Source of the DNA: an uncultured bacterium | Lineage (GTDB): Bacteria > Fidelibacterota > Marinisomatia > Marinisomatales > TCS56 | DNA: 64,000 nt | NCBI GenBank assembly: GCA_964628055.1 | Contig: CAZVNL010000001.1 | Location: 4,114-68,113 of the forward strand | Direction of reading: 5' to 3' | Position numbers and translations under genes: made by a program | The notes under the pieces: generated by a model | Databases searched by the model: none | The model's input: only the letters and a program-made list of their open reading frames with translations | What the model was told of the DNA's origin: nothing | Part shown: positions 1-64,000 of the stretch, in pieces | How the letters are laid out: the number at the start of each line of letters is the position of its first letter | Numbering within the stretch: the stretch's first letter is position 1

Positions 1-263
1 AATAAGGCATCGCCAGCATCTAAAATCAAAGGATCGACTCCCGCTTCGCGAACTTCCTTAATATAGGTGGCTTTTCTGGGCAGACCGCCCAGGGGATTTC
101 GCTTTCACCCACAGGGGTCGATCTGTCCCCGGACGTTGGCCGTCACTAAAAAGATGACTTGGCCTTTTCCCTGCTTTGATTGGGCACAGGCATTGACTGT
201 TACCAGCAATCCCAACATGAAGAATATATTAACCAGAATAAATAGGATTCCCTTCGTCTTCAT
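1..263 (-). CDS. N-terminal part of a secreted lipoprotein, 5'-nucleotidase/metallophosphoesterase-like, interrupted by an in-frame TGA (possible selenocysteine) at 105-107; runs off the window edge
   Basis: Absent from the ORF track because TGA splits it. ATG at 263. MKTKGILFILVNIFFMLGLLVTVNAC is a signal peptide with a lipobox-like Cys. The frame reads ...FLVTANVRGQIDPCG-TGA-KRNPLGGLPRKATYIKEVREAGVDPLILDAGDAL and stays open to nt 1. The post-TGA peptide has the GGLxRxAT...LDAGD pattern typical of UshA-type metallophosphoesterase N-termini. Confidence 0.45.
76..107 (-). promoter_or_regulatory. Candidate bacterial SECIS element (UGA plus downstream hairpin)
   Basis: On the minus strand: UGA (107-105), 18 nt, then loop GGUCU (86-82). 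The loop is closed by a perfect 6-bp stem CUGGGC (92-87) / GCCCAG (81-76). Confidence 0.4.
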
Positions 264-291
264 TGTTCCCTACCGTTACCTTTCTAAATGG

Positions 292-621
292 TTAACCACC
301 GCTTATTTTCACATTATATTTTTTTGAAGCCAAAAGGTTCAGTACTTTTTTACGTTGGTCGCCCTGAATAAGAATTTCGCCACCTTTTACCGAGCCCCCC
401 ACCCCACAATGAACCTTTAACATCTTACCCAAGGCTTTCAAGTCGGCGTCTTTCCCCTGGAACCCCCGCACAACCGTTACTACTTTTCCGCCACCTTTCC
501 GCTCTAACCACACACGCAACTGTTGTTGCTCAGGTGGAGGTGTCGGTTCTTCATCGGTCCTTTTTTCAAGTAATCGGGTGTCGGTGGAGTACACTAAGGT
601 TGTTCGTTCTTCTGGTTTCAT
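292..621 (-). CDS. yciH: Translation initiation factor SUI1/YciH family protein
   Basis: 109 aa. LVYSTD... at the N-terminus and a C-terminal SUI1 fold signature (KGGGKVVTVVRGF...LKxxCGVGGSVKGGEILIQGDQRKKVLNLL...V) collinear with E. coli YciH. Confidence 0.9.
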   Translation of the reverse strand: MKPEERTTLVYSTDTRLLEKRTDEEPTPPPEQQQLRVWLERKGGGKVVTVVRGFQGKDADLKALGKMLKVHCGVGGSVKGGEILIQGDQRKKVLNLLASKKYNVKISGG

Positions 622-711
622 CTACCAATCCATTATCTTGTAAAGGTACAGAAAATAAGTCTTTTCAACGGTTGGTATGAAAATATTTCACCGCTATTTG
701 CCAACTCTGTT

Positions 712-2517
712 TCATAACGGTTCCCAGACATGCTGAATTAACCAAGTGCGAGCTGCGTCCTCCCTACGGGAATTAATGAGCCAAGCAAATCGATCTTTTT
801 TCCGAACAGTTAAAGTATCACTCACGGGGAAGATTTGCTCCCCTCGCTGGCAAACCAAGGGAAGTAGAACATGTTCCCGATTGGCTTTAAGCAGGGTACT
901 AACAGATTGCCGATCTCCGTGATACGTCCACCATGCCACCTGAGCCTCCTGGCGGCGCAGACGAACCATCCACAACTCCGGATCGAAAGGACGGCCAAAG
1001 GGAATCGTCCCCCCTAAGGCGTGCACCATGGCTGTGGTAGTCCCTTCCTCCCCGCTCTTGATTCCTACGAACAGGTTTTTTACCCGTCCTTCTGTTTTGG
1101 CATTTTTAGCAAATAACAGGTTAACCTCCTCGTTGGGAGTGAGAGCTAAGATACCCCGCCGCGTGTCAATCTCCGCTCGCAGCAATACGTTGGTTTCTAG
1201 GCCATTGCCATAAATGACCTTCAAACCTTCCTTTTCGGCTAATTGACAGGCTACCGGGTTAGCGTCGATGCACACCACATCCTCCTCTTTTTCCTGTAAT
1301 AACCGCGCCACCAAGCGCGCCAGTTCATGAGCCCCTAATACAACCCATCCAGCATCCTGTTGCCTTCGAAGATCCAACCCCCGGGCCACTAAACCTCCGG
1401 TAAGGCCGGCAAACAAAACCGTAATCGTGATTACTAAAAATACTAACGCCTGTAAAGATTCCCCGTTGAACCCCTGCTGGTTTAGTTCGATGGCAAACAG
1501 GGAGGCCACGGCAGCGGCGACGATCCCCCGGGGCGCAATCCAGGATAAGAGTACCTTTTGTCGCAGATTGAGTTTCGATCCGTGGGTAGCTAACATTACG
1601 TTTATAGGACGAACGACGACCATGATGCCAATTACTGTGGCGAATCCCCGCCATCCCAACGCTTTTACATCCGATAAATGCACATCCGCAGCCAGCAGGA
1701 TAAACAACATACCCACAAAAAGAACAGTCAATTGCTCTTTAAAATCCATAAGCTCCCGCTGAACGACCGTCTTGGAATTCCCCACCACCATCCCTGCTAC
1801 CGTAACGGCAACAATGCCACTCTCTGAGGAGAGTACGTTAGATATTTGAAACAGTGCCAAGACTAAGGAAAGGGTGAATACATTCTCCAGGCCTTCCGGG
1901 ACGAGATTCCGGAAGCGTAGAATCCGGGCCAAGAGCCACCCTCCCGCTCCACCGATGAGTGTACCGCTTACCAGGCGAATCACGATCTGTCCAGCACCTA
2001 AAATAACGTTCCATCCTGAAGGACGTAAGGCAATTTCCAGGGCTACTACGGCGATGATGGCCCCAATGGCATCCAATAAAATCCCTTCTGCTTCCAGAAT
2101 AGTAGAGACGGAACGTTTTAATTTAATCCGCCGTAACAAGGGCGTTATGACGGTGGGGCCAGTGACAATGATGATAGTCCCAAAGAGGATGGCCTGCCGC
2201 CAGTCCCAGGGAAGAAGTACTTTTGCCATTAACGTGCCCCCCATGGTAGTCACCAAAGTTCCCACAGTGATCAATTGGCGGATAACACGCCCTTCCCGCT
2301 TGATTCGCTGAGGACGGAGATTCATTCCCCCCTCAAAAAGGATTACTGCCACGGCAAAGCCTACCAACAGAGGCAGGGCGGAACCCAAACTGGCCGGATA
2401 AATGATCCCGAAGACATCAGGACCCAGCAGGACACCTATTATGAGCAAAAGGACGATTCCTGGTAGACGGATATGCCGGGCCACGGCCTGGGCCACCATA
2501 CCAGCGACCAAAGCCAA
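712..2517 (-). CDS. Cation:proton antiporter (CPA1/NhaP-type) with C-terminal TrkA-N/TrkA-C regulatory domains
   Basis: 601 aa with ~12 hydrophobic helices in the N-terminal 400 aa. A Rossmann-like segment (WVVLGAHELARLVARLL..EDVVCIDAN) and an RCK_C-like tail follow. The start is a TTG; no upstream in-frame ATG/GTG. Confidence 0.85.
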   Translation of the reverse strand: MALVAGMVAQAVARHIRLPGIVLLLIIGVLLGPDVFGIIYPASLGSALPLLVGFAVAVILFEGGMNLRPQRIKREGRVIRQLITVGTLVTTMGGTLMAKVLLPWDWRQAILFGTIIIVTGPTVITPLLRRIKLKRSVSTILEAEGILLDAIGAIIAVVALEIALRPSGWNVILGAGQIVIRLVSGTLIGGAGGWLLARILRFRNLVPEGLENVFTLSLVLALFQISNVLSSESGIVAVTVAGMVVGNSKTVVQRELMDFKEQLTVLFVGMLFILLAADVHLSDVKALGWRGFATVIGIMVVVRPINVMLATHGSKLNLRQKVLLSWIAPRGIVAAAVASLFAIELNQQGFNGESLQALVFLVITITVLFAGLTGGLVARGLDLRRQQDAGWVVLGAHELARLVARLLQEKEEDVVCIDANPVACQLAEKEGLKVIYGNGLETNVLLRAEIDTRRGILALTPNEEVNLLFAKNAKTEGRVKNLFVGIKSGEEGTTTAMVHALGGTIPFGRPFDPELWMVRLRRQEAQVAWWTYHGDRQSVSTLLKANREHVLLPLVCQRGEQIFPVSDTLTVRKKDRFAWLINSRREDAARTWLIQHVWEPL

Positions 2518-2571
2518 AGCAATGGTTAAAGCAGGATTAGTGGTTATGGGAAATACCTTTCCTTCCTCCGA

Positions 2572-4365
2572 CTATTTCATCAAGACCACTTTCCGAACCT
2601 GCCATTGAGTAGCGGTGGACAACCGAATTAAATACACTCCAGCAGCCACTTCCTGGTCCTCATCATTGCGGCCGTCCCACCGTAGCGTGTTATTCCCGTG
2701 AACGGATTTACTTGTTAAAATGGTCCTCACCTGAACCCCCGTAAGGTCGTAAATCACTAAAGAGATCCTCGTGGGAACAGCCGTATAAAAACGAATAGTC
2801 GTCCCGCTGTTGAATGGATTAGGGTAGGCCTCATGCAATTTAATTCGTGTGGGTAGATCAGATTTCTCTCGATCAATAGAAACAGAATGAACGGCTGATA
2901 GATCAACAACTCGCGGCAAGTGGTCAGAAGCGAGGTTTGTGTCTTCCGCTTCCAAGTTCAGGTTTTGTAGCTCGGCTACTGGCAATGCCAGGGTATTTAG
3001 AACGAAATGATTGCCCAACTCCAGTATGCTGTTGCTGTAGAGGATGTAGTCTAATTTCCCCGGACTGAAAGAACTGCCATCATTCCGCCAGGTGTACCCC
3101 ATGCGAAGGTGAGTGTGGCGTGAAAAGAGATCCGCAAGGGGCGTCTCATCCCAGTCCCAGAAGAAATCTGCACCATACTGACTTTCATTTACAATATCAC
3201 CGGCGGTAAGGGTAATGAGTTGTTGACGCTCCCCCACAAGGTTAAAATCACCCACATGGACGATGGGGGTTTCGTTAGGCAGGGAAAAAGGCCCCACGCC
3301 ATTCACACGCCAATCGCGCATTATGGCTGTTAACTGATCGGCATCCTCTTGACGGCTGGCATCGTTTTGACAGCAGGCCAGATGGGAATTAAAGACTAAC
3401 AATGGTGCGCTTAAACGATCTCCCGTATTCAGTAGAACAACCATCGTCCGCTCGGAAGCGGTGAGGACCGCCTCCTGCAAAATAGGGAACCGGGAAATGA
3501 CAAAATTTCCGTGATAAAGACCGCTAATATACCAGGTAACCCCTGGAAACCAGCTCTGGAAAAGACTGGCTACGGGAGCCGTGTCAGCATAGTGTTCCTG
3601 GACAGCAACGACGTCCGGATCGATGGCCGTCAGAATTCGTTGAAATCGGTCCTGGCGTGTCGAATCTAATAGTCCACCATACAGCGTGTTATAGGTAACT
3701 AATCGCAAGTGTTGGGTGTTGAAACGCGTAAGGGGAATTGGGTCGGGTGGTGGCACTGGCGTTTGGTCTCGAATAAAAGTTACTGTTTCCCCGGGAGCGG
3801 GAAGGCCGTCACCACCAGTAACCGTCTCCTGCCAGTAGAGTTGAATGGTATCGGCCACGCTATTACCATAGGCCAGATTCAGGCTGATCTCAAAAGCCGT
3901 ACTCGTAATGGTGGGAGCCATACGCAGTGTAATGTCATTTTGCCCAATGGATTGAGAACCGCTGGTTGCGTACCATGTTCCGCTTCGGCAACCAAAGCAC
4001 CATTCAAAATCCACACCCATTCCTTGGAGGGCTATGCCGGTCGTACTGTTATTGTCTACGTCAATGTACAACCGTAGGTCGTTGTTGTTCTGTAAGAGAT
4101 GTTCCCCATCTTCGAAAGTTAGATAAAGGAGCAACGTCGTCCCGTCGTTGGTCACCTTCAGGATTCCGAAATCAGCCTGGTTGCCGTCCCCCGTGGCATC
4201 GGTATAAGCTATGGGAACGCTCTCCCAGTCATCAAACAGACCATCGATGGTAATAGGAACAGCAGCAAAAAGTATGACCTGGGATAGAAACAAGATCATT
4301 TTCAGAATCAAATTGTTGGTAATAGCGGGAGCATGAACGGAACGGTCTTGAGGATGTTGTTTCAT
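2572..4365 (-). CDS. Secreted endonuclease/exonuclease/phosphatase (EEP) family protein with T9SS-type C-terminal sorting domain
   Basis: 597 aa. EEP motifs are present (VVAVQEH, GDFN, ASDHLP). The C-terminal ~80 aa (YPNPFNSGTTIRF...AGVYLIRL...KVVLMK) matches the Por/T9SS secretion-tail pattern. The true start may be the internal MILFLSQVILFAAVP signal peptide. Confidence 0.8.
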   Translation of the reverse strand: MKQHPQDRSVHAPAITNNLILKMILFLSQVILFAAVPITIDGLFDDWESVPIAYTDATGDGNQADFGILKVTNDGTTLLLYLTFEDGEHLLQNNNDLRLYIDVDNNSTTGIALQGMGVDFEWCFGCRSGTWYATSGSQSIGQNDITLRMAPTITSTAFEISLNLAYGNSVADTIQLYWQETVTGGDGLPAPGETVTFIRDQTPVPPPDPIPLTRFNTQHLRLVTYNTLYGGLLDSTRQDRFQRILTAIDPDVVAVQEHYADTAPVASLFQSWFPGVTWYISGLYHGNFVISRFPILQEAVLTASERTMVVLLNTGDRLSAPLLVFNSHLACCQNDASRQEDADQLTAIMRDWRVNGVGPFSLPNETPIVHVGDFNLVGERQQLITLTAGDIVNESQYGADFFWDWDETPLADLFSRHTHLRMGYTWRNDGSSFSPGKLDYILYSNSILELGNHFVLNTLALPVAELQNLNLEAEDTNLASDHLPRVVDLSAVHSVSIDREKSDLPTRIKLHEAYPNPFNSGTTIRFYTAVPTRISLVIYDLTGVQVRTILTSKSVHGNNTLRWDGRNDEDQEVAAGVYLIRLSTATQWQVRKVVLMK

Positions 4366-4477
4366 AAAACAGTAAACGTTCCGAAAAGGAAAGAATTAGG
4401 GCGATAACAGTTTTCATCAATAGAGAAGAATAATACCAAGCCAGGGAGAAAGAGGCTAAGGGTTCTTGCGAACGTGT

Positions 4478-5050
4478 TCAGGGAGTGGTAAAGGGAACAT
4501 GTCCCTTGTATTCCCACGTTTTCAGGTCCGCTGACACATAGTAGCTTCCGCTGGCCGTGAGAGCCAGGAAATACTGTTTGGTCCCATCCATGGGCGGAAG
4601 AATGGTGAGGGAGACAAAATCATCCCGATCGTCAATCTTGGATAGAAAAACAAAAGAGTTGCCGATTTTAACAGGGGTTATGTTCCGTAATTGGTAAATG
4701 TTACCCCGATTAGAGAGCGCGACGATTCCCAAAACCAGCGGGGCAATACCAAAATTATAGTATGTAGAACTAACGATTCTTTCCTCCGGTGCTTTGGCTG
4801 CTTTATTCAACTGGTCAGAATATTTCTGTAATTCCTGGATTTGCGTTTCTAACTGCTGGATTAATTCGGGAGGTACAGATTCACCCGGTGTCCCAGGCGG
4901 CCCTTGTGGCCCCGGCGGTCCGGGTTCCCCTTTCGCTCCAGGAGGTCCCTGAGGGCCAGGCTCTCCCTGGGGTCCTGGCGGTCCTGGAATGGCCTGTTGC
5001 GTACAGCTCACCAGCCAAAGGAATGAGAGGAGAATAGCTAACGTTTTCAT
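4478..5050 (-). CDS. Collagen-like triple-helix repeat lipoprotein with coiled-coil and C-terminal globular domain
   Basis: 190 aa. Signal plus lipobox (LWLVSC), 12 uninterrupted G-X-Y triplets, then a heptad-like [22 protein letters not shown] segment and a ~110-aa beta-rich tail. Its start overlaps the upstream gene's stop (ATGA). Confidence 0.8.
4877..4984 (-). repeat. Collagen G-X-Y codon repeat (12 triplets)
   Basis: [36 protein letters not shown], read directly from the translation. Confidence 0.95.
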
Positions 5051-5613
5051 TGAGTCGCAGGAAAGAGGTACGGCATAGCCCGCGCCCAGGCCATTGACAT
5101 GATGATAAATAATTCGGAGATAATGGCTGCTGCAAAAAAGAGAATAGAACGCTTCAAAGCCCGATTTTTATAGGCGTTTATTTTACCCAGCGCAAACACC
5201 TGTTTGGCGAACATGTTATATACTTGGGTGCTGTCGGTAGAAATTTTCTGGAGGTGTTGTGCATACTCTTCCGGAGACTTGAATTGGCTTATACCACCGA
5301 AAAAGGTGGGATTCACCACTTTTTTACCATCGGGTATACTATCATCTCGAACACGGGGTATAATGACCATTAAAAGGTGAATAATGGCCAGGAGTGCTGA
5401 AAAGAAATAAATAATCACCATGATGAGTTTGAACCAGTCTAATTGTACCCGTAAAAAATGGACAATAAAGAAAACCATGAACACACCTAAAATTGAAAGC
5501 AGCGTGAAGGCTTTTTGATCAGATCGTTGGATGATCTGCTGTTCACTGGTAAGAACCCGGAACAGGGGTGAAAAATCTTTACTCGTATCAGGATTGGGTT
5601 TTTTCTCGGTCAT
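5047..5613 (-). CDS. Three-TM membrane protein, resembles DUF5706/PycTM-type (Pycsar effector TM) domain, stand-alone
   Basis: 188 aa. An SDQKAF motif precedes two adjacent TM helices, followed by a soluble helical segment and a C-terminal TM. The topology and the (A/S)DxKA motif recall PF18967 from memory only. No cNMP-binding or cyclase gene is nearby. Confidence 0.4.
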
Positions 5614-5748
5614 AAATTCGCTAACGTTCTTTTAGTGGTTGTCGGGGATCGTTCGTTTCCCCTTCCAATTCTAAGCTATAGTATAACCACAAGCAAGGTC
5701 GCGATGCTACCCTCATTTCCCACGCAGCTATACATGCGACAAAAACCG

Positions 5749-5821
<73 letters not shown>

Positions 5822-5978
5822 AAGTTTTTCAATGACCACATGGCCATAGCGAGGTTGCCTGTCCCGCATCCCGTAAACCAAGTGGCGGAAGCGGGAAGCT
5901 ACAGCCCAATGTAAGTGTACAAATTCTAAAAAAGCGTGGCGAATTTAGAACGGATTCCAGGGGAAGTCCAACAGTCCC

Positions 5979-8159
5979 TTACAGGTTGTTTAAAAAATAG
6001 TCGGCGATGAGGGTAAATACATGCCGGGTAGCGTTCCCCCCGTAGATGCCATGGTTGCGGTTAGGATAAAACATGACATCAACGAATTTATTGGCGCGGA
6101 TACAGGCCTCGAGGAACTCTTCCGTATTTTGTACATGAACGTTATCATCAGCTATTCCATGGACTAACAGTAGTTTCCCCTGAAAGCGATCGATATAGCT
6201 AAGGACCGAGGTACTGTCATAGCCCGCGGTATTTTCCGTAACCAATCCCATATAACGTTCAGTATAGATGGTATCATAAAACCTAAAATCTGTTACCGGG
6301 GCAACAGCTACACCCACCTTAAACCAGGCAGAACCCTTCGTCAAAGCCAGAGCGGTACTGTACCCGCCTCCACTCCACCCCCAGATTCCGATACGATCGA
6401 CATCCACATAGGTAAGCGTACTTAGATAATGTACCGTTTCACCCAAGTCACGCATTAACCATTTTCCAATATCTCCGTAGGCCAAGTTCTTCATTCTTTT
6501 GCCACCTTTCCCGGTCTGGCGGGGATCGACACGGAGAAGGATAAATCCTTTCTGAGCTAACATTTGATCCCAGAAAAACCCACTGCCTCCCCAATAATCA
6601 GCCACAATGGGAGCCCCGGGCATACCATAAACCCTGATGATTACCGGATATTTCTTGCTCGGCTCAAACTGATGCGGCAAGGTCATCCGGGCTTCCAATT
6701 GAACGCTGTCGGAAGTAGGAATTTGCATAAAAGTAGGATAGGTGTACCCATAAGTTCCTGGTTCCTTCAATTTGGATTCACCTAAGACCCGAATTAGCGA
6801 GCCATCAGCGCTATGCAAACTGATACGCGGGGGCATTTTGGTATTGGAATAACGATCGATGAAATAAAGTCCCGTAGGAGCAAAATACACGGAATGCCAA
6901 CCCCTACCCTTCGTGAGTTGTTTAATACCTTCTCCTGTAATGGAGACCCGATATGCCTGGTTCTCTATAACGGAAGCTTTTTTACCACTGAAGTAAATTT
7001 GTTCATTTTCCTTGTCTACTTTAATAACCTGACTCACTTCCCACTCACCATCAGTCAAGGTATCAACGATCTCCCCTTCAAAGTCCACACGGTATAGGTG
7101 TCGATAACCGCTCCGTTCCGACGACCATAAGAACGTATTTTCATCCAGGAATTGAAAATCGTCCCTGACATCGACCCAACACGTATCGGTCTCGGTAAAA
7201 ATTGTTTCCGTTTCCCCGTTTAAGCGGTCAGCCAATAATAGGTCTAATCGGTTCTGACGGCGGTTCAAGCGCTCCAGGATTAGATAGCGGGACGGCTTCT
7301 TGGGCAACCAGTACAAACGCGGAAAATACTTATCGCTATCCGGGCCTAATTTCAGCCACTTCGTTCGACCTCCCGGTACCCGAACAACACCAATCTGCAT
7401 GGTAGGATTAGTCTCCCCCACTTTCGGGTAACGCACATATTCCACTTCCGGATAGGGAGTTTTATTACGGATGAAAGGATATTCCTTCACTTGTGTTTGA
7501 TCTACACGCCAAAAGGCAATGTACCGGCTATCAGGTGACCAATAATAGGCCTGGTCACGACCAAATTCCTCTTCATAGACCCAACCGAAATGACCGTTTA
7601 AAATAACATCCGACCCGTCCCGTGTTAAACGGTACTCCCGACTAGAACGCAAATTCTGGGCGTATAAATTATGATCCTCACGGATGTAGGCCACCCATTC
7701 ACCGTTGGTGGAAAAAGTCACATTCCGGATAGGTTTCACTGGATCAATTAAAGGTATTAATTGCTTAGCGTTGAAGTCATAAAGGTAATAGGTTGCTGCC
7801 CTGGACCGTCGCCAAAGACGGTGCACGTTTGTCCTCAGGAGTAGTTTTGATCCATCGGGAGCAAAGTTGAACCCGGCGGGTCGTAACTTTTCCTCGCCCA
7901 AGGTCAGTTCTTCCGCCGGTAGATATAGCGTCGTATCCCCCGAGGCCAAATCCACACGGTACAAAGCGTACCCTTTCTGCACCGAATCATAGCGGAAAAA
8001 GGCGTAGGCGTCCTCCTGGGGAATCCACTGCCACGGGCCCAGGGAGGCGTATTCCACCAAGCCTTCTTTAAAAATTAAATCCGGGGTGATTTCCCGTTCC
8101 TGGGCTCCAAGTAAAGTAATACTAATTAACAGTATAAATAGCGATTGAATGTACTTCAT
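5979..8159 (-). CDS. Dipeptidyl-peptidase IV family serine peptidase (S9B)
   Basis: 726 aa with a signal peptide and an N-terminal DPPIV beta-propeller region. The C-terminal alpha/beta hydrolase has the nucleophile elbow GWSGGGY plus later Asp/His (HGIADDNVH, NRNHG). Confidence 0.9.
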   Translation of the reverse strand: MKYIQSLFILLISITLLGAQEREITPDLIFKEGLVEYASLGPWQWIPQEDAYAFFRYDSVQKGYALYRVDLASGDTTLYLPAEELTLGEEKLRPAGFNFAPDGSKLLLRTNVHRLWRRSRAATYYLYDFNAKQLIPLIDPVKPIRNVTFSTNGEWVAYIREDHNLYAQNLRSSREYRLTRDGSDVILNGHFGWVYEEEFGRDQAYYWSPDSRYIAFWRVDQTQVKEYPFIRNKTPYPEVEYVRYPKVGETNPTMQIGVVRVPGGRTKWLKLGPDSDKYFPRLYWLPKKPSRYLILERLNRRQNRLDLLLADRLNGETETIFTETDTCWVDVRDDFQFLDENTFLWSSERSGYRHLYRVDFEGEIVDTLTDGEWEVSQVIKVDKENEQIYFSGKKASVIENQAYRVSITGEGIKQLTKGRGWHSVYFAPTGLYFIDRYSNTKMPPRISLHSADGSLIRVLGESKLKEPGTYGYTYPTFMQIPTSDSVQLEARMTLPHQFEPSKKYPVIIRVYGMPGAPIVADYWGGSGFFWDQMLAQKGFILLRVDPRQTGKGGKRMKNLAYGDIGKWLMRDLGETVHYLSTLTYVDVDRIGIWGWSGGGYSTALALTKGSAWFKVGVAVAPVTDFRFYDTIYTERYMGLVTENTAGYDSTSVLSYIDRFQGKLLLVHGIADDNVHVQNTEEFLEACIRANKFVDVMFYPNRNHGIYGGNATRHVFTLIADYFLNNL

Positions 8160-8833
8160 TCCAGTAACTCTTTAAGTTGATTCAAAAGGGTAACCATCAT
8201 GAGTTGAGTTAAGCGCTTTGTATTTACGTTGCGGGGACTGGGATGGTATGAAGCCACCATCCAGAGCCCGGAGGGCAAACGATAATGCCGGCCATGTTGG
8301 AAGGGGTAGTCTTTCTTTTTAATTGGATTTTGCTTACGTGCAAAGCGCAAACAAGCATCAAAAGCGATGCGACCCAATGCCAGCAAAACGCGTAAGCGCC
8401 TTAGTTGTTGCCATTCCTGTTGGAAAAACGGGAAACAGTTGTGCAGTTCCATGCTACGGGGCTTATCTTGGGGCGGTACGCATTTAAGAACCGGGGTCAT
8501 ATAGGCATTAGGTAATTCAAGACCATCGTTCAAAGAGAGGGAATGGGGTTGGTTGGCAAAACCGGTTGTAAAAAGACAGCGCATAAGAAACTCAGCCGAT
8601 TTATCTCCTGTGAAAACCCGTCCCGTGCGATTGCCACCATGGGCGGCGGGCGCCAATCCAACAATCAACACTTGCGCCTGAGGGTCCCCATATCCCGGCA
8701 CGGGCCTTCCCCAGTAATCCCAATCGGTATATTGCTTCCGCTTTCGTTGGGCAATTTCTTGACGAAAATGTACCAGCCGAGGACATCGCTTACAGGAAGT
8801 AATTTCCTGGAAAAGTAATTGCGCAGGACTCAT
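8156..8833 (-). CDS. Uracil-DNA glycosylase, family 4/5 (Fe-S type)
   Basis: 225 aa. CKRCPRL cysteines, a GLAPAAHGGNRTG motif (family-5-like) and HPSPRN near the C-terminus. 4-nt overlaps with both neighbours. Confidence 0.85.
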   Translation of the reverse strand: MSPAQLLFQEITSCKRCPRLVHFRQEIAQRKRKQYTDWDYWGRPVPGYGDPQAQVLIVGLAPAAHGGNRTGRVFTGDKSAEFLMRCLFTTGFANQPHSLSLNDGLELPNAYMTPVLKCVPPQDKPRSMELHNCFPFFQQEWQQLRRLRVLLALGRIAFDACLRFARKQNPIKKKDYPFQHGRHYRLPSGLWMVASYHPSPRNVNTKRLTQLMMVTLLNQLKELLE

Positions 8834-9855
8834 CGCTTATCGGGAGACAGTAATACTTTTCCAAAGTTACGTCGCTGGTGAATATAGCGATGAGCCTCTT
8901 GAACCTCGCTGAAAGTAAAAACCCGATCTATCTGCGGAGTAATCCTCCCTTCCTGGTACCACCGCATGACGTTGCTAGTGACCTGTTGGAAAAATCGAGC
9001 ATGATTCTGGAGCAACCCCAAGTGAAAACCAAACACCCCACGATTCATGGAAATGAGTTTAAGCGGATTAAAACGCGGCATTTTTACATATTCCTTAACG
9101 GCATGCCAAGAGTAACGCCCCCGGCCTTCGGTGGCAGTGGAAAAACCGTACATCACCAAACGACCAAGTTTTGCCAGGGCTCGGTAGCTCTCTGCGAAAT
9201 GCCCGCCCCCAATGGGATCCAGAATAACGTCGGCACCGAGACCGAGCGTCACTTCCTGAACACACGTATAAAAATCAACTTCCCGGGGATCGATGATATG
9301 CTCCACCCCCATTTCTTTAAGTTTAACATGTTTCCACCGTGAAGCCGTCCCAATGATCTGACCCCCGAGTAATTGGGCAATTTGCAATGCCGCAATTCCT
9401 ACGCCACCTCCTATTCCGTGGATCAAGACCCATTCCCCTTCTTTTAAGTGCGCTTGGTTAATCAACATGCCGTAAGCGGTAAAATAGTTTACCGGTAGAG
9501 CGGCGGCAGCTCGGAGCTGCTTTTCGTCTTCCAATAATAAGACCTGGTCGCGTGGTAGGATGATTTTCGAGCTATACCCACCAAACCGCGTAAGCCCGAC
9601 TACGGGGCGTCCCACTAACTCTCCTGCAACCGCTGAACCGACTTTTTCAATAATTCCACTCACCTCATAGCCCGGGACAAAAGGAGGCGGGGGTGCCGAA
9701 GGATAAAGTCCCCGACGACAAAGAAGATCAGCAAAGTTTATTCCTGCGTAATGGACTTTAACCTGGACGCCGTTGGAACCTGGTGGCGGAAGCTCACTCT
9801 CCTGTAAAGTCAGAACCTCTTCCTTCCCGTACCGCGTGATCCATATTTGTTGCAT
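8830..9855 (-). CDS. NADPH:quinone oxidoreductase / MDR-family zinc-free alcohol dehydrogenase-like protein
   Basis: 341 aa with GroES-like N-terminus (GINFADLLCRRGLY, PGYEVSG) and Rossmann motif IHGIGGGVGIAALQ. Confidence 0.8.
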   Translation of the reverse strand: MQQIWITRYGKEEVLTLQESELPPPGSNGVQVKVHYAGINFADLLCRRGLYPSAPPPPFVPGYEVSGIIEKVGSAVAGELVGRPVVGLTRFGGYSSKIILPRDQVLLLEDEKQLRAAAALPVNYFTAYGMLINQAHLKEGEWVLIHGIGGGVGIAALQIAQLLGGQIIGTASRWKHVKLKEMGVEHIIDPREVDFYTCVQEVTLGLGADVILDPIGGGHFAESYRALAKLGRLVMYGFSTATEGRGRYSWHAVKEYVKMPRFNPLKLISMNRGVFGFHLGLLQNHARFFQQVTSNVMRWYQEGRITPQIDRVFTFSEVQEAHRYIHQRRNFGKVLLSPDKR

Positions 9856-9978
9856 AGAGGAAATTAGGCCCTTACACGTGAAAGATACAGCAGGGATTTC
9901 TTGGCTTTGCCTTTAAGAGATGGCTAAATTCGCACCCCCTTCAGGAAAATTTTTTACAACCTTTAGTGGAAGAATAAC

Positions 9979-11820
9979 ATGGCCATTATCTCTACCCTTC
10001 GCAACCGGATGCATATTGTGCTCTGGGCCTTACTAATTTTGTTCCTACTCAGTATGACCGTGGGCGGTCTGGTGGGTGGTGTCAACATCGTGGACCAACT
10101 TTTAGGCAAGGTCGATCCAACCAAAGCTATTGGAATGGTCAACGGTGACGTCATCTCCCCAACCGACTTTTCCAACTTGGTAACACGTCAAATCGATCAG
10201 CTTCGTTCAGCCGGGCAAGAAGTCACCGACCAGGATATTGAGCGCATTCGCAATCAGGTGTGGGAAGGGTTCATCCGTGACAAACTCATTGCCCAGGCGC
10301 TGAAAAAAATGGATATTGCCGCCACCGACGAAGAAGTACTCTACCATTTACGGAATGCCCCACCTGTTTTTCTCCAACAAGAACCTGTTTTCCAGACCGA
10401 TGGCCAATTTGACCTGGAAAAATATCAACAAGCCATTAATAATCCCGTGGGTAACGAATGGGTTGAAATCGAACAGTTCATGAAAAAATCCTACATCCCC
10501 AATTACAAACTTCAACAACTTTTATTTTCCACGGTTAATGTAGCGGAAGAAGAATTATGGGATGAATACAAAAAGAACTATTTAGATTACACTATCTCCG
10601 CCCTTCACGTTACTACCAGTACCGTACAAGACAGTATAACGGCTCCCACGGAAGACGAACTGCGGGCAGAATATCAGCAGCGGTTCGATGAATTCACCAG
10701 AGACGAACTCCGCAATTTGCAAGTTGTTTCCTGGAAAAAGGTACCGTCCCACGACGATACCCTCCGCATCGAGGAAGAAACCCGTCACATATTAGCGTTA
10801 GCCCAACAAAAGGGAAGTGATTTCGCCACCCTAGCGGATACTTACACCCAGGATCCTGGAAATCAGGTGACCCCCGATTCCGGTCGCGGGGGCATGTTGG
10901 GTTGGTTCCGCAAAGGACAGATGGTGAAACCCTTCGAAGAAGCTGCCTTTTCCGCCCCGCCGGGAACAGTAGTGGGACCGGTTCTTTCCCCCTTTGGTTA
11001 TCACATCATCAAGGTCTTCGATCGACGCGTACAAAAAGGTGTGGAAGAGGTGAACGCCGCCCATATTCTCTTGAAGATTGAGTTAGGGGCCAGCACCCGG
11101 GAACGCTTACGCCGGGAAGCTACCCTCTTTACCTACGACGCCCAGGATTACGGTTTTGAGGCCGCCCTGGACACGCACTATGTGCAAGCCTTTTCCGCCG
11201 ATCATCTCACCAAATCCGCCTCTTTCCTTCCCCAGGTAGGCTCTTTCCGGGATGCCGTTCGATTCGCCTTTAACAGCTCCGTGGGGGACATATCCGGCCC
11301 CTTAGAAAACGATAATTATTTTATCGTCTGCAAACTGGATTCTATTTTAGAAGCCGGTACCCGCGGTTTTGGAGAAGTGCGCGCCCAGTTAAACCGTGAG
11401 ATCCTGGAGCAAAGACAAAGGATAAAGGCTAAAGAATTAGCGAATATTTACCGCCGAAAGGTAGAGTACGGAGTCACTTTCGAGGATATTAAGCAGGAAA
11501 ACGCCCAAGTGGAATACATGCCTCAGGATACCAAGAAACTATCCCGCGGTTTCAACACCATCGGGCAGAGTTATTACCTCATTGGGGCGCTGTTGGGCTC
11601 CGAACCAGGCGCCCTCATTGGACCGGTGGAAACTGCCCGGGGGTATGCCTTGGTGAAGCTCCTTTCGGTGGCCTCCATCGATAGTAATGACTTCGAAGCT
11701 AAAAAAATCAATCTGCTACAAAACCTTCAATCTACCAAAGGCAATGCAGTTTATGAGAATTGGTTACAAGCCCGACGAGAGGCAGCGGAAATCATTGATA
11801 ATCGCAACTACTATTTCTAA
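9979..11820 (+). CDS. ppiD: Periplasmic chaperone / peptidyl-prolyl isomerase, PpiD-like
   Basis: 613 aa with an N-terminal membrane anchor, a SurA-N-like domain and a central parvulin domain (GGMLGWFRKGQMVKPFEEAAF...GYHIIKV). Confidence 0.8.
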   Translation: MAIISTLRNRMHIVLWALLILFLLSMTVGGLVGGVNIVDQLLGKVDPTKAIGMVNGDVISPTDFSNLVTRQIDQLRSAGQEVTDQDIERIRNQVWEGFIRDKLIAQALKKMDIAATDEEVLYHLRNAPPVFLQQEPVFQTDGQFDLEKYQQAINNPVGNEWVEIEQFMKKSYIPNYKLQQLLFSTVNVAEEELWDEYKKNYLDYTISALHVTTSTVQDSITAPTEDELRAEYQQRFDEFTRDELRNLQVVSWKKVPSHDDTLRIEEETRHILALAQQKGSDFATLADTYTQDPGNQVTPDSGRGGMLGWFRKGQMVKPFEEAAFSAPPGTVVGPVLSPFGYHIIKVFDRRVQKGVEEVNAAHILLKIELGASTRERLRREATLFTYDAQDYGFEAALDTHYVQAFSADHLTKSASFLPQVGSFRDAVRFAFNSSVGDISGPLENDNYFIVCKLDSILEAGTRGFGEVRAQLNREILEQRQRIKAKELANIYRRKVEYGVTFEDIKQENAQVEYMPQDTKKLSRGFNTIGQSYYLIGALLGSEPGALIGPVETARGYALVKLLSVASIDSNDFEAKKINLLQNLQSTKGNAVYENWLQARREAAEIIDNRNYYF

Positions 11821-11939
11821 ACTTGATAAATCATCAACGTCAATTTATATTTGATGACAAAACCACGCTCTCCGATTTCCACTGCTTTCATCTCCAAGAT
11901 AGAACAAATATAACCTAACAATCCTAACGCGAGAATCTC

Positions 11940-13367
11940 ATGATTACTTTCAGTGAGCGACAATTAAAGATACCGGAAATGAGCCGTCCCGTTTTTCTGG
12001 TGACCGGAGGCATGTCCAAATTTGCGCGGGCCATTCCCGAAAAACGAACCGAGGAGTTGGCCATCGACGCTTTTACGGAGGCAGCTCATTTCATCGATAC
12101 AACACCGGCCGAACTCAAGCAGTACATCCATTCCTGTTACTACGGCCACTTTGCCGATCATTTCGGGGACCAATTATTGGGTGAAGCCGTCATCCACGAC
12201 CGGTTAGGACTGGATCCCTTGGGAAATATTGGCATCAAGACGGGGGGAGCCACCGGAGGGTCCACCCTTTGGGAAGCCTTCAAAACCGTGGCTTCCGGCT
12301 ATTCCGACTGCGTCTTGGCCATGGGCTGGGAACGCATGGACGAAGTTCCCACCGACGAAGGAAATCATTATATCGCCTCCGCTGCGGACAAGGACTGGGA
12401 AACCCCCTTGGGACACATCTACACCGGGTATTACGCTGTCATGGCCCAAAAATATTGGCAGGTTTTTGGCAAGGAAGAGGATTCTTTCCGCCGCACCATG
12501 GCTGAAATCGCCGTGAAAAACCGCGGCTACGCCCGGATGAATCCTCACGCTCAGGGTCCGCTGAAAATAACCGTGGAAGACGTGCTGAACTCCCCTGTTG
12601 TTGCCTACCCACTCCGTGCCCTGGATTGCTGCTTAATGAGCGTGGGAGCGGCTTGCGCCATCCTCTGCGACGAAAAGACCGCCTTCGAACTCAGTGACAA
12701 TCCGCTGTTGATTTACGTTGCCGCTGGAAGCCACACCTTGCGCGTAGCCGATCGCAGACACATGGAAATTCCCCTTTTACCCAACGAAACCGCTGATCAA
12801 TATAAAGATTTAGGGGAGCGTTTCCCCGGTGGCGATCGCTATCCTGGGTTTACCGGCTTTCTAGCAGCCCGAATGGCGGCCCACTATGGCTACCGTATGG
12901 CGGGAATCACCGATCCTACTACAGACCTGGACGTGGTGGAGCTGCACGATGCCTTCACCATCAGTGATATTCAGACCTACGAAGATATTGGTATCCGACC
13001 GTACGGAGAGGGGCGTACCTATGTGGAATCGGGAGACTGCTACCATACCAACCCTCGTACCGGTGAACCGGGTAAATTACCAGCCAACTTGTCAGGGGGC
13101 CTCATCGGGAATATGCATGCCGTTGGCGCCACCGGAATCATGCAAGCCATCGAAATAGGCCATCATCTCTGGGGTCGGTGGGCCGAAATGCACGGAGATC
13201 CGGAAAAATGGCGCCGGTTTAATCGGGAAAAACCAACCGATTGGACCAATTTACAGGTTGTCAATGCTCGCCGTGGTCTGGCCATCAGCCACGCCGGGGT
13301 CGGCAGCCATGTGACAGCAACTATCATCGTGCATCCGGATCATCAACTGGAAAGGATTTCATCATGA
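11940..13367 (+). CDS. Thiolase-like protein, SCP-x / non-specific lipid-transfer type
   Basis: 475 aa with a thiolase fold and a C-terminal GGLIGNMHAVGATG motif. Translationally coupled (ATGA) to a DUF35 gene, as in SCP-x thiolase/DUF35 pairs. Confidence 0.7.
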   Translation: MITFSERQLKIPEMSRPVFLVTGGMSKFARAIPEKRTEELAIDAFTEAAHFIDTTPAELKQYIHSCYYGHFADHFGDQLLGEAVIHDRLGLDPLGNIGIKTGGATGGSTLWEAFKTVASGYSDCVLAMGWERMDEVPTDEGNHYIASAADKDWETPLGHIYTGYYAVMAQKYWQVFGKEEDSFRRTMAEIAVKNRGYARMNPHAQGPLKITVEDVLNSPVVAYPLRALDCCLMSVGAACAILCDEKTAFELSDNPLLIYVAAGSHTLRVADRRHMEIPLLPNETADQYKDLGERFPGGDRYPGFTGFLAARMAAHYGYRMAGITDPTTDLDVVELHDAFTISDIQTYEDIGIRPYGEGRTYVESGDCYHTNPRTGEPGKLPANLSGGLIGNMHAVGATGIMQAIEIGHHLWGRWAEMHGDPEKWRRFNREKPTDWTNLQVVNARRGLAISHAGVGSHVTATIIVHPDHQLERISS

Positions 13368-13957
13368 AAACCATGAAACGGGGAACTGTACGCGTTGAGA
13401 AGGGACGTTACCGTCCTCAAGGACATTTCCATTTCGTGTACCCCAACGACCCTATCTGGGACGAACAAGGACGCTTGGTGGGTGTGACTAATCCACGGGA
13501 TGTTACTCACATTCACACCTATGGTGGAGAATCCGTCTTTTTTGAATCCCTTAGTAAAGGTAAGCTCTTAGGAACCTACTGCGATAACAAAGATTGTGCC
13601 ACGCAGGGTACTGTTTATATTCCATTTCGCATTCATTGTCCTGACTGCTTGGGGAAAAACACCCCGATGGATCTGACGGAAACCGCAAAAACCGGGGCCC
13701 GTGTCCATACCTTTATGATTACAGAACGAACAGGCGCCTTTAATACGTTGAAAAAACCAATTCGCTTTATCAACGTTGAATTCCAAGGAGTGGCTACCAT
13801 CCTAATGGGCTACCTGTCCGTGGGCGAACCGTCCATCGGCATGGAAGTAGTCCCTATATTTCAAACTGAGAACCCTACCTATACAATCCTCGATCTATCG
13901 TGGGTTCCTAAAGGCACCCCTGAAGAGGAGTTACCCGAAGGTTTTACTTTCGGTTAA
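13364..13957 (+). CDS. DUF35 OB-fold / zinc-ribbon acyl-CoA-associated protein
   Basis: The start was reassigned to the ATG overlapping the thiolase stop. Contains the rubredoxin-like CDNKDC...CPDC ribbon followed by an OB-fold-like segment. Confidence 0.7.
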   Translation: MKTMKRGTVRVEKGRYRPQGHFHFVYPNDPIWDEQGRLVGVTNPRDVTHIHTYGGESVFFESLSKGKLLGTYCDNKDCATQGTVYIPFRIHCPDCLGKNTPMDLTETAKTGARVHTFMITERTGAFNTLKKPIRFINVEFQGVATILMGYLSVGEPSIGMEVVPIFQTENPTYTILDLSWVPKGTPEEELPEGFTFG

Positions 13958-14083
13958 ATCCATAATCACCTGCTCTATCCTTTACTGAAAGCTCGGCACA
14001 CCGGCTAATTCTTGTTTCTCCCCTAAGGTGGGTCGTATTTTTCGATAACCATCATATATGAATCAACTCCGAAAGGGATCACC

Positions 14084-14569
14084 ATGAAATCATTACGACT
14101 ACTTTAAACTTTTGTGTTAGTTTATCTTTGATACCAGCACAATTCCGTACAGAGATGAAAAGCCTGGGAGGCACAATCAGCTATACGAAAAACTACTATA
14201 ATAAAAAAGAAACCTATTCAATCCTTAATATACAACCTACCGTTAGCTATTTTGTCCAGTATAATGTCGCCGTTGGATTGTCGTTAATCCGTATATCCTC
14301 AACAGGTTACGGTAGAACCCAGACTTTGTCTGGAATCGGTGTAGGGTTCAAATTATATGTAAGTACAGCTTACATGGGGGGCTTATCAAACTCAAAAATG
14401 GGAGAACGAGAATGATTCGTCCAACAATATACTTGGGGAAACAGGTTATCTTTTTGAACTCAGTCAACATGTTTATTTGGACTTTGGGGTTGATTATGTC
14501 AAGGGACTTGACAACATGGAAAAATTTGAAACCCTAATAGTAAGTGTGGGTGTGGCGACCTTCTTTTAA
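14084..14569 (+). pseudogene. Small outer-membrane beta-barrel protein, disrupted by a premature stop and two frameshifts
   Basis: Three frame pieces fit together. MKSLRLL* is followed (other frame) by LNFCVSLSLIPAQF..., which completes a signal peptide. Alternating beta-strand sequence runs to ...YMGGLSNSKMGERE*. A third frame continues LSNSKWENEND...LDFGVDYVKG...TLIVSVGVATFF*, ending in a typical OMP C-terminal Phe. The frame changes lie near 14100-14106 and at G6 (14376-14381) or A5 (14394-14398). Confidence 0.55.
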
Positions 14570-14581
14570 ACACTTTTGGAT

Positions 14582-14618
14582 AAAAAAAAGCCAGGGCTAG
14601 TTGAAGGCCCTGGCTTTT
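14582..14618. terminator. Bidirectional rho-independent terminator between convergent genes
   Basis: A8 - GCCAGGGC (14590-14597) - 9-nt loop - GCCCTGGC (14607-14614) - TTTT. Confidence 0.8.
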
Positions 14619-14636
14619 GGCGATTCTTTTACAGCT

Positions 14637-15641
14637 TTAAGGACGGATAATCTTGTAAGGGAAATACCAGACTGCCGTATTGTAACCACCATCGCTAATA
14701 AAGAGAGTTGCGTTATCAATAACGTCAAAGAACATGCGGAAGATGCGCTGACGATGGCCGATGCCAGGTCCATGTGCTCGCCAGGCAACGGTGAACACAT
14801 TATCACCAGCTTGGTTATCCGGCCATAGGCCGGAATCATTCATCCGACGACGGGCCTTATGGCGACGATCCCTTCCAAAGTGGAACAAAGCCCGTTCCCC
14901 ACTATCTAGGCTGTCCACGTAAAATACCGGGTCATCGTTCTCCACCGTTAGTTCCACGCGCATTGGCGTCCAGGCGAAGAAAGTGGGAAGTTCCTGACGG
15001 GGAATGAAAAGATCCTCCACCGTGTTGGCTTCGAAACTGTACAACACCGAATCACTATCTTCTAAGGGGGTCCAGATGAATTCCAGTTTCGTAATGCGGA
15101 CCTTACTGCCGGCGCCCCCGGTACCAAGGGTGAATGCATCGACGATCCAACGATATCCATCGGGATTGTTACTATCGGGAAGGCGCACGAAACGCAACTT
15201 TCGGTTCAAATCGGTGGAAAACGCTTTTACGAAGGAATCCACAACCGTGTGGGTAGCCGTATCGATGGCCACGACGATGAAATTCCCTTGCAGGGTATGC
15301 GTAATATAGCCAATGGCTGTATCACCATTAACATCGAAGGTCACCGTACGATCGTAATCAGTAATCTGGCGTCCGAAACGGAGTCGATAGTTACCGTGAG
15401 GCCAGAGCGTGTCCACCAGAGTCTTCCCCAATCCGCCAATTTCCAAACCGGTGATATAATCGTCAACTACGGCACCCTCGTCATTGAAACCATCCAGGGA
15501 AAAGGCTTCATCCGCATCGATGAGCGTTAGGAGTTCGTCAGGATTAAAGTTATCCTCTGGGGTTTGTTCACAAGCTGGAAAGAGGATTACGAAAAGTGAA
15601 AAAGTTAACGTTAAAAAGGTTCTCATGATTAAGCTCCTCAT
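14637..15641 (-). CDS. Hypothetical lipoprotein (last gene of the ECF sigma module)
   Basis: 334 aa with signal plus lipobox (VILFPAC). No recognisable catalytic motif. Confidence 0.6.
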   Translation of the reverse strand: MRSLIMRTFLTLTFSLFVILFPACEQTPEDNFNPDELLTLIDADEAFSLDGFNDEGAVVDDYITGLEIGGLGKTLVDTLWPHGNYRLRFGRQITDYDRTVTFDVNGDTAIGYITHTLQGNFIVVAIDTATHTVVDSFVKAFSTDLNRKLRFVRLPDSNNPDGYRWIVDAFTLGTGGAGSKVRITKLEFIWTPLEDSDSVLYSFEANTVEDLFIPRQELPTFFAWTPMRVELTVENDDPVFYVDSLDSGERALFHFGRDRRHKARRRMNDSGLWPDNQAGDNVFTVAWRAHGPGIGHRQRIFRMFFDVIDNATLFISDGGYNTAVWYFPYKIIRP

Positions 15642-15649
15642 TGATGGTG

Positions 15650-16165
15650 TTATTTCCAGGAGCGATGCGGACCAGACCGATTGGATGGCCGACGACGTAA
15701 CTGGAACTGTTTACGGATATCCTGAATGAAACGCTCTTGAAACACCATGAGTTTTACCAATTGAGCGTTGGTCAAAGTGCCTTTCATTCCTTCAATAAAC
15801 GTGTTTCGCAGTTCAATTTTCTGGGTTTCTAACTGATTTGCTTCCTTAATGGCTCGGGCCAATTCTTTGTCAGATATTTCGTCTCCTCGTTCTGCCTTGT
15901 CCACTAACGGTCGGAAGAGTTCCTTTTGTGCTTTTTGCAGTTTTTTCATTGCCTCCTGATGAGCACGCATTTTGGGGAAAAACGTCTCCGCCTGTTCTTC
16001 AGTGAGTCTCAGTTCATCGGTCAATTTCCAAATGGCCATGAGTTCCATCCGGTTAGCGGCCTGACCCCTCGGGGGTGGCGGCCCCGGAGCTACAGGAGGG
16101 GGCTCTTGCGCCACCACAATTCCCAGAAATAAAACAGACAGGATAAGTTGTGTAAGTACTTTCAT
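15650..16165 (-). CDS. Periplasmic Spy/CpxP-family (LTXXQ motif) protein
   Basis: 171 aa with a signal peptide. Two LTxxQ motifs (LRLTEEQ, LTNAQ) sit in a helical, charged sequence. Confidence 0.7.
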   Translation of the reverse strand: MKVLTQLILSVLFLGIVVAQEPPPVAPGPPPPRGQAANRMELMAIWKLTDELRLTEEQAETFFPKMRAHQEAMKKLQKAQKELFRPLVDKAERGDEISDKELARAIKEANQLETQKIELRNTFIEGMKGTLTNAQLVKLMVFQERFIQDIRKQFQLRRRPSNRSGPHRSWK

Positions 16166-16542
16166 TAGTTAGCCTCCATGAGATTAGTAAAGCCTTCGAA
16201 ATCAACTTCATCAAAGAATTCCAGAGCTGTCCATAAATCATCTTCGCTTTCCAGAACATACAGGGCCATATCTTCCTGCAGTTGCCGTTCCTCCTCGGCC
16301 GTTAATAAAAGGCCCGAGTAATAGATAACTGGGGGAGTAAGGTCTGTCGGATTCTGTAACTGGGTAACGGTCAACACTCCCACCAGGGCAATGAACACTA
16401 CCATCGTCGATCCCATGAACAGGCGTTGTTTCCGTCTTTGAATAGCGAGCCGTTTACCTCGTAAGCGGTCAATAAAATCGTCGGGATCGATCGTTGCTGA
16501 GGGGACGTGACAACGCTGAATGAGTTCCTGTTCAAAATCCAT
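16165..16542 (-). CDS. Putative anti-sigma factor (single-pass membrane protein)
   Basis: 125 aa with one central TM (LFMGSTMVVFIALVGVLTV). It starts 2 nt after the ECF sigma stop, and its own TAA stop overlaps the downstream LTXXQ gene's start by 1 nt (TAATG). Confidence 0.55.
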   Translation of the reverse strand: MDFEQELIQRCHVPSATIDPDDFIDRLRGKRLAIQRRKQRLFMGSTMVVFIALVGVLTVTQLQNPTDLTPPVIYYSGLLLTAEEERQLQEDMALYVLESEDDLWTALEFFDEVDFEGFTNLMEAN

Positions 16543-16543
16543 A

Positions 16544-17065
16544 TTAAGACTCCAACAATTCCTTTAACTTGTTCACGCCATGATGATAACTCACCTTCAC
16601 TGACCCTTCACTGGTCTGGAGGATGTCCGCAATTGTTTTAAAAGGGAGTTCCTGTGAGATACGCATCATGATGACCAGGCGTTGTTGTTTGGGTAAGGTA
16701 GCCACAGCCCGCCACAGCTGTTGACGATCTTGGGAAGTGGACTGACTGTTTCCTTCATTGGATATTTCGGGTGTTTGATCCAGGTGGAGAAAATCCTTCC
16801 ATCGGTTGCGCCTGAGGTAGTTGTTCGCGATGTTGCCATTGACGCGGTACAGGTAGGTGTTGAATTGCGCTTGAAAACGAAATCGCTTAAGGGCTTTGTA
16901 AAGGCGTAAAAAAACGTCCTGCGCCAGGTCTTCAGCTTCCATAATATTCCCGGTAATAGAGTGAAAAAAGCGAACCACCTTGGTGAAATGCCGTCGAACC
17001 AGGTCGTCAAAAGCCTGTTCACTTCCGTCTTGGAATTTCTTGATGAGTTCATGATCGGTAAGCAT
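16544..17065 (-). CDS. RNA polymerase ECF-type sigma-70 factor
   Basis: 173 aa with region 2 (AEDLAQDVFLRLYKAL..F....F.TYLYRV) and region 4 HTH (LPKQQRLVIMMRISQELPFKTIADILQTSEGSVKVSYHHGV). Confidence 0.9.
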   Translation of the reverse strand: MLTDHELIKKFQDGSEQAFDDLVRRHFTKVVRFFHSITGNIMEAEDLAQDVFLRLYKALKRFRFQAQFNTYLYRVNGNIANNYLRRNRWKDFLHLDQTPEISNEGNSQSTSQDRQQLWRAVATLPKQQRLVIMMRISQELPFKTIADILQTSEGSVKVSYHHGVNKLKELLES

Positions 17066-17247
17066 TCAATTACACCCCTTTAGACCTTTACGATCGCAAA
17101 AGGTTAATAAAAAATTTAGTTCCGTGAAAGAAATACTGTTCTGTGAGCGACCATTGTGCTCGTATACAAAAGACGGTAAGTTACTTTCCCAACCAGGCTC
17201 AGGATACACGTTTTAAAACTACGTAAAACGACCTTATTTTCGATGAC

Positions 17248-20232
17248 ATGTATTCCCGGGTAAACCCAACTCCCAACGCCAATCAGTTAGCCGCCATTAC
17301 CCATCCACCTGCTCCGCTGATGATTATTGCCGGCGCAGGAACGGGCAAAACCTTCACCCTCATTCAACGTATCGTGTATCTCATTCAACATTATCAAATC
17401 GACCCCGGAACAATTTTAGTGATCACTTACACCGAAAAAGCCGCCCAGGAACTACAAATGCGAGTCATGGAAACAGTGGGCTCCCAAGCCCAGGACCTCA
17501 ATGTAGCTACCTTCCACGCCTTTTGCTACCGGGTGGTTTGTGAACATCCCTCCACTAGCAATCAGCCCCCCACCCTCATGGACGATGGAGACGCCATCTT
17601 CCTCCTGTTGAAACATTTCGATGACCTCCTTCCCTTCCGATCCCGTTTGTTTCCCCAGGATCCCGTTAAGGCTGTTACCAAATGCTTGCTCCCCTTTTTC
17701 AACCGCTTGCGTGACGAATTAATCGACTCCCAATCACAAGCCATCGACCAGGTAGCCCAAAACTTTGAAGAGCCCGAAAGGGCGGCCCAATTCAGGGACT
17801 TAATGCGCATTTACCCCTTGTTCCAGGCCTGGAAGCAAGAGGAAAACCGGGTGGACTATGGGGATATGATTCTGCGGTGCCACCAACTCCTTACTGAGGA
17901 TCACACCTTTTTAGCGCAGCAACGTGAACAGTACCAGCATTTCATCGTGGATGAATTTCAGGATAATAATTTCTCCTTAAATGCGATCATGGGGTTGCTC
18001 GTGGGCCACAGAGGGAGTATTACGGTTGTGGGCGATGTGGATCAGGTCGTCTACAGTTTCCGGGGGGCCAGTGTGGCCAATATCAAAGATTTTGAAACGC
18101 GCTACCACGCTTTCATCGACTACCGGGAAATTGACCTAGTCACTAATTACCGTTCCACCCAGCAAATCTTGGATGTAGCTAACCATGTTATTCAGCACAA
18201 CAGCAATCCCGTAAAAAAGTGGCTAATCGCAGCAGAAAACAATTCAACAGGTCCTTTGCCTGAAATCTGGTGGGGAGAACGCCCCCAACAACTTCGCTGG
18301 ATTGCGCAGAAAATAAAATCGCTCTTAAAAGAGGGGGTGGTTACCTTTTCTGATATTGCCATTCTCTGCCGTACGCGGGATCAAGTAAAAACTGTTGCCC
18401 AACACTTGCGGCGAGCGCGTTTGCCCGTGCAGGTCTATCTCACGGGTTTCTTTCAAATTCCCGTAATCCGGGATCTCCTGGCCTGGTGCCATGTAGTGGG
18501 GAGTGGGGCGCTCCAGGAGGGTGCCTTATACCGGCTCCTTCATCGAAGCCTGGAGCCTTCCCTATTGCGTAAGATAACCAGTCAACTACAACCAGGAGAA
18601 ACACTTGCTCAACTAGTATCAATCGGTAACAATTCGACGGAGTACCTCCCACTTGAAAAATTCCTTTACCTTATTCAGCTATTGCGTGAGCATACGGCAA
18701 AGTTAACCGCCGGTGAAATGGTGGTGGAAATCTGTGAATATACTGGCTTATTGCGACCTTACTTAAAGCGGTACGAGTTCCACGACCGGGTGGCTTTGAT
18801 GAACGCGGGAGAATTCATCAACCGCGCCCAAACTTTTGCCCGTCGGTACAGGGACCATAACCAGCTTCAGGATTTCGTGGAGTATATGGATATTCTCCAG
18901 CCCGCGGGTACCATTCCCACCCTTTACCCTCCAAACGGAAGCGACCGGACCGCCATCCTGGTTCAGACGATCCACGGCGTGAAGGGGGGCGAGTTTCCGC
19001 TGGTTATCATCCCCTTTAATCGGGTGGGAAGTTTCCCTCTGAATTATAAACCCAGTCCCTATTTAGACACCGCGCCCTTAACCTGGCGACCTAAAACAGA
19101 TGAAGAAAACCTTTCCCCTAAGGAATTCCACCTGGAAGAAGAACGACGACTTTTCTACGTGGCCGTGACCCGGGCTCAAAAACATTTATTCCTACTGGCT
19201 CCTCAAAAGGCCACCTCACATTTCATTAAAGAAATCCCTTCAAATTGCATAGAGGAATTTGACATGCCCACACAAGACATGATTACCCAACCAGCAACCT
19301 ACCATGATGTAAGAAGCTACTTTGAACAACGCTTGCTCCAGGCCCTGGGAGAGAATCAGTTCGAAAAAGTGCGTGAATACACCCGAATTTTAGAGCGACT
19401 GACCGCCATGGAAAGCGGACAGGCCATTCAATGGGGAAAGGAACCCTGGGAACAGGAACTCCAGAAACGCCTGCCAAAAAGCGTGGAGCGCACCGCCCCC
19501 TACCCTTTACGACTGTCAACCAGCGCTACGGAAACCTACCTGGAATGTCCCCTGAAATATCAACTGGCCCATATCGACCGCATTCCGGAAGCCATCAGTA
19601 AACCCCAGTTAGTCTTCGGTACTATCATTCACCGCGTGTTGGAAGAATTTCATAAACCCGACCAAACGCAAACTGAAAAACAATTACTGGAGTTGCTGGA
19701 GACTTATTGGGAAACGGAGGCTTTCGATTATCGCGCACGGGAAATGGAATTCAAAAAACAGGGAGAAGAACTCCTACGGCGGTATTTTACCAATTTCCAG
19801 GCCGAGCCACCCCAGGTCAAGGCCCGGGAGCTATGCTTTTCTTTTGAGTTGGATCAGGTAACCATTACCGGCAAGATCGACCGCATCGATGAAGGGGATC
19901 ACGGTTACCAAATTGTCGACTACAAAACCGGAAAAACCCGCACTCCCGCCAAACGAAATCTTCAACTGGCTATTTACTGCCTCTACCTTTACCTTCATCC
20001 CGAAACCCCTTTTGGCGGTTTGCCAGAATTGGCTACCCTTTACTATCTCCGCTCAGAAGACAAGCCCCAGGATACCCACCAGTTCTTGCCGGAGGAATTG
20101 GAGGCCACGAGGGAAAAAATCAAGGCCATTCGAGACGGCATTTGGAACCAGGAATTTACCCCTCGGAAGGGATTCCACTGTGACTGGTGCGACTATAAAA
20201 AACTGCTCTGCCCCGCCTGGGAAGAGGACTGA
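17248..20232 (+). CDS. UvrD/PcrA-family helicase fused to a C-terminal PD-(D/E)XK (Cas4/AddB-like, Fe-S) nuclease
   Basis: 994 aa. Helicase motifs GAGTGKT, DEFQDNN, VGDVDQVVYSFRGA, TIHGVKGGEF, VAVTRA. The C-terminus has GKIDRID...YQIVDYKTGK and Cys ligands (ECPLKY ... CDWCDYKKLLC). Confidence 0.85.
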   Translation: MYSRVNPTPNANQLAAITHPPAPLMIIAGAGTGKTFTLIQRIVYLIQHYQIDPGTILVITYTEKAAQELQMRVMETVGSQAQDLNVATFHAFCYRVVCEHPSTSNQPPTLMDDGDAIFLLLKHFDDLLPFRSRLFPQDPVKAVTKCLLPFFNRLRDELIDSQSQAIDQVAQNFEEPERAAQFRDLMRIYPLFQAWKQEENRVDYGDMILRCHQLLTEDHTFLAQQREQYQHFIVDEFQDNNFSLNAIMGLLVGHRGSITVVGDVDQVVYSFRGASVANIKDFETRYHAFIDYREIDLVTNYRSTQQILDVANHVIQHNSNPVKKWLIAAENNSTGPLPEIWWGERPQQLRWIAQKIKSLLKEGVVTFSDIAILCRTRDQVKTVAQHLRRARLPVQVYLTGFFQIPVIRDLLAWCHVVGSGALQEGALYRLLHRSLEPSLLRKITSQLQPGETLAQLVSIGNNSTEYLPLEKFLYLIQLLREHTAKLTAGEMVVEICEYTGLLRPYLKRYEFHDRVALMNAGEFINRAQTFARRYRDHNQLQDFVEYMDILQPAGTIPTLYPPNGSDRTAILVQTIHGVKGGEFPLVIIPFNRVGSFPLNYKPSPYLDTAPLTWRPKTDEENLSPKEFHLEEERRLFYVAVTRAQKHLFLLAPQKATSHFIKEIPSNCIEEFDMPTQDMITQPATYHDVRSYFEQRLLQALGENQFEKVREYTRILERLTAMESGQAIQWGKEPWEQELQKRLPKSVERTAPYPLRLSTSATETYLECPLKYQLAHIDRIPEAISKPQLVFGTIIHRVLEEFHKPDQTQTEKQLLELLETYWETEAFDYRAREMEFKKQGEELLRRYFTNFQAEPPQVKARELCFSFELDQVTITGKIDRIDEGDHGYQIVDYKTGKTRTPAKRNLQLAIYCLYLYLHPETPFGGLPELATLYYLRSEDKPQDTHQFLPEELEATREKIKAIRDGIWNQEFTPRKGFHCDWCDYKKLLCPAWEED

Positions 20233-20235
20233 AGA

Positions 20236-20661
20236 CTACTTCTTTACCAATAAATACTGCAGAACACCCTTGAAATCCTGTCCCCTGAAAAACACTTTCT
20301 TCGGGTACAGACTGGCATCGCTGCTCAGGGAATCCACCCGCACTTCGACCCAGTTGCTGGTAACCTCCCAGTAATTCAAGACCGAATCGACCTGGTTCTT
20401 TACCGTGATAAATACCGTATCATTGCTGGTGAAGTCGGTGACCGTCAGGGTTGTATTGAGCACCGAGGTGGAATCCAGTTTTAAAGCTAAAATAAAGCGT
20501 TCATCGAAAGTAAACCGGTTCCCTTTCAAGGAGAAGCTGAACACATTCTCGGTGCTTACCACAGCCGGTAAATCTTCGATTAAACCATCGATAGGTTCCG
20601 GTGGGCCCACACAAGCAAGGGTAAAAACGAAGGGTAGAATTAAAAGCTTAGGCAGTCTCAT
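20236..20661 (-). CDS. Hypothetical lipoprotein
   Basis: 141 aa with signal plus lipobox (VFTLAC). Its start overlaps the rmuC end by 14 nt. Confidence 0.55.
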   Translation of the reverse strand: MRLPKLLILPFVFTLACVGPPEPIDGLIEDLPAVVSTENVFSFSLKGNRFTFDERFILALKLDSTSVLNTTLTVTDFTSNDTVFITVKNQVDSVLNYWEVTSNWVEVRVDSLSSDASLYPKKVFFRGQDFKGVLQYLLVKK

Positions 20662-21760
20662 CTTTAAGGGGCAACTGGGGGGGCGTCTGCCGCTCCCCTA
20701 ACTGTAAATCGAGGATCTTATCTATAGGTTTTTCTAACTGTTTACTCCGGGTATTTTGCAATTCAGTATAATGATTTTGAGCAGCTGCCAGGGATTTCCC
20801 TAAGGCGTCCAGTTTGCCAACAAATTTCAACCATTGGTTTTTAAAGGCCTGTACCAAGGCTTGAATTTCCCCGGCCCTGGTTTCCAATTGAAAGTTCTGG
20901 ACCGCCTGACGAATTAAGGAGAGGACTGCGTACAGGGTTACAGGGGAGCACAGGACCACCTTATTGTCCAAAGCAAAATCGATTACATCCCCGCCTTCTT
21001 TATTCAGAAAGGCATAGATTCCCTCATTGGGAATGAACATGAGGACATAATCCACCGTTCCTCCCGCGGGATCGATATAAGCTCGTTGGGCAATGGTTTT
21101 AATATGTTGTTTTACGTCACTTAAGAATTGCTTTTTTTCTCTTTCCCAGTCTTCTTTAGAGTCACTGGTAAACAGAGTAGCGTAATGGCTCCAGGGAAAT
21201 TTCACGTCCATATTAATGCGACGGCCCTGGGGCAAATTGAAGGTAAAATCGGGTCGACCGCTTCCCTCCTGACTCTGTTTCTGGTAATTGACGCCCTCCA
21301 CTAATCCCATGAAGTTCAGGATATCCTCTACCATTTTCTCCCCCCACTGCCCCCGGGCCTGGGAACTGGATAACACCTGGTTTAATTTGGACGTACTATC
21401 CGCCAGGCGCGACAGCCCTTCCCGCGATTCAATCATCTGGCCGTGCAATTGGTGAGTCTGTTTGGTTAGGTTTTCCAATTGAACCCGCAGCTCCTTTAAA
21501 CTGGAATCGATAAGTTTCTTTTTCTCCTCCAATTGTGAGTCAGAAGATTTTAATAGCTCATTAAATCGGCTTTCGGCCACTTCTAATAAGGTTGTAATGT
21601 TCTGATCTAAGGCTTCCTTGGAAAGGGTACCGAAAACATCCCGCAGATGCGTCTCGCTGGCCTGCGCCATTTTGATTTCCCTCTGGCGTACGAACCAGAT
21701 AACTAGGCCTCCTAAAACGAAACCCAAGAGAAATAAGAGAATTCCTGCTGTTAATGACAT
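20648..21760 (-). CDS. rmuC: DNA recombination protein RmuC
   Basis: 370 aa with an N-terminal TM, a long coiled coil and the C-terminal RmuC nuclease-like core (RPDFTFNLPQGRRINMDVKFP...MFIPNEGIY). Confidence 0.85.
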   Translation of the reverse strand: MSLTAGILLFLLGFVLGGLVIWFVRQREIKMAQASETHLRDVFGTLSKEALDQNITTLLEVAESRFNELLKSSDSQLEEKKKLIDSSLKELRVQLENLTKQTHQLHGQMIESREGLSRLADSTSKLNQVLSSSQARGQWGEKMVEDILNFMGLVEGVNYQKQSQEGSGRPDFTFNLPQGRRINMDVKFPWSHYATLFTSDSKEDWEREKKQFLSDVKQHIKTIAQRAYIDPAGGTVDYVLMFIPNEGIYAFLNKEGGDVIDFALDNKVVLCSPVTLYAVLSLIRQAVQNFQLETRAGEIQALVQAFKNQWLKFVGKLDALGKSLAAAQNHYTELQNTRSKQLEKPIDKILDLQLGERQTPPQLPLKDETA

Positions 21761-21864
21761 ACCAAAACCTACGGCAAAGCGACCATTTCCAAAATAGAAT
21801 TCAAGTAAATATAAACCTTATATACGGCCAAAATATGCTACGAAAAACCCCCTCCTGTAAATTA

Positions 21865-22461
21865 CTATTCCGTTGTACCAGCTAAACCCAAGACTTCGGC
21901 TTGCTCCCGTAAAGCATCAATGATAAACTGAATATGTTCAGCCCGATCTACGCCCAATTCCTCAATCCCCTGGGCAACTTCCGCCCGATCAACCTTGGCA
22001 GCGAAACTCTTATCCTTCAGTTTCTTGGTGACGGATTTGACTTTCACTTCCCGAATAGATTTCGAGGGTCGTACATAGGTTACCGCAAAAATAAACCCGG
22101 TCAGCTCGTCACAGGCATACAGGACCTTGGCTAAGAGACTTTTGCGGGGGACACCGGTATAGTTAGCATGTCCCATGATGGCCTTCCGGATCTCAGCGCT
22201 ATATCCCAGGGATTCCAGGATTTTGTTCCCAACATAGGGATGTTCCTCAGCGGTGGGATGTTGTTCATAGTCAAAATCGTGCAACAGCCCGGTGATGCCC
22301 CAAATATCCTCATCTTCGCCATACTTCCGGGCGTAACAACGCATCACCTGCTCTAAAGCCAAGGCATGGCGGCGTAAAGAGTCACTTTGCGTGTATTGGT
22401 AGAGCAATTCCAAGGCTGCTTTACGGGAAGGAGTTGAAGCGGTCATTGGGAAGGTTATCAA
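21865..22461 (-). CDS. HD/HDIG-domain phosphohydrolase
   Basis: 198 aa with H...HD metal motif (GLLHDFDYE) and later GHANYTG / ACDELTG. Confidence 0.75.
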   Translation of the reverse strand: MITFPMTASTPSRKAALELLYQYTQSDSLRRHALALEQVMRCYARKYGEDEDIWGITGLLHDFDYEQHPTAEEHPYVGNKILESLGYSAEIRKAIMGHANYTGVPRKSLLAKVLYACDELTGFIFAVTYVRPSKSIREVKVKSVTKKLKDKSFAAKVDRAEVAQGIEELGVDRAEHIQFIIDALREQAEVLGLAGTTE

Positions 22462-22481
22462 TATGGGAAAAGTATGATTGC

Positions 22482-23948
22482 CTATATTCCCAGTAAATCC
22501 AACACCAAGCGAATCATCACTCCCGAGGCCCCCTTTTTGGGAAGGTACGGTTTTTTTTCAGCGTTCCAGGCGGTTCCGGCAATATCGAAATGCACCCAGG
22601 GAATGTCTTCTTTAACAAATTCTTTTAGAAAGGCACCCCCAGCAATAGTCCCGGCCTGGCGTTCCGCCCCTACGTTTTTTACATCAGCCACCTTCGATTT
22701 AACCTGCTCACAGTACTCATCCCAGAGGGGGAACTCCCACACAGGTTCGCCCGTTCTCCGGGAAGCCGTTTTTACTTCTTTAATGAGATCTGCGTCACTG
22801 CCCATGATCCCAGTAGCGACGTGTCCCAGGGCGGTTATGACCGCGCCGGTGAGCGTGGCAAAATCTAAAATATAGCGGGGCTCGTAATGCTTGCTCACGT
22901 AGCTCAAGGCATCCGCCAGAATAAGGCGTCCCTCGGCATCTGTATTGAGTACTTCGATAGTCTTGCCATTGTAAGCCGTGAGGATGTCACCTGGTTTATA
23001 GGCTTTGGCACCGCTTAAATTTTCCGTGGAGGGAATTACTCCAACGACATTCAAAGGGGGTTTACTCTGTGCAACAGCCTTCATAACCCCTAAAACCACA
23101 CCGGACCCGCACATATCGAATTTCATTTCATCCATTTTGGAAGCGGGTTTAATAGATATCCCGCCGCTATCAAAGGTGAGTCCTTTCCCCACTAAGACGA
23201 CTGGTTTCTTGTCGGAAGCACCGCCGTTATACTCCATGACAATAAACTGGGGTGGCTCAGCGGAACCCCGGGCAACGCCCACCAGAGCCCCCATTCCCAT
23301 CTTGGTAAAAGTTTCCCGGTCAAACACGGTGACCTTCATACCTCCTTCTTGACCAATCTGCCGGGCTTCTTCCGCTAACTTAGTGGGAGTGGTCACGTTC
23401 CCTGGATGATTTTCCAGGTCCCGGGCGTAACAAACAGCTTCGCCAAACAGCCGCCCCTTCTCGATTCCTTCTTCCGAACCCTGGAGAAGAATTGCCGACT
23501 CAAGTTCAAACAGTTCTTCCGTCCGGGTTTTATATTCTAAAAACTGATAGCTCCCCAAAATTAACCCTTCCACCATGGCCTGGCTGGCAGCCGCATCAAC
23601 GCGATTGTCAAAAACCTCTAAGGCAATGTGTTTACATTTCTTATCGATGGCCGTTTTCGCAACGGTACCCCCCGCTTTGCGCAAGGTTTCTAAATCCAAC
23701 GCTTCTTGTTTTCCAAGCCCGACTATTAAAAAGCGCTTTTGCCCTTTGTAAAACAGGACGGCCTCTCCCACCTTGCCCTTAATATCACCTAATTTAATGG
23801 CTTCGGAAATCTGGTGGTCAAGATATTCGTTCACTTCCGCTCCGGTGGCAGTAAGCGCGGTTTCTTCGGTCACCCCAACGGCAAAAAGGTCAGTGGCCAA
23901 GTCCTGCCAATCTTTCGTTGTGGATAATATTGCTTTCAAGTAGGCCAT
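22482..23948 (-). CDS. pepA: Leucyl aminopeptidase (M17)
   Basis: The NTDAEGRLILAD signature and VGKGLTFDSGG are present. The start was moved to MAYLKAIL (ATG at 23948, preceded by GGAAGGAAG) rather than the 15-codon longer ORF. Confidence 0.9.
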   Translation of the reverse strand: MAYLKAILSTTKDWQDLATDLFAVGVTEETALTATGAEVNEYLDHQISEAIKLGDIKGKVGEAVLFYKGQKRFLIVGLGKQEALDLETLRKAGGTVAKTAIDKKCKHIALEVFDNRVDAAASQAMVEGLILGSYQFLEYKTRTEELFELESAILLQGSEEGIEKGRLFGEAVCYARDLENHPGNVTTPTKLAEEARQIGQEGGMKVTVFDRETFTKMGMGALVGVARGSAEPPQFIVMEYNGGASDKKPVVLVGKGLTFDSGGISIKPASKMDEMKFDMCGSGVVLGVMKAVAQSKPPLNVVGVIPSTENLSGAKAYKPGDILTAYNGKTIEVLNTDAEGRLILADALSYVSKHYEPRYILDFATLTGAVITALGHVATGIMGSDADLIKEVKTASRRTGEPVWEFPLWDEYCEQVKSKVADVKNVGAERQAGTIAGGAFLKEFVKEDIPWVHFDIAGTAWNAEKKPYLPKKGASGVMIRLVLDLLGI

Positions 23949-24082
23949 AGTCTTCCTTCCGTTTATTGTAAAAATGAGTATTGATATACTCAAATAGCTA
24001 ATGCCAAATTAAAGTAAAATAAGTTATTCCTGAAATGAATTTCGTCTTTAGGTTTTTAATACCCCTTACAGGTTTCCCAGAC

Positions 24083-26020
24083 CTACACTCGTCTTTTTAC
24101 CAAGCTTTCCACAATCGTTGGATCCGCCAAAGTAGAAATATCTCCTATATGATCCAGGTCCCCTTCGGTGATTTTACGTAAGATTCGGCGCATGATTTTC
24201 CCCGAACGCGTTTTTGGTAAAGCAGAGGTGAATTGTATCTTGTCTGGCTTCGCGTGAGGGCCGATCTCTTGGGTGACCTTCGTTAAGATATCCCTGACAA
24301 CTTCATCATCATGCGTAACGCCCGTCATGAGGGTTACGAAAGCATAAATACCCTGACCTTTAATGTCGTGGGGATAGCCCACAACCGCCGCTTCGGCCAC
24401 TCCCTTGGCCTTGCCAATGGCACCCTCCACCTCGGCCGTCCCGATGCGATGACCAGAAACATTGAGTACATCGTCTACACGGCCCGTTATCCAGTAATAA
24501 CCATCTTCATCCCGCCGGGCACCATCCCCGGTTAAATAGTATCCAGAATACGTGGCAAAGTAGGTCTGACGAAAACGGTCATGATCTCCGTACACGGTGC
24601 GCATGATTCCCGGCCAGGCTATTTTTATCGCCAGTAAACCAGAAACATTATTCCCCTCAATCTCTTTTCCATCTTCCGTCAATAGAACCGGTTGGATGCC
24701 GAAAAAGGGTAGCGTCGCCGAACCGGGTTTCAGAGGGGTCGCTCCAGGCAGAGGAGTTAAAAGAATCCCGCCCGTCTCGGTTTGCCACCAAGTGTCAACA
24801 ATGGGGCACCGTCCTTTCCCGATTTCACGATAATACCAGAGCCATTCAGGTTCTTTGATAGGTTCACCCACCGTCCCTAATATCTTTAGGCTAGATAAAT
24901 CGTGGTTTTGAACCCATTGGTTTCCTTCCTTCATCAAGGCGCGTAGAGCAGTTGGCGCCGTGTAGAAAATATTGACTTTATGTTTGTCAACGATATCCCA
25001 GAAACGACCATAATCAGGATAATTAGGGACCCCCTCAAACATAATGGTAATGGCTCGATTGGCTAAAGGGCCATAGACGATGTAGGAATGTCCCGTTATC
25101 CATCCGATATCGGCCGTGCACCAGTAAATATCACCCTCATGATAATCAAAGATGATTTCATGAGAGTAGGCCGCGTACACCAAATAACCTCCGGTTGTGT
25201 GCAAAACCCCTTTCGGTTTGCCGGTGGAACCAGAGGTGTAGAGAATAAAGAGCGGGTCTTCCGCATCGAGTATCACCGGGGGACTGTCAGCCGCAACCTT
25301 GGCGATTTCTTCATGCCACCAGTGATCCCGGCGGGGTTTCATGGGAACGGGTTCACCTGTGCGCCGGACAACGATGACGCGTTCGATAAAAGGCGTCCCC
25401 TCCAGGGCACGGTCGGCATTGCGTTTCATGGGAATATCGGTCTTTCGCCCTCGCACACCCGTATCCTGGGTTATTAATAGGCGACAATTAGAATCATTGA
25501 TCCGATTACGTAGAGAGTCGCTGCTAAAGGCACCGAAAACAACCGAGTGTACCGCTCCCAGACGGGCACAGGCTAACATGGCAATGGCTAATTCAGGAAT
25601 CATCTGTAAATAGATACAAACACGATCTCCCTTTTTAATACCCATCCCCTTTAAAACATTCGCCAATGTTTGAACCTCTTTCAATAATTCACTATAGGTA
25701 TACGCTTTTGATTCCTGGGAATCGTTGCCCTCCCATATGAGGGCCGTTTGGTCGCCATACCCTGCCTCCACGTGCCGATCGAGACAGTTATAGCTTGCAT
25801 TTAGCTTTCCGCCTTTAAAAAACTCAATATTTGCAGTTACAAAATCGTAGTCTATGACCTTTTGCCACCGCTCATACCAACTAATCCGCTCCGCAATCTG
25901 ACCCCAAAAAGCTTCCGGATTATTGATCGACTGGTTATAGAGTTTCCAGTATTCATCCAGAGTTTTAATCCAAGCGCGCTTAGAAATCCGCTCAGGAGGC
26001 AAATACGTTTTCTCAGACAT
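24083..26020 (-). CDS. acs: Acetyl-CoA synthetase (AMP-forming)
   Basis: 645 aa with YTSGSTGKPKGV, WWQTETGG, YLTGDGARRDEDGYYWITGRVDDV and SGKIMRR. Length and N-terminus are typical of Acs. Confidence 0.92.
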   Translation of the reverse strand: MSEKTYLPPERISKRAWIKTLDEYWKLYNQSINNPEAFWGQIAERISWYERWQKVIDYDFVTANIEFFKGGKLNASYNCLDRHVEAGYGDQTALIWEGNDSQESKAYTYSELLKEVQTLANVLKGMGIKKGDRVCIYLQMIPELAIAMLACARLGAVHSVVFGAFSSDSLRNRINDSNCRLLITQDTGVRGRKTDIPMKRNADRALEGTPFIERVIVVRRTGEPVPMKPRRDHWWHEEIAKVAADSPPVILDAEDPLFILYTSGSTGKPKGVLHTTGGYLVYAAYSHEIIFDYHEGDIYWCTADIGWITGHSYIVYGPLANRAITIMFEGVPNYPDYGRFWDIVDKHKVNIFYTAPTALRALMKEGNQWVQNHDLSSLKILGTVGEPIKEPEWLWYYREIGKGRCPIVDTWWQTETGGILLTPLPGATPLKPGSATLPFFGIQPVLLTEDGKEIEGNNVSGLLAIKIAWPGIMRTVYGDHDRFRQTYFATYSGYYLTGDGARRDEDGYYWITGRVDDVLNVSGHRIGTAEVEGAIGKAKGVAEAAVVGYPHDIKGQGIYAFVTLMTGVTHDDEVVRDILTKVTQEIGPHAKPDKIQFTSALPKTRSGKIMRRILRKITEGDLDHIGDISTLADPTIVESLVKRRV

Positions 26021-26129
26021 GTTCTACTCCTATCTTAGACTCAGAAATATTATTCTCAAAGCAGTAAAATAAGATATTTATATCCTATTAGTCAAAATAA
26101 ATAGTACCTATTACGCTCCTAAAATGAAG

Positions 26130-27614
26130 TTATTCCTTTGCGGAGGACTCTTCAATCAATTCATAGGTAATCTTCATTTTCTGGTTGATGGAGAAAGTTT
26201 GTTCATCCACCAGTTCCCCCAATTTGTAAACCTGTAAATGATGGGTACCTGCTTCCATCATAAATTTGATCTTTTTCTCCTGCCAGCGATACTCATCATC
26301 GAGGATGAAGGTCAAACTATCTTCATGAGAATAAAACTTAACTGGATAGAAAGGACTCAATTTTACTTCGATGGTTAGCGCTTCTGCTGATTGTATCTGG
26401 ATGGTTTTCGTAACCGGAGCATAATCTACTTTTTTTATCGTCACATTGTGATCACCTATTTCTACGGGGTAGTTAACCACGGGAGTAAGGCCTATCGATT
26501 GGGCATCCAGCAGCACTTCTGCCTCAACGGGAACGCTGGTAAAGGTGGTGGGGACAAAATAGCGCGCTATGAGAGCGGAAACCGGAAGCGTCTCAACTAG
26601 TTCTACAGGAGCCTCTTTTTGGGGAGGTGCTTTTTTCGGCTTCGGTGCCTTTTTCAACACCGGTGTAACATAGCGATTTAACACCCACCCTTCTACTTCC
26701 TGGGTAGTTCCTCTGGTTTCATCCCGGACCTCCGTCAAACCAAACAATCGATCACCAGCTACTTTCGAGACGATCACCAGATCACCCTGTGATAGAAAGA
26801 AGTGTACCGGGGCTCCGTTCTGTGGTCCCTCCCGGAAGGGGACTAAATTCTCTTTCACGCGATATGGTGCTCCCTTTTCAAGGAAAGCTTGCGGCGGGCC
26901 AAGAAACAGATCCCTCCTGATTTCATGTTTCTTATGGAAGTTGAAAGGGACACTTAGTTTTGGCAAAGCGCCTTTGGTATCCACCGTCAACTTTAAATGC
27001 TCCTGTTCTCCCTGGGAAGCGCGTAGTTGCAAGCGATAAAACCCTATAGTATCAGTAACGGACATGGCCAGTACGCGTTGACTATCGGCCAGGCTAACTT
27101 CCGCCCCGGTGATTGGGCTGCTATCGGATCGACGATAAACGGTCCCCAGTAATACATACGGAATGCGCTGAACTTTAAAGATGGGAAGTTCAAGTCGATG
27201 GGAAGGAGTCACCGAAAAAGTATGTTGCACTTTTAGAAAATCACCGCCTAAAGGCACCAGAACAGCCAAGTTCCCCGAGGGCTCTCGGTTGAGGGTATTA
27301 CGCGGTAAAACCAGTTTAATACTATCCCCGGGAAAGAACACTTGTTGGAGTAAGGGTTCCGCTGTATTACGACGATCGTAGATACTCAACCGGTAGGCCG
27401 TGGGTTGTGCGTCCAGAATTAGAACGGGAGCCACGATGGTGACTTCGGCGTAAGTGTAACGCATATTAATCTCGTCGTTATCGGTAATTACAATAGGGCG
27501 ATCATACTGATTTACTTTAAGATAGGAACAACCGACGGACCATAGAATAGCGACTATGATCCCCGAATAATAAACCGTGAGTTTGAATCTACTCAATAGG
27601 AACCCCGTGGGCAA
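26130..27614 (-). CDS. Hypothetical lipoprotein with CarboxypepD_reg-like, SH3-like and PEGA-like domains
   Basis: 494 aa with N-terminal anchor/lipobox (WSVGCS). Contains GTVYRR...ITGAEVSL, an SH3-like segment, a Lys/Pro linker (KKAPKPKKAPPQKEAP) and a PEGA-like C-terminal region. Confidence 0.5.
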   Translation of the reverse strand: MPTGFLLSRFKLTVYYSGIIVAILWSVGCSYLKVNQYDRPIVITDNDEINMRYTYAEVTIVAPVLILDAQPTAYRLSIYDRRNTAEPLLQQVFFPGDSIKLVLPRNTLNREPSGNLAVLVPLGGDFLKVQHTFSVTPSHRLELPIFKVQRIPYVLLGTVYRRSDSSPITGAEVSLADSQRVLAMSVTDTIGFYRLQLRASQGEQEHLKLTVDTKGALPKLSVPFNFHKKHEIRRDLFLGPPQAFLEKGAPYRVKENLVPFREGPQNGAPVHFFLSQGDLVIVSKVAGDRLFGLTEVRDETRGTTQEVEGWVLNRYVTPVLKKAPKPKKAPPQKEAPVELVETLPVSALIARYFVPTTFTSVPVEAEVLLDAQSIGLTPVVNYPVEIGDHNVTIKKVDYAPVTKTIQIQSAEALTIEVKLSPFYPVKFYSHEDSLTFILDDEYRWQEKKIKFMMEAGTHHLQVYKLGELVDEQTFSINQKMKITYELIEESSAKE

Positions 27615-27987
27615 ATTTATGGTACTGTCCCGCTTTGTCTTTATGAACTGCTACCATTGTGATATCGGCTTTACAAGCCAAGCGGCTGCCTTTCTCCCGA
27701 CTTTCTGCATAGGCTTCCACTCGAATAGTGAAGGAGGTCTTTCCCACTCGGATGACGCACCCGGTAAAGTTCACCCATTCTCCAGCGAAAACCGGTTCGC
27801 TAAATTCAACCTTCTCGATGGCGCGGGTCACGGCACCGCTGGCACCCGTGTCGCGAAGAAAACGGAAAGCCACCTTCGCTGCGGCTAAGTCCATCCAGGA
27901 GACCATTTGTCCCCCGAATAAGGTACCAATGTTGTTGATGTGGTCGGGCATCACCAATTGAGAGTAGTTCGCTGTGTAATCTCTCAT
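27589..27987 (-). CDS. Acyl-CoA thioesterase (hotdog fold, YciA/BFIT-like)
   Basis: 132 aa. MPDHINNIGTLFGGQMVSWMDLAA matches the hotdog thioesterase N-terminal motif. Confidence 0.8.
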   Translation of the reverse strand: MRDYTANYSQLVMPDHINNIGTLFGGQMVSWMDLAAAKVAFRFLRDTGASGAVTRAIEKVEFSEPVFAGEWVNFTGCVIRVGKTSFTIRVEAYAESREKGSRLACKADITMVAVHKDKAGQYHKFAHGVPIE

Positions 27988-28197
27988 GATAAAATCCTTT
28001 TTCTATTCCCGGTAAAATTTACTGTTTAACCGTTTAGTAAAGGGCATTTTTTGTCTCCTCCCTGCAAGGATTATTTCTTTGGGATTAGCCGCCAGAATCA
28101 TTGGCTAAGTTTTCCCTTTAATGTGAACTAAAACCCTGCTGTTTCCCAGGTTTTATTCTCAATAAGCAAGGGATGTGACCAGTCAAGTATGAGCGAC

Positions 28198-28268
28198 AAA
28201 AAAAGCCCCGCAAAGATACCCTCGAGAAAAATTTTTTTCCCTGAAGAGCACGCCACACCTGCGGGGCT
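28198..28268 (-). terminator. Terminator-like long hairpin downstream of the MFS gene
   Basis: On the minus strand: AGCCCCGCA (28268-28260), 47 nt, UGCGGGGCU (28212-28204), then U7 (28204-28198). The loop is unusually large for an intrinsic terminator. Confidence 0.4.
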
Positions 28269-28418
28269 ATCACAATATTATTTCGCTGGAGAAATTCTGT
28301 CAAGCTTTTTTTTAAGCTTCTACCCGGAATTTTCGCTAATAAGGGGGTTATCGGGCACTCATCGGATCAATTTGGTACAGAACGTCTTTAAATGATCGGA
28401 ATAACCACCACAGGCAGC

Positions 28419-29693
28419 TTAGGCTAAATATTTCTGGGCCATGGCTTTTCCTTGGGCTGGGTCCACTTTCATAAATAACAACGCACCGGTAAAAAACAGG
28501 ATCATTATGGAGAGGATACCCAAGCGTGGATTACCGGTGAGCAAGGTAATAGTTCCCATTAGGACGGGACCGAGAACGGCGGCAAACTTCCCGAACATAT
28601 TGTAAAAACCAAAGAATTGAGCCGCTTTCTTCTCCGGGATGATCCGGGTGTACAAGGAACGGCTCAAAGCCTGGATGCCCCCCTGAAAAAGAGCAATCAT
28701 GGCCGCTAAAAGATAAAAATGCCACTCCACGCTCATAAAATATCCTCCAACGGTGATGAAACAATACGCTACAATGGCGATGAGGATGGCTTTTTTAGTC
28801 CCGATTTTGGTTCCCAACCAACCATAGAAAAGGGCGGCAGGAAAAGCGACAAATTGCACCAGGAGCAAAGCGACTATGAGGGAACTACTGGAAAATTTAA
28901 GGGAAATACCGTAATCCACCGCCATGCGCACAATGGTATCCACACCGTCGATGTAAAACCAATAGGCCAATAGAAATAGGCCCACAATTTTCAAATGTCG
29001 GATGTGATGAAAGGTATCCATCAATTGACCCCACCCTAAAACAATAGCTTTTCGAAAGGGCACTGCGGTGTAAAGCCTGGGTTCCTTAACGAAGAGGATC
29101 AAGGGAACCGTAAAAACGGTCCACCACACTGCTACCGTTAGAAATGCAAATTTTACCGCTTGTTCCTTAGCGCTTAAACCAAAAAATTCCGGATCCAGGT
29201 ACATCCAGACATTGAAAGCAAATAAAAGGCCGCCCCCAATATAACCCAAGGCAAACCCTAATGACGAAACGGAATCAACCTTACGTTCAGAGGCTACTCC
29301 AGGCAGTAAGGAATCATAAAAAACGTTGGCTCCGGAAAAACCTACATTGGCAATGATGAATAACGTAACGGCTACTGGCCACTGGCCTTGATGCACCAAC
29401 CATAAACCGCTGGTCATGGCTGCGCCTAAAAAGGCAAAGGTGACCAAGAATTTCTTCTTGGCAGTACCTCGATCGGCGATAGACCCTATCAAAGGCGCCA
29501 GGATGGCGATGATGATGGAAGCCAAAGAGTTCGCCAGACCCAAATAAAAGGTGCTTTCCGTAGGATTATCCGGGTTGGCCCAATAGGCTTTAAAAAAGAG
29601 GGGGAAAAACCCAGCCTGGACGGTGGTGGAAAAGGTGGAATTGGCCCAATCGTACAACGCCCAACTCCAGATAGCTTTGCGCGAGTCAATCAT
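28419..29693 (-). CDS. MFS transporter, UMF1/Atg22-like family
   Basis: 424 aa with ~12 TM. The N-terminal WSWALYDWANSTF motif is characteristic of this MFS subfamily. Confidence 0.75.
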   Translation of the reverse strand: MIDSRKAIWSWALYDWANSTFSTTVQAGFFPLFFKAYWANPDNPTESTFYLGLANSLASIIIAILAPLIGSIADRGTAKKKFLVTFAFLGAAMTSGLWLVHQGQWPVAVTLFIIANVGFSGANVFYDSLLPGVASERKVDSVSSLGFALGYIGGGLLFAFNVWMYLDPEFFGLSAKEQAVKFAFLTVAVWWTVFTVPLILFVKEPRLYTAVPFRKAIVLGWGQLMDTFHHIRHLKIVGLFLLAYWFYIDGVDTIVRMAVDYGISLKFSSSSLIVALLLVQFVAFPAALFYGWLGTKIGTKKAILIAIVAYCFITVGGYFMSVEWHFYLLAAMIALFQGGIQALSRSLYTRIIPEKKAAQFFGFYNMFGKFAAVLGPVLMGTITLLTGNPRLGILSIMILFFTGALLFMKVDPAQGKAMAQKYLA

Positions 29694-29721
29694 GGTGTGT
29701 TCCTTGTTCAGTACTTACCTT

Positions 29722-31305
29722 CTACCAGGCCTGGAAATAAGAGGTTAACCCTACCCACAGGATACGCGTATTAAAAGTGTGACGGGTGAAAATGGACCAC
29801 TTTGCGCCCAGATCAATTTCAAAAGGAATAGGGCCAAATTTCTTCAATGCGTTAACGTTGTGGAACGTTATTTTAACCTCCTGCCCCAATTGATACTTCC
29901 GTGTGTCGTGGACCGTACGATCCCCTCGCATGCGTCGCACCTGCCATGCATCCCAGTGTGAATCCTTCGAAAAAACTCGATCCCGCCCAGACAGGAATAA
30001 GGAGGCGCCTGTGGTGATGGAAAGTCGATTGGGAATCAACTCCACTTTACCCGCGAGCTGACCCCACAATTCATTTCCTTTGCGATAATGATATTCTACC
30101 CCAACGGCCTGGGCGATGCTGTCGGGATGGAAACGATTCATTCCCAAAAAAGAAATTGGCGTGTTCACCCGCTCCTGGCTGTAGTAACTAAACCGGCAGA
30201 GATAAGTAATATCAATGAGGCGACTCAGGTACGTCCGGTAAAATTCGCCAAACAGGGAAAAGGACCAGCGAGTCAGTCCTTCCCCTAACGGGAGGTAGGA
30301 AAATTGGTCCGGTCGTCCCTGGCGATCTATTTGCTGAGGATTGTAGAAAATTAACCGGGGAGCACTGGGTAAACGTAGTTGAATTCCCGCAAACAGAGAC
30401 GAACCTTTGACCCCCGACCAGGCCGGCCGACCCCAGAGGAGAAAATTAAATTCGAAGCTTACATCTCCCACCCCGGAACGGGGAGTGTACTCCGGATAAT
30501 AATACTCCAGCAAGGAATCGAGAGTAATCGCCGTGGTGTCATCTTCGGCAAAGGGATTAAACGCGGTACCATAAATCCCCTGGCTTAATGGATCGGTCCC
30601 ACCGTTCAACGCCCATAAAAGGGAATGCCTCCCCTCCCATGTATAAAACCAGCTATAGAGTGAATCTAATTCGGCATCATAATGGGTTTGTAACGCACGC
30701 TGAAAACGTTGTTTCGCTTCCTGCTGGTAGGTGATGAAATCCGCTAGACCGGGAATCTCGAAAGCCTTCCAGCTCCAGGTTCGTTTCTCCATGAGACGAG
30801 TAACGTAAGGTAATGTAAAAATAAAGGTAAGACGGTTGGTAAAACCGTATTCAATCTTCAGGATACGCTCCTGGATTACGCGATGTCTTTTTTCCGTGAA
30901 TAAACCACCCACGGTAATAGAATCCGGTCCAAAGAAATCCGCACTGAAATCGAAAAGGGAGTCGCTGTAAGACTGGTTATAGGCCCGAATGTGTTGCCCT
31001 ATATTGCCGTGAAAATCAAAGCCCAGGGTGTCTAAATCATACAGGTCAAACGGGGCAGAATAGTGTCCATCAGGATTTCGTTGGGTGTGGTCGAAATAAC
31101 GTAGCCCGTAACCGGCCAAAACAAATTCCTCCTCCTGGATTCCTGGCTTGCCACCATACCCTATCCAGTCTCCGGTGTTAGAGAAGTTTTGCACTGTAAA
31201 TCGCCAGACGTTCTGGGGGACAGTGAAGAAAGTTTGTGCCAGACTAAGACCGGGAATCAGCACCAAAAAAAGCGTCAGGAAACGCGTAAACCCTAGGGAT
31301 ACCAT
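29722..31305 (-). CDS. Hypothetical outer-membrane beta-barrel protein
   Basis: 527 aa with a signal peptide (LSLAQ), an aromatic-rich alternating pattern and a C-terminus ending ...LTSYFQAW. Confidence 0.55.
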   Translation of the reverse strand: MVSLGFTRFLTLFLVLIPGLSLAQTFFTVPQNVWRFTVQNFSNTGDWIGYGGKPGIQEEEFVLAGYGLRYFDHTQRNPDGHYSAPFDLYDLDTLGFDFHGNIGQHIRAYNQSYSDSLFDFSADFFGPDSITVGGLFTEKRHRVIQERILKIEYGFTNRLTFIFTLPYVTRLMEKRTWSWKAFEIPGLADFITYQQEAKQRFQRALQTHYDAELDSLYSWFYTWEGRHSLLWALNGGTDPLSQGIYGTAFNPFAEDDTTAITLDSLLEYYYPEYTPRSGVGDVSFEFNFLLWGRPAWSGVKGSSLFAGIQLRLPSAPRLIFYNPQQIDRQGRPDQFSYLPLGEGLTRWSFSLFGEFYRTYLSRLIDITYLCRFSYYSQERVNTPISFLGMNRFHPDSIAQAVGVEYHYRKGNELWGQLAGKVELIPNRLSITTGASLFLSGRDRVFSKDSHWDAWQVRRMRGDRTVHDTRKYQLGQEVKITFHNVNALKKFGPIPFEIDLGAKWSIFTRHTFNTRILWVGLTSYFQAW

Positions 31306-32616
31306 TTAAGGATATAAGAGGAAGGTTTGTCTGAATTCGTTAAACTTGATTTCATCGTGCATCCACTGGGGAGGTAAATAGGAGGGCGGCTTCCCTTGAG
31401 CGACAAAGGTACGTAAAAGGCCATGGCCGAATAAACGGTCTACATAGTCACCGCCGAGCCATTGGAATTCACGCGGGTAAAGTTGATGAACAAGGGTCAG
31501 AATCGTTGTTGCGGTGGCTATTGGGTCGAAGGTATTGCGGTCGACGATCTTTATCGTCACACCACCAAGGCGTTGTTGCAGATACTGGGGCACGGTGTTA
31601 AGGGACGACGAAGTGCCAGGTGTATATCGGACAGCCCGGAACGCCACGCCGCGAAGCCGTTCGGCTTGGAGGTGCTCTAACAGTTGGTTGCTGGAAATCC
31701 ACGGGGCACCGACCATCATGTAGGACGCCTTCACCCCAAACCCGACATTCAAATTAGCCCCGCGCACCAGGTTCATGCCGCAGTAGGCCAGCAGATGATC
31801 CAAGTCGGGAGTGTCGGGACGGGGTGGAATCCAGGGCAGCCCGGTCTCGTCGTACCACATGGAGCGCTTCCAGTTGGCAAGGGGTACGATAGTAAGATCC
31901 ACTCGGGCAAGTTCTTTCGCCCAGCCCATTTCATTGACCATTAGAACATACTCACCAATCGTAAGCCCGTGACGAATAGGGACCAGGTGATATCCTTCAA
32001 AAGATTGATAACTGGGACGGACCACCGGTCCTTCTACGCGGTCGCCCCGGAGCGGATTAGGTCGATCCAATACCATCATGGGGATATTCCAAGCCGCGGC
32101 CGCTTCAATTAGTTTGCTGATGGTCGTAATATAGGTGGAATAACGAACGCCCGTGTCTTGAATATCCACTAAAATCAAATCCAGACCATCCAGGGCCCAA
32201 TCTGGTGGCGTGAGATAATGACTGCCCCGGCCAAGTTTCAGAATCCGTGCGCCAGTCGCGGGGTCAAAACCCTCTTTACCAATTATTTTCAATTTACCGC
32301 TCCCATCGCCGGCTAAACCGAATTCAGGCGTAAAGACTATCTTTACCGTGATACCCTCCTGGGTTTGCAACAACTCTAAAAGATGTCGCCGGTTGCGATC
32401 AACAGCTGTTTGATTACACAAAACCCCAATGGTTTTTTCCTGCAACGGTTTAAAATCCAATTGTTCCAGAACATCCAACCCGGTGAACACCGTATGTATG
32501 AAGGATAGATCTGGTATCTCTAACACCTTGCTATAACGATAGGTTTGGGCTTGATGCGCTGAAAGGTTCAGCACAACCATAATTAAACTGACCCAACTTC
32601 TGGTAAACTTAAACAT
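31306..32616 (-). CDS. DUF1343 family protein (NamZ-like exo-beta-N-acetylmuramidase)
   Basis: 436 aa with the conserved DUF1343 layout (VLCNQTAVD..., FTPEFG, DIQDTGVRYSTY, LDRPNP). Confidence 0.7.
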   Translation of the reverse strand: MFKFTRSWVSLIMVVLNLSAHQAQTYRYSKVLEIPDLSFIHTVFTGLDVLEQLDFKPLQEKTIGVLCNQTAVDRNRRHLLELLQTQEGITVKIVFTPEFGLAGDGSGKLKIIGKEGFDPATGARILKLGRGSHYLTPPDWALDGLDLILVDIQDTGVRYSTYITTISKLIEAAAAWNIPMMVLDRPNPLRGDRVEGPVVRPSYQSFEGYHLVPIRHGLTIGEYVLMVNEMGWAKELARVDLTIVPLANWKRSMWYDETGLPWIPPRPDTPDLDHLLAYCGMNLVRGANLNVGFGVKASYMMVGAPWISSNQLLEHLQAERLRGVAFRAVRYTPGTSSSLNTVPQYLQQRLGGVTIKIVDRNTFDPIATATTILTLVHQLYPREFQWLGGDYVDRLFGHGLLRTFVAQGKPPSYLPPQWMHDEIKFNEFRQTFLLYP

Positions 32617-33979
32617 GAGTTCCCCTTAGCAACCGTTCCGTAAACGCTGTAAGCAGTACGTTCGTGAGAACACTTAGACCAATGAACCAGGTCCAGGGTA
32701 TGCCCTGTTGCTTTAAAATGAAAACAATAACCATACTGCTTACCAAACCGACTCCTAAGCTGATAGAATGAAACTGGTAGCGACTGCGACTCAGTAAAAG
32801 TAAGCCTAATAAACCACCATAGGTAAAGGAAGCGATTTGGTACCCCAGTTCGATGATGGCCGTGTCCCCCTCGTCAAAAAGAAGGGCGATACCGATCAAA
32901 ACGAAAGCCCAGATGAGGCTAACAACGCGTGACATTCGAAGGGAAGATTGCTTAAACCAGTCAATGATTGTTGAGGAGGCCAGGGAATTAATGGAAGAAC
33001 TGAGGGTGGACATGGCGGCAGAAAGGACGCCGGCCAGGAGAATGCCTTTTAATCCCACGGGGAGGTAATTAACGATAAAAGTGGATAATTCCCGGTCTTT
33101 TGGCAAAGACATTCCCTGAAGGAAAGCGTAGATAAGAGAACCGGCCAGTAAAAACACCGTAAATTGAATGAAAACAAAAAAGCCGCTTCCCACGATGGCC
33201 TTCCGGGCAGCCGCTAGGTTCCGGGTGCCCAAAACCCGCTGAACCATCATATAATCAGCACCGTGGGAGGCAAAAGATAACAATATGCCCCCGAATAGGG
33301 CATTCCCCACGAACCAGGGGTCCTGGCCAATACTCCCCGTATCTAACCGCAGAATATTGAATTTCCCCTCTCGCAAAATATTGGTGAGTAAATCCACCAG
33401 AGAAATATCGCTTTGGACAATAATGTAAACAATCGTAAGCAATCCGCCGCTTAAGTAAAGAATAAATTGAAAACTGTCCATCCATACGATTGTACGGATT
33501 CCCCCTAAGAGAGTATACACCAGAGTAACCAATCCAATAATCAAGACCGAGGAGAAGATTGACCACCCGGTGATTACCTGAACAATTACTGCCGTGGCGA
33601 GGAAACGAACGCCATCGGCCAGAACTCGCGTCACTAAAAACACACCGGAAGCCGTTTTCTGCATCCCCGTTCCAAACCGCGTCCCTAATACTTCGTATAT
33701 GGAGGTAATGGGTGTTTTAAAATAACTGGGCAATAAAAACAAACTAACCAGGACACGACCGAGGATGAATCCCACGGCAATCTGTAAAAAATACCAATCT
33801 TTTTGATAGGCCAATCCGGGAACGCTGATAAATGTTAATACGGACGTTTCTGTGGCCACCACGGAAAACATGGCCACGATCCAGGGTAAAGTGCGGCCCC
33901 CGAGAAAATAGTCGCTCGTGGTTTTGTTTCGTCGTCCCTGCCAGATACCATAGAGTGCGGTTCCTAGGAGAAAAACCAC
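32609..33979 (-). CDS. Sodium:solute symporter (SSF) family transporter
   Basis: ~456 aa with 12-13 TM and the N-terminal YFLGGR motif. The GTG start is uncertain because the frame stays open ~10 codons further upstream, behind an AAGGAG. Confidence 0.8.
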   Translation of the reverse strand: MVFLLGTALYGIWQGRRNKTTSDYFLGGRTLPWIVAMFSVVATETSVLTFISVPGLAYQKDWYFLQIAVGFILGRVLVSLFLLPSYFKTPITSIYEVLGTRFGTGMQKTASGVFLVTRVLADGVRFLATAVIVQVITGWSIFSSVLIIGLVTLVYTLLGGIRTIVWMDSFQFILYLSGGLLTIVYIIVQSDISLVDLLTNILREGKFNILRLDTGSIGQDPWFVGNALFGGILLSFASHGADYMMVQRVLGTRNLAAARKAIVGSGFFVFIQFTVFLLAGSLIYAFLQGMSLPKDRELSTFIVNYLPVGLKGILLAGVLSAAMSTLSSSINSLASSTIIDWFKQSSLRMSRVVSLIWAFVLIGIALLFDEGDTAIIELGYQIASFTYGGLLGLLLLSRSRYQFHSISLGVGLVSSMVIVFILKQQGIPWTWFIGLSVLTNVLLTAFTERLLRGTHV

Positions 33980-34173
33980 AACGATGGCGCTATCTATCGG
34001 ACTAATGGCACACTCCTTTGACTCAATTCCAATTTAACAACCTTCGATTCAATTTACAGTTAATCCCGCGTGGGAATAAATGGTTTTAAGAAGATAAAAT
34101 TCAAGCAGGATTAGTAAACCGTAATCTCAAGTCCCAAACCCACTTATTCGATCAACGGTTTTCCCCTCCCTGC

Positions 34174-34797
34174 TCAGGAACGCTTTGAAATTCCTCCCTC
34201 ACCCCGCACCATTGATTCTATTTGACGATAGGTTTCCCAATCATCGATATCCCACTGAGCTTCTGGTAATGACATCGTGGCCAGATCGTCAGGATATTTC
34301 GTCAAAAGAACTTTCGCCCCTTGGTCCCCTGTTAGTTGACGCAACTTTGGAAACCAACCCCGGGAGAAGATAACCGGTATTCCCACGGTTCCGGCGTAGC
34401 TCGCAGCCATAATTGTTCGGTCTGATTGTCGAAATAAAGTGAGCATTTTACTCAGGTGACCCACGGCTACGAGGGGTTGATCACAAGATAAAAACAGCAC
34501 CCCTTGCGATTCAGGGTATAGCTTCTCCAACGTCAACACTCCCTCGCGAATGGAACTAGCAACCCCTTCCGGCCAATGGGGATTTACTATAATCCTCACA
34601 CTCCGTGGTAAGACCGATCGGATACGTTTCTGTTCGGCTCCTAATACCACGAAGACGGGTTCAACTGATAAAGCTAAGGCTACGTTTACGATATATTCCA
34701 AAATGGTTCCTTGATTCCAGGGAAGGAGCTGTTTAGGTTGTCCCAAACGTCGGGAATCTCCTGCCGCCAGAATAACAATCCCGATTTTACCTTTCAT
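34174..34797 (-). CDS. mocA: MobA-like nucleotidyltransferase (molybdenum cofactor cytidylyltransferase MocA-like)
   Basis: 207 aa with the N-terminal IVILAAGDSRRLGQPKQLLPW motif. Last gene of the operon, after xdhC. Confidence 0.75.
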   Translation of the reverse strand: MKGKIGIVILAAGDSRRLGQPKQLLPWNQGTILEYIVNVALALSVEPVFVVLGAEQKRIRSVLPRSVRIIVNPHWPEGVASSIREGVLTLEKLYPESQGVLFLSCDQPLVAVGHLSKMLTLFRQSDRTIMAASYAGTVGIPVIFSRGWFPKLRQLTGDQGAKVLLTKYPDDLATMSLPEAQWDIDDWETYRQIESMVRGEGGISKRS

Positions 34798-34826
34798 CTT
34801 GGTGTGCAGAAGGCTTCCATAAAATT

Positions 34827-35921
34827 TCAGTTAGTCCCCTGCTTTAATACTCCAAGTATCTCGGCAACAATAGCAAGGGCGATTTCCTGGGGGGTTTCGG
34901 CTTGTAGATCAAGCCCTACCGGAGCGTGCAAACGAGATCGTTGTTCTGATGTGAGTCTCCCTCGTTTACGGGCCAGATCAGTCAACAGCCTTTCCGTTCT
35001 CTTCCGGGACCCTAACAAGCCAATGTAGGGAATGGACGTTGCGAAGAAAATATCCAGTAACTGAAGGTCAAATTGGTAATTATGGGTAAGGATGACCACC
35101 CCGTTCAGATAATTAAGTTTGATATGTTGCGGTAACTCCTCATAAGGGGCAATGATAAATTCGTGTACATCTTGGAAGACCTCCTCCGTCGCTACGGCGG
35201 GCCGAGGATCCGTTAAAAAGACGCGCCAGCCCATGTCAGCCATTAATCGCACCAGAGGTCGCGCATCTTCACCACCCCCACAAATCAGGATTTGTATCGG
35301 CAACGGAATATAATCGAGCCAAACAGTTACCTTGCCTTCCGGAATTGTGTACACAGCTAATTGACTTTTTTGCTTCGTTAGGACCGTTTTCATATCTCTA
35401 ACGATTTCAGACTTCAAATAGTCAGGTAAAATATTCCCTTGGAGGACGCCTTTCCGGGAATAGCACACATGTTTCCCGCGCAAAGAAATTTCCTCTGGAT
35501 CAGTCGCAACTACGGCAGCTACGACCCCTTCCAGAAGGTTCCGGCGACACTGCTGAAAATAGTTTAACGGGTTGGCTGTATCATTAGTTACCACTGGTTC
35601 TAAAAAAACTGCCACCCGACCGCCACAACCTAAATTCAATCCCCAGAGTAAGTCCTCTTCGCTGGAAGTGTCGTAAGTAACAATGCGGGGCATATTATCT
35701 TTCAGAACTTTTTTCACATAGGTCTGGAGATCCCGTTCCATACAACCACCACTAATTGTACCGACTACAGGACATTCAACGGTGAAAAGTACTTTAGCCC
35801 CCATGCGACGATAGTGGGAACCTGCCACGCTTATCAACGTGGCTAAAACCATCTCCTGGTGCTTTCTCAGGCCTTTTGAATAGGCGTGTATAAGGGCGTC
35901 AATTTCGTCCATGGCCCTCAC
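34827..35921 (-). CDS. xdhC: XdhC/CoxI-family molybdoenzyme maturation protein
   Basis: 364 aa with an XdhC_CoxI N-domain (GSHYRRMGAK) and a Rossmann-like C-domain (ILICGGGEDARPL). Confidence 0.8.
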   Translation of the reverse strand: MRAMDEIDALIHAYSKGLRKHQEMVLATLISVAGSHYRRMGAKVLFTVECPVVGTISGGCMERDLQTYVKKVLKDNMPRIVTYDTSSEEDLLWGLNLGCGGRVAVFLEPVVTNDTANPLNYFQQCRRNLLEGVVAAVVATDPEEISLRGKHVCYSRKGVLQGNILPDYLKSEIVRDMKTVLTKQKSQLAVYTIPEGKVTVWLDYIPLPIQILICGGGEDARPLVRLMADMGWRVFLTDPRPAVATEEVFQDVHEFIIAPYEELPQHIKLNYLNGVVILTHNYQFDLQLLDIFFATSIPYIGLLGSRKRTERLLTDLARKRGRLTSEQRSRLHAPVGLDLQAETPQEIALAIVAEILGVLKQGTN

Positions 35922-35973
35922 CGACCCCGTTGAGCGGTAGAAGCTACCTGGCGGGGTTTAGTCACCGAAAACA

Positions 35974-36903
35974 TCAACCACCCACGAGAGCATGATACGC
36001 TTCTTTTAAATACAGGAGCATCATTTTCCTTCTATACTTCAAGGGAAGCAGATCATTTTCGACTGTTTGACACAGTTTCCGGGTCTGGTGATACATATTT
36101 TCCAACTTCAACGTCTTAACGGAGCCTTCAAGGATGACCGGCGCCATGGAAACACCATTAATCACAAAACGTAATCCATCGTTCTGGCTGCGAGTGGCCG
36201 CCACGGTGAGGGAAGTAAAGTCCAGGCTCTTTCGTAGGCGTAACTTACGGAACCACCACTTTTCCGGTTTCAACCCAACAATAATTTGGGTAAGGATATC
36301 CCCTTTCTCCAAATGTTGTAGGGGTACCAGACCGTCCGACCGGTACAGGTCTTCCAAAGCAAGGGTAGCTGATTCGTTGCACCGGGCAATGACGACTTTC
36401 GCGTGTAGGGCGATAAGCACCGGTGCCAAATCCGACACATTCCGCGCATAACAGTTTTTTAGGCCCCCAGTAACCAAACATTTAGCTCCCCCATCGCGTA
36501 AACAGTTTCCAATCGCTTCCCGCCAGTCCGGGGATTGATTGTAAAAGGTACAGCGATTTTGCACCAGGAGGTTTCCGCCCACGGTAGCGGTGTGTCGAAT
36601 AACCGGCGTGGCGATAGATTGAGCCGCTGTCACTAATAAGGGATAATGTTTCTGGATGAAACCGTGATTAATTACTTGTTTTAGCGTAACCATAGACCCC
36701 AACGTCAATTTATCGGGATGGCGCTCAATTTCCCGTAGGGCGGGTATTTCAAAAAGGTCGATTATGGTATGGATGGGGTTGAGTTTCTGTTGGCGGTGAA
36801 TTTGGATATCGGTTCCCCCCCCGAGATAAACCGCTGGGCCAGTTGCTTGCTGTGCCTGGGTTAAGGCCTCCTGGACAGTATTTGGTTTGTAATACGCTGT
36901 CAA
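35974..36903 (-). CDS. hcrB: 4-hydroxybenzoyl-CoA reductase, FAD/[4Fe-4S] beta subunit
   Basis: 309 aa CoxM-type FAD-binding subunit (LGGGTDI). It carries an insertion with four Cys spaced C-x15-C-x7-C-x8-C (residues 118-151), the feature that separates HcrB from ordinary XDH/CODH FAD subunits. Confidence 0.8.
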   Translation of the reverse strand: MTAYYKPNTVQEALTQAQQATGPAVYLGGGTDIQIHRQQKLNPIHTIIDLFEIPALREIERHPDKLTLGSMVTLKQVINHGFIQKHYPLLVTAAQSIATPVIRHTATVGGNLLVQNRCTFYNQSPDWREAIGNCLRDGGAKCLVTGGLKNCYARNVSDLAPVLIALHAKVVIARCNESATLALEDLYRSDGLVPLQHLEKGDILTQIIVGLKPEKWWFRKLRLRKSLDFTSLTVAATRSQNDGLRFVINGVSMAPVILEGSVKTLKLENMYHQTRKLCQTVENDLLPLKYRRKMMLLYLKEAYHALVGG

Positions 36904-39185
36904 GCCACTCCCCTCCTTTCCAGGGCTGCTAACACCCTGTCAGGGGTGATTGGTAATTCGAAAATTCGCACCCCAACTGCATCATAAATGGCGTTGCCGA
37001 CGGAAGGTAAAACGGGATGTATAGGCCCCTCACCAGCTTCCTTGGCGCCGTACGGGCCTTCTCTATCGTTAGATTCAATTATCGTAACATCCATGGGAGG
37101 CGTGTCCAGAGCAGTGGGTATACGGTAATCCAGTAGGTTGGCATTGATAATTTGCCCTTCCTGATAACGTAATTCTTCCATTAAGGCTTGGCCCAATCCC
37201 ATGTGGATGCAGCCTTCAATCTGCCCCTCCACGGCCAGTGGATTCAAGGCTTTCCCACAATCATGTGCCCCCCACACCTTGACAACTTTCACCGTGCCAG
37301 TTGAGGGATCCACTTCCACTTCACTGATAAACGCCCCGAAGCTGTAGGCCGGACTTAAACCGGCGCCGGCGCCTTTAAACGTTCCCCCCATTTTCGGTGA
37401 GGTATACGTACCCGTTGTGATGAAGGACCCTCGGCCCGCCAGGGCGACTTCCACCGCTTCATCCCACGAAAGATTCAGCTTCCCGTCGGAAGAAACAACC
37501 TGTTCCTCTTGAAAATGGAGCGTCTCCGCAGGCACGCCAAATTCTCTACTGATAGCCTGTGACATCTCTTTACGCAGGTTAAGAACCGCTTCCCTGGCGG
37601 CGTTCCCCACCATAAAGGTCACCCGACTGGAATAACTTCCTAAATCCACCGGCGTCAGGCGCGTATCCGCTGCTTCTAACTGGACCCTCTCTAAGGGTAA
37701 TCCCAACTCATGGGCAACGATTTGAACCAGGATTGTATCACTACCCTGTCCAATGTCACTGGCCCCACTAAAGACTACGACCCGGCCGTCAAAATCGAGC
37801 TTCGTATGCACCGTCGTTTGCGGGAAACGGTTCCAGATAATCGGTAGCGCACTCCCACTGATGTAAAAACCACAGGCTACGCCTAATCCCCGGCCATAGG
37901 GTAGTTTTCCATGGCGCTCATTCCACCGGGAGCGTTTTCGGACCGCAGCTAAACATTCTCGAACGCCGTTACTGGTAATCCGAAGTTTTCCTACCGTCTC
38001 GGTGTAGGCTGGCAGAAAGTTTTTTTTCCGAATATCACAAGGATCCACCCCCATTTTTTCAGCAAGCATGTCGAGAACGGTTTCGAAGGCATAGCGAGAA
38101 TTCACAGCACCGTGTCCCCGCATGGCGCCGCTCTGGGGTTTGTTGGTGTACACGCGCTGGGTTCGGAATCCAAAACGATCGATGCGATAGGGACCCTGGA
38201 GTAAAACACCGTTATAATAAGCCGTGACCACACCGAAACTGGCGTAGGCCCCACCGTCAATGACAATGTCCGCCTCCATCGCTGTCAATTGTCCCTTTTC
38301 CGCGCCACCCAGAGTGAGGGTTAATTCCGTGGGATGTCGCCCGTGATTGGTTAGGAAAACCTCCTCCCGCGTGAGCACGCACTTAACCGGTCGATGCGTT
38401 TTCCAGGCCAGATAGGCGGTAATGATTTCGTGGGGAAAGGGATCGCTCTTCCCGCCGAAACCGCCCCCCAGGGCGGGCTTACGAACGTGAACGCGATGAA
38501 GGGGAAGGTTCAACACGGCCGCCAGGGTACGATGGAGATAATGGGGCACCTGAGTCGCGCTAATCACCGTCAGGGTGCCATCTTCATTCCAGACTGCAAC
38601 CGTGGCGTGGGGTTCGGTAAATGCATGGTTAAGTCCGGCAAACCGAAACGTTCCCCGAGCGGTGTAGGGTGCGCTCTGAAGCGCCTCCTCGGGATCGTTG
38701 AAGCGCAGCTCAGCAATCTTGTGAATATTTGTTCCCTGCTTGCTGTGGGAATGGATGGGTTCCGCCGAATCACATGGTTCCAGCGCTTCTTTCGGGTCAA
38801 TAAAGGCGCGTAACGGTTCATAGTTCACAGAAATCGCCGCCACACCTGCCGCTGCTGCAGAAGCATTCTCGGCGGCCACGGCCGCTACGATCTCGCCCAC
38901 ATAACGAACCTTCTCCACCGCCAGGGCGGTCTCATCGGGACTGATGGGCAATATCCCGAACGGCGTGGGTATGTCTGTTCCAATTACTACCGCCACCACC
39001 CCCGGTATTTGCATTGCTTTGTTTACCTTAATCTTTTTTATCCTGGCGTGCGGATAAGGACTACGCAAGAATTTCACCGTAAGCATATTGGGAAAGTTAA
39101 AATCCCCCGAGTAGGTAGTCTTGCCGGTAACTTTTTGCAGGGCATCCACGTATGGCGTGGGTTTCCCGAGGGGAGAATGTTTCAC
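36900..39185 (-). CDS. hcrA: 4-hydroxybenzoyl-CoA reductase, molybdopterin alpha subunit (XDH family)
   Basis: 761 aa aldehyde oxidase/xanthine dehydrogenase a/b-hammerhead plus Moco-binding domains (GGGFGGK, AGEGP). Flanked by the 2Fe-2S and FAD subunits with 4-nt overlaps. Confidence 0.8.
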   Translation of the reverse strand: MKHSPLGKPTPYVDALQKVTGKTTYSGDFNFPNMLTVKFLRSPYPHARIKKIKVNKAMQIPGVVAVVIGTDIPTPFGILPISPDETALAVEKVRYVGEIVAAVAAENASAAAAGVAAISVNYEPLRAFIDPKEALEPCDSAEPIHSHSKQGTNIHKIAELRFNDPEEALQSAPYTARGTFRFAGLNHAFTEPHATVAVWNEDGTLTVISATQVPHYLHRTLAAVLNLPLHRVHVRKPALGGGFGGKSDPFPHEIITAYLAWKTHRPVKCVLTREEVFLTNHGRHPTELTLTLGGAEKGQLTAMEADIVIDGGAYASFGVVTAYYNGVLLQGPYRIDRFGFRTQRVYTNKPQSGAMRGHGAVNSRYAFETVLDMLAEKMGVDPCDIRKKNFLPAYTETVGKLRITSNGVRECLAAVRKRSRWNERHGKLPYGRGLGVACGFYISGSALPIIWNRFPQTTVHTKLDFDGRVVVFSGASDIGQGSDTILVQIVAHELGLPLERVQLEAADTRLTPVDLGSYSSRVTFMVGNAAREAVLNLRKEMSQAISREFGVPAETLHFQEEQVVSSDGKLNLSWDEAVEVALAGRGSFITTGTYTSPKMGGTFKGAGAGLSPAYSFGAFISEVEVDPSTGTVKVVKVWGAHDCGKALNPLAVEGQIEGCIHMGLGQALMEELRYQEGQIINANLLDYRIPTALDTPPMDVTIIESNDREGPYGAKEAGEGPIHPVLPSVGNAIYDAVGVRIFELPITPDRVLAALERRGVA

Positions 39186-39646
39186 CGCTCCTCCTCAGCA
39201 CTTTTTAACACTGCCGTCACGATCTTAGCATAACCGGTACAGCGACAGAGATTCCCGCTCAGGGCTTCCCGAACTTCCTCGCTTGTGGGCCGGGATTGCT
39301 CCTGAAGGAAAGCAATACTGGTCATCACCATCCCGGGGGTACAGTAGCCACACTGAATACCCCCTTCCGCCACTAAGTACCTTTGAACTGGATGCAACTC
39401 GCCGTTGTGCGCCACTCCCTCGATGGTAAGGATGGTTTTACCAGCACAGCGTAAAGTCGGCGTTAAGCAGCTCAAAACGGGCTTATCTTCCACTAGCACG
39501 GTGCAGGCTCCACACGATCCCTGGTCGCACCCCGGTTTCGTTCCTGTCAATCCCAAACGTTCCCTTAACGTGACCAGTAGTGTTTCGTGGGGTTCCACTA
39601 AAAGCGTCCGGGAAAAACCGTTAACGGTAAAAGTAACCGTCTCCAT
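39182..39646 (-). CDS. hcrC: 4-hydroxybenzoyl-CoA reductase, 2x[2Fe-2S] gamma subunit
   Basis: Start reassigned to METVTFTVNG. Plant-type CDQGSCGAC and second-cluster QCGYCTPG ... CRCTGY motifs are present. Confidence 0.85.
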   Translation of the reverse strand: METVTFTVNGFSRTLLVEPHETLLVTLRERLGLTGTKPGCDQGSCGACTVLVEDKPVLSCLTPTLRCAGKTILTIEGVAHNGELHPVQRYLVAEGGIQCGYCTPGMVMTSIAFLQEQSRPTSEEVREALSGNLCRCTGYAKIVTAVLKSAEEER

Positions 39647-39651
39647 GATAT

Positions 39652-40794
39652 TTAATCTGCCTTTTCCAGGAGCATTGCCACCCCTTGCCCATGCCCCACA
39701 CATAGGGCTGCGATACCTCTTCGTTTGTCTTCGGCGGCCAGACTATGAGCTAACGTGACGGCCAGGCGCAATCCTGACATGCCCAAAGGATGCCCTAAAG
39801 CCACGGCGCCACCGTGGATATTTAACCGATTGGCGTCGATTCCCAATTCACGTTGGCAGGCTAAAACCTGGACCGCAAAAGCTTCATTGATTTCCCAAAG
39901 GTCAATGTCCTCTAAGGTCAGGCCGGTCTGGTCTAATAATTTCCGTATGGCCCCCACCGGTCCTAACCCCATGATCATGGGATCCAACCCGACGGTTACA
40001 CAAGGACCCACCTTCGCCAGGGCTGCCCACCCCATCTGGTGGCGAGTCTTTTCACCGACGACCAAGGCCATGCAAGCGCCATCTGAAATACCGGAACTGT
40101 TCGCCGCGGTGACGGTGCCGCCTTCTTTGAAAACCGGTTTTAAAGCACTCAAAGTTGGTAAATCAGAAAGACGAGGTTCTTGATCTTCAATAACGATGGT
40201 CCCATCGGGTAGGGTGATTTTTATTCGCTCACGGTTAAAAAAGCCTTCCGCCTGAGCGGCGAAATAACGCTGGTTACTTTCCAAGGTATAGGTATCTTGC
40301 GCTACCCGATTAATGCTGTATTGTTCGGCCAACTTTTCAGCGGTGAGGCCCATGTTATTCCACGGAAATTCGTACGCTGCGAACAGGTCGGGGTGATAAT
40401 CGATGCTCGCTGTCATGGGGACGTGCCCCATGTGTTCAACGCCCCCCACCACGGCTACTTTATTGGTTCCGCAGCGAATGCTGTCCACCGCAAATTGCAA
40501 CGCTGTTAAACTGGAAGCGCATAAGCGGTTGATGGTTACACCGGGAACGCTTTGAGGCAGCCCGGCCAATAACCAAATCAATCGAGCTAAGTTCTTCCCT
40601 TGTTCTAAATGCTGCCCCACACAGCCTAAATAAAAGTCATCTACCTTACCGGGTACGACGCTGGTGCGCTGGAGTAGTGCGCGTAGCGTCTGGACGGCGA
40701 GTTCATCGGCGCGTATATCTTTAAAGATCCCTTTTTCAGGGTGACCGCGACCAATGGGCGATCGGCAACCGTCTATCAGGTATGCAGTCTCCAT
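39652..40794 (-). CDS. Acetyl-CoA C-acyl/acetyltransferase (thiolase II)
   Basis: 380 aa with nucleophile NRLCASSL, C-terminal NIHGGAVALGHPLG and CVGHGQG. Confidence 0.9.
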   Translation of the reverse strand: METAYLIDGCRSPIGRGHPEKGIFKDIRADELAVQTLRALLQRTSVVPGKVDDFYLGCVGQHLEQGKNLARLIWLLAGLPQSVPGVTINRLCASSLTALQFAVDSIRCGTNKVAVVGGVEHMGHVPMTASIDYHPDLFAAYEFPWNNMGLTAEKLAEQYSINRVAQDTYTLESNQRYFAAQAEGFFNRERIKITLPDGTIVIEDQEPRLSDLPTLSALKPVFKEGGTVTAANSSGISDGACMALVVGEKTRHQMGWAALAKVGPCVTVGLDPMIMGLGPVGAIRKLLDQTGLTLEDIDLWEINEAFAVQVLACQRELGIDANRLNIHGGAVALGHPLGMSGLRLAVTLAHSLAAEDKRRGIAALCVGHGQGVAMLLEKAD

Positions 40795-40839
40795 CGGGAA
40801 CTTAATTGGTCGCCAAAAAACGAGTTAGTTGAAGCATTT

Positions 40840-41577
40840 TCACAACAGGTTCGCTCCGATGCTTTTCCCCCCATCCACGTAAATAATCTGTCCGGTGATG
40901 AAACGGGCTTCTGGCGAGGCCAAAAAAAGTACGGTTTCAGCTACATCTTGGGGTGTTCCGAATTCTTTGCTCGGTTGGGCCGCAACCAGCGCTGCGAACG
41001 TTTCCGAGGGGAGCGACCGGGTTAAAGGGGTGTCAATTAACCCCGGCGCTACGGCGTTTACGGTGACGTGGTAGGCTGCCAATTCCAGGGCCAAAACGCG
41101 GGTCAGACTTACCAGACCACCCTTGGAAGCAGCATAGTTTGACTGCCCAAAGTTCCCCAGCCAAGCTCGCGAGGTCAAGTTAATGATGCGGCCTCCCTGC
41201 TGCTGACGGAAATGGGGAGCCACCTCGCGACACAGGAGCCAGGGCCCTTTTAAATTCACCTTCAGAACGAGATCAAAATCCTCTTCGGACATTTTCCAGA
41301 TGACGTGATCCCGGACGATGCCGGCGTTATTCACCAGTACATCTATTCTACCCGACTGGGTAAGTACCTGGCGTACAAAAGCGTGCACCTGGTCAGCCTG
41401 ACTCACATCGCCCCGACTGACGAAAAAATTTTTACCATAGTCGGTTGAAAAATCAGCCAGTGGGGAAACATCAAGGATATGCACCAGAGCACCGTATTCA
41501 AGAAAGCGGTCCACGATGGCTTTCCCAATCCCCCGGCAACCGCCAGTTACGACTATGACCTGGCCGCTGAAATCCAT
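40840..41577 (-). CDS. SDR-family oxidoreductase (FabG / 3-hydroxyacyl-CoA dehydrogenase-like)
   Basis: 245 aa with TGGCRGIG, NNAG and SxnYAASK catalytic motifs. Confidence 0.85.
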   Translation of the reverse strand: MDFSGQVIVVTGGCRGIGKAIVDRFLEYGALVHILDVSPLADFSTDYGKNFFVSRGDVSQADQVHAFVRQVLTQSGRIDVLVNNAGIVRDHVIWKMSEEDFDLVLKVNLKGPWLLCREVAPHFRQQQGGRIINLTSRAWLGNFGQSNYAASKGGLVSLTRVLALELAAYHVTVNAVAPGLIDTPLTRSLPSETFAALVAAQPSKEFGTPQDVAETVLFLASPEARFITGQIIYVDGGKSIGANLL

Positions 41578-43560
41578 TTAGGCTCCTGTAAACTCAGGTA
41601 GGGCCTGGCCAATACTTTGCAACCCAAGCAAGGCATCTTTGGTAGCGAAAATCTCACGGAGATATTGTAATTCTGAGGCGGGGCCCTCATGGTTATCAAT
41701 TAAGGCTTCGGCGATGGTGAGCGCCCGCGGTGCTTTCCGACGAATTATTTTAACCAGTTGGGACCACGGTTCCGGAAAGGGGTCGGTCATGATTTGCTGA
41801 ATAGTGTGGGATTCGAAGAACTTGCTGGTGGCGCGCCACTGGTCGGACAAGGGTGTCCTTGGCGGGAGCGGATGTTGGGACCGTTGCAAAATGTCGGGCA
41901 CCATTTCCCAAGTGATGACTTGATCCACCAAGCCGATATTCCGGGCGTCCACGGCACTCAACTGTTGTCCGGTAAAGATGAGATATTTCGTTAAACCAGC
42001 CCCGATGCGAGCTTGAGGACGCTGGGTACCGCCCAGGGCCGGATAGATTCCCAACCCCGTTTCGGGAAAAGCCAAACGCGCCCCCTGAATGGCATACAGG
42101 ATATCCGCTGTGAGGGCCAATTCCAACCCCCCTCCCAGGGCCAAACCGTTGAGAATGGCCACCACCGTCTTGGAAGAATCATCCAGACACTGAAAGAGGT
42201 CCTGACCCCGTCGGGTAAATGCTTCAATCGCTTCCAGATTGCCTTCTTTCATGTTCTGCAGGAAAAAGCGAATATCAGCACCTGCCATAAACGCCTTCCC
42301 CCGTCCCAACAGTACGATGGTATCCACCGTATCATCCTTATCCAGGGACGTTACAACCGCCTCTAACTGCTCCAATAAGTCTATGTTTAAGGCATTTAAT
42401 CCTTCAGGACGATTGATAACGATAATCCCTGTCGCTCCACGCCGTTCCATCTGAATAAAATCAATTTTCCATGGTAATTGTTGGAGGGACTTGGGGGAGG
42501 GTACGTCCCAGCGAGTGGCGAGCTCCTGGATTAAGTTGGGGACCTTTTCTTGGCCTAATCGTTGGGTTAATAGAACCGGAGTTTTCCGCCAGCGTAATCC
42601 AATGGCGGCCCCGCGGTGAATATCCCCCACATCACACACCCCTTCATTAAGGAGTTGTCCACAGACCAATACGACGGCGGCGGAGAGACGTTGGCGGATT
42701 GTCTCTTCCGCCTCCGGAGTGGTTTCTTCCACCGGGGGAATATCCCAGGGCTGTTTTTTCCTCATTTGCTTTTGCAGCAGCTCCGCAGGCTCGTAGAAAG
42801 CTCCGTAGGCTTCCCCCAGTGTACGGGCGGCATGGTAAGCAATGGGAACTCCGGTGGCATTCATGAGGGCAAAAGGTCCCAGGCCGCAACCAAATGTTTT
42901 ACAGGCAACTGCATCGATAGTACCGGGGGGTGCTACTTCTTCTTCCAACAGGCGAACGGCTTCGTTCAACCAGGGGACAAAAAAGCGATTCACCACAAAT
43001 CCATGAGCATCCCGGCAAAGGATGGGATCTTTACCACAGCGCTGCATAAGCCAAAAAACACTCTCAAAAACTTCATCTGAAGTTTCCGCGCCGCGGATAA
43101 TTTCCACTAACCTGTTCTTGGCGGCGTGGTAAAAGAAATGTAATCCTAAAAATCGATTGGCAGGTGTCACGTGCTGACTTAATTCATCGACGGAAAACGA
43201 AGAGGTATTGGTGGCCAGAATTGCTTGGGGATCCAGGATCGTATTTAGCTGTTGAAACAAACTGGTCTTGACGGTTAAATCTTCAAAAACAGCTTCAATC
43301 ACCAATTGGCAATGGGTGAGTTTCTCCAACCGGGTAGTGCATGTGATCTGGTCCACGATGCGGGTTGCTTGCTGAGGGGTGAAAATTTTTCGCTGGACGC
43401 CCTCGTTCAGGGTTGTTTCAATCAAGCTCAGCGCCCGGCGTAGAAATGAATCGGCTTGATCCACCAAAATTACCGCTAATCCCTCCTGAGCAAACTTTTG
43501 CGCCAGGGCCGACCCCATAGTACCCGCGCCAACAATTCCCACAGTTTGAATAGTGCGCAT
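41578..43560 (-). CDS. Bifunctional 3-hydroxyacyl-CoA dehydrogenase (N-terminal) / enoyl-CoA hydratase (C-terminal)
   Basis: 660 aa. N-terminal Rossmann VGIVGAGTMGSALA plus a HADH C-domain. The C-terminal crotonase fold (AFMAGADI, GLALGGGLELAL) gives a domain order opposite to FadB/FadJ. Confidence 0.85.
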   Translation of the reverse strand: MRTIQTVGIVGAGTMGSALAQKFAQEGLAVILVDQADSFLRRALSLIETTLNEGVQRKIFTPQQATRIVDQITCTTRLEKLTHCQLVIEAVFEDLTVKTSLFQQLNTILDPQAILATNTSSFSVDELSQHVTPANRFLGLHFFYHAAKNRLVEIIRGAETSDEVFESVFWLMQRCGKDPILCRDAHGFVVNRFFVPWLNEAVRLLEEEVAPPGTIDAVACKTFGCGLGPFALMNATGVPIAYHAARTLGEAYGAFYEPAELLQKQMRKKQPWDIPPVEETTPEAEETIRQRLSAAVVLVCGQLLNEGVCDVGDIHRGAAIGLRWRKTPVLLTQRLGQEKVPNLIQELATRWDVPSPKSLQQLPWKIDFIQMERRGATGIIVINRPEGLNALNIDLLEQLEAVVTSLDKDDTVDTIVLLGRGKAFMAGADIRFFLQNMKEGNLEAIEAFTRRGQDLFQCLDDSSKTVVAILNGLALGGGLELALTADILYAIQGARLAFPETGLGIYPALGGTQRPQARIGAGLTKYLIFTGQQLSAVDARNIGLVDQVITWEMVPDILQRSQHPLPPRTPLSDQWRATSKFFESHTIQQIMTDPFPEPWSQLVKIIRRKAPRALTIAEALIDNHEGPASELQYLREIFATKDALLGLQSIGQALPEFTGA

Positions 43561-44372
43561 TACGAATTACTCCACTTTGGTTGACGGTGTTCCAGAAAAG
43601 CCACGAGACCCTCCCGGGCGTCATTGGTTGACATGAGGGTTTCCAGATAATATTTCTCCAGATTGGGTAGTTCTTTTTGCAGGGTTTGATGGAGTAGCCA
43701 TCGCGCCGCCCGGACGCCATGGCGCAACGACGAGGCACTCTTGGGTAGGATATTAGTTTGGATCCACTGCTCCACGTCTTGTTCCCTAGTTTGCCGGTTG
43801 TTAAATACCGCCGTGAACAAACCCATTTGTTGACCTTCCTCAGCCGTGATGGTGCGACCGGTGAGAAGAAGGTCCTCGGCGCGAGTTAGTCCTATTTTCA
43901 GAGGTAACAACAAGGAAGCAGGTGGGGGAAACACCCCCAGATTTATCTCCGGTTGACCCATCCTAACAGTGGTGTCGGCGAAAAGAAAATCACACATGAG
44001 GGCTAATTCCATCCCCCCACCCAGGCAGTGACCTGAGACGAGGGCAGCGGTGGGAATTGCCAGTTCCATCAGGGTATAAAAAAGACGATGAAATTGCGAT
44101 AACATGCGACCTACCTGCTCCGGGAGGTGTTCCTGTACACTGGCCCCGAAGGAAAAGTGTTTCCCAGCGCCGGTTAACATGAGCAGTTTGACCTCCGGTC
44201 TCATAGATAGACTCTCCAAATGCTGTTGAAGGGCCTCCATCATTACCCGGTCCAGGACATTGCCTTTAGGGGCATTGAGGGTCAGGCGAACGACCTGGCT
44301 ATCGTAGGAACGCTCCAGCAAAACAGGATTTATTGTATCGGGTTTGGCCTCCATACCTGGCGTTCCCATCAT
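43560..44372 (-). CDS. dch: Enoyl-CoA hydratase, cyclohexa-1,5-diene-1-carbonyl-CoA hydratase candidate
   Basis: 270 aa crotonase (GAGKHFSFGASV, GHCLGGGMELAL). The assignment rests on its position immediately after oah and had in the Thauera-type trio. Confidence 0.65.
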   Translation of the reverse strand: MMGTPGMEAKPDTINPVLLERSYDSQVVRLTLNAPKGNVLDRVMMEALQQHLESLSMRPEVKLLMLTGAGKHFSFGASVQEHLPEQVGRMLSQFHRLFYTLMELAIPTAALVSGHCLGGGMELALMCDFLFADTTVRMGQPEINLGVFPPPASLLLPLKIGLTRAEDLLLTGRTITAEEGQQMGLFTAVFNNRQTREQDVEQWIQTNILPKSASSLRHGVRAARWLLHQTLQKELPNLEKYYLETLMSTNDAREGLVAFLEHRQPKWSNS

Positions 44373-45466
44373 TGTACCTTTGGTAAGATGGTCTCGACGA
44401 GTTCGTCATCCCAGGGATGGCCTTCGGCCAGCATTTTCCGCAATTTGATGAAATCCACTTCTCGGTTCCCTTTAGGACCTTCATTATACGCCCGAAAACC
44501 GGCTTTGGCTTCGGTCATCATGTTCAAGGCCAACCAATCGCGGTTGGTTTGTTGATTGCGATCCCAATGTTCCAATTTTTTCTTTCTCAGGCTGTTCAGC
44601 GTCTTGTTGGTACAATCTGGCATAGTGTAAAGGAGTTTGGTGGCCAGGAAATTTACCGCCTTGTCCAAGGGTTGCAGATCGATGGTTCCTTCCTTGAGCA
44701 GTGTTTTGCCCGCTTCCCTTTCCGCGCCCGATTTGGGCCGGCCATAGACAATTTCACCGGTTTCGTCTAACCAGCGATCGGTGATGACCAACGGATTGCG
44801 TATAAAACGTCCCTTTATCTTTAGCACAGGAACCGCTTGAGTAATTAAGCCATAGCGTAAAGCTTCGTAGGCGCTCCACATTTCGCAGAGGGTGCAACTT
44901 TGCATGGCCCGCTCAATGCCCACGTACAAGTGCAAGAAATCCGTGCTGCCGCCGTCGGGGGCACTCCCGTGTTTAGGACCCGCCTGCCCGAACACTGCCA
45001 GATCACTGGCCACAGAAAAGTCGCAGGCCATGCCGATCTCCTGACCGCCGGCGATACGCATTCCATTCACCCTGCAGATGACGGGCTTATCACAGTGGAG
45101 AATCGCCGTGATCATATCGTTGAAGAGACGCATGTACTGCTTGTATTCCAGGGGCCGCCCAGCATAGTACTCGGCATATTCCTTGGTATTACCCCCCGTG
45201 CAAAAGGCTCGCTCCCCCACACCACTGAAAACCACGGCCACCACCGAGCGATCATTGGAAGCTTGGCGAAAGGCAAGGATAATTTCCTTGACCGCAGCCG
45301 TCGTGTAGGAATTGTACTGGCGAGGGTTATTCAAAAATATCCAGGCATTGTACAAACCATCCACCGGCTGGCTGTCCTGGTCAAGACAGGGCCGTCGTTC
45401 ATAGCGAATCGATTCAAAGGATAAATCCACAAGATTGTGACTGATAAGGTTTTGGTTCATGACCAC
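44369..45466 (-). CDS. oah: 6-oxocyclohex-1-ene-1-carbonyl-CoA hydrolase (ring-cleaving; Oah/BamA type)
   Basis: 365 aa long-form crotonase-superfamily protein (AFCTGGN, AGGQEIGMACDF). The size fits Oah/BamA (~370-380 aa) rather than BadI (~260 aa). Adjacent to had and dch. Confidence 0.75.
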   Translation of the reverse strand: MVMNQNLISHNLVDLSFESIRYERRPCLDQDSQPVDGLYNAWIFLNNPRQYNSYTTAAVKEIILAFRQASNDRSVVAVVFSGVGERAFCTGGNTKEYAEYYAGRPLEYKQYMRLFNDMITAILHCDKPVICRVNGMRIAGGQEIGMACDFSVASDLAVFGQAGPKHGSAPDGGSTDFLHLYVGIERAMQSCTLCEMWSAYEALRYGLITQAVPVLKIKGRFIRNPLVITDRWLDETGEIVYGRPKSGAEREAGKTLLKEGTIDLQPLDKAVNFLATKLLYTMPDCTNKTLNSLRKKKLEHWDRNQQTNRDWLALNMMTEAKAGFRAYNEGPKGNREVDFIKLRKMLAEGHPWDDELVETILPKVQ

Positions 45467-45475
45467 ATTCCTTTT

Positions 45476-46531
45476 TTAGTTAAAATCCGGTTTTAAAATG
45501 ATGCGTTCCTGGAAGGCGTGTTTAAGGACACCTTGAAACGTTTCGTTAATTTCCGACATGGGTTTGAAAGCCGAATAAGGTCGGATTTCTACTTGCCCCC
45601 GGGCGACGAGATCGAGTACCTCTAAATATAATTCTGGCCGACAGCCCCAGGTACCAATTGCCTGGGCATCAAAAGCCATGAGATTGCTCAATCGTAGCTC
45701 TAATTTATCCATTGTAAAGCCAACAATAGATAGCGTTCCGGCAATCCCTAAAAGCGCAAATGCCAGGGTTTGCCCGCCTTTTGTTCCTGACATTTCAAAT
45801 ATTTTCCATCCAAACGGGTCAGCTCCCGACTCACGAATCCATTGTTTTACGCGTTGTTTAACGGCTCGTACTTCCCTATCGGCAGTATTTAAGGTTTGTA
45901 CCGACGATAACGTTGCAACCCGGTCAAGCCGCTGTTGGTCAATGTCAATGGCCAGCACTTTTCCCCCCATGGCACGAGCAATTTGAACGGCATAAATGCC
46001 AATTCCCCCTACACCGATAACGATGGCCACGTCTCCCTCTCCCAAACCACTTTTTTGGATAGCTTGGTAAGGTGTAGAAACTGCATCCGCGATGACGGCT
46101 AATTCGGCAACCTCATAGGCATTCAAAAGGAAATCCGGAATGGGAATTAAAAAACGTGAGGGAACGATGACATGACTGGCAAACCCGCCGTGAAAATCGT
46201 TCCCTGGCATTTGCTGGTGTTGACAAATGTTACTCCGTCCTTGCTGGCATAATCGACATTCCCCACACGGCAGAACCGCCGGGACAATCACGGCCCGATT
46301 AACCAATTCCCCAGGACCTTCCAGCACCCGGCCACTGATTTCGTGCCCTAAAACCAAGGGCAAAGGATGGCGCGTAGGCACCCCATGATGCCAGAAACTC
46401 AAATCCGTATGACAAACGCCGCAACCAGCCACTGCGACCAGGGCGTAGCCCGGTTCCAGGTCAGGTTTCGGTCGAGTCACAAGCTGAAAGGGTTCGTCGC
46501 GAGCCACCATTTCATAGGCGCTTATTTCCAT
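45476..46531 (-). CDS. had: 6-hydroxycyclohex-1-ene-1-carbonyl-CoA dehydrogenase candidate (Zn-dependent ADH family)
   Basis: 351 aa with GVCHTD, GHEISG, the structural-Zn Cys cluster CGECRLC and GVGGIG. Context between a thiolase and oah. Confidence 0.7.
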   Translation of the reverse strand: MEISAYEMVARDEPFQLVTRPKPDLEPGYALVAVAGCGVCHTDLSFWHHGVPTRHPLPLVLGHEISGRVLEGPGELVNRAVIVPAVLPCGECRLCQQGRSNICQHQQMPGNDFHGGFASHVIVPSRFLIPIPDFLLNAYEVAELAVIADAVSTPYQAIQKSGLGEGDVAIVIGVGGIGIYAVQIARAMGGKVLAIDIDQQRLDRVATLSSVQTLNTADREVRAVKQRVKQWIRESGADPFGWKIFEMSGTKGGQTLAFALLGIAGTLSIVGFTMDKLELRLSNLMAFDAQAIGTWGCRPELYLEVLDLVARGQVEIRPYSAFKPMSEINETFQGVLKHAFQERIILKPDFN

Positions 46532-46547
46532 TCTCTATTCCCCCCTG

Positions 46548-47813
46548 TTAAGATGCACCAACTAACGTATTTTCGATGAGTACAGCCGTTCCCTGCCCAC
46601 CTCCAATACATGCGGAGGCGATACCGTAGCGCTCGCCACGGCGCCGTAATTCCAGAGCCAAGGTATGGGTTAACCGGGTTCCTGTGGCCGCCAGGGGATG
46701 CCCAATGGCAATGGACCCTCCATTCACGTTTAATCTTTCCCGATCAAGTCCCAGTTCGCGCTCCACGGCGATGATCTGAGCCCCGAAGGCTTCGTTGATC
46801 TCCCACAGGGCGATATCCGGTACTGCTAACCCCGTAAGTTGAAGCAAATTCTGAATGCTAGGCACGGGACCGATCCCCATGTACTCGGGATCAACTCCTA
46901 CTGAAGCAGAGGCCACAATGCGTGCCAGGGGGGACCGCTCCTGCTGCTTCATAATCTCCTCACTGGCAATGATTACCGCCGCCGCCCCATCGACAATGCC
47001 ACTGGAATTCCCCGCTGTCTGGACGCCGTCCTTCGCAAAAGAAGGACGCAAATTAGCCAGTTGACCCCGATCCGTGGAGCGTACGTACTCATCCCGTTCC
47101 AGGGGTTGCGCGGTGGGGATAGTCTTGAACTTCCGGGAAACCAAACCCTCCCATTCGTGAACGCCCGAAGTTACGGGAATGACTTCCTCTGCTAAAGTAC
47201 CATCGTCCCATTTTCGCTTGGCCCGTTGATGGGATTGAAAGGCATAATCATCCACTTCGGTGCGAGTAATGGAATATTTTTTAGCCAGGTTCTCGGCCGT
47301 CTGTCCCATGGAACAGTTGACGGCTGGATCCAGAAGTCCTTCCCAGAGCATGTCGCCGAAATGAAGCTGTCCTAAACGATAGCCCAGGCGGTTGCCAAAA
47401 GACGTGGTAGGGGCCAGAGTCATGTTCTCCGTCCCCCCTGCCAAGGCCACTTGAGCTTTCCCCAGGACAATGTGTTCCGTGGCCGCAATGATGGCCTCAA
47501 ACCCCGATCCGCAAATGCGCTGTACCATAAGAGCGGGGGTTGTTTGGGGAATGCCCGTGTACAACCCAATATGGCGCGGTAAGTAAATGGCGTCAAAGCC
47601 CGACTGGATGATGTTGGCAAACACTACGTGGTCTATTTGAGCCGATTGCAGGTGTGCCCGACGGATCGCTTCCCGAGAGACGATGATCCCTAAATCGGTG
47701 GGAGAAATTCGTCCCAGAGCCCCGCAAAACTTGCCAAACGGCGTACGAGCCCCTTCCAAGAGATAAACACCTTCGTAACGGGCCCCGAAAATGGCGTGTG
47801 TTTTGTTTTTCAT
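46548..47813 (-). CDS. Acetyl-CoA C-acyltransferase (thiolase)
   Basis: 421 aa with QRICGSGFEAI, NVNGGSIAIGHPLAATG and CIGGGQG. Confidence 0.88.
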   Translation of the reverse strand: MKNKTHAIFGARYEGVYLLEGARTPFGKFCGALGRISPTDLGIIVSREAIRRAHLQSAQIDHVVFANIIQSGFDAIYLPRHIGLYTGIPQTTPALMVQRICGSGFEAIIAATEHIVLGKAQVALAGGTENMTLAPTTSFGNRLGYRLGQLHFGDMLWEGLLDPAVNCSMGQTAENLAKKYSITRTEVDDYAFQSHQRAKRKWDDGTLAEEVIPVTSGVHEWEGLVSRKFKTIPTAQPLERDEYVRSTDRGQLANLRPSFAKDGVQTAGNSSGIVDGAAAVIIASEEIMKQQERSPLARIVASASVGVDPEYMGIGPVPSIQNLLQLTGLAVPDIALWEINEAFGAQIIAVERELGLDRERLNVNGGSIAIGHPLAATGTRLTHTLALELRRRGERYGIASACIGGGQGTAVLIENTLVGAS

Positions 47814-48619
47814 GCTTCTGCTGGCTCCAAAGTTGATTTCGGTACCGCCTGCCAGGCTAAAACGGCAGCCCCAAGGGCGATGATATACTGCGGTTCATCG
47901 GTTACTTCCACGGGGACCCCTAAAGCCTCGGATAACAATATCTTCAAAAAAGGATGATAAGCGATGACCCCACCGCATAAATAGACCGGTCGATCACCGC
48001 GAATAGGCATTTTCCGTATCCGGTTCACGATGGACAGGTAAATACCCCTGGCCATGTCCTCTAAGGGAACCCCGCCAAATTTCCAATTCAATATTTCCGT
48101 TTTGGCAAATACGGTACAAAAACTATTCATGATCCGGGTAGAAGAGGAAGCCTGGGCCAGACGACTCATTTCACTGATCTCCAATTCCGCTTTTTCAGCA
48201 ATTTCAGTGATGAAGGCACCGGTACCGGAAGAACATTTATCGTTCATGTAAAAGTGCTCTACCACCCCCTGGCCATCACATTCGATAATCTTGATATCCT
48301 CTCCCCCAATATCAATGATACACTTTTCCACCGGATGCAGGGTGGTTACCCCAACGGCGGCACAAATGAGCTCCGTCTTCTCCAAGTCCCCGGCGTAGCT
48401 AGTGCGTCCATACCCGGTGGTACAGATCGAGCGAATGGCATAGCGTTGGTTGATCGTTTCGAGAATCTCTTCGAACTGTTCCCGTCGTCGGCTTAAGGTG
48501 GGAATCACCGATCGGTAGACCGCCTCTTTACGGTCGTCAATTACGACAAACTTAGTATAGGAAGAACCCAGGTCAATTCCTAAGAATCCCGTTGATCTCA
48601 TAGAGGAAAGGTGCGGCAT
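47810..48619 (-). CDS. BcrAD/BadFG/HgdC-family ATPase (radical-enzyme activase), third copy in the operon
   Basis: 269 aa with an ASKHA fold (GIDLGSSYTK, DIGGEDIKI). Both cluster-bridging Cys contexts are present (NDKCSSGTG, SFCTVFA). Size fits homodimeric HgdC-type activators. Confidence 0.8.
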   Translation of the reverse strand: MPHLSSMRSTGFLGIDLGSSYTKFVVIDDRKEAVYRSVIPTLSRRREQFEEILETINQRYAIRSICTTGYGRTSYAGDLEKTELICAAVGVTTLHPVEKCIIDIGGEDIKIIECDGQGVVEHFYMNDKCSSGTGAFITEIAEKAELEISEMSRLAQASSSTRIMNSFCTVFAKTEILNWKFGGVPLEDMARGIYLSIVNRIRKMPIRGDRPVYLCGGVIAYHPFLKILLSEALGVPVEVTDEPQYIIALGAAVLAWQAVPKSTLEPAEA

Positions 48620-49582
48620 TCAATCTCCTTCACCACGGAACGGTTGATCCAGGAGTTGGATTAACGTGGTGATCGTTTGATTCAGGGGAGTAGCGATGCC
48701 GTGTTTCTTACCGTATTCTACGATTTTGCCATTCAAGTAATTGATTTCCGTGGGGTGTTCGTTATCGAGGTCCACCAGCATGGAGGGACGATGGCCGCCT
48801 CCGAGATCCAAATAATTCAGGCAGTGATCCATAAAGTCGTCTGAATAATGGATACCCTCAGCCGTGGCCACCTGTAAGGCCTCCTGAAGGATATTAATCA
48901 CCAAATGGCGTCCTGACGTGTGTCCCATAATTTCTTGCATGGTTTTCCCGGCGATGGCGCATACGGGGGCCAAACTGGCGTTCAACATGGCTTTTTCCCA
49001 GACATGTTTGGCAAGCTGGTTGGGGATTTTTGTAGTGAGACCAGTCTGGTTTAACAGAGCAACAACTCGTTCAGCAAGGGACGTACCCCGGGAATCCAAA
49101 GGAGCCAGATAATTGGGAGGATTGAAAAAGCCCACATTCACGGTGGAACGGTCCAACATGTTTCCGGCATAATTAATTACCATGCGTAGGGTTCGATGAG
49201 TCCCAAACACGCGAGCCAGCTCCCGCTCGTTATCGATTCCGTTTTGGGCACTCAGGAGAAAAAAGTCCCGCTCTCGATATTCCGCCAATTCTTTAACCAC
49301 CGTTGTTAAATAAGGGGCTTTTACCGCAATGGTCACTAAGTCCAGCGGACGGGTCATCATCTCAGAGACTGAAGTGCAGGTCTCGTGCAGGTAGACCTGT
49401 TTTTGAATGGCATGAACCAGTTGAATCCCATTCTTTTGCATGGTGGTGATTTTCAAGTGGTCAATATCACAGGCAACCACGGTTGCACCCGCCTCTATTA
49501 AATGGACGGCCAAAACACATCCCACCGGCCCTAAACCGACAACGCCAATCGTTAAGGAGGCTCTATGTGCAGGTACTACCAC
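48620..49582 (-). CDS. Ketopantoate reductase (ApbA/PanE) family NAD(P)H oxidoreductase
   Basis: 320 aa with N-terminal GVVGLGPVG Rossmann, VKA, QNG, W.K...N and SML.D....TE family landmarks. Confidence 0.75.
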   Translation of the reverse strand: MVVPAHRASLTIGVVGLGPVGCVLAVHLIEAGATVVACDIDHLKITTMQKNGIQLVHAIQKQVYLHETCTSVSEMMTRPLDLVTIAVKAPYLTTVVKELAEYRERDFFLLSAQNGIDNERELARVFGTHRTLRMVINYAGNMLDRSTVNVGFFNPPNYLAPLDSRGTSLAERVVALLNQTGLTTKIPNQLAKHVWEKAMLNASLAPVCAIAGKTMQEIMGHTSGRHLVINILQEALQVATAEGIHYSDDFMDHCLNYLDLGGGHRPSMLVDLDNEHPTEINYLNGKIVEYGKKHGIATPLNQTITTLIQLLDQPFRGEGD

Positions 49583-49586
49583 GGCC

Positions 49587-50810
49587 TTAAACGCTTTCTC
49601 TCTCCTGGGCGGGGTGAATCGTTTTCAACTGTTCGATAAAGGTTTCCAAGCGCGTTCGGGTCTGCCCATCGGAGAAGAAGCGCAAGTCATTCAAATCCCC
49701 GTCGATGGTTAAAGTGGGAATTCCCGTTTTTTCCTGCAACCGGGCGGGTAGACCAAAGCGGTTGTTAGCGTTATTGAAACAGGTTTTCGAATCGTGAAAA
49801 ATGACCCCATCTACGTGGAAATCGTCAACCATCCGGCAAAGCATCTGCAACTTGGCATATTCGCCACGGTTGATAAATATCTGGGTATAGGCGTTGGCCA
49901 TGGATTCCAATGGTTTCGAAGGATCGAACTGGTCGAAGACCCAACTATTACAATAGGTCGATGCAACCACGGCGGCCTGGTTATGGGCGCACGTTTCGGA
50001 GAGCATTCGCAAACGACCCCACACAGGCATACCATCCCAATAAAGGCGAACCTCTTCTCCCGGAACACGGGCAAATTTAATCTTCACGCCCATAGTAACT
50101 TCTTTCAAAACCGACTGATAAAACTCTAAACAAACCTGGGTGCCCCGCATTACCACAATGGGGGCCATGAGAATGCAACCGTCGAAAAACGTCAAGGGTG
50201 TGGGTTTATGACGGGCCGCAGACAGCACTTGTTTCCACAGTTGCGAGGCTTTATAACTAAGCTGCACTGTCTCTACGAGACGTTCTTCGGTAAGGGCAGT
50301 ACCGAGTATTTCCTCTCCTGTTTTTAGCAAGGTCTCCAATTGCTTGGTTACGTAGTCAATATCGCCGGGAGTAACCTCTTCCAGGTGGCGGGGTGGGAAT
50401 ATCCCCACCACGGGGCAACCAAACTCGCGACCGAAAAAGTTGAACCACTCAGCCACTTCCCGGCATTGGTTCGTATTAAACACAATGAGGTTCGGTTTGG
50501 GCACGGTGTCCAGACCATAGGCTTTCGCCAGGGGCGTTTCACCCGTGAGATAGGCCCCAATATCCGCCGTTAGGTAGGAACAGACCTCACTGGCAAACCC
50601 TGCCTGGTGCGCCCGGGGAATGTACCTTTCTGCCGTACGGGAGGCGCCTAATAGGGCGCCATGATTTTCAGGAAAGTAGACTTGAAACCCTAAAGCCCGG
50701 AGTAATTCTGCCGGCCCGGCACTGGTGCACCATGCTACGGGGGAGACCAATCCCCGATAGTAATCTTGCATCAAATCCTTTAATAATTCCTGGGAACGTA
50801 AGCGAACCAA
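49587..50810 (-). CDS. Orphan BcrB/BadE-like paralogue (2-hydroxyacyl-CoA dehydratase / benzoyl-CoA reductase D-component family)
   Basis: 407 aa, collinear with the operon's own BcrB (54694-56004). Shared blocks: EVCSYL/DVCSYV, RHKPTPL/RHRPSPI, RGTQVCLEFYQ/RGTRVCVEYYQ, PLESMA, DGVIF..SKTC/DGFVV..IKSC and the terminal DL.D.R. Three Cys positions are shared. Confidence 0.75.
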   Translation of the reverse strand: MVRLRSQELLKDLMQDYYRGLVSPVAWCTSAGPAELLRALGFQVYFPENHGALLGASRTAERYIPRAHQAGFASEVCSYLTADIGAYLTGETPLAKAYGLDTVPKPNLIVFNTNQCREVAEWFNFFGREFGCPVVGIFPPRHLEEVTPGDIDYVTKQLETLLKTGEEILGTALTEERLVETVQLSYKASQLWKQVLSAARHKPTPLTFFDGCILMAPIVVMRGTQVCLEFYQSVLKEVTMGVKIKFARVPGEEVRLYWDGMPVWGRLRMLSETCAHNQAAVVASTYCNSWVFDQFDPSKPLESMANAYTQIFINRGEYAKLQMLCRMVDDFHVDGVIFHDSKTCFNNANNRFGLPARLQEKTGIPTLTIDGDLNDLRFFSDGQTRTRLETFIEQLKTIHPAQERESV

Positions 50811-50812
50811 AG

Positions 50813-52531
50813 TTACTCCAAATGGATAATGTAAACGGGATCAGGCAAAGGTTCTTCCAGGCCATAGAGATTTTCGATATTGGCTTTAAAAACTTTCCCC
50901 ACCACATTAGGCGCTAATTTCATGGAAGGGGTTAGTTCCTCGTTCTCGATGCTCAATTCGTAGTCGATGAGCATAGCAGCTTTCAGCCGGGCGTACTTTT
51001 CGTCGATGGCATGGTTGATCTCCCCCAGGCAATTCTTCAAACACTGGGCAAACTCCTCCATATGCCGGGGACATTTACACCCTACTTTTAAGCGGGATTC
51101 GTCGGTGACTTTGGAAAACATGGTTTTATTGGGAAAAAGTAGGGTCACGGGATAATCCCTCCCACTCCCGGCCACGAAGGCATAGGAAAGGTAAGTGCAG
51201 TCCTTGATAATCAAATTTTCTATTTCGGTGGGGATCACTTTTTCGGCATTACTCAACTTGAAGATGCGATCTTTCCGCGAGATCAAACACAAGCCGGTGG
51301 AGGTGAGGGCGCCCACATCCCCGGTGGCAAACCAACCATCGGGGGTCAACACAGCCTCAGTGGCTTCCGGATTGCGAAAATACCCTGCCATAACATTGGG
51401 GCCTTTCACCAAGATTTCGCCGTCCTCCTTAAGGGCAATTGTTACGCCCGGGATGGGTTTGCCAACGATACCCGCCTGGCGCGGCAAACTAGGCTCCGTC
51501 ACCGTGCAACAGGGTGATGTTTCCGTCAATCCCCATCCTTCATAGACGGGGATGTTCTGTGCTTCGAACATATTGGAGATGGACTTGGGCAAAGGGGCCG
51601 CTGCTGTAAAGATAAATCGCAACTCGTCATGAAAAATGACTTTTTCCAGTTCTGGATCCTGGAGCATGCGGGTGGTGATTTCCTGGTAAACACGAGGTAC
51701 GCTAAAGAAAACAGTGGGTCGTACCTGTTTCCAATTTTGTAGGAGCAAGTCAATATCCTTGCCAAACCCGTGTTCCAGGGAGAGGACGGCACCGTTCACC
51801 AAAGCGGCATACTTCTCGAAAATGCCACCAAAACTGTGGTGCCAGGGTAAATAGGAGAGAAAGCGGTCTTTGGTACTCAACTGCCAGAGGACCTTCATGG
51901 CGGCTTGTTGTGAGAGGATATTTCTGTGGGTGAGTTGCACCAATTTGGGTTTTCCCATGGTTCCCGAGGTGTACATCATGAGTGTCACTGTATCAGAGGA
52001 TACTTCCGCACCTGCGATGAGCTCCCCGTTAGGGTCGTGTAGAAGGAGTTGGGAAAAAGGAACCACATTAGCAGCCGCACTTTCCAGAGGGTCGAAGTGA
52101 ACAATCCGTCGATAGGTCTCCGGATGGGGTATTTTAGCAAACTGTTCCTCGTCGGCGACCACCACAAAACGGGGGTCACAAAACTCTATTAACGCGGCAG
52201 CCCGGTTAGGAGGATAGCCGGCAAAGATGGGAACAGCAACACCCCCCATGGCCATGATGGCCAACTCCAGTTCCAACATTTCCTGCCGATTCCGGGAGAG
52301 CAATGCCACCCGGTCTCCATCTTGAAATCCCACCTCCTGGAAGTAGCCCTGGATGGCGGTAACATCTTTTTGAAACTGACTCCAGGACAAGGGTTGAAAG
52401 CGATTATTGCGTACTTCCTGGTAAATGGCGTGGTCCCGAAGGCGATCTGCATTGGTATTGAGCATGGTAGCCAAGTTAGAGGCGTAATCAGGGAGTGAGA
52501 GTTCACTTTCCAGGATCGGATCAGGTTTCAT
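50813..52531 (-). CDS. AMP-forming acyl-CoA ligase, ACSL/FadD15 (COG1022)-like
   Basis: 572 aa with YTSGTMGKPKLVQLTHRNI, GWGLTETS and GWFATGDVG...ISRKDRIFKLSNAEKVIPTEIE. The last block is the long-chain-type linker rather than the BadA/BclA benzoate-CoA ligase pattern. Confidence 0.75.
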   Translation of the reverse strand: MKPDPILESELSLPDYASNLATMLNTNADRLRDHAIYQEVRNNRFQPLSWSQFQKDVTAIQGYFQEVGFQDGDRVALLSRNRQEMLELELAIMAMGGVAVPIFAGYPPNRAAALIEFCDPRFVVVADEEQFAKIPHPETYRRIVHFDPLESAAANVVPFSQLLLHDPNGELIAGAEVSSDTVTLMMYTSGTMGKPKLVQLTHRNILSQQAAMKVLWQLSTKDRFLSYLPWHHSFGGIFEKYAALVNGAVLSLEHGFGKDIDLLLQNWKQVRPTVFFSVPRVYQEITTRMLQDPELEKVIFHDELRFIFTAAAPLPKSISNMFEAQNIPVYEGWGLTETSPCCTVTEPSLPRQAGIVGKPIPGVTIALKEDGEILVKGPNVMAGYFRNPEATEAVLTPDGWFATGDVGALTSTGLCLISRKDRIFKLSNAEKVIPTEIENLIIKDCTYLSYAFVAGSGRDYPVTLLFPNKTMFSKVTDESRLKVGCKCPRHMEEFAQCLKNCLGEINHAIDEKYARLKAAMLIDYELSIENEELTPSMKLAPNVVGKVFKANIENLYGLEEPLPDPVYIIHLE

Positions 52532-53355
52532 GCATTTGCCTCCAGGAGTTTAAAATGGCGATAACCGCCCCACAGAGCAGCCCCAATGGCGCCGGCGGCA
52601 TATCCATTTTCAGCGGTAAAAACCTCGAGTCCCAAGTTGCGTTCGTGGATCAGTTCGCGTATGGCCACCAGGAGTCCTTCGTCCTGGGCTAGGCCGCCGG
52701 TTAACGCCACAGGGGATTCGGCCTTTAATTTGCTTAGTAATTTAATGACTCGACGGGCAATAGAAAGATGAATCCCTTTAATAATATCGGGGGTGGGAAT
52801 TCCCTGAGAGACCATGTTAATCACATCGGTCTCAGCCAAGACAGCACAAATACCGCTGGTTTTAGCCGGGTTGGTGCTCTGGAGTGACAGGGGACCTACC
52901 TCGTCAATGGTAACTCCCAGATAGCGAGTGATATTTTCTAAAAATTGTCCCGAACCGGAAGCGCACTGTCCCGTCATGGTATAATTTTTCACCCGAGCCC
53001 CCACATCCAGGGACATAACCCGGCAGAACAGGGCCCCTAAATCCACCACCGTTCGCACTTCGGGATGATAGTGATAAGCCCCCCGGGTATGGGTCGTCAT
53101 GCTGTAAAAGTGGCCCCGTTTCTTGCGCACCAATTCTCCCTCCCCGGTGGAGGCCACATACACCAAGTCATTGCAGTCGAGGGCGTGTTGTTTCAGCACA
53201 TAGGCAACGGTTTTATCGATAACTTCAGTGGGATTGCGTTTGCGGATTTTCTCATTTACCAAGGTCAAGACCTGAGGAGGGTCAGCATACTCTACCAGCG
53301 CCACTTTAATAAAGCTGCTGCCTACGTCAATACCCATGGTGAGAGGTGTATTCAT
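52528..53355 (-). CDS. bcrD: Benzoyl-CoA reductase ATPase subunit D (BcrD/BadG-like)
   Basis: 275 aa with an ASKHA fold (GIDVGSSFIK, DLGALFCRV) and Cys contexts TGQCASGSG and GICAVLA. Fourth position of a C-B-A-D block. Confidence 0.8.
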   Translation of the reverse strand: MNTPLTMGIDVGSSFIKVALVEYADPPQVLTLVNEKIRKRNPTEVIDKTVAYVLKQHALDCNDLVYVASTGEGELVRKKRGHFYSMTTHTRGAYHYHPEVRTVVDLGALFCRVMSLDVGARVKNYTMTGQCASGSGQFLENITRYLGVTIDEVGPLSLQSTNPAKTSGICAVLAETDVINMVSQGIPTPDIIKGIHLSIARRVIKLLSKLKAESPVALTGGLAQDEGLLVAIRELIHERNLGLEVFTAENGYAAGAIGAALWGGYRHFKLLEANA

Positions 53356-54644
53356 TGACGTTGGGCACTAAACAGGGCGGCTCCCAAAGCGCCCATAAAA
53401 ATTGAATCTGGATGAATATTGATAGTCACTTTTCCATAACTCTGGGTCACCATCTGGCTCACGTATTTTACGACCGCGGGATTGCGGGCCACCCCACCCG
53501 TAAAAGTGAATTCGTTCCGCACACCCCCAGAGCGGGCCAGAAGAGCAAAGGCTCGTTGGACAATTGCCTGGTGTAAGCCAGCCAAAATGTTTTCCTTTTT
53601 CTCCCCCAAATTTAAATATTCACGTAATTCGGCTCCGGCGAAAACCGTGCAGGTACTGCAAATATTGGTCTCGTAATCGGCGTTCAAAGCGATGGGACCC
53701 AATTCACTGACGCTAACGTTCATTTCGTCGGCGATATAACCTAAGTACCGTCCACACCCAGCGGCGCAACGATCATTCATCTGAAAACTGGTTACCATAC
53801 CGTGTTGGTCAACCTGGATGGCCTTTGTATCCTGGCCGCCTATATCTAAAACGGTGCGCGTTTGGGGAAAATTGGCGTGGGCCCCCATGGCGTGGCATAA
53901 AATTTCCGACTTGATATGCTTTTGTTCGAAGGGCAGGAGCTGGCGACCGTAGCCGGTGCCGATGTAATCCGCCGGCTCCAACGAGAATTGGGCCACCGAT
54001 TTGAGGAATTTACGTAATGGTTCGCGGGCGGAAGCGAAGGTCGCGGGTAATGAATCCAGGGCCGCCTCCATCAACTCCTGAAAATTAAAATCAATGACCT
54101 GATTTTCCACAGGTGTGATGGAGCGATCGTAGAGGGCCACCAGTTGATCGAATAGGGCCTTGTCCTCGTCCTGGATTTTCTGCAGGTAAATACTGCTGAA
54201 AAGGTCACGGAAAAATTCCGAAGTCGTGGTGACTTTGCCATTAAAGAAGCGGTCTCGACATTCTTCCTGGATCTCCACCGCGAGTCGCTTCAGTAAGGTT
54301 TTAATATCCTTTCGGTGAGAGGGAGAGGCCACGGTTTTCAAGTTCGTTTCCATGGTATCAATGAGCAGACGGAACCGGGCCAGGAACTGGAGATAATTAA
54401 AGCGATTTTTCAAGGGGGGCAGCATTTTATCCCAGGAGTTTTTTCCCTTCCCTTTGGCATTTAATTCACGATGGAGAAAGAAAAACCGGGAGTTGAACTC
54501 TGCTTCCATGCGGGCAATGTCAGCCGCAACCTCATAGTTGGAACGCGTGTTAGTAATGCCACGACCAATAATGGTCCCATATTGATCGATAAAGACGGCC
54601 TTGGAGGTCGTGGAGCCCAGGTCAATGCCTAAAAATACTTTCAT
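53352..54644 (-). CDS. bcrA: Benzoyl-CoA reductase ATPase subunit A (BcrA/BadF-like)
   Basis: ~430 aa from MKVFLGIDLGSTTSK (the longer 457-aa ORF would overlap bcrB). A ~180-aa helical insertion splits the ASKHA fold, as in the long BCR ATPase subunit. NDRCAAGCG and CSTCTVFA are present. Confidence 0.8.
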   Translation of the reverse strand: MKVFLGIDLGSTTSKAVFIDQYGTIIGRGITNTRSNYEVAADIARMEAEFNSRFFFLHRELNAKGKGKNSWDKMLPPLKNRFNYLQFLARFRLLIDTMETNLKTVASPSHRKDIKTLLKRLAVEIQEECRDRFFNGKVTTTSEFFRDLFSSIYLQKIQDEDKALFDQLVALYDRSITPVENQVIDFNFQELMEAALDSLPATFASAREPLRKFLKSVAQFSLEPADYIGTGYGRQLLPFEQKHIKSEILCHAMGAHANFPQTRTVLDIGGQDTKAIQVDQHGMVTSFQMNDRCAAGCGRYLGYIADEMNVSVSELGPIALNADYETNICSTCTVFAGAELREYLNLGEKKENILAGLHQAIVQRAFALLARSGGVRNEFTFTGGVARNPAVVKYVSQMVTQSYGKVTINIHPDSIFMGALGAALFSAQRQ

Positions 54645-54693
54645 GGCTGGTGGGGCTACCCTGGCCCTTCTCTTAAAATGGTCGGTTTTTCTC

Positions 54694-56004
54694 TCATGCC
54701 AAAACCTCATCGGACAGAAGTTCATTGGACGTGGGTTGACTCTGGCGCTGTTCGAGCATCTGGAAAAACGAGTCCAGGCGGTTTTTGATGTTGGAATAGG
54801 AATAATAACGGGGATCGACTAAATCAGTCTCGATAAAACCAACCGGTATTTGGAGTCGCTCTTCCAATTCACGCATGATGAACAATTGTCCGGCCGAAAA
54901 AGAATTACAACTCTTGATGGAATTCACCACAAATCCGTCAGCATGATAGCGTTTAATGAGCCCTTCAATGAGGTCAATCCGCTGGGGTAGGTTGCGATTG
55001 GTGTAACACCCCAGACAATAGTACGCCATACTCTCCAGGGGTTGGGTGGCAGAGTGGCGAAACCCATCGTCATAGATACCGCCCACCCGGGTATAAGTAG
55101 ACCCCACAAATACAGCGCCTAAATCGTAAAAGATTTTCCAAAAATTGCGAAAGTGCGTCCAGTTAGGAGGTCCTTCTATGACCAGACGAAACTTTTCTTC
55201 CCCAAGGGAACCTTCGGGTGTGATGGGACCCAACTTATTCGTGATGCGAAATTGAATTTCTTTAAGCAATTCCTGGTAGTACTCTACACAAACCCTGGTA
55301 CCCCGAAAGGCGGTAAAAATGGGACCAATGTAATATACACCACCAAAATAGGCGTCAATGGGTGACGGACGATGCCGGGCGGAATCGAAAACTTGAACTA
55401 AAAGATCCTCGGCTTGGGCGCTGAGGTCCATTTTCTCAACCAATAAATCACGGTCTAAACGCTTCCCGCTTACCTTCTGAAAAATGGGAATTACTTCGGT
55501 TTCCAATTGATTCACAATGTAACGAACCATGGACGGTTCTATCTGTTCCCCCTCCTGGTAAGGGACATGGAGCATGGCAATCTCGGTTTGCGGATAGAAT
55601 TGTTTCAGATTTTCAAACCACTTCATGAAGACAAAGCAGCCCGTGTAACTCAATAGTAAAATATCTGGTGGGGGAAGCTGCTGGCCGGTGGGTCCGATAT
55701 TCCCCTGAAGCATCATCCCTATATCACATTTAACATAGGAACACACGTCTTCCGGGTAACCCATGTCCTCGGCTTCCCGGATGTACCCGTGAGATTTTTT
55801 CCGCATTCCCGATTGCAAGGCGTTGATTTCGGGGTAAACAGGTAACATGTCAAAGGCCCCGATCAACTCCGTGAGATTCCCGGGGACGAAGGTGTAAACG
55901 ACTTTCTTTCCCGTTTCCCGCACCTGGGACAATTCCAGGAAATGCTGTGCCAGCATTTGCTTTTGCTTGAGCATACTGGTCTCTTTTTGTACCGTGGTAT
56001 TCAT
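54694..56004 (-). CDS. bcrB: Benzoyl-CoA reductase subunit B (BcrB/BadE-like)
   Basis: 436 aa of the 2-hydroxyacyl-CoA dehydratase/BCR family, with conserved Cys in DVCSYV, YTGCF and IKSCN. Second position of the C-B-A-D block. Confidence 0.8.
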   Translation of the reverse strand: MNTTVQKETSMLKQKQMLAQHFLELSQVRETGKKVVYTFVPGNLTELIGAFDMLPVYPEINALQSGMRKKSHGYIREAEDMGYPEDVCSYVKCDIGMMLQGNIGPTGQQLPPPDILLLSYTGCFVFMKWFENLKQFYPQTEIAMLHVPYQEGEQIEPSMVRYIVNQLETEVIPIFQKVSGKRLDRDLLVEKMDLSAQAEDLLVQVFDSARHRPSPIDAYFGGVYYIGPIFTAFRGTRVCVEYYQELLKEIQFRITNKLGPITPEGSLGEEKFRLVIEGPPNWTHFRNFWKIFYDLGAVFVGSTYTRVGGIYDDGFRHSATQPLESMAYYCLGCYTNRNLPQRIDLIEGLIKRYHADGFVVNSIKSCNSFSAGQLFIMRELEERLQIPVGFIETDLVDPRYYSYSNIKNRLDSFFQMLEQRQSQPTSNELLSDEVLA

Positions 56005-56060
56005 GGGATTAAGGTTACCGTTTCTTTATTACTTATGTTGTTGTTGGCCATTGTTCTTGG

Positions 56061-57227
56061 TTACTCCCATAATTTTATCATATCGGCAAAGGTACCGGCT
56101 TGCTCCTTGATGACGTGGAATTGTCCCAAATTTTCGTGATACTGGAAACTGAAATGCCGAATGTGTTGGCGATCCATGGCTTGCTCCAATTGGGGGCGAT
56201 CCAGGAGCGCCGGGTCACAAAAACTGGGGGCGCAGAAAATCACGCCATCCACCCGGTTGTCGGTGACGTATTGGGCAAACTTTTCGCTCTTAAGGTGATC
56301 CCGATCGTAAACCGCCGAGGAGAGGGCACTCTGGGTCAAATAGCTATGAACCAAAGCCCCCACCGGATCATCGGTATCGGTGGGAATCTCACCCTGGATC
56401 CAGGTGAGCCCCAGTTGCAGGTCATCATCAATAATGTAGCAACCGGCATTCTCAATGGTTTGCAGCAAACCAAGGGGGGGTTGTTCGCAAAAAGAGCCGG
56501 AAAGGACCACCCTGATTTTATCTTCCGGTTCTCGTTGAACTTGCGGGGCCAGGGACAAGATTGCCGTCAACAAACGGTTGTGAGCTTGAACCGAGATCAC
56601 ATTTCCCGCCCGGCGTAGCAAATAGTAATCCAGGACGGGAATAAGGTGTGGATATTCACTATGGAAGGAACTTACTTCCCTCAGCAAGCGCCGGTTTTTA
56701 TTGTATAACCGGATGGCTTTATTAAGGCGCTTAGTATCTATGGAAATCCCATTTAACGTTTGCAAGGAGTGCACCAACTGTTCTAACTCCGTGCGGTAAA
56801 ATTGCCCCCCCACCATTGGATCCATATTCTGGGGAAAATCTAAATAGCGAACATATTTGTCTTTAAACTTAAGTTTAAATATACCGGACAAGTTCCTGAT
56901 AACATCACAGATAGCGGGAAATAAAATACCGTCAAACTGATCTAAATGACCGCGGAGGGCCAATTCGATGACGGTGCGGGGAAGATGGCAAATGTAGCTC
57001 TGGAAATAGGCATCACCGTGAACGACGGGGAGCCGATCCCCGGCCCCGAAGATACCCACCGGCAGCATTTCGCCGGCCACAATGATTTCCCGGGGTACAT
57101 ATATGGGTAGGAACCCGATGATACGTCGGGATGGCTTCTGCTTTTTCCATTTCCGGGCATAGCTAAACGTGAGATCATCCACCCACTGGCGCGTCTGTTG
57201 GATCGCCGACTGGTAATCAGGAAACAT
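56061..57227 (-). CDS. bcrC: Benzoyl-CoA reductase subunit C (BcrC/BadD-like)
   Basis: ~388 aa from MFPDYQ (the longest ORF starts at 57278 and overlaps marR by 62 nt). Dehydratase-family fold with Cys in SYICHL, AICDV and PSFCDP. Confidence 0.75.
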   Translation of the reverse strand: MFPDYQSAIQQTRQWVDDLTFSYARKWKKQKPSRRIIGFLPIYVPREIIVAGEMLPVGIFGAGDRLPVVHGDAYFQSYICHLPRTVIELALRGHLDQFDGILFPAICDVIRNLSGIFKLKFKDKYVRYLDFPQNMDPMVGGQFYRTELEQLVHSLQTLNGISIDTKRLNKAIRLYNKNRRLLREVSSFHSEYPHLIPVLDYYLLRRAGNVISVQAHNRLLTAILSLAPQVQREPEDKIRVVLSGSFCEQPPLGLLQTIENAGCYIIDDDLQLGLTWIQGEIPTDTDDPVGALVHSYLTQSALSSAVYDRDHLKSEKFAQYVTDNRVDGVIFCAPSFCDPALLDRPQLEQAMDRQHIRHFSFQYHENLGQFHVIKEQAGTFADMIKLWE

Positions 57228-57663
57228 TCGCCGTGTCCGTATTGTTGGCTTGTCTCCAGATTCGATTGAGCATGTCACGAAAAGAACCTAATTCATCGGG
57301 AGACAACTGCTGGATGAGTTCCTGATCTGTGGTGGCGACCACGTCCTCAAATTCCTTTAGAAGCTGGCGCCCTTTATCGGTGAGCCACAAATGAATAACC
57401 CGGCGATCTCTGGCAGTACGTTTCCGCACAACGTATCCATCTTTCTCTAAGCGGTCCGCCAAGCCAGTGATGGCCGGTTTGTCCAAAAATACCCGCTTCC
57501 CAATTTCTGACAGCGATAACCCGTCGGTCTGGGCCAGCGTGTTAAGGACACTATGTTGGGAGGAAGTGATGCCATACTCGGATAGACGGGCATCCAGAAC
57601 CTTTTTCATGCTACGGGCGGTGCGAACAACTAAAAAACCGGTGCTCTGTTCGTCAGAACTCAT
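57217..57663 (-). CDS. MarR-family transcriptional regulator (BadR-like position at the head of the operon)
   Basis: 148 aa with a winged HTH (LSLSEIGKRVFLDKPAITGLADRLEKDGYVVRKRTARDRR). Confidence 0.85.
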   Translation of the reverse strand: MSSDEQSTGFLVVRTARSMKKVLDARLSEYGITSSQHSVLNTLAQTDGLSLSEIGKRVFLDKPAITGLADRLEKDGYVVRKRTARDRRVIHLWLTDKGRQLLKEFEDVVATTDQELIQQLSPDELGSFRDMLNRIWRQANNTDTANVS

Positions 57664-57757
57664 ACAAAAAAGGGTGACTTGTAGGATGGTAGAGAGTTGA
57701 CCAGGTTCACTTTCATTGGGATAAGCCCTGATAATGCGGTCTCATGGGGAAATAAAT

Positions 57758-57777
57758 ATAGTTAACGTATTAACTAT
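57758..57777. promoter_or_regulatory. Candidate MarR operator: 8-bp perfect inverted repeat
   Basis: ATAGTTAA-cgta-TTAACTAT, ~95-115 nt upstream of the marR ATG in an AT-rich 205-bp intergenic region. Confidence 0.45.
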
Positions 57778-57868
57778 TTACAAGTGAACTTTACGCCGCC
57801 AAGGCAACTAATTCATGGGAGAGAAAAGTGCTGGTGGGAAAAAGGGTATGTGGATTAGGGATGCGTAC

Positions 57869-58501
57869 CTAAATCCACTGAAGGATACCCATAAACACGA
57901 TTAGGCCGAGAATCACCAAGGAGTAAATTATCCCTATGCCGCGTAGTTTTTGTTTTATAGTGGGTAGATCATAGACCCAAAAGCTCACGAGAAAGAACGT
58001 AAGGTAACCAAAGAGAAAAATGAGATAGGGAGCGCCTCGATTCCACCAGGAGTATTCCCAGGTTAGGGCCCCAACGGCATTCAAACCGTACTCAATAATC
58101 ACACAAAACAGGGATCCTGTTATGGCAATAAAAATACGGTTGGGAATTCTTAAGACGGTATCTTTTTGGTTGGGCAGCAGAAACTTACTGAAGACAATCC
58201 CGGCAATGGAAAACATAAAGGCAATCTCAATATTCAAGCCGATAAGGATTAAGTAGGCCGTATCCCCAGGGGTTCCCCATACGGGTGCATATTGAGTAAA
58301 ATGAAAGATTAATCCATTCACGATCTCATTAATCCAGTCCATACCCCAGAAGGCCAGGCCAGCGAACACAGCATTCCAATTACGTTGTTCCACCTCGCGA
58401 GCATAGACGTAGACCACAAAGGCAAAGAGGGGTATTACATACCACTGGAATAGGCTTTCATCACGAAGGATGGCCAGGGCATCGGCGGCCGACTTAGTCA
58501 T
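57869..58501 (-). CDS. Hypothetical polytopic membrane protein
   Basis: 210 aa with ~6 predicted TM helices rich in aromatic residues. No recognisable motif. Confidence 0.5.
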   Translation of the reverse strand: MTKSAADALAILRDESLFQWYVIPLFAFVVYVYAREVEQRNWNAVFAGLAFWGMDWINEIVNGLIFHFTQYAPVWGTPGDTAYLILIGLNIEIAFMFSIAGIVFSKFLLPNQKDTVLRIPNRIFIAITGSLFCVIIEYGLNAVGALTWEYSWWNRGAPYLIFLFGYLTFFLVSFWVYDLPTIKQKLRGIGIIYSLVILGLIVFMGILQWI

Positions 58502-58527
58502 GATGAGCTTTCCTTATTCGAGTAGGT

Positions 58528-60333
58528 TTATTCCGCGGGGAGTTTTAAATAGAAAGCATTCCCGGTTGGATTATTCGGTTCCACCCAGACTTCCCCTTCA
58601 TGGGCGCGGGCAATTCGCTGTGCGATGGCCAGTCCCAATCCGCGACCACGCTTCCGCCCCTCCCCTAACTGCGTTCGTCGTTCGAAAATGCGACGATAGT
58701 CATCCCGGGCGATTGGTGTACCAAAATCCTTTACGGCAACAATAATATTGTCATCCTGACGTTGAGCTTCCACGACAATTGTCTTTCCCTCCCGGGCGTA
58801 CTTGATGGCATTGCTGAGATAATTCTTTATTACTTCGGATATTAGAAGGTTCGCTTTTACGGGTAGGGGCCCATCTACCCTCTTCTCCACGGTCATACCT
58901 GCGTCTTCCAGCGCTAGGCTGAACTCCTTAATAGTATCCTGAATCACCGCGGCTAAATCGATGTGTTCCTTCTCAATTTCTTCATTTAAGGCTACCTTAC
59001 TCAAGGTAATAGCATTTCTAATGACCTGTAATAAGCTGTCACTGCTGTCCTTGATCAAATCAACCATTTCATTCCCTGGAAATTCATCCTGCATGACTTC
59101 TGTCATTCCTTGAATAACTCCGGCGGGATTCTTTAAATCGTGAGTAATTATATCCAGGAGTAAATCTTTCATTTCATTCGTAGCTGCCAATTGTTCTGAC
59201 AAGGAATGGTAATGACTTTCAGAACGTTTTAAGTCCTCGATATACTGTTTACGCTCCTTAATGCTATGAAAAGCCATTACGCTCCCTATCAATTTCCCCT
59301 TTTGCTTCATGGGTTTAACTACATAAGCTATCGGTATTTTCTTACCAGCTCCCGTCCAAAATACGTCATCATAATTTTCATATTCTTTTCCAGTGACAAT
59401 AGCCCGATATAAAGTACATTTGTCCGCGTGGCTCTTTGATTTCTTTTTTATAGGTGGACAATGAATCGTAGCGTGGATATTTTTACCTAAAAGTTGTCCT
59501 TTTGGATAACCCAAGGTTTGTTCTGCTTCAGGGTTTAAGTAGGTAAACATGCCAGTAGATGAAATGACACCCACACCTTCCCCGATGGTAGATGTAATGC
59601 CCTTTAACCATGCTTCACTGGTTCGTAAATCCTCCACAGCTTTCTGGATATTATTAGCCATGATATTAAAGGCATGGGCCAGTTTACCGACTTCGTCATG
59701 ATTATCGGTCGGTAGATGTACATCGTATTTCCCTTCTGCAACGTAACGGGCAGCAGCCTCCAGTTGGAGAATCGGTTTGGAAAAAAAGTGACTGAACGCC
59801 AAGGCAATTGTAATTCCCAAGGACAAAATCAACCCTATCGTGATAAGGGTTGTCCGTGTGTTTTTCCGAATCCAGGCGTTCATAGGCTTGAGGGAATAAC
59901 CTAAAAATAGAGTCCCGTAATAGGAGTCTTTATATTTAATGAGAACCGAAGTATGATACAGATTATCCTTTTGAATGTTAGTAGAGGTCTGTAACCAGGT
60001 ATTCACTTCGAGCGGTAAGTTATAAGGATTATAGTTGGCAAACATGGTTCCATCACTATCCACCAGGGCAATGTAGAGAAGGTTCGTGTCCCGTTTGGCC
60101 CAGTTTACCATCTCTGAAACAGCAGAAAAATCGTGACTATTTAAAGCCATTCCGGTTCCCAGGGCTACCATCTCGGCCATACCGATGATTTTATTCTCTA
60201 ATGCTGTGACAATCTGTTGGCGTTGCTGCTGGGGATAGTAAGTAAAGATAAATATTGAAATAGGCAGAAGGGTAACCACCGCACTCACCAGGAATTTGAT
60301 TCGAATGGGGAGCGATGCTAAAAACTTCCTCAC
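58528..60333 (-). CDS. Sensor histidine kinase (periplasmic sensor - HAMP - PAS - HisKA - HATPase_c)
   Basis: 601 aa with two TM helices flanking a ~150-aa extracytoplasmic domain and a HAMP domain (HDEVGKLAHAFNIMANNI). Also has a PAS-like region, H-box ITHDLKNP, N-box NAIKYA and G-box GLGLAIA. Confidence 0.88.
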   Translation of the reverse strand: MRKFLASLPIRIKFLVSAVVTLLPISIFIFTYYPQQQRQQIVTALENKIIGMAEMVALGTGMALNSHDFSAVSEMVNWAKRDTNLLYIALVDSDGTMFANYNPYNLPLEVNTWLQTSTNIQKDNLYHTSVLIKYKDSYYGTLFLGYSLKPMNAWIRKNTRTTLITIGLILSLGITIALAFSHFFSKPILQLEAAARYVAEGKYDVHLPTDNHDEVGKLAHAFNIMANNIQKAVEDLRTSEAWLKGITSTIGEGVGVISSTGMFTYLNPEAEQTLGYPKGQLLGKNIHATIHCPPIKKKSKSHADKCTLYRAIVTGKEYENYDDVFWTGAGKKIPIAYVVKPMKQKGKLIGSVMAFHSIKERKQYIEDLKRSESHYHSLSEQLAATNEMKDLLLDIITHDLKNPAGVIQGMTEVMQDEFPGNEMVDLIKDSSDSLLQVIRNAITLSKVALNEEIEKEHIDLAAVIQDTIKEFSLALEDAGMTVEKRVDGPLPVKANLLISEVIKNYLSNAIKYAREGKTIVVEAQRQDDNIIVAVKDFGTPIARDDYRRIFERRTQLGEGRKRGRGLGLAIAQRIARAHEGEVWVEPNNPTGNAFYLKLPAE

Positions 60334-60343
60334 CGAACGTTCA

Positions 60344-60832
60344 CTACTGAGCTTTGGGGGGATTCAACAAATAGCCGGGTTCGCCGGGACGTTTACCGTC
60401 GATAGTCAGGATTTTCATAGTGGAATCTACCATGGAAGGGATACTAAAGAGAATTGCCCCAGAGTTATTCTGTATAAATTCTTTAATCTCGTCACTTTTT
60501 TTCAGTTCCGCCGGGGGCGTTGCCATCCCCCCCGAAAAGACCACGCTGATCCAATACTTTCTAATATTCATAGGCGTTTTGTTTACTAGAATACGGTAAA
60601 ACCTCTCGGAACACTGATCAAATTCTCCTAAAACAACGTGTTTACCATTGGGGAAAATGGTGATTTTACCCAGATAGATTTTTTGTAGGGTAGTTGTGGA
60701 GATGTCCTCCAAAGAATTATCTTTATTTACAACCACAACAATAGTGTCTAACCCTGTTAGGGAAGCTAATACAACCTTTGCAGGGATTAACATTAAAGCG
60801 AAGGAGATGACGAATTTTAAACCTACTTTCAT
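60344..60832 (-). CDS. Small periplasmic PstS/PBP-like_2 half-domain protein
   Basis: 162 aa with a signal peptide. VVVVNKDNSLEDISTTTLQKIYLGKIT resembles the phosphate-binding-protein-like fold but at about half the usual length. Confidence 0.5.
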   Translation of the reverse strand: MKVGLKFVISFALMLIPAKVVLASLTGLDTIVVVVNKDNSLEDISTTTLQKIYLGKITIFPNGKHVVLGEFDQCSERFYRILVNKTPMNIRKYWISVVFSGGMATPPAELKKSDEIKEFIQNNSGAILFSIPSMVDSTMKILTIDGKRPGEPGYLLNPPKAQ

Positions 60833-60835
60833 TTC

Positions 60836-61888
60836 TCAAAACGCAACGGCTATAGAAGTAAGGTAAATTTCATATGGATCGAGTTTAGGATCACCAAAAC
60901 GGTGAAAATGGAGTTCGTTTTTAAAATAAACCTGGGAGGTTATTGTAATGTTTAGCCCATAACTCTGGACCACGGTCCCATCTCCGTCCATAGATTTCCG
61001 GGGATCAAAGTAGTCGTACCTTACAAAGGGTATAAAGCGATCTTTCATCGTATAAGATAATTGAATATAATATCCTGACTGGCGAATAAAGGTACCGTTA
61101 GGACGTTTGTTTTCATCGACTTTTTCTCCCTTAGTAATTATATATTCTGTTTCCAGGTCAAAACGAGGAAAGTCCAGATCCAGGTCGAAGGCCAGGGCAC
61201 GCTGGTCAGTATTGTAGGCATTTCCATTCTTATCCTGGTAATAAGAAAGGCCTAACTGGAGAGGTTCGAAAGGAGGATTAAGGATAATACGGCCTCCAAT
61301 TCCTTTATTGGCATTATTATCCCGTTGATCCGGATTAGGTCCCCGTCCATTGGTGAAATATAGGTAGTAGGTGAATTCCCAACTACGGAGATATAACGTA
61401 CCTGTACTTTGAATTCCGGTAAGGTATTTGGCGTATAATAAGGTTGTATCTCCCACGGAATTTTCATGTTTACCGTATAATGATGGGGGTAGTTTGGTGG
61501 ACAAATAAGTGGGGGTAGCATCATACATAATGCCATAAATACCAAACGGTACCAATATTTTGCCAAACTGGAATTTGAGTTTATCAGAAAGCATCATTTC
61601 CAGCCAGGCCCGTGTTAAGTAAATTTTACCCGTACTGGGACCATCGGCTTCAATCGTGGCCCCGTGTTCCCATTCCATTTCGGTGAATAGACGGAAATTC
61701 TTAGGCAACCGATAGATAGAAATAAAATTTAAATGGTGTTGATCAAAGGTGAAATTTTTTGCCTGGGCATCCTTGTTGCTCACTTCCCCTTCCAGGTCAA
61801 AATAGCCATAAAATTTAATCCGTGAGTTCTGGGCAAAACCAAGGGCGATGATTGAGAATATCAGGCAGTAAAGTACAAGGGTACGCAT
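60836..61888 (-). CDS. Putative outer-membrane porin (OprO/P-like beta-barrel)
   Basis: ~350 aa from MRTLVLYCLIF... with a signal peptide (GFAQ). Alternating beta-strand pattern and a C-terminal ...LTSIAVAF. Confidence 0.55.
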   Translation of the reverse strand: MRTLVLYCLIFSIIALGFAQNSRIKFYGYFDLEGEVSNKDAQAKNFTFDQHHLNFISIYRLPKNFRLFTEMEWEHGATIEADGPSTGKIYLTRAWLEMMLSDKLKFQFGKILVPFGIYGIMYDATPTYLSTKLPPSLYGKHENSVGDTTLLYAKYLTGIQSTGTLYLRSWEFTYYLYFTNGRGPNPDQRDNNANKGIGGRIILNPPFEPLQLGLSYYQDKNGNAYNTDQRALAFDLDLDFPRFDLETEYIITKGEKVDENKRPNGTFIRQSGYYIQLSYTMKDRFIPFVRYDYFDPRKSMDGDGTVVQSYGLNITITSQVYFKNELHFHRFGDPKLDPYEIYLTSIAVAF

Positions 61889-62202
61889 GGGGGTATCTCT
61901 TACTATGATATTTTTACCAGGACGCAAAGCATGTTTCGATTTTTTCAGATGAATTATTCAGTACTTTTATGGATATGTTTCATCATCAAGTTTGGAGCGC
62001 TCATCAGAACCCAAAAGTTGGTTACAGTGGGTATTACCGTTTATCTTCGGTGGATTCCCCTGTAAATGTTATTTCCTTGGTTCAGATCCGGTAGCTATTT
62101 TAACGCAACTTGACGAATTAGATCAAACAGGATTCAGAAAATATCAATGATCAATCCATCTTAGGGAAATGACAGTTACGATAGAATAACAATTAACAGG
62201 AA

Positions 62203-62805
62203 TTAAAGGGCCAATAAAATGAGGATTCCGCCTAATATAAAGCCGATGCCGAACGGTTTTGCGTGGTGAAGGACAAAGTCATCCACGTCGGTATGCATTT
62301 TTTCTAGAGGCAGGATCATCAGGCGGGTGGAAATCCAACGATTGAAATAGGTGGATATTCTTTGTACGCTTTGCTGATTAACAATGAGCAGGATCCAGAG
62401 GGGAATCCCTGCTAAAACGAAAATAAAGAAGAAAGCTTTCAGGAAGGATAGCGTGATATCCAGGAATAATACCTGCCAAGGAGCCATAGCTTTAGGGTTG
62501 ATCATCGCTCCCGTAGGGAAATGGAAAGCTACTAGATACAAACAAAATATTGACGCCAAAGACAATAACCACCCCCAAAAACGGTGGTGTTTGAAAAAGT
62601 AGGATTCCGTTTCATGCATAATTTCCAAGGGCTTCATCGGTCGACGCGTGGAATACCATTTATTAAGCTTTGTATTCCAACTTTTTAATGTGTGGGGAGT
62701 CAGCAATAATATTAAACCGAGAATAATAGCTATCAGGGCACCCAAGTAAAAGAGTGAGCTTAAAACTTCCAAAAGAATCGTATTATTATTCATCCCACCA
62801 ACCAT
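62203..62805 (-). CDS. Hypothetical membrane protein made of two tandem copies of a TM-loop-TM module
   Basis: 200 aa. The two halves align: LTPHTLKSWNTKLNKWYSTRRPMKPLEIMHETESYFFKHHRFWG versus NQQSVQRISTYFNRWISTRLMILPLEKMHTDVDDFVLHHAKPFG. Confidence 0.5.
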   Translation of the reverse strand: MVGGMNNNTILLEVLSSLFYLGALIAIILGLILLLTPHTLKSWNTKLNKWYSTRRPMKPLEIMHETESYFFKHHRFWGWLLSLASIFCLYLVAFHFPTGAMINPKAMAPWQVLFLDITLSFLKAFFFIFVLAGIPLWILLIVNQQSVQRISTYFNRWISTRLMILPLEKMHTDVDDFVLHHAKPFGIGFILGGILILLAL

Positions 62806-62866
62806 GGGATGGTCACTCCATCAGAAAGAGTTCGATTAACACGAATTTCCTTAGAAGTGTGTACGA

Positions 62867-63076
62867 TTAAGGAATATAATAGTATCGATATATCATAAAC
62901 GCCCCTGCCAAGATTAAAAAGACACCGAAGATTAGCCTCTGGGAAAAAATAACATCGTCAATCGCCAGTATTCGGTTTAGAACTTCCCCTGCTTTTAATA
63001 ATGCCTTCGGGGACAGCAAAAGCAATACTCCGGTGAGAAATACTAAAATTCCCAGTATTAATAAAACTAATTGCAT
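62867..63076 (-). CDS. Small two-TM membrane protein, single short copy of the same module
   Basis: 69 aa. LLLLSPKALLKAGEVLNRILAIDDVIFSQRLIFGVFLILAG resembles each half of the downstream 200-aa protein. Confidence 0.45.
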   Translation of the reverse strand: MQLVLLILGILVFLTGVLLLLSPKALLKAGEVLNRILAIDDVIFSQRLIFGVFLILAGAFMIYRYYYIP

Positions 63077-63103
63077 GTTCCTTCCTTTCTCACTGTAGGT
63101 TGC

Positions 63104-64000
63104 TCAGATTTCGCGCCAGGTAAGTGCCACGTATTCGTATTTCCAACGGGAGGTAAAGTAATGCTTCGGATAGATGTGAAACAAGTTCATGATACCATGA
63201 TCTAATTTATCATTCTTCACCGCTTTCACAAACAGTGCTCCGTACAGTCGCGAATCGCTACTGCTCCCTCCATCATCGTCATCATCATCGTCATCTTCCC
63301 CTCCGATCCACTCTAACCGTCCACTGGGAACGTAAAGAACGCCATAAACGGTGCTGTGTTGTAACTTTATTCCCTCGCGCCCGGTACACAAGGCCCACAC
63401 CTGAGAATCCCCCTCAATCTCGATCCTTTCTTTGGCATATAACTCATTGAAAGTTACCGGCCAATCGGACACGGGTAAGGCCGAATGGTCCTTGCCAAAC
63501 TGCGTTTCATGTTTCAACTTGATGTTCTTCTTGGAAATGAAGATGATATTATCGTTTACTTCAACATTTGTATTCCCATGTTGCTGGCATTCAATATCAT
63601 CTGTGGCGACAATAATCCCCGGGAGGGCGATTCCGTTCTCGAAAAAGACGCCCCCGGTTACGTAAGTGCCTTTTAACTTGACTTTTCCCTTAACGAATAA
63701 AGTTCGGTTGGTATACTGACTTAAATCCAACGTGCCTCCCGTGAGGTCTAGATCCCCCTTGTATTTATTTCCGCTTGTATGGGTAATACTGGACGCTATA
63801 GCAATAAGGCTATCATACGGGGTAGCACTAATCACGGGAAGAGTCGGCACGGGATCGGGATAAACCGACCAGGTGAAATATTGGTCAAAATCTCCCTCCA
63901 CAATATATCCGCCGGTGGGTACGGAGATATCGGTGGGATTCCCTGGAGGATCCCCGATCTCAGCCTCCTCATCAACTTTTACACTAAAGCCCATGTACAA
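63104..64000 (-). CDS. Hypothetical protein with poly-Asp tract (C-terminal part; N-terminus beyond the window)
   Basis: The ORF is open to the window edge, so the leading M in the track is an artefact. It is beta-rich and contains GGEDDDDDDDDGGSSSD. Confidence 0.5.
   Translation of the reverse strand: MYMGFSVKVDEEAEIGDPPGNPTDISVPTGGYIVEGDFDQYFTWSVYPDPVPTLPVISATPYDSLIAIASSITHTSGNKYKGDLDLTGGTLDLSQYTNRTLFVKGKVKLKGTYVTGGVFFENGIALPGIIVATDDIECQQHGNTNVEVNDNIIFISKKNIKLKHETQFGKDHSALPVSDWPVTFNELYAKERIEIEGDSQVWALCTGREGIKLQHSTVYGVLYVPSGRLEWIGGEDDDDDDDDGGSSSDSRLYGALFVKAVKNDKLDHGIMNLFHIYPKHYFTSRWKYEYVALTWREI
63272..63295 (-). repeat. Poly-aspartate codon run (8 x GAT/GAC)
   Basis: Plus-strand atc atc gtc atc atc atc gtc atc. 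Confidence 0.95.

Follow-up and report, generated by a model that had tools for sequence, protein, structure and literature searches.

A reading frame at the very edge of the 64,000-nt window (the whole stretch of DNA analysed here) is broken by a TGA and then continues, which raises the question of whether this TGA ends a short lipopeptide gene or is decoded as selenocysteine (Sec) within a longer protein. The frame opens on the minus strand with an ATG at 263 and translates into a hydrophobic N-terminus, MKTKGILFILVNIFFMLGLLVTVNAC..., with Cys26 at its end. The residues leading to this Cys read ...LLVTVNA-C26, where the Asn at −2 is atypical, and a Cys after a hydrophobic N-terminus recurs in full-length homologues. 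Codon 53, directly after Cys51-Gly52, is a TGA, past which the frame remains open for 34 further codons to position 1 (...IDPCG*KRNPLGGLPRKATYIKEVREAGVDPLILDAGDAL). Reading of the minus strand thus agrees with the initial annotation as to the start codon, the position of the TGA and the open frame beyond it.

The window holds only the 5′ part of the gene. On the 211,820-bp parent contig (L001; ENA ERZ4201062 NODE_1), the read-through open reading frame (ORF) is 403 codons long and contains a single TGA. Five independent contigs (ENA, Logan and JGI), the parent contig among them, already have its 52-aa N-terminal ORF called as a protein (P0001). A relative in which the N-terminal peptide is 77% identical and the C-terminal part about 86% identical is represented by three further contigs, each with the TGA at the corresponding codon, and the sequence 3′ of the TGA is conserved in it. 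The features of the locus are listed in Table 1.

Table 1. Features of the locus, in window coordinates unless a contig is given; the Sec assignment of codon 53, and with it the name selenoprotein, is very probable.
Feature	Position	Strand	Basis
5′ part of UshA-like selenoprotein gene, codons 1–87 of 403	1..263	−	Translation; NF041198 match
Remaining codons of UshA-like selenoprotein gene, outside the window	L001:10264-11212		Parent contig
Predicted signal peptide and lipobox Cys26 (codon 186–188), predicted lipoprotein anchor	186..263	−	Read from sequence
Cys51-Gly52-Sec53 site, UGA at 105–107	105..113	−	TGA in 62/62 Sec forms; Cys in four homologues
SECIS apical hairpin: stem 87–92 with 76–81, loop GGUCU 82–86	76..92	−	Alignment; RNAalifold
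Degenerate metallophosphoesterase motif I, T-A-N-V-R-G versus T-N-D-x-H-G	126..143	−	Family alignment
Retained metallophosphoesterase motif II, D82-A-G-D85	9..20	−	Family alignment

Conservation across the TGA

A homologue scan with one genome per GTDB species yielded 76 loci, mostly from metagenome-assembled genomes (MAGs) of Marinimicrobia (also known as Neomarinimicrobiota or Fidelibacterota), with a few from Desulfobacterota, Myxococcota and Anaerolineae. One orthologue (L079) lies on the complete Fidelibacterota chromosome OZ252221.1. In approximately 60 loci, each from the representative genome of a different species, the codon at the aligned position is TGA, flanked as in D-P-C-G-*-K-x-N-P-L-G-G-L. 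It is TGC in three loci (L078 and L081, from Vulgatibacter, and L084) and TGT in a further, metagenomic Cys homologue (P0118/L089). The Cys-Gly preceding the UGA is invariant among 62 aligned Sec forms. Neither TGG nor any other sense codon except those for Cys occurs at the column in the 76 loci and L089, and no homologue terminates there. The column is one of Cys or Sec, as a selenoprotein reading had anticipated.

Were the TGA a true stop, the locus would hold a gene for a 52-residue lipopeptide and, after it, either a second gene or what is left of a pseudogene; the hairpin downstream of the TGA would then be a by-product of the codons for the conserved Gly-Gly-Leu-Pro-Arg. Gene callers do break the locus in this manner, into a 52-aa ORF and a 312–325-aa ORF; the majority of database homologues are shortened calls that begin 3′ of the TGA, and a protein search with the 87-aa fragment matched only two 52-aa truncated calls. 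However, amino-acid conservation spans the TGA in approximately 60 species at roughly 40% identity, and these species have no conserved start codon 3′ of it. The downstream part alone would be without a signal peptide, and the Cys homologues are single ORFs with no interruption.

A covarying hairpin follows the UGA

The hairpin (CUGGGC/GGUCU/GCCCAG; Table 1) has the form first described from the sequence, with a GGUCU loop that begins 18 nt past the UGA on a 6-bp stem. By itself it folds at −11.5 kcal/mol. The stability of the surrounding 63-nt region does not exceed that of shuffled sequence (z = −0.45), so the significance of the hairpin rests on comparison with the 60-odd homologues. It also overlaps the conserved Gly-Gly-Leu codons, which confirms the early caveat that GGU CUG encodes a conserved Gly-Leu; both of these points favour a true stop. 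Rfam at the gathering threshold gave no match to a SECIS family in the window, a search that is uninformative for short bacterial SECIS elements.

An alignment of 62 distinct Sec-form sequences, reaching from 12 nt on the 5′ side of the UGA to 60 nt on its 3′ side, shows the hairpin in every one of them; 96.8% of the cells in the 6-bp helix are paired, compared with 27–54% when the 3′ arm is slid by 1–3 columns. The helix beats all 500 column shuffles in both pairing and covariation score, and the same helix was predicted independently by RNAalifold. Pair 30–42, which links the third position of a Leu/Ile/Met codon to that of a Pro/Ser codon, is GC in 36 sequences, AU in 16, GU in 6, UA in 3 and UG in 1, and is never unpaired. 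The loop and its closing pair, GGC GGT CTG, are identical in every Sec form (62/62), synonymous positions included; the Gly codon immediately 5′ of the UGA varies freely (GGA, GGC or GGG). In the Cys forms, Gly-Gly-Leu is encoded by GGC GGC CTC, GGC GGG CTC or GGA GGT TTA, and by GGC GGT CTG in L078 only. Read base by base, the Cys form L089 has unpaired arms and no hairpin.

These codons are therefore fixed in all Sec forms and found in only one of four Cys forms, which indicates that the constraint applies only where the UGA is recoded. Because synonymous sites are frozen and third positions covary, protein coding alone is an insufficient explanation of the hairpin. A division into two separate genes, or into a gene and a pseudogene, is contradicted by the conservation across the TGA and by the covariation, and we reject it; that the TGA is a true stop is highly improbable.

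The standard genetic code applies

A still smaller probability attaches to an alternative genetic code in which TGA encodes Trp (code 4) or Gly (code 25), an idea that draws on full-length database homologues in which the column reads Trp (DPCGWK). When these proteins were mapped onto 97–99% identical DNA, the codon under the Trp was TGA, meaning that they had been translated with code 4, with which their contigs were called. The Trp is apparently a systematic annotation artefact of a gene caller switched to code 4. Proteins P0007–P0030 (for example, P0008, P0021, P0022 and P0026) are calls of this kind from short metagenome contigs, with Trp in place of Sec. The only sense codons at the column are those for Cys, with no TGG or Gly codon among them. 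Moreover, of the 44 window ORFs that are 200 aa or longer, 19 end in TGA, which shows that the standard code is in use. When the window was scanned for other ORFs linked in pairs through one TGA, only adjacent same-frame genes came up, hence no other convincing read-through pair and no second selenoprotein candidate.

That the TGA is a misread or misassembled TGC or TGT in an ordinary Cys-Gly-Cys protein, a reading for which the existence of Cys forms in the family could speak and which the initial annotation had kept in view as a base-calling error, has a negligible probability and is ruled out by the recurrence of the same TGA in five independent assemblies, on three contigs of the close relative and in approximately 50 further species.

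With the homologue codons, the conserved and covarying hairpin and the repeated assemblies all supporting the selenocysteine reading first put forward for this TGA, we consider it very likely that codon 53 is a genuine Sec codon in a predicted lipoprotein of the UshA-like CxU family.

Proposed decoding and the Sec machinery

The record for Escherichia coli K-12 fdhF reads TGA CAC GGC CCA TCG GTT GCA GGT CTG CAC. The offset of the fdhF loop given in the initial annotation proved to be correct: in both genes the UGA is followed by 18 nt and then by GGUCUGC, in the identical codon register. Given equal spacing and register, G23 and U24 in the loop (numbering begins at the U of UGA) coincide with those of fdhF. 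In the fdhF SECIS, G23, U24 and the bulged U17 are the SelB determinants, of which positions 23 and 24 are SelB contacts. The two elements differ in that position 17 of the fdhF SECIS is a bulged U and its GGUC loop is closed by an A-U pair, whereas the element in the window is a perfect 6-bp helix capped by the 5-nt loop GGUCU and lacks both a bulged U17 and a conserved lower stem. The SECIS is of the textbook fdhF type and leaves knowledge of Sec decoding unchanged.

We propose that the UGA at codon 53 would be read as Sec in the 403-codon gene of a predicted periplasmic lipoprotein, producing Cys51-Gly52-Sec53, and that recoding would be directed by this in-gene bacterial SECIS, with its 6-bp stem and its GGUCU loop 18 nt past the UGA. 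SelB-GTP with Sec-tRNA(Sec) would presumably bind the loop at G23 and U24 and bring Sec to the ribosome at the UGA. When selenium is absent, translation would end after 52 residues.

Searches by tblastn with E. coli SelA, SelB and SelD covered the window, 10 kb on either side of it and the remaining fetched loci and found no selA, selB or selD, and ARAGORN found no tRNA-Sec in the window or any fetched locus; the initial remark that the window shows no sel genes was accurate. The one tRNA in the window is a tRNA-Ala according to ARAGORN, and Rfam likewise gives one tRNA. An ‘orphan SelD’ has been described in three SAR406 single-cell genomes (PMC5029168), and nothing beyond that report was found in the literature on the Sec trait in Marinimicrobia, SAR406 or Marinisomatota. 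The conserved in-frame TGA and covarying SECIS in approximately 60 species are strong indirect evidence that these lineages decode Sec.

Family assignment and fold

The best family match of the protein is NCBIfam NF041198, ‘UshA-like (seleno)protein, PCGU’ (model UshA_like_PCGU), with an E value of 1.3e-18 for the 87-aa fragment and of 1.5e-64 for the full protein (218.5 bits, profile positions 2–393 of 519). The curated cutoff of the model is 275 bits, above the score of the window protein. Marinimicrobia relatives score 197–202 bits and Desulfobacterota members 288–425 bits; NF041198 misses the Marinimicrobia clade because its members score under the cutoff. No Pfam domain was found in either the fragment or the full protein.

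Current annotation of the gene in this lineage and in approximately 50 related genomes either divides it between a 52-aa ORF and a truncated ‘hypothetical protein’ or, under code 4, renders the Sec codon as Trp. Lowering the NF041198 cutoff, or building a model for the sub-family, would recover this selenoprotein, which is widespread in the major ocean phylum Marinimicrobia.

The family profile matches the N-terminal metallophosphoesterase domain of E. coli UshA and of other 5′-nucleotidases in the PDB, and the window protein itself gives weak profile matches to SoxB and UshA. Modelled with AlphaFold (pLDDT 88, pTM 0.86), the full-length homologue P0008 has 5′-nucleotidases as its top Foldseek matches. 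The Cys-Gly-Sec segment is the sole internal low-confidence stretch of this model and forms a loop directly after strand 1, where the motif I metal ligands are usually placed. Sequence matches to UshA and 5′-nucleotidase chains end at about profile position 230, and after residue 279 the P0008 model consists of long helices and a small sheet.

The substitution of TANVRG for motif I, noticed at the outset, is present in the sequence and the family alignment alike (Table 1); the classical relatives L082 and L083 read LHTTDLHG there. In motif II, D82, A83 and G84 are invariant and D85 is near-invariant across the family alignment. Motif III is GGFD in place of GNHE, and the region of the motif V GHxH reads TSRST. 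As most of the metal ligands have been lost and a nucleotide-binding C-terminal domain is lacking, the protein is, to judge from these motifs, probably not an active phosphoesterase.

Gene neighbourhood

At its stop codon the selenoprotein gene shares 1 nt with the start of a rhodanese gene, which in turn overlaps a MauE/DoxX gene by 4 nt. Approximately 55 loci preserve the gene order SUI1, selenoprotein, rhodanese, MauE/DoxX. A Y-C-x4-C-G motif is present in the rhodanese at all of 61 loci, and a C-G-C motif in the MauE/DoxX protein at all of 60. The selenoprotein gene is probably co-translated with the membrane-anchored rhodanese and MauE/DoxX. Distant Sec and Cys forms have a TPR/CpoB-like neighbour and no rhodanese, from which it follows that the operon link is clade-specific and not family-wide.

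The rhodanese and MauE/DoxX genes lie just past window position 1 (L001:11212-12149), and the rhodanese weakly matches the ‘rhodanese_LYCAU (seleno)protein’ model. On the other side, a SUI1/YciH gene (window 292–621, minus strand) ends 28 nt upstream of the selenoprotein start, an adjacency found in approximately 50 loci. In the distant forms, the gene directly upstream encodes a TPR_6/TolA-binding (CpoB/YbgF-like) protein (L077:963-2177, L078:2086-2898 and L072:1091-2881).

Further genes were observed in the surroundings. On the minus strand of the window, positions 5047–5613 encode a protein of 188 aa that contains PycTM (PF18967), a transmembrane domain familiar from the anti-phage effectors of Pycsar systems; the gene after it (4478–5050) encodes a 190-aa protein with a weak collagen-repeat match. 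A 597-aa secreted protein of the Exo_endo_phos (endonuclease/exonuclease/phosphatase) type (2572–4365, minus strand) carries a C-terminal FlgD_ig/Por_Secre_tail sorting domain, from which a type IX secretion system and a host of the FCB group can be deduced. About 6 kb past the window start, a 2,844-aa protein with faint Big-domain matches extends over L001:16174-20159 and beyond.

Possible function

The lost ligands, the Cys-Gly-Sec loop, the haem fusion of distant members (see below) and the Cys-rich partners together point to a role in redox chemistry or sulfur transfer rather than in hydrolysis. The active site would probably be the Cys-Gly-Sec loop, which would switch between selenol/thiol and selenenylsulfide states. 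Together with the rhodanese (C-x4-C) and the MauE/DoxX protein (C-G-C), the selenoprotein could form a periplasmic thiol/selenol relay that acts on sulfane sulfur or disulfides. We offer this redox-relay function tentatively, as a possibility of somewhat less than even chance. More doubtful is the idea that the short Marinimicrobia form, instead of being a mere truncation, serves as the selenol component of an undescribed three-protein periplasmic redox module. Such a module would handle sulfane sulfur, polysulfide or disulfides in abundant ocean bacteria and would replace the haem-fused version of Desulfobacterota. The rhodanese–MauE/DoxX operon and the distant haem-domain fusion offer a testable lead towards periplasmic sulfur/thiol redox chemistry.

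Comparison with known systems

Selenoproteins of this kind are already known, the UshA-like CxU family having been published in 2008. Zhang and Gladyshev (2008, PMC2398784) entered it as ‘COG0737, UshA-like’, with the motif CxU, in their list of 20 major selenoprotein families from Global Ocean Sampling data; they counted 76 Sec sequences, spread over 20 samples, alongside 92 Cys homologues, and gave the family neither a function nor an operon context. Reviews from 2022 and 2026 list it as a known prokaryotic selenoprotein family (PMC9312934; PMC13188914), and the later one ties it to NF041198 (PMC13188914). None of these three papers (PMC2398784, PMC9312934 and PMC13188914) cites selenium-incorporation data (75Se or mass spectrometry) for the family. 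The window protein has in common with the Global Ocean Sampling family its marine origin, COG0737 homology, the CxU motif and the occurrence of Sec and Cys forms, a likeness set by description that does not imply sameness with the short Marinimicrobia-type clade.

With NF041198 the protein shares the P-C-G-U motif (D-P-C-G-U-K here), the alternation of Sec and Cys, a 5′-nucleotidase-type N-terminal fold and degenerate metal motifs. The canonical members L075 (425 bits) and L072 (392 bits) have a C-terminal domain with four CxxCH haem motifs, whereas the 403-aa window protein contains no CxxCH and departs from the full-length architecture of the model. These haem-fused members (L075:1475-3022 and L072:2878-4722) come from Desulfobacterales and an unclassified MAG, and their C-terminal extension is lacking in all Marinimicrobia forms. 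Gene context differs as well, with a TPR/CpoB-like neighbour in canonical NF041198 loci and the rhodanese and MauE/DoxX operon here. What is new is modest: a short, haem-less Marinimicrobia form that falls below the NCBIfam cutoff, is mis-annotated and lies in a rhodanese and MauE/DoxX operon.

Compared with UshA, 5′-nucleotidases and SoxB, the protein retains the fold of the N-terminal domain and the GD of motif II. It differs from them in having NVR for DxH, GGFD for GNHE and TSRST for GHxH, and in the inserted Cys-Gly-Sec loop. It is also shorter than UshA (403 versus 550 aa) and has no C-terminal nucleotide-binding domain.

Two further systems offer functional analogies only. Thioredoxin reductase ends in Gly-Cys-Sec-Gly and, with no sequence homology to the protein described here, resembles it in having Cys and Sec so near each other that they could join in a selenenylsulfide. 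In Mycobacterium tuberculosis, DoxX, the rhodanese SseA and SodA form a membrane complex, which is alike in its pairing of a DoxX-family membrane protein with a rhodanese. Unlike thioredoxin reductase and the DoxX–SseA–SodA complex, the relay proposed here would be periplasmic and anchored by a lipoprotein.

Follow-up and report, generated by a model that had tools for sequence, protein, structure and literature searches.

Gene content and organization of the locus

The window, the whole 64-kb stretch of DNA analysed, contains 21 minus-strand ORFs between positions 34174 and 57663, all in agreement with the public gene calls for the contig. They comprise a regulatory gene of the MarR family, bcrCBAD for a class I benzoyl-CoA reductase (BCR) of the Bcr type, dch/had/oah, beta-oxidation genes, hcrCAB with xdhC and mocA, and a quartet of lig, hgdX, kpr and act. 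The features are listed below in gene order.

57755..57783, minus: candidate promoter and MarR operator, sigma-70-like TTGTAA-17-TATATT overlapping a perfect palindrome
57217..57663, minus: marR, MarR-family transcriptional regulator; MarR-family models (HpaR, SlyA), all below equivalog cut-offs; Pfam MarR
56061..57227, minus: bcrC, class I BCR subunit C, electron-storage, BzdN equivalent; TIGR02263, 427 bits (cut-off 421)
54694..56004, minus: bcrB, class I BCR catalytic subunit B; TIGR02260, 616 bits (cut-off 487)
53352..54644, minus: bcrA, BCR ATPase subunit A; TIGR02259, 460 bits, full-length, below cut-off 578; Pfam BcrAD_BadFG
52528..53355, minus: bcrD, BCR ATPase subunit D; TIGR02261, 282 bits, below cut-off 313
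50813..52531, minus: lig, AMP-forming acyl-CoA ligase, first quartet gene; Pfam AMP-binding and AMP-binding_C_3
49587..50771, minus: hgdX, lone alpha-type subunit resembling HadB, from the radical enzyme family of BCR and 2-hydroxyacyl-CoA dehydratases; HadB model, 185 bits
48620..49582, minus: kpr, ketopantoate reductase (ApbA/PanE)-family oxidoreductase using NAD(P)H; TIGR00745, 189 bits (cut-off 141)
47810..48601, minus: act, HgdC-type ATP-dependent activase; TIGR00241, 174 bits (cut-off 125)
46548..47813, minus: thl1, thiolase (BktB-like); TIGR01930, 408 bits (cut-off 241)
45476..46531, minus: had; TIGR03201, 408 bits (cut-off 339)
44369..45460, minus: oah, 6-oxocyclohex-1-ene-1-carbonyl-CoA hydrolase, ring-opening enzyme; TIGR03200, 572 bits (cut-off 464)
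43560..44372, minus: dch, cyclohexa-1,5-diene-1-carbonyl-CoA hydratase-like crotonase; TIGR03189, 226 bits, below cut-off 292
41578..43560, minus: HADH-ECH, an N-terminal 3-hydroxyacyl-CoA dehydrogenase fused to a C-terminal enoyl-CoA hydratase; FadB/FadJ and PaaH-type models match two stretches
40840..41577, minus: SDR, short-chain dehydrogenase (FabG-like)
39652..40794, minus: thl2, thiolase (FadA/PcaF-like); TIGR01930, 406 bits (cut-off 241)
39182..39646, minus: hcrC, gamma subunit with two [2Fe-2S] clusters; TIGR03193, 171 bits, below cut-off 258; XdhC_XDHase, 176 bits
36900..39185, minus: hcrA, molybdenum-cofactor alpha subunit, 4-hydroxybenzoyl-CoA reductase-like; TIGR03194, 848 bits, below cut-off 995
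35974..36903, minus: hcrB, FAD-binding beta subunit with [4Fe-4S] loop; PDB 1RM6_B, 1.3e-37; TIGR03195, 181 bits, below cut-off 405
34827..35921, minus: xdhC, XdhC-family molybdenum-cofactor insertion chaperone; NF045664, 163 bits; TIGR02964, 83 bits
34174..34797, minus: mocA, MobA-like nucleotidyltransferase, molybdenum-cofactor nucleotide attachment; Pfam NTP_transf_3, 126 bits

The cluster is bordered by gaps of 205 nt upstream (57664–57868) and 194 nt downstream (33980–34173). Junctions, measured with gene-caller or homology-supported start codons, are (in nt) marR/bcrC −11, bcrC/bcrB +56, bcrB/bcrA +49, bcrA/bcrD −4, bcrD/lig −4, lig/hgdX +41, hgdX/kpr +4, kpr/act +18, act/thl1 −4, thl1/had +16, had/oah +15, oah/dch −4, dch/HADH-ECH −1, HADH-ECH/SDR 0, SDR/thl2 +45, thl2/hcrC +5, hcrC/hcrA −4, hcrA/hcrB −4, hcrB/xdhC +52 and xdhC/mocA +29. 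The likely hcrC start, read from the sequence, is the ATG at 39646, 5 nt past the thl2 stop codon. A first-pass annotation had described the same tight packing and 11-nt largest overlap; its widest gap of 52 nt is revised to 56 nt and its seven overlapping junctions to eight, a total that varies with the choice of start codons. Its gene identities stand as listed, with the exception of hgdX, discussed below.

A marR gene occupies the same position in at least 18 related loci. The sole intergenic sigma-70-like site of the operon coincides with the perfect palindrome ATAGTTAA-N4-TTAACTAT at 57758–57777, ∼95 nt upstream of marR, and seven related loci (L004, L005, L015, L016, and L080–L082) carry this palindrome 75–114 nt upstream of marR as well. 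The palindrome may be a MarR operator and TTGTAA-17-TATATT the promoter. Promoter-like sites showed no excess over shuffled sequence. Terminator-like hairpins were likewise not enriched (30 versus 25.4 ± 4.9 in shuffles; 13 versus 8.2 ± 2.9) and the minus-strand matches within 34174–57663 all fall inside coding sequence, which bears out the earlier statement that no terminator is recognizable between the genes.

The 21 genes probably form one MarR-controlled operon, for which a single transcript is predicted. It is possible, but rather doubtful, that the co-directional genes are instead divided into several transcription units, such as marR-bcrCBAD, a second unit joining the quartet to the ring-opening genes, and sdr-thl2-hcrCAB-xdhC-mocA. 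The five widest gaps (41–56 nt; bcrC/bcrB, bcrB/bcrA, lig/hgdX, SDR/thl2, and hcrB/xdhC) could accommodate internal promoters, the promoter scan used a sigma-70 consensus that may not suit FCB promoters, and sdr-hcrCAB is a separate unit, divergent from bcrCBAD, in Bacteroidota-type loci. Against such a division, no gap exceeds 56 nt, eight junctions overlap, terminator-like sites are absent between genes, and the 17-gene order from marR to hcrC recurs unchanged in a relative (74% identity in HgdX) with unrelated flanks.

Benzoyl-CoA, ring-opening and 4-hydroxybenzoyl-CoA genes

The reductase had been assigned to the Bcr (Thauera/Rhodopseudomonas) type of class I BCR, and this assignment is upheld, with BcrB and BcrC above the model cut-offs and BcrA and BcrD having TIGR02259 and TIGR02261 as their best matches, though under the equivalog cut-offs. 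The PDB matches are MbdO for BcrB (1.8e-55) and MbdN (1.8e-48) and HadC (3.4e-34) for BcrC. Cysteines of BcrB align with C95, C128, and C380 of BzdO (numbering after PMC11971306), so that the triad of the catalytic [4Fe-4S] cluster is kept. None of the contrary outcomes named in the first-pass annotation (a proteobacterial lineage already known for the pathway, grouping with 2-hydroxyacyl-CoA dehydratases, or a cluster split by internal promoters and terminators) was found for bcrCBAD. Of the proposed dch/had/oah set, Had and Oah pass their cut-offs; Dch has TIGR03189 as its best match (226 bits, runner-up 131 bits) yet remains below the cut-off.

An HcrCAB-like enzyme, also proposed at the outset, is indeed encoded in the cluster. 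The TIGR03194 match of HcrA is full-length and best (runner-up 538 bits), and a member of its 90% cluster is annotated by JGI as “4-hydroxybenzoyl-CoA reductase alpha subunit”. In HcrB, all four cysteines aligned with Cys122, Cys138, Cys146, and Cys155 of 1RM6_B are conserved and, as judged from this alignment, the diagnostic [4Fe-4S] loop is the one specific to 4-hydroxybenzoyl-CoA reductase. The hcr genes of other loci are likewise accompanied by XdhC-like and MobA-like genes. Counting against this core, BcrA, BcrD, Dch, and HcrA/B/C all score under the NCBIfam equivalog cut-offs. Among the beta-oxidation genes, the HADH-ECH orthologue in L080 matches Pfam 3HCDH_N, 3HCDH, and ECH_1, and sdr also adjoins hcrC in L043, L046, L048, L051, and L078.

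The lig-hgdX-kpr-act quartet

The best NCBIfam matches of lig are generic acyl-CoA and long-chain ligases (∼220 bits); a canonical benzoate-CoA ligase was rejected, with no such model among the top 25 NCBIfam matches. Its closest PDB entry is feruloyl-CoA synthetase (114 bits), with malonyl-CoA and oxalyl-CoA synthetases also among the closest solved relatives. HgdX, previously called a BcrB paralogue, is nearer to the alpha subunit of 2-hydroxyisocaproyl-CoA dehydratase (HadB 185 versus BcrB 132 bits; PDB 3O3M_A, E = 1.9e-41) and is 28% identical to the BcrB of the window. Its Cys77, Cys116, and Cys344 (407-residue ORF numbering) align with the BzdO [4Fe-4S] ligands C95, C128, and C380, and the window holds no beta-type partner for it except BcrC. 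The PDB matches of kpr include 3WFI, and the protein is proposed to be a D-2-hydroxyacid dehydrogenase; kpr and act are fused in frame in L044, L046, L048, L049, and L051. The quartet adjoins bcrCBAD across phyla, in 41 species-level loci, and is still contiguous in the rearranged clusters L052, L053, and L061. It appears to be a functional module of its own, and no description of a conserved four-gene radical-dehydratase module was found in the literature searched.

On balance, the family assignments slightly favor a 2-hydroxyacyl-CoA dehydratase route, in which KPR would reduce a 2-oxo acid to the (R)-2-hydroxy acid, the ligase would form its CoA ester, and HgdX with the activase would convert this to the 2-enoyl-CoA. 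Aryl-lactates are suggested only tentatively as its substrates. Phenylpyruvate or phenyllactate, together with the 4-hydroxy forms of each, would be the most economical choice, given that the quartet accompanies bcrCBAD and that hcrCAB and spare beta-oxidation genes are also present in the cluster. Counting against this reading, the lower benzoyl-CoA pathway alone can account for the beta-oxidation genes, and neither the operon nor the window ORFs scanned yielded a ferredoxin, glutaryl-CoA dehydrogenase, or aminotransferase gene.

The same family evidence would fit a dehydratase route for aliphatic 2-oxo-dicarboxylates, leading from 2-oxoglutarate via 2-hydroxyglutaryl-CoA to glutaconyl-CoA, or from 2-oxoadipate or 2-oxopimelate to the matching enoyl-CoA, with the link to bcr arising merely from a shared lower pathway (glutaconyl-CoA, crotonyl-CoA, and pimelyl-CoA-type intermediates). 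Intermediates of the lower benzoyl-CoA pathway include glutaconyl-CoA and 3-hydroxypimelyl-CoA, and the malonyl-CoA and oxalyl-CoA synthetases related to lig point the same way. This route is nevertheless unlikely, as the closest solved ligase is feruloyl-CoA synthetase, glutaconyl-CoA decarboxylase and glutaryl-CoA dehydrogenase genes are absent from the cluster, and the quartet directly adjoins bcrCBAD rather than the beta-oxidation genes, a link kept in rearranged loci.

Similarly improbable is that lig encodes a non-orthologous benzoate/4-hydroxybenzoate-CoA ligase and that HgdX, the activase, and the KPR-like protein form a radical enzyme driven by ATP whose substrate is an aryl-CoA or alicyclic CoA ester, with reductive dehydroxylation of a hydroxybenzoyl-CoA or further dienoyl-CoA reduction as possible reactions, or that HgdX is a second catalytic subunit pairing with BcrC. 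HgdX, BcrB, and BzdO belong to one radical enzyme family, BcrC is the only beta-type partner available, the window has no other candidate benzoate-CoA ligase, and co-occurrence with BCR is strict across phyla. However, HadB is a better match to HgdX than BcrB or BzdO are, HgdX has an activase of its own, and upon rearrangement (L061, L052, and L053) the ligase remains linked to the other three quartet genes rather than to bcrCBAD. Moreover, characterized KPR-family enzymes reduce 2-oxo acids, and the dehydratase route consequently fits better.

Host, distribution and proposed pathway

The earlier guess of an FCB-superphylum host is borne out, the host being an uncultured member of Fidelibacterota (formerly Marinimicrobia): the flanking S9 peptidase, RmuC, and MFS transporter fall into clusters of at least 90% identity with NCBI Fidelibacterota MAG proteins (MFQ6606669, MFQ6606682, and MFQ6606445). 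The T9SS-tailed protein on which that guess relied has only a marginal Pfam match (27.9 versus 27.0). The named closest relatives of BcrB and HgdX are Fidelibacterota or Neomarinimicrobiota. To call the pathway unusual in such a host was an overstatement; scanning the species genomes of GTDB recovered the same core at 41 loci, all MAG-derived, from Fidelibacterota, Zixibacteria, Calditrichota, Ignavibacteriales, Bacteroidota, and Acidobacteriota, with FCB-type phyla making up most of them, and class I BCR has already been published for Zixibacteria, Bacteroidota, and KSB1 MAGs (2025; PMC11704145).

A foreign origin, through misassembly or mis-binning of proteobacterial DNA or very recent horizontal acquisition, is highly improbable: operon GC is slightly above that of the flanks (0.51 versus 0.48 and 0.43), some related loci are labelled Alphaproteobacteria, Chromatiales, Melainabacteria, or Lentisphaeria, and flanks vary among relatives, but independent assemblies in ENA (211,820 bp), NCBI (179,221 bp), and JGI (164,836 bp) data each yielded the same contig, GC3 of the operon genes (0.44–0.61) overlaps that of flanking genes (0.40–0.54), and the nearest relatives, marR included, are Fidelibacterota MAGs (80–82% BcrB identity), whereas BcrB of classical had-oah-dch-bcrCBAD loci, several from proteobacterial MAGs, is just 57–64% identical and the quartet is missing from the ten such loci whose sequence extends at least 5 kb past bcrD. 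The assignment of the benzoyl-CoA and 4-hydroxybenzoyl-CoA core, together with that of the host, is held with high confidence.

On the strength of homology, HcrCAB would, after maturation by XdhC and MocA, reductively dehydroxylate 4-hydroxybenzoyl-CoA to benzoyl-CoA, which the ATP-dependent Bcr-type reductase BcrCBAD would dearomatize to the cyclic dienoyl-CoA. Hydration by Dch, oxidation by Had, and hydrolytic ring opening by Oah would yield 3-hydroxypimelyl-CoA, with beta-oxidation by the HADH-ECH fusion, SDR, and the two thiolases. Through the quartet, arylpyruvate could pass via aryllactyl-CoA to cinnamoyl-CoA, and beta-oxidation of cinnamoyl-CoA or 4-coumaroyl-CoA could then supply benzoyl-CoA or 4-hydroxybenzoyl-CoA. 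Overall, it is likely that the cluster is chromosomal and catabolic and, with the function suggested for the quartet, funnels aromatic acids through benzoyl-CoA under anoxia. If the quartet does act on such aryl substrates, phenylalanine and tyrosine could be oxidized completely without oxygen. Characterized 2-hydroxyacyl-CoA dehydratases are alpha/beta heterodimers, whereas HgdX is the only HGD-D subunit beside the activase, which counts against the dehydratase reading; in its set of functional parts the quartet corresponds to the clostridial had and fld operons.

Gene content and predicted transcription of the cluster

The cluster consists of 21 consecutive minus-strand ORFs (34174-57663), as the first-pass annotation had observed, with concordant public gene calls for the first twelve genes on a matching contig (ENA ERZ4201062 NODE_1, 211,820 bp). 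Gene families were assigned by NCBIfam profiles, with bit scores read against the equivalog cut-off, and the named family was the top match for every profiled cluster gene except HcrC.

Profile assignments of cluster genes outside the quartet (NCBIfam, bits versus equivalog cut-off)
First cluster gene: MarR-family regulator, by NCBIfam profile
BcrC: 427 versus 421 (above)
BcrB: 616 versus 487 (above)
BcrA: 460 versus 578 (below), by far the best full-length match
BcrD: 282 versus 313 (below), by far the best full-length match
Had: 408 versus 339 (above)
Oah: 572 versus 464 (above)
Dch: 226 versus 292 (below), best match nonetheless
Two thiolases, a dehydrogenase-hydratase fusion and an SDR: by NCBIfam profiles
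HcrA: 848 versus 995 (below), TIGR03194 being the best match of the alpha subunit
HcrB: 181 versus 405 (below)
HcrC: 171 versus 258 (below), with an equal score against XdhC-type models
XdhC-family chaperone: by NCBIfam profile
MobA-like nucleotidyltransferase (mocA): downstream of xdhC

The class I benzoyl-CoA reductase (BCR) gene set is complete, with two HGD-D subunits (B and C) and two BcrAD/BadFG ATPases (A and D) adjacent to one another in the order C-B-A-D. Both HGD-D subunits resemble BCR more than they do 2-hydroxyacyl-CoA dehydratases, the score of BcrB falling from 616 bits with the BcrB model to 153 with HadB and that of BcrC from 427 bits with the BcrC model to 165 with HadC, and for both the Bcr models outscore Bzd-type and dehydratase models by far. 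In an alignment with BzdO and MbdO, BcrB retains three cysteines matching C95, C128, and C380 of BzdO, which bind the catalytic [4Fe-4S]-OH2 cluster in the solved structure (PMC11971306).

The hcrCAB genes together encode alpha (molybdenum cofactor), beta (FAD), and gamma (two [2Fe-2S]) subunits. Over 295 residues HcrB aligns with 1RM6_B, the beta subunit from Thauera (E = 1.3e-37), and it has a cysteine at all four positions aligned with Cys122, Cys138, Cys146, and Cys155, which we take to be the ligands of an extra [4Fe-4S] cluster in an inserted beta-subunit loop. Such a loop is peculiar to 4-hydroxybenzoyl-CoA reductase. As all three subunits fall under their equivalog cut-offs and HcrC matches XdhC-type models equally well, the enzyme is called 4-hydroxybenzoyl-CoA reductase-like, an assignment based on the gene neighbourhood and the four cysteines of the loop. 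Taken together, the profile scores and the conserved cysteines of BcrB and of the HcrB loop support the pathway proposed earlier for bcrCBAD, dch/had/oah, and hcrCAB, and the cluster, judged by its gene content, is correctly read as one for anaerobic benzoyl-CoA and 4-hydroxybenzoyl-CoA catabolism in an FCB bacterium.

Junction lengths, computed with start codons backed by the gene caller or by homology, range from the 11-nt overlap already described (marR/bcrC) to a gap of 56 nt (bcrC/bcrB), where 52 nt had been given as the maximum; eight junctions overlap and one abuts, a minor difference from the seven overlaps counted before. No recognisable terminator lies between the genes, every minus-strand terminator-like match in the cluster being intragenic, and neither terminator-like nor promoter-like motifs are commoner than in shuffled sequence. 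The cluster is set off from its neighbours by an upstream gap of 205 nt and a downstream one of 194 nt, and a single transcript is predicted for the 21 genes. Two features occupy the upstream gap:

57783-57755, coding strand: sigma-70-like site TTGTAA-17-TATATT, the sole intergenic site of its kind there
57758-57777: perfect palindrome ATAGTTAA-N4-TTAACTAT, ~95 nt upstream of marR and overlapping the sigma-70-like site

In seven related loci with MarR identity of 64-75%, the palindrome recurs upstream of marR, at a distance of 75-114 nt, and a related ATAGTT...AACTAT motif is found in more distant loci. The palindrome is a plausible candidate for a MarR operator, which, together with the 11-nt marR/bcrC overlap, makes autoregulated co-transcription of marR with the cluster likely.

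A conserved gene quartet following bcrD

Of greater interest than the host is a set of four genes after bcrD, which appears as a conserved accessory module and is without description in the literature searched.

lig: AMP-forming ligase, not a canonical benzoate-CoA ligase; nearest solved relative feruloyl-CoA synthetase
hgdX: gene 7 of the cluster, HadB-like subunit
kpr: ketopantoate-reductase-family (KPR) oxidoreductase, TIGR00745, 189 bits versus 141
act: HgdC-type activase, TIGR00241, 174 bits versus 125

HgdX had been named a BcrB paralogue, a description that its scores contradict (185 bits with the HadB model versus 132 with BcrB). Among solved structures it is nearest to (R)-2-hydroxyisocaproyl-CoA dehydratase, alpha subunit (3O3M_A, E = 1.9e-41), with 373 residues aligned to HadB and the cluster cysteines kept, and its identity to the BcrB of the window is 28%. 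In the alignment with BzdO, Cys77, Cys116, and Cys344 of HgdX fall at the positions of the three cluster ligands. The alpha-like subunit is accompanied by a dedicated HgdC-type ATPase activator, and genes for a 2-oxo-acid reductase-type enzyme (KPR) and a CoA-activating enzyme flank hgdX in the same cluster, as expected of a 2-hydroxyacyl-CoA dehydratase system. The heterodimer of such dehydratases is not seen: no beta-type partner for HgdX was found in the window beyond BcrC, bcrB and bcrC being the only other HGD-D genes there, and a single alpha-like gene likewise stands with the activase in the 41 loci described below. A non-dehydratase role of the quartet on an aryl-CoA is possible. Two further ways of classifying HgdX were discarded. 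His131 and Trp46 of BzdO were dropped as a discriminator between BCR and HgdX; HgdX lacks both, but the Bcr-type BcrB of the window and MbdO likewise have Phe at the His131 position, so that this test does not discriminate. Assignment of HgdX as a double-cubane cluster protein (DCCP) was rejected at 67.5 bits against NF040772 (cut-off 350).

When one genome of each GTDB species was scanned with BcrB, 77 loci were obtained, every one of them in a MAG; as the peptide patterns were drawn from the BcrB of the window, the counts are lower bounds biased towards close relatives. The order bcrC-B-A-D-lig-hgdX-kpr-act, searched for with the window proteins, is repeated across many of these loci, and ligase, HgdX, and activase occur together beside bcrCBAD in at least 41. 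The latter are labelled Fidelibacterota/Neomarinimicrobiota, Zixibacteria, Calditrichota, Ignavibacteriales, Bacteroidota (Chitinophagales, Saprospiraceae), Acidobacteriota, Eisenbacteria, and others. One relative with 74% HgdX identity has a matching 17-gene order from marR to hcrC between unrelated flanking genes. The quartet is missing from ten loci in which bcrD is followed by 5 kb or more of sequence, all ten with BcrB identity of at most 64% and most in the classical had-oah-dch-bcrCBAD order; three rearranged clusters (L052, L053, and L061) have it at only 64% BcrB identity, its genes still contiguous. In five Bacteroidota/Calditrichaceae loci, kpr and act are fused in frame:

L044:8351-10231
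L046:16506-18383
L048:15849-17735
L049:16838-18685
L051:16534-18423

These fusions of ~626 aa are carried by Calditrichaceae, Bacteroidetes, Chitinophagales, and Saprospiraceae MAGs, and the L044 protein combines ApbA, ApbA_C, and BcrAD_BadFG domains (Pfam) in one chain.

Beyond the operon genes, the recurrent neighbours across the 77 loci are XdhC-like and MobA-like proteins, hemerythrin, and U32 peptidase only; aminotransferases, ferredoxins, and transporters were sought as conserved neighbours there and none was recurrent. An SDR gene recurs beside the hcr genes in other loci. Four further recurrent "families" were discarded as antisense ORF artefacts in GC-rich loci, and a neighbour-joining tree of BcrB and HgdX, built to see whether quartet-bearing loci group as a BcrB clade, was uninformative, both because L052, L053, and L061 have the quartet at just 64% BcrB identity and because a root on a single HgdX leaf rendered monophyly checks meaningless. 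The Ignavibacteriaceae locus L045 has, in the usual place of the quartet, a second and very divergent set downstream of bcrCBAD-sdr-thl2, with one HGD-D-like and two BcrA/D-like genes at 22-29% identity to the window proteins.

The comparison rests entirely on MAGs, and several of these (L010, L023, L031, L032, L038, L052, L067, L076, and L078) are labelled Chromatiales, Chlorobiota, Alphaproteobacteria, Melainabacteria, or Lentisphaeria. L010, L023, L031, L032, L038, L067, and L078 contain an FCB-type cluster with the quartet, their BcrB being 74-81% identical where on the locus; L076 contains bcrCBAD at 65% BcrB identity, with no quartet seen on the locus. Such odd labels could be due to horizontal transfer or to errors in the binning or labelling of contigs.

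Host and flanking genes

An FCB-type host had been proposed from a T9SS tail, itself a marginal Pfam match (27.9 vs 27.0). That proposal is borne out as Fidelibacterota by three operon-unrelated flanking genes:

5979-8159: S9 peptidase
20648-21760: RmuC
28419-29693: MFS transporter

Their products fall into 90%-identity clusters with proteins labelled "Fidelibacterota bacterium" by NCBI (MFQ6606669, MFQ6606682, and MFQ6606445), and the nearest named relatives of BcrB and HgdX are from Fidelibacterota or Neomarinimicrobiota MAGs. GC and GC3, compared as a possible sign of horizontal transfer, differ only slightly between operon and flanks. With this small difference, and with near-identical contigs in ENA, NCBI, and JGI assemblies, misassembly of the cluster into the contig is unlikely.

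The first-pass annotation had also called the pathway unusual in such a host. This is true only against cultured, biochemically studied organisms; by the deposited genomes the cluster is common in Fidelibacterota, its core is shared by 41 MAG loci, and class I BCR was already reported in 2025 in Zixibacteria, Bacteroidota, KSB1, and Acidobacteriota MAGs (PMC11704145). The claim of host novelty is therefore weaker than stated, and no report of Fidelibacterota/Marinimicrobia as BCR carriers was found in the literature searched.

Immediately downstream, a further set of co-directional genes, separate from the operon (28419-33979, minus strand), comprises a sodium:solute symporter, the exo-beta-N-acetylmuramidase NamZ, with an 8-nt overlap between its start and the symporter gene, a 527-aa protein without a Pfam match, and an Atg22/MFS-type transporter. 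The gene content of this group suggests a unit for scavenging muropeptides or MurNAc. Fidelibacter multiformis, the sole cultured member of Fidelibacterota, is reported to subsist on exogenous muropeptides (PMC11652737). Upstream of marR (57869-61927, minus strand) are a 210-aa protein (PF27271 AF_1327 in the precomputed annotation, without a match in our Pfam scan), a HAMP-PAS histidine kinase, a 162-aa protein of unknown function, and a porin; they are not kept beside the cluster in the related locus L080, where TrkH and a ClC channel are found instead, and are probably outside the catabolic system. The gene at 5047-5613 (minus strand), which encodes a Pycsar effector transmembrane domain (PycTM, 62 bits), adjoins a gene for a small protein with a collagen-repeat match (4478-5050, minus strand), alongside a tRNA gene (5749-5821); the PycTM pair may be what is left of an anti-phage system. 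On the plus strand (11940-13957), a thiolase-like protein of 475 aa (Thiolase_C_1, Thiolase_N) and, after it, an overlapping 238-aa ORF without a Pfam match may form a thiolase pair of archaeal type with no connection to the operon.

Proposed pathway and comparison with known systems

In the pathway predicted, with strong support, from these genes, HcrCAB, matured by XdhC and MocA, would convert 4-hydroxybenzoyl-CoA to benzoyl-CoA, which BcrCBAD would reduce at the cost of ATP to the dienoyl-CoA (cyclohexa-1,5-diene-1-carbonyl-CoA). Dch, Had, and Oah would lead from there to 3-hydroxypimelyl-CoA, with the HADH-ECH fusion, SDR, and thiolases serving beta-oxidation after ring opening. Genes for a ferredoxin, a glutaryl-CoA dehydrogenase, or an aminotransferase were found neither in the operon nor in the window ORFs scanned, and Pfam scans of the window flanks gave no match related to aromatic amino-acid metabolism.

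Since the quartet travels with BCR and the operon has hcrCAB, an hcr-adjacent SDR, and a second thiolase, aryl 2-oxo and 2-hydroxy acids are its simplest substrates. By analogy with clostridial systems, phenylpyruvate, phenyllactate, and their 4-hydroxy analogues would be converted to cinnamoyl-CoA or 4-coumaroyl-CoA, and beta-oxidation of these would supply benzoyl-CoA or 4-hydroxybenzoyl-CoA. That the quartet acts on aryl-pyruvates and aryl-lactates in this way is possible, if on balance doubtful. Comparing the KPR-like enzyme and the ligase with PDB structures pointed to no substrate, and aliphatic 2-oxo-dicarboxylates are possible substrates as well. Searches on benzoyl-CoA with Marinimicrobia/Fidelibacterota/Zixibacteria, or on BCR with 2-hydroxyacyl-CoA dehydratase/dehydropantoate/phenyllactate, found no description of the quartet. 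In the literature searched, the aryllactate route appears only in a 2026 paper on benzene degradation, where an aryllactate-to-cinnamoyl-CoA-type route is given as speculation (PMC13416013); Desulfococcus multivorans oxidises phenyllactate to phenylpyruvate instead (PMC5109826).

Collectively, we tentatively propose, well short of an expectation, that the quartet is an undescribed and widespread module (at least 41 species-level MAGs and at least eight phylum-level labels) with a homodimeric HgdX core, which would convert arylpyruvates or aryllactates to cinnamoyl- or 4-coumaroyl-CoA and feed class I BCR. Phenylalanine and tyrosine would then be oxidised completely and anaerobically by uncultured FCB bacteria of sediments, bypassing the phenylacetyl-CoA/phenylglyoxylate route of denitrifiers. 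To our knowledge, class I BCR biochemistry has been studied almost solely in facultatively anaerobic Proteobacteria; the window and the 41 MAG loci represent a distinct, well conserved version of the cluster that is common among uncultured sediment bacteria of FCB type, Fidelibacterota among them. Metagenome surveys often take bcrABCD as a marker of hydrocarbon or lignin-monomer degradation. If the quartet feeds aromatic amino-acid skeletons to benzoyl-CoA, many bcr counts would represent protein or peptide mineralisation by FCB bacteria, and, among dehydratase-type enzymes of the BCR/HAD radical family, HgdX would be the first single-subunit one to be placed in a defined catabolic context. 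The KPR-activase fusions are a convenient starting point for biochemical work.

With had-oah-dch-bcrCBAD-fdx of Thauera aromatica, and with badDEFG of Rhodopseudomonas palustris and its MarR-type regulator BadR, the cluster shares a Bcr-type, ATP-dependent four-subunit BCR in the order C-B-A-D, the ring-opening enzymes Dch, Had, and Oah, and a regulator of the MarR family. BcrB, BcrC, Had, and Oah of the window exceed, whereas BcrA, BcrD, and Dch do not reach, NCBIfam cut-offs built on Thauera/Rhodopseudomonas-type enzymes. The ring-opening genes precede bcrCBAD in Thauera but follow it in the window, where the cluster also lacks the fdx gene; relative to both organisms, lig-hgdX-kpr-act is inserted after bcrD and the host phylum is Fidelibacterota. 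Scanned loci in the classical Thauera order have 57-64% BcrB identity and lack the quartet where enough sequence follows bcrD. The three-subunit xanthine-dehydrogenase-family architecture of Thauera aromatica HcrCAB (1RM6/1SB3) is common to the window enzyme, although the hcr genes of the latter score under the cut-offs and are clustered co-directionally with xdhC, mocA, and the BCR genes. As in the window, bcrABCD, had, and oah occur together in uncultured non-proteobacterial MAGs from mangrove sediment; the available part of that study (PMC11704145) scores presence or absence for lignin-monomer mineralisation and mentions neither the quartet nor Fidelibacterota. The Zixibacteria, Bacteroidota, and Acidobacteriota loci of the present scan have the core order of the window.

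The closest functional parallel to the quartet is provided by LdhA-HadA-HadI-HadBC of C. difficile (3O3M) and FldH-FldA-FldI-FldBC of C. sporogenes, each with the same four functions. The clostridial dehydratases are alpha/beta heterodimers, whereas the quartet has a single alpha-like subunit. A CoA-transferase and a reductase of the D-2-hydroxyacid dehydrogenase family in had/fld contrast with an AMP-forming ligase and a KPR-family reductase, fused to the activase in some lineages, in the quartet; the latter enzymes would be non-orthologous replacements for the CoA-transferase and LdhA/FldH, respectively. Finally, the clostridial systems serve Stickland-type fermentation, whereas the quartet is linked to a benzoyl-CoA pathway of the respiratory type.

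Follow-up and report, generated by a model that had tools for sequence, protein, structure and literature searches.

A strongly conserved ligase/HGD-D/KPR-like/activase gene module in an anaerobic benzoyl-CoA operon and its possible role in aryllactate dehydration

Four tightly packed genes, encoding an acyl-CoA ligase (LIG), an HGD-D protein (HGDx), a KPR-like dehydrogenase and an activase (ACT), lie at positions 47810–52531 on the minus strand of the 64-kb window (the whole stretch of DNA analyzed), inside an anaerobic benzoyl-CoA operon. The quartet appears to be a strongly conserved and undescribed module, as a first-pass annotation of this DNA had called it, since no paper on it was found in the literature. 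Recurrence of the same gene set in dozens of species-level genomes excludes a chance arrangement. We tentatively propose that the module may provide a ligase-dependent (R)-2-hydroxyacyl-CoA dehydratase route that lacks a beta subunit and leads from arylpyruvate via aryllactate, aryllactyl-CoA and cinnamoyl/4-coumaroyl-CoA to (4-hydroxy)benzoyl-CoA. Judging from gene neighbourhoods, 2-oxo/2-hydroxy acids derived from Phe or Tyr are its most likely substrates.

The quartet and its flanking genes

Gene content, family assignments, residue conservation, synteny, fusions and selection were observed directly. LIG (50813–52531; 572 aa), an ACSL/FadD11-like AMP-forming acyl-CoA ligase, is followed by HGDx (49587–50810; 407 aa, TTG start), the KPR-like dehydrogenase (48620–49582; 320 aa, GTG start) and ACT (47810–48619; 269 aa), an HgdC/HadI-type ATP-dependent activase (archerase). 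The quartet sits between bcrD (52528–53355) and the thiolase gene Thl1 (46548–47813), and the junctions from bcrD through Thl1 are −4, +2, +4, 0 and −4 nt, exactly as first described for a quartet placed between bcrCBAD and lower-pathway genes.

The remaining genes of the operon are likewise on the minus strand. Those preceding the quartet encode a MarR regulator (57217–57663) and the Thauera-type class I BCR subunits BcrC (about 56061–57227) and BcrB (54694–56004), both above the NCBIfam equivalog cutoffs (models TIGR02263, 427 bits, and TIGR02260, 616 bits), as well as BcrA (53352–54725; 460 bits) and BcrD (282 bits), each with the expected family as best match. On the other side, Thl1, a 421-aa thiolase with Thiolase_N and Thiolase_C domains that overlaps ACT by 4 nt, probably catalyzes the thiolytic step of side-chain beta-oxidation. 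It is followed by Had (45476–46531) and Oah (44369–45466), both over the equivalog cutoffs (TIGR03201, 408 bits, and TIGR03200, 572 bits), and by Dch (43560–44372; best match TIGR03189, 226 bits). Had, Oah and Dch hydrate, oxidize and open the dearomatized ring. The hydroxyacyl-CoA dehydrogenase/enoyl-CoA hydratase fusion HadECH660 (41578–43560), SDR (40840–41577) and Thl2 (39652–40794), all with NCBIfam and Pfam matches, are probably beta-oxidation genes used both in shortening the side chain and in the pimelyl-CoA lower pathway. Then come the genes of a 4-hydroxybenzoyl-CoA reductase (4-HBCR)-type Mo enzyme, HcrC (39182–39703), HcrA (36900–39185; expected family best) and HcrB (35974–36903; four-Cys loop with spacing x15, x7, x8), for which TIGR03194 was by far the top match (848 bits), and those of the Mo-enzyme maturation proteins XdhC (34827–35921) and MocA (34174–34797). 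Judged by these matches, the flanks of the quartet are genuine benzoyl-CoA pathway genes.

Properties of the four proteins

HGDx carries the Pfam domain HGD-D (PF06050), and its residues 34–396 align with the operon's own BcrB at 28% identity. The cluster cysteines C77, C116 and C344 are kept as in BcrB and are invariant across the family, which confirmed the alignment and the three Cys positions noted in the first-pass annotation. The label "BcrB paralogue" used there was overstated, as HGDx scored higher against the NCBIfam model of HadB (185 bits) than against those of BcrB (132), BzdO (96), double-cubane proteins (67) and HadC (21). Against the PDB, the HGDx family profile gave 213 bits for HadB, 151 for MbdO, 124 for BzdO, 41 for DCCP and at most 25 for beta subunits. 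The nearest known protein is HadB, the catalytic alpha subunit of 2-hydroxyisocaproyl-CoA dehydratase, to which the AF2 model of HGDx (pLDDT 87) showed a TM of 0.88–0.90 in Foldseek. In the NJ tree, HGDx formed its own clade outside the BcrB clade and branched together with the radiation that includes HadB before any catalytic subunit of a BCR joined. These comparisons indicate that HGDx is an alpha/catalytic-type subunit and not a recent BcrB copy.

Further invariant residues of HGDx are C28, C287, Tyr79 and Glu48, the last of which corresponds to Glu55 of HadB and Glu65 of BzdO. Tyr79 is the counterpart of BzdO Tyr97, a thioester hydrogen-bond donor (PMC11971306). The invariant Ala31-Gly32 takes the place of Val-Phe in HadB and of Ala45-Trp46 in BzdO, a site in contact with the ring (PMC11971306), which suggests a deeper acyl pocket in HGDx. 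C28 and C287, to which the dehydratase mechanism assigns no function and whose positions carry V, I, L, S and T or P in sister alpha-type families, would most simply be pocket residues. Altogether, 92 residues including all cluster ligands are invariant among HGDx sequences of 50–100% identity, and HGDx, the KPR-like gene and ACT are under strong purifying selection (dN/dS 0.045, 0.081 and 0.071).

LIG contains the Pfam domains AMP-binding and AMP-binding_C_3 and reaches no NCBIfam equivalog cutoff. Ligases encoded beside HGDx share 59–74% identity in close loci and 40–49% in Alphaproteobacteria and Gemmatimonadaceae, and many lineages have a non-homologous ADP-forming acyl-CoA synthetase (ACD) in place of the AMP-forming LIG, one or the other being present in 41 of the 47 loci. 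This replacement argues that the substrate is a CoA ester made from the free acid, and we propose LIG as the activator of a 2-hydroxy (or 2-oxo) acid. The KPR-like protein, with ApbA and ApbA_C domains, scored 189 bits against TIGR00745 (cutoff 141), keeps equivalents of PanE N98, K176, N180, S244 and E256, and counts the KPR-fold D-mandelate dehydrogenase 3wfi among its PDB relatives. It is fused to HGDx in genome P0241 and to an HGDx paralogue in L038 and P0260, so that fusions of KPR with HGD-D arose twice, independently. We propose it as the NAD(P)H-dependent reductase of arylpyruvate to (R)-aryllactate. ACT belongs to the BcrAD_BadFG family (TIGR00241, 174 bits; cutoff 125) and matched HgdC (1hux, 137 bits) and HadI (4eht, 130 bits) best in the PDB. 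As had been stated, it retains both cluster-bridging Cys contexts of HgdC (MNDKCssGTG and sfCTVFAktE) and is the third activase-type ATPase of the operon. It adjoins HGDx in 44 of the 47 loci and is presumably a homodimer, because it is encoded by a single gene.

Distribution and genomic neighbourhoods

A relative is present in at least 387 species-level genomes, and the quartet is spread over many phyla, where it accompanies either of two unrelated BCR types or no BCR. Such conservation, together with the invariant cysteines and the position outside the BcrB clade, sustains the first-pass view of a module. Moreover, that view held that HGDx has no second BcrC/HgdA-type partner; no further HGD-D gene was present across the 64-kb window, and no beta-type partner gene was found in about 90 loci. 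Only in Gemmatimonadaceae does a second HGD-D gene lie by the module, and this HGDx paralogue has lost all three cluster cysteines.

In Alphaproteobacteria, the operon has the order LIG-KPR-HadECH660-Thl1-SDR-HcrCAB-HGDx-ACT, and its Thl1, HadECH660 and SDR share 47–48%, 40–41% and 50% identity with their window orthologues. No ring-cleavage or ring-reduction genes were found near it, and by its predicted functions it is exactly the enzyme set needed to convert 4-hydroxyphenylpyruvate to benzoyl-CoA. A 4-HBCR-type enzyme shares an operon with the module in Alphaproteobacteria, KSB1, Marinimicrobia and the window, and an Hcr-type enzyme directly adjoins HGDx-ACT in Alphaproteobacteria and genome L092. 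Furthermore, indolepyruvate:ferredoxin oxidoreductase (IorAB, at NCBIfam cutoffs) and a PaaK-like ligase adjoin the module in Geobacter, Desulfatibacillum-type genomes and Kiloniellaceae; these copies are mutually only 35–54% identical, and their association with the module therefore arose independently.

A candidate pathway and its alternatives

The reaction, the substrate, the order of ligase and reductase and the oligomeric state were inferred from these data. The KPR-like dehydrogenase would reduce phenylpyruvate or 4-hydroxyphenylpyruvate to (R)-aryllactate with NAD(P)H, and LIG, or elsewhere the ADP-forming synthetase, would convert aryllactate to aryllactyl-CoA. Since this CoA ester would not be recycled, the step would call for a ligase in place of the CoA-transferase used by clostridia. 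HGDx, with a three-Cys [4Fe-4S] cluster, an open iron site and no beta subunit, and most simply a homodimer, would receive one ATP-energized electron from homodimeric ACT and take off the alpha-hydroxyl via a ketyl radical to give cinnamoyl-CoA or 4-coumaroyl-CoA. Hydratase, dehydrogenase and thiolase would release acetyl-CoA and leave benzoyl-CoA or 4-hydroxybenzoyl-CoA, the latter to be dehydroxylated by Hcr before BCR, Dch, Had and Oah act. The conversion of arylpyruvate to benzoyl-CoA and acetyl-CoA would be redox-neutral overall.

We favour this route because the catalytic-type HGDx is nearest to dehydratase alpha subunits and ACT is closest to HgdC/HadI, because the KPR-like enzyme keeps the catalytic Asn/Lys/Ser/Glu of PanE and fuses with HGD-D, and because Geobacter and Holophagaceae have thiolase, ECH and 3HCDH genes immediately 3′ of the module. 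The alphaproteobacterial operon, complete without ring reduction, the lack of a BadA/BclA-type benzoate-CoA ligase gene in the window operon, the pocket suggested by Ala31-Gly32 and the strong purifying selection also argue for it. An aromatic substrate is indicated by the IorAB/PaaK-like and 4-HBCR neighbours and by aromatic-pathway markers in 39 of the 47 loci. The comparative evidence thus favours the ligase-dependent 2-oxo to 2-hydroxy to enoyl-CoA route with a homomeric dehydratase that the first-pass annotation had put forward.

Several points count against it. To our knowledge, every characterized 2-hydroxyacyl-CoA dehydratase is an alpha/beta heterodimer that obtains its substrate from a CoA-transferase, whereas both beta subunit and CoA-transferase are absent here. 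The L092 operon consists only of [KPR-HGDx]-ACT-Mo-enzyme-XdhC-MocA, and neither a ligase gene nor beta-oxidation genes were found within 10 kb, an arrangement not expected from the simple pathway model. The KPR–HGDx fusion better suits consecutive steps, whereas the model has the ligase in between; the ligase may act first, on the 2-oxo acid. C28 and C287 without a dehydratase role, the 8 of 47 loci with no aromatic marker nearby, and the absence of a conserved aminotransferase from the module clusters also speak against the route.

Some of these observations would suit a new simplified ATP-coupled reductase or dehydroxylase, formed by HGDx and ACT and acting on an aromatic or alicyclic CoA ester with the KPR-like and 4-HBCR-type enzymes; for example, a hydroxylated aryl-CoA would be reduced and its keto tautomer then reduced by the KPR-like enzyme. 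The one-plus-one genes resemble DCCP and DCCP-R, one D-type subunit and one ATPase (PMC7317905), the TM values of HGDx to the BCR catalytic subunits BzdO (0.89) and MbdO (0.86) are as high as that to HadB, and C28 and C287 align with, or directly next to, two distal double-cubane ligands in BzdN (C36, C263; PMC11971306) and in DCCP. The reduced L092 operon fits as well. Holophagaceae and Gemmatimonadaceae have Had-like and Dch-like genes on the flanks of HGDx-ACT and lack a BCR within 10 kb, which may indicate that HGDx itself produces a dienoyl-CoA, a further point against the dehydratase route. The two HGD-D and two ATPase genes of Gemmatimonadaceae give a BCR-like count. We nevertheless consider such a reductase unlikely: sequence scores and tree group HGDx with dehydratase alpha subunits and not with BCR subunits, no ferredoxin or other stoichiometric electron-donor gene is conserved with the module, the KPR-like enzyme retains the residues with which 2-oxoacid reductases bind the carboxylate and carry out catalysis, HGDx lacks the sixth double-cubane ligand, the second HGD-D protein of Gemmatimonadaceae has no cluster cysteines, and the window already holds a complete BCR and 4-HBCR.

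The same dehydratase chemistry on a non-aromatic (R)-2-hydroxyacyl-CoA is rather improbable. It would agree with HadB being closest to HGDx, with the public annotation of Geobacter members as 2-hydroxyglutaryl/2-hydroxyacyl-CoA dehydratase, with the resemblance of the Geobacter downstream set to generic thiolase, crotonase and 3-hydroxybutyryl-CoA dehydrogenase, and with the loci devoid of an aromatic marker. ADP-forming synthetases often run in the ATP-forming direction, and the variant with such a synthetase might even work backwards, turning glutaconyl-CoA into 2-oxoglutarate and gaining ATP. However, no glutaconyl-CoA decarboxylase or glutaryl-CoA dehydrogenase gene occurs in any Pfam-annotated context of the module, the AMP-forming ligase of the window is ill suited to reversal, and the 4-HBCR and IorAB/PaaK neighbours and the placement in benzoyl-CoA operons in many phyla would be left unexplained.

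The first-pass annotation had also considered that the quartet supplies accessory or alternative subunits retuning the class I BCR for substituted benzoyl-CoAs, for example with HGDx replacing BcrB beside BcrC. The location of the quartet right behind bcrD, which its first gene overlaps by 4 nt, and the full-length identity to BcrB speak for it, but its distribution contradicts this very improbable reading, which we rejected: the quartet is unchanged beside two class-I-like BCRs, one 65–82% and the other about 30% identical to the Bcr proteins of the window, and 29 of 30 distant loci have it with no BCR at all, among them those of Geobacter, whose BCR is of class II (PMC1924859). In addition, the quartet has its own activase, and the KPR and ligase genes would be given no role. 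A set of decaying or functionless copies of BCR and dehydratase genes, for which only the missing partner subunit speaks, has a negligible probability and is refuted by the low dN/dS, the invariant residues and the many genomes with relatives.

Of the earlier interpretation, the dehydratase route is thus favoured and the BCR accessory role is not supported, and to say that the module fits neither paradigm was too strong, since the module represents a variation on the dehydratase paradigm. Beyond that interpretation, the substrate is probably aromatic (an aryllactate), and the neighbouring "lower pathway" genes and the 4-HBCR probably belong to the same route. The quartet, probably with Thl1, HadECH660, SDR and Hcr, would constitute a peripheral pathway feeding aromatic 2-oxo and 2-hydroxy acids of Phe and Tyr origin into the benzoyl-CoA pathway.

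Operon context of the four genes

The four genes under study lie within a single long and tightly packed operon on the minus strand of the window, running from MarR to MocA. The operon starts with the MarR gene (57217-57663) and the benzoyl-CoA reductase (BCR) genes BcrC (about 56061-57227), BcrB (54694-56004), BcrA (53352-54725), and BcrD (52528-53355), which are followed by the quartet, namely the genes of a 572-aa ACSL-like AMP-forming ligase (LIG, 50813-52531), a 407-aa HGD-D protein (HGDx, 49587-50810), a 320-aa dehydrogenase resembling ketopantoate reductase (KPR-like, 48620-49582), and a 269-aa HgdC-type activase (ACT, 47810-48619). Further downstream are the thiolase gene Thl1 (46548-47813), the ring hydration, oxidation, and opening genes Had (45476-46531), Oah (44369-45466), and Dch (43560-44372), HadECH660, which encodes a 660-aa hydroxyacyl-CoA dehydrogenase/enoyl-CoA hydratase fusion (41578-43560), SDR (40840-41577), a second thiolase gene Thl2 (39652-40794), and HcrC, HcrA, and HcrB (35974-39703), with XdhC and MocA next in order. 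The gene coordinates gave junctions of -4, +2, +4, 0, and -4 nt around the quartet, exactly as in the first-pass annotation, whose family assignments for the four proteins also agreed with our profile results. A splitting of the operon by internal promoters or terminators was rejected, as the counts of such sites were not above shuffled expectation.

The quartet is flanked by true benzoyl-CoA pathway genes. Of these, BcrB, BcrC, Had, and Oah exceeded the NCBIfam equivalog cutoffs, and the expected family was the clear top match for BcrA, BcrD, Dch, and HcrA, the last of which scored 848 bits against TIGR03194 (cutoff 994) and led its other matches by 310 bits. From residue 118, HcrB (35974-36903) carries a four-cysteine insertion, C-x15-C-x7-C-x8-C, which also occurs in the HcrB homologues of KSB1 and Marinimicrobia and, lengthened by an insertion of 5 residues, in those of Emcibacter. 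We take this to be the extra [4Fe-4S] loop of the FAD subunit that is typical of, and diagnostic for, 4-hydroxybenzoyl-CoA reductase (4-HBCR). A BadA/BclA-type benzoate-CoA ligase gene is absent from the operon, consistent with benzoyl-CoA reaching the pathway as a ready-made thioester.

The longest BcrC reading frame starts with GTG at 57278 (56061-57278) and overlaps the MarR gene by 62 nt. Since the homologues of BcrC measure about 390 aa, translation probably starts further in, as at 57227 in the first-pass annotation, with which the overlap is 11 nt. Elsewhere in the window, a 475-aa thiolase-like protein (Thiolase_C_1) and an overlapping 238-aa ORF are encoded on the plus strand (11940-13957), a pair that recalls SCP-x-type thiolase pairs for aromatic/steroid side chains and is unlinked to the operon. 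Collagen-like triple-helix repeats occur in a small protein encoded at 4478-5050, within the stretch 4478-5613, and the window ends in a partial ORF with a run of nine aspartates (63104-64000).

Family placement and conserved residues of HGDx

HGDx scored 211 bits against PF06050 and was 28% identical to the BcrB of its own operon and 19% identical, over a partial alignment, to BcrC. It stayed under the equivalog cutoffs of the models for HadB (NF052455, 185 bits vs. 750), BcrB (TIGR02260, 132 vs. 486), BzdO (TIGR03191, 96 vs. 449), and the double-cubane cluster protein (DCCP; NF040772, 67 vs. 350), and reached only 21 bits, again under the cutoff, with the NCBIfam model of HadC. The HGDx family profile, when compared with PDB entries, scored HadB at 213, MbdO at 151, BzdO at 124, DCCP at 41, and beta subunits at no more than 25. 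Its AlphaFold2 model (pLDDT 87, pTM 0.88) gave Foldseek TM-scores of 0.88-0.90 to HadB, 0.89 to BzdO, 0.86 to MbdO, 0.72-0.77 to DCCP, and about 0.70 to beta subunits. In a neighbor-joining tree of 118 superfamily representatives, built without bootstrap and leaving out HgdA, FldB, and LcdA, HGDx and its relatives formed a clade of about 20 leaves, which joined the radiation that contains HadB at a node covering 104 of the 118 leaves and met BcrB, MbdO, and a divergent BCR subunit only at 113 leaves; the 407-aa protein did not fall inside a BcrB clade of this tree.

Judged on these comparisons, HGDx belongs with the catalytic, alpha-type subunits of the BCR/2-hydroxyacyl-CoA dehydratase family and is no close relative of BcrB. 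Its earlier description as a BcrB paralogue implies too close a kinship, as the protein scores higher against HadB. The dN/dS values against the nearest relative, locus L016, were 0.045 for HGDx, 0.081 for KPR, and 0.071 for ACT, so these genes are under strong purifying selection and not decaying. A recent or decaying duplicate of BcrB was rejected on the identity, the clade, and the dN/dS of HGDx.

Across 80 family members (50-100% identical), 92 residues were invariant or nearly so. The three cysteines noticed in the first reading, C77, C116, and C344, are invariant in this set and align with the [4Fe-4S] cluster ligands of HadB and BzdO; no fourth cysteine ligand was present in the alignment. 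Also invariant is E48 in the motif FPENHGA, which aligns with the catalytic Glu55 in the YPENQAA motif of HadB and with BzdO Glu65, and Ser30 takes the position of BzdO Ser44. The three ligands correspond to C95, C128, and C380 of BzdO, and Tyr79 corresponds to BzdO Tyr97, the hydrogen-bond donor to the thioester oxygen (PMC11971306). With the cluster cysteines, E48, Ser30, and Tyr79 all among the conserved residues, those that bind the CoA thioester beside the open iron site are therefore kept in HGDx. BzdO His131 is replaced by Val. HGDx has an invariant Ala31-Gly32 at the place of Val-Phe in HadB and of Ala45-Trp46, a ring contact, in BzdO (PMC11971306). This may faintly hint at a deeper pocket that would take an aryl group separated from the thioester by two carbons.

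Two further cysteines, C28 and C287, bring the invariant ones to five. In a structure-aware alignment, C287 fell in the same column as BzdN C263 and a DCCP ligand, and C28 lay one column off BzdN C36 and the matching DCCP cysteine; these BzdN columns hold two of the three distal-half ligands of the [8Fe-9S] double cubane (PMC11971306, PMC7317905). HGDx has Asn314/Arg315 where BzdN has its sixth ligand, C293; sister alpha-type families have V, I, L, S and T or P in the C28/C287 columns; and a paralogue devoid of the three canonical ligands still retains C287. For these reasons, together with the low DCCP score, C28 and C287 are best treated as unexplained pocket residues and not as proof of a second cluster. 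The assignment of HGDx as a double-cubane protein was rejected on the missing sixth ligand and the NF040772 score.

Partner genes, distribution, and neighborhoods

The KPR-like protein contains ApbA and ApbA_C domains and, like the PanE/ApbA family with its KPR-fold D-mandelate dehydrogenase (PDB 3wfi), scores above the TIGR00745 subfamily cutoff (189 bits vs. 141) and has the catalytic residues, with N104, K197, N201, S267, and E279 aligned to PanE N98, K176, N180, S244, and E256. In contrast to PanE, it has Ala in place of Asn184, it scored under the cutoff of every equivalog model for a true 2-dehydropantoate 2-reductase (best NF005091, 147 bits vs. 252), and its genomic context is aromatic catabolism and not pantothenate synthesis. 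Lactic-acid-bacterial PanE is known to act as a 2-hydroxyacid dehydrogenase, and KPR-like is likewise a plausible 2-oxoacid reductase. A further difference from PanE is its fusion to HGD-D proteins. A KPR domain is fused N-terminally to a genuine five-cysteine HGDx in protein P0241 (L092:10001-12187), and to a cluster-less HGDx paralogue in Gemmatimonadaceae (790 aa at L038:6790-9162; P0260; P0246). KPR-like and HGDx thus appear to be coupled functionally and perhaps also physically.

ACT scored 174 bits against TIGR00241 (cutoff 125), had HgdC and HadI as its top PDB matches, and retains both cluster-bridging cysteine motifs; as the product of a single gene it is presumably homodimeric. No CoA-transferase gene was found in the operon or the related loci, where either the AMP-forming ACSL-like ligase or an ADP-forming acyl-CoA synthetase (ACD) is present instead. 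The two fill the same role in different loci by non-homologous replacement; therefore, the conserved function is the conversion of a free acid to its CoA ester, and the substrate of HGDx is fixed as such an ester.

Within the 64-kb window there is no other HGD-D, KPR, IorAB, PaaK, or ACD gene, so the first reading was right that the 407-aa protein has no second D-type partner. Among about 90 loci, no beta-type gene was found adjacent to HGDx apart from the BCR's own subunits and the cluster-less paralogue of Gemmatimonadaceae, a second HGD-D gene whose product has lost all three cluster cysteines (C77S, C116G, and C344T). This paralogue, 34-41% identical and keeping C287 and Glu48, has its own divergent activase gene and lies about 2-3 kb upstream of HGDx in Gemmatimonadaceae and others (L037-L041, L044, L045, L047, L050, L052, L062, L084, and L086); with HGDx and ACT included, two D-type and two ATPase genes are present, as many as in a BCR. 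The simplest reading is that HGDx forms a homodimer, with a degenerate heterodimer in the Gemmatimonadaceae lineage only.

A word-indexed search returned more than 7000 superfamily matches, the best 120 of which were 62-92% identical and came from genomes named Fidelibacterota/Marinimicrobia, Zixibacteria, or KSB1, and a pattern-limited scan with one genome per GTDB species found an HGDx relative in at least 387 genomes. For high-GC loci, the gene content was taken from tblastn and Pfam-annotated gene calls. In the close group (≥58% identity), all 17 loci with full flanks contained a class-I-like BCR, LIG, HGDx, KPR, ACT, an optional thiolase, and then Had, Oah, and Dch, so that the quartet recurs as the same set in related genomes. 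In some Marinimicrobia the BCR is of a divergent type (about 30% identical, with short ATPases, under the Bcr/Bzd cutoffs), and the quartet is unchanged. In the distant group (50-57% identity), a BCR was nearby in only 1 of 30 loci, and the HGDx-ACT pair persisted. The suggestion of the first-pass annotation that the four proteins are accessory subunits retuning the BCR was rejected on this distribution, because the quartet stays the same beside the divergent BCR and the module occurs without any BCR in 29 of the 30 distant loci.

The divergent four-gene set replaces BcrCBAD at L004:3887-8226 and also in L005, L006, L012-L014, and L036; it scores 235 bits with the BcrC model and 210 with the BcrB model, has ATPases of 267-290 aa, and is followed by an 81-aa ORF without a family match. 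This set may represent a third BCR subtype.

The gene neighborhoods differ among lineages. The alphaproteobacteria Emcibacter and Paremcibacter have one operon, LIG-KPR-HadECH660-Thl1-SDR-HcrC-HcrA-HcrB-HGDx-ACT, followed by unrelated genes. In Geobacter (G. argillaceus, G. hydrogenophilus, Geotalea daltonii FRC-32, and strain M21), a sigma-54 regulator is followed by ACT, HGDx, an ACD of about 700 aa, thiolase, enoyl-CoA hydratase (ECH), 3-hydroxyacyl-CoA dehydrogenase (HCDH), a PaaK-like ligase, IorA, and IorB, the last two scoring at NCBIfam cutoffs. Desulfatibacillum-type genomes contain Dch-like, HadECH, Had-like, IorA, IorB, PaaK, KPR, ACT, HGDx, ACD, and thiolase genes; their Ior/PaaK association is independent, as the proteins are only 35-49% identical to the Geobacter copies. 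The order is Had-like, Dch-like, ACT, HGDx, ACD, thiolase, ECH, HCDH, KPR, and thiolase in Holophagaceae, and HcrA, thiolase, ECH, SDR, ECH, the KPR-HGDx′ fusion, ACT′, HGDx, ACT, LIG, and Had-like in Gemmatimonadaceae (the primes marking the paralogue and its activase). Among the 47 loci whose flanks extended for at least 5 kb in both directions, ACT neighbored HGDx in 44, LIG or ACD in 41, KPR and thiolase in 38 each, and any aromatic-pathway marker in 39. In FRC-32, the thiolase-ECH-HCDH triplet beside HGDx is duplicated about 12 kb upstream (L089:1548-4811 and 13467-16730), with the ECH and HCDH copies 98-99% and the thiolase copies 82% identical.

Proposed route, alternatives, and implications

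In clostridial 2-hydroxyacyl-CoA dehydratase pathways, a 2-oxoacid reductase, CoA activation, and an ATP-primed radical dehydration lead to an enoyl-CoA. We propose, as the most likely mechanism, an analogous aryl-lactate route, in which KPR-like would reduce an arylpyruvate to the (R)-aryllactate, LIG or ACD would convert this to aryllactyl-CoA, and HGDx/ACT would carry out the ATP-primed radical dehydration to cinnamoyl-CoA or 4-coumaroyl-CoA. The enoyl-CoA would then be hydrated, oxidized, and thiolytically cleaved to (4-hydroxy)benzoyl-CoA and acetyl-CoA; the reaction, the substrate, the order of steps, and the oligomeric state are all deduced from gene content and homology. A ligase must take the place of a transferase here because CoA would not be recycled when the enoyl-CoA is oxidized and cleaved rather than reduced and released. 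The recurrent neighbors, namely arylpyruvate-specific IorAB with PaaK, 4-HBCR, and ring-reduction genes, point to aryl-lactates derived from Phe/Tyr, and the alphaproteobacterial operon contains exactly the proposed enzyme set and nothing for ring reduction. That operon contains orthologues (40-50% identity) of the window's HadECH660, SDR, and Thl1, and some of what looks like a lower pathway in the window probably serves side-chain shortening. The window also encodes, at 5979-8159, 22482-23993, 2572-4365, and 26130-27614, a DPP-IV/S9 peptidase, an M17 leucyl aminopeptidase, and T9SS-tailed proteins, and the sorting-tail domains found in it are Por_Secre_tail, FlgD_ig, and PEGA, which suggests a protein-degrading organism of the FCB group; the peptidases and T9SS-tagged proteins are in line with a proteolytic lifestyle and are counted as support for the route.

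The module was compared with HadBC and HadI (PDB 3o3m), FldBC and FldI with FldA (phenyllactate dehydratase), HgdAB and HgdC, and LcdAB and LcdC of amino-acid-fermenting Clostridia and Fusobacteria. It shares with them the HGD-D fold, the three-cysteine [4Fe-4S] cluster with an open iron site and conserved glutamate, an activase of its own of the HgdC/HadI type, a 2-oxoacid reductase encoded nearby in the cluster, and a proposed enoyl-CoA product passed to acyl-CoA enzymes; HadB is the top match in both sequence and structure, yet only about 26-30% identical to HGDx. However, those enzymes are obligate alpha/beta heterodimers, whereas the module has no beta subunit gene; it has an ATP-dependent CoA ligase (AMP- or ADP-forming) where they have a CoA-transferase (GctAB, HadA, FldA, or Pct), and a fusable reductase of the ketopantoate-reductase family where theirs is of the D-2-hydroxyacid dehydrogenase family. 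HGDx also has the two extra invariant cysteines, and the module would belong to an oxidative route to benzoyl-CoA in respiring, syntrophic, and uncultured bacteria rather than to a reductive Stickland-type branch. The module thus seems to work like a 2-hydroxyacyl-CoA dehydratase system that misses three features, the beta subunit, the CoA-transferase, and equivalog-level similarity. To our knowledge, every BCR/2-hydroxyacyl-CoA dehydratase family member with published biochemistry has a heterodimeric catalytic module, the orphan double-cubane protein excepted.

The module is neither a class I BCR nor a DCCP. With the BCR catalytic subunits BcrB, BzdO (PDB 8s02), and MbdO (PDB 9g87), HGDx shares the superfamily, the fold, the cluster cysteines, the Glu and Tyr near the thioester, and ATP-driven electron injection by a BcrAD-family ATPase (PMC11971306), but it is only 21-28% identical to them, has no BcrC/BzdN-type partner, and occurs independently of BCR, with one D-type and one ATPase gene against two different subunits of each kind. 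DCCP and its reductase (PDB 6eno and 7yyl; E. coli YjiM/YjiL) likewise comprise one HGD-D and one activase gene, and the DCCP homodimer is served by a homodimeric ATPase (PMC7317905), with which the gene arrangement of the module is compatible. Unlike DCCP, HGDx has five cysteines and not the 7-Cys motif, its TM-score to DCCP is lower, and on the substrate side it keeps the Glu, Ser, and Tyr found in alpha subunits that bind CoA esters.

Three observations do not fit a dehydratase. C28 and C287 are invariant and lie at or beside double-cubane ligand columns; Had-like and Dch-like genes flank HGDx in lineages without a nearby BCR; and the L092 operon (GCA_054682455.1) holds only the KPR-HGDx fusion, ACT, a Mo-enzyme, XdhC, and MocA. 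The alpha subunit of this Mo-hydroxylase (L092:13019-18157) is closest to 4-hydroxybenzoyl-CoA reductase (733 bits), and its FAD subunit is a 291-aa XdhB-like protein without the four-Cys loop. These points leave room for a reading that we consider unlikely, in which HGDx/ACT is an ATP-coupled reductase or dehydroxylase of a new kind, working with the Hcr enzyme. In a specific form that we regard as improbable, HGDx/ACT with the sometimes fused KPR-like would not be a dehydratase and would add a third functional class to the ATP-driven "archerase" enzymes, one in which a minimal one-plus-one system performs radical reduction or dehydroxylation of an aromatic or alicyclic CoA ester together with 4-HBCR, with C28/C287 as extra cluster ligands or H-atom donors; such an enzyme could supply the missing dearomatizing or pre-dearomatizing step in Holophagaceae and Gemmatimonadaceae, which have Had and Dch and no recognizable BCR nearby. 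A non-aromatic 2-hydroxyacid as the substrate is similarly doubtful; no Gcd or glutaryl-CoA dehydrogenase neighbors of HGDx were found in the annotated loci, which speaks against a 2-hydroxyglutarate route, retained only as a minor alternative. The idea that HGDx/ACT, driven by ATP, donates electrons to a loop-less Hcr was rejected, since the alphaproteobacterial HcrB has the loop by pairwise alignment and only L092 is without it, and a pure electron-relay role is unlikely because the thioester-binding residues are kept.

We found no description of the module in the literature, nor is there any mention of it in the G. bemidjiensis genome paper. Geobacter FRC-32 was reported to be without BCR-like proteins (Butler et al., 2007; PMC1924859), so the HGDx family was overlooked there. 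For a sulfate reducer that degrades benzene, a 2026 paper postulates a pathway from phenylpyruvate via phenyllactyl-CoA and cinnamoyl-CoA to benzoyl-CoA, with the key dehydration step given to "a yet unassigned dehydratase" (PMC13416013).

On the comparative data, the module is widespread, strongly conserved, and mechanistically unusual in being, by prediction, beta-less, ligase-dependent, and KPR-coupled. A large conserved clade appears to work without a beta subunit, with its own activase, a ligase instead of a transferase, and a fusable KPR-family reductase, which would redefine the minimal unit of this radical chemistry. The cultured carriers Geotalea daltonii FRC-32, Geobacter sp. M21, G. 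hydrogenophilus, and G. argillaceus allow direct testing of the aryl-lactate route. If true, it would provide a redox-neutral path from Phe/Tyr to benzoyl-CoA that needs no high-potential electron acceptor. It would also explain the complete benzoyl-CoA and 4-HBCR operons in apparently proteolytic uncultured Marinimicrobia/Fidelibacterota, KSB1, Zixibacteria, and Ignavibacteriales MAGs, where the substrates of the operon would be protein-derived aromatic amino acids and not pollutants, which would change the reading of metagenomic "aromatic degradation" markers.
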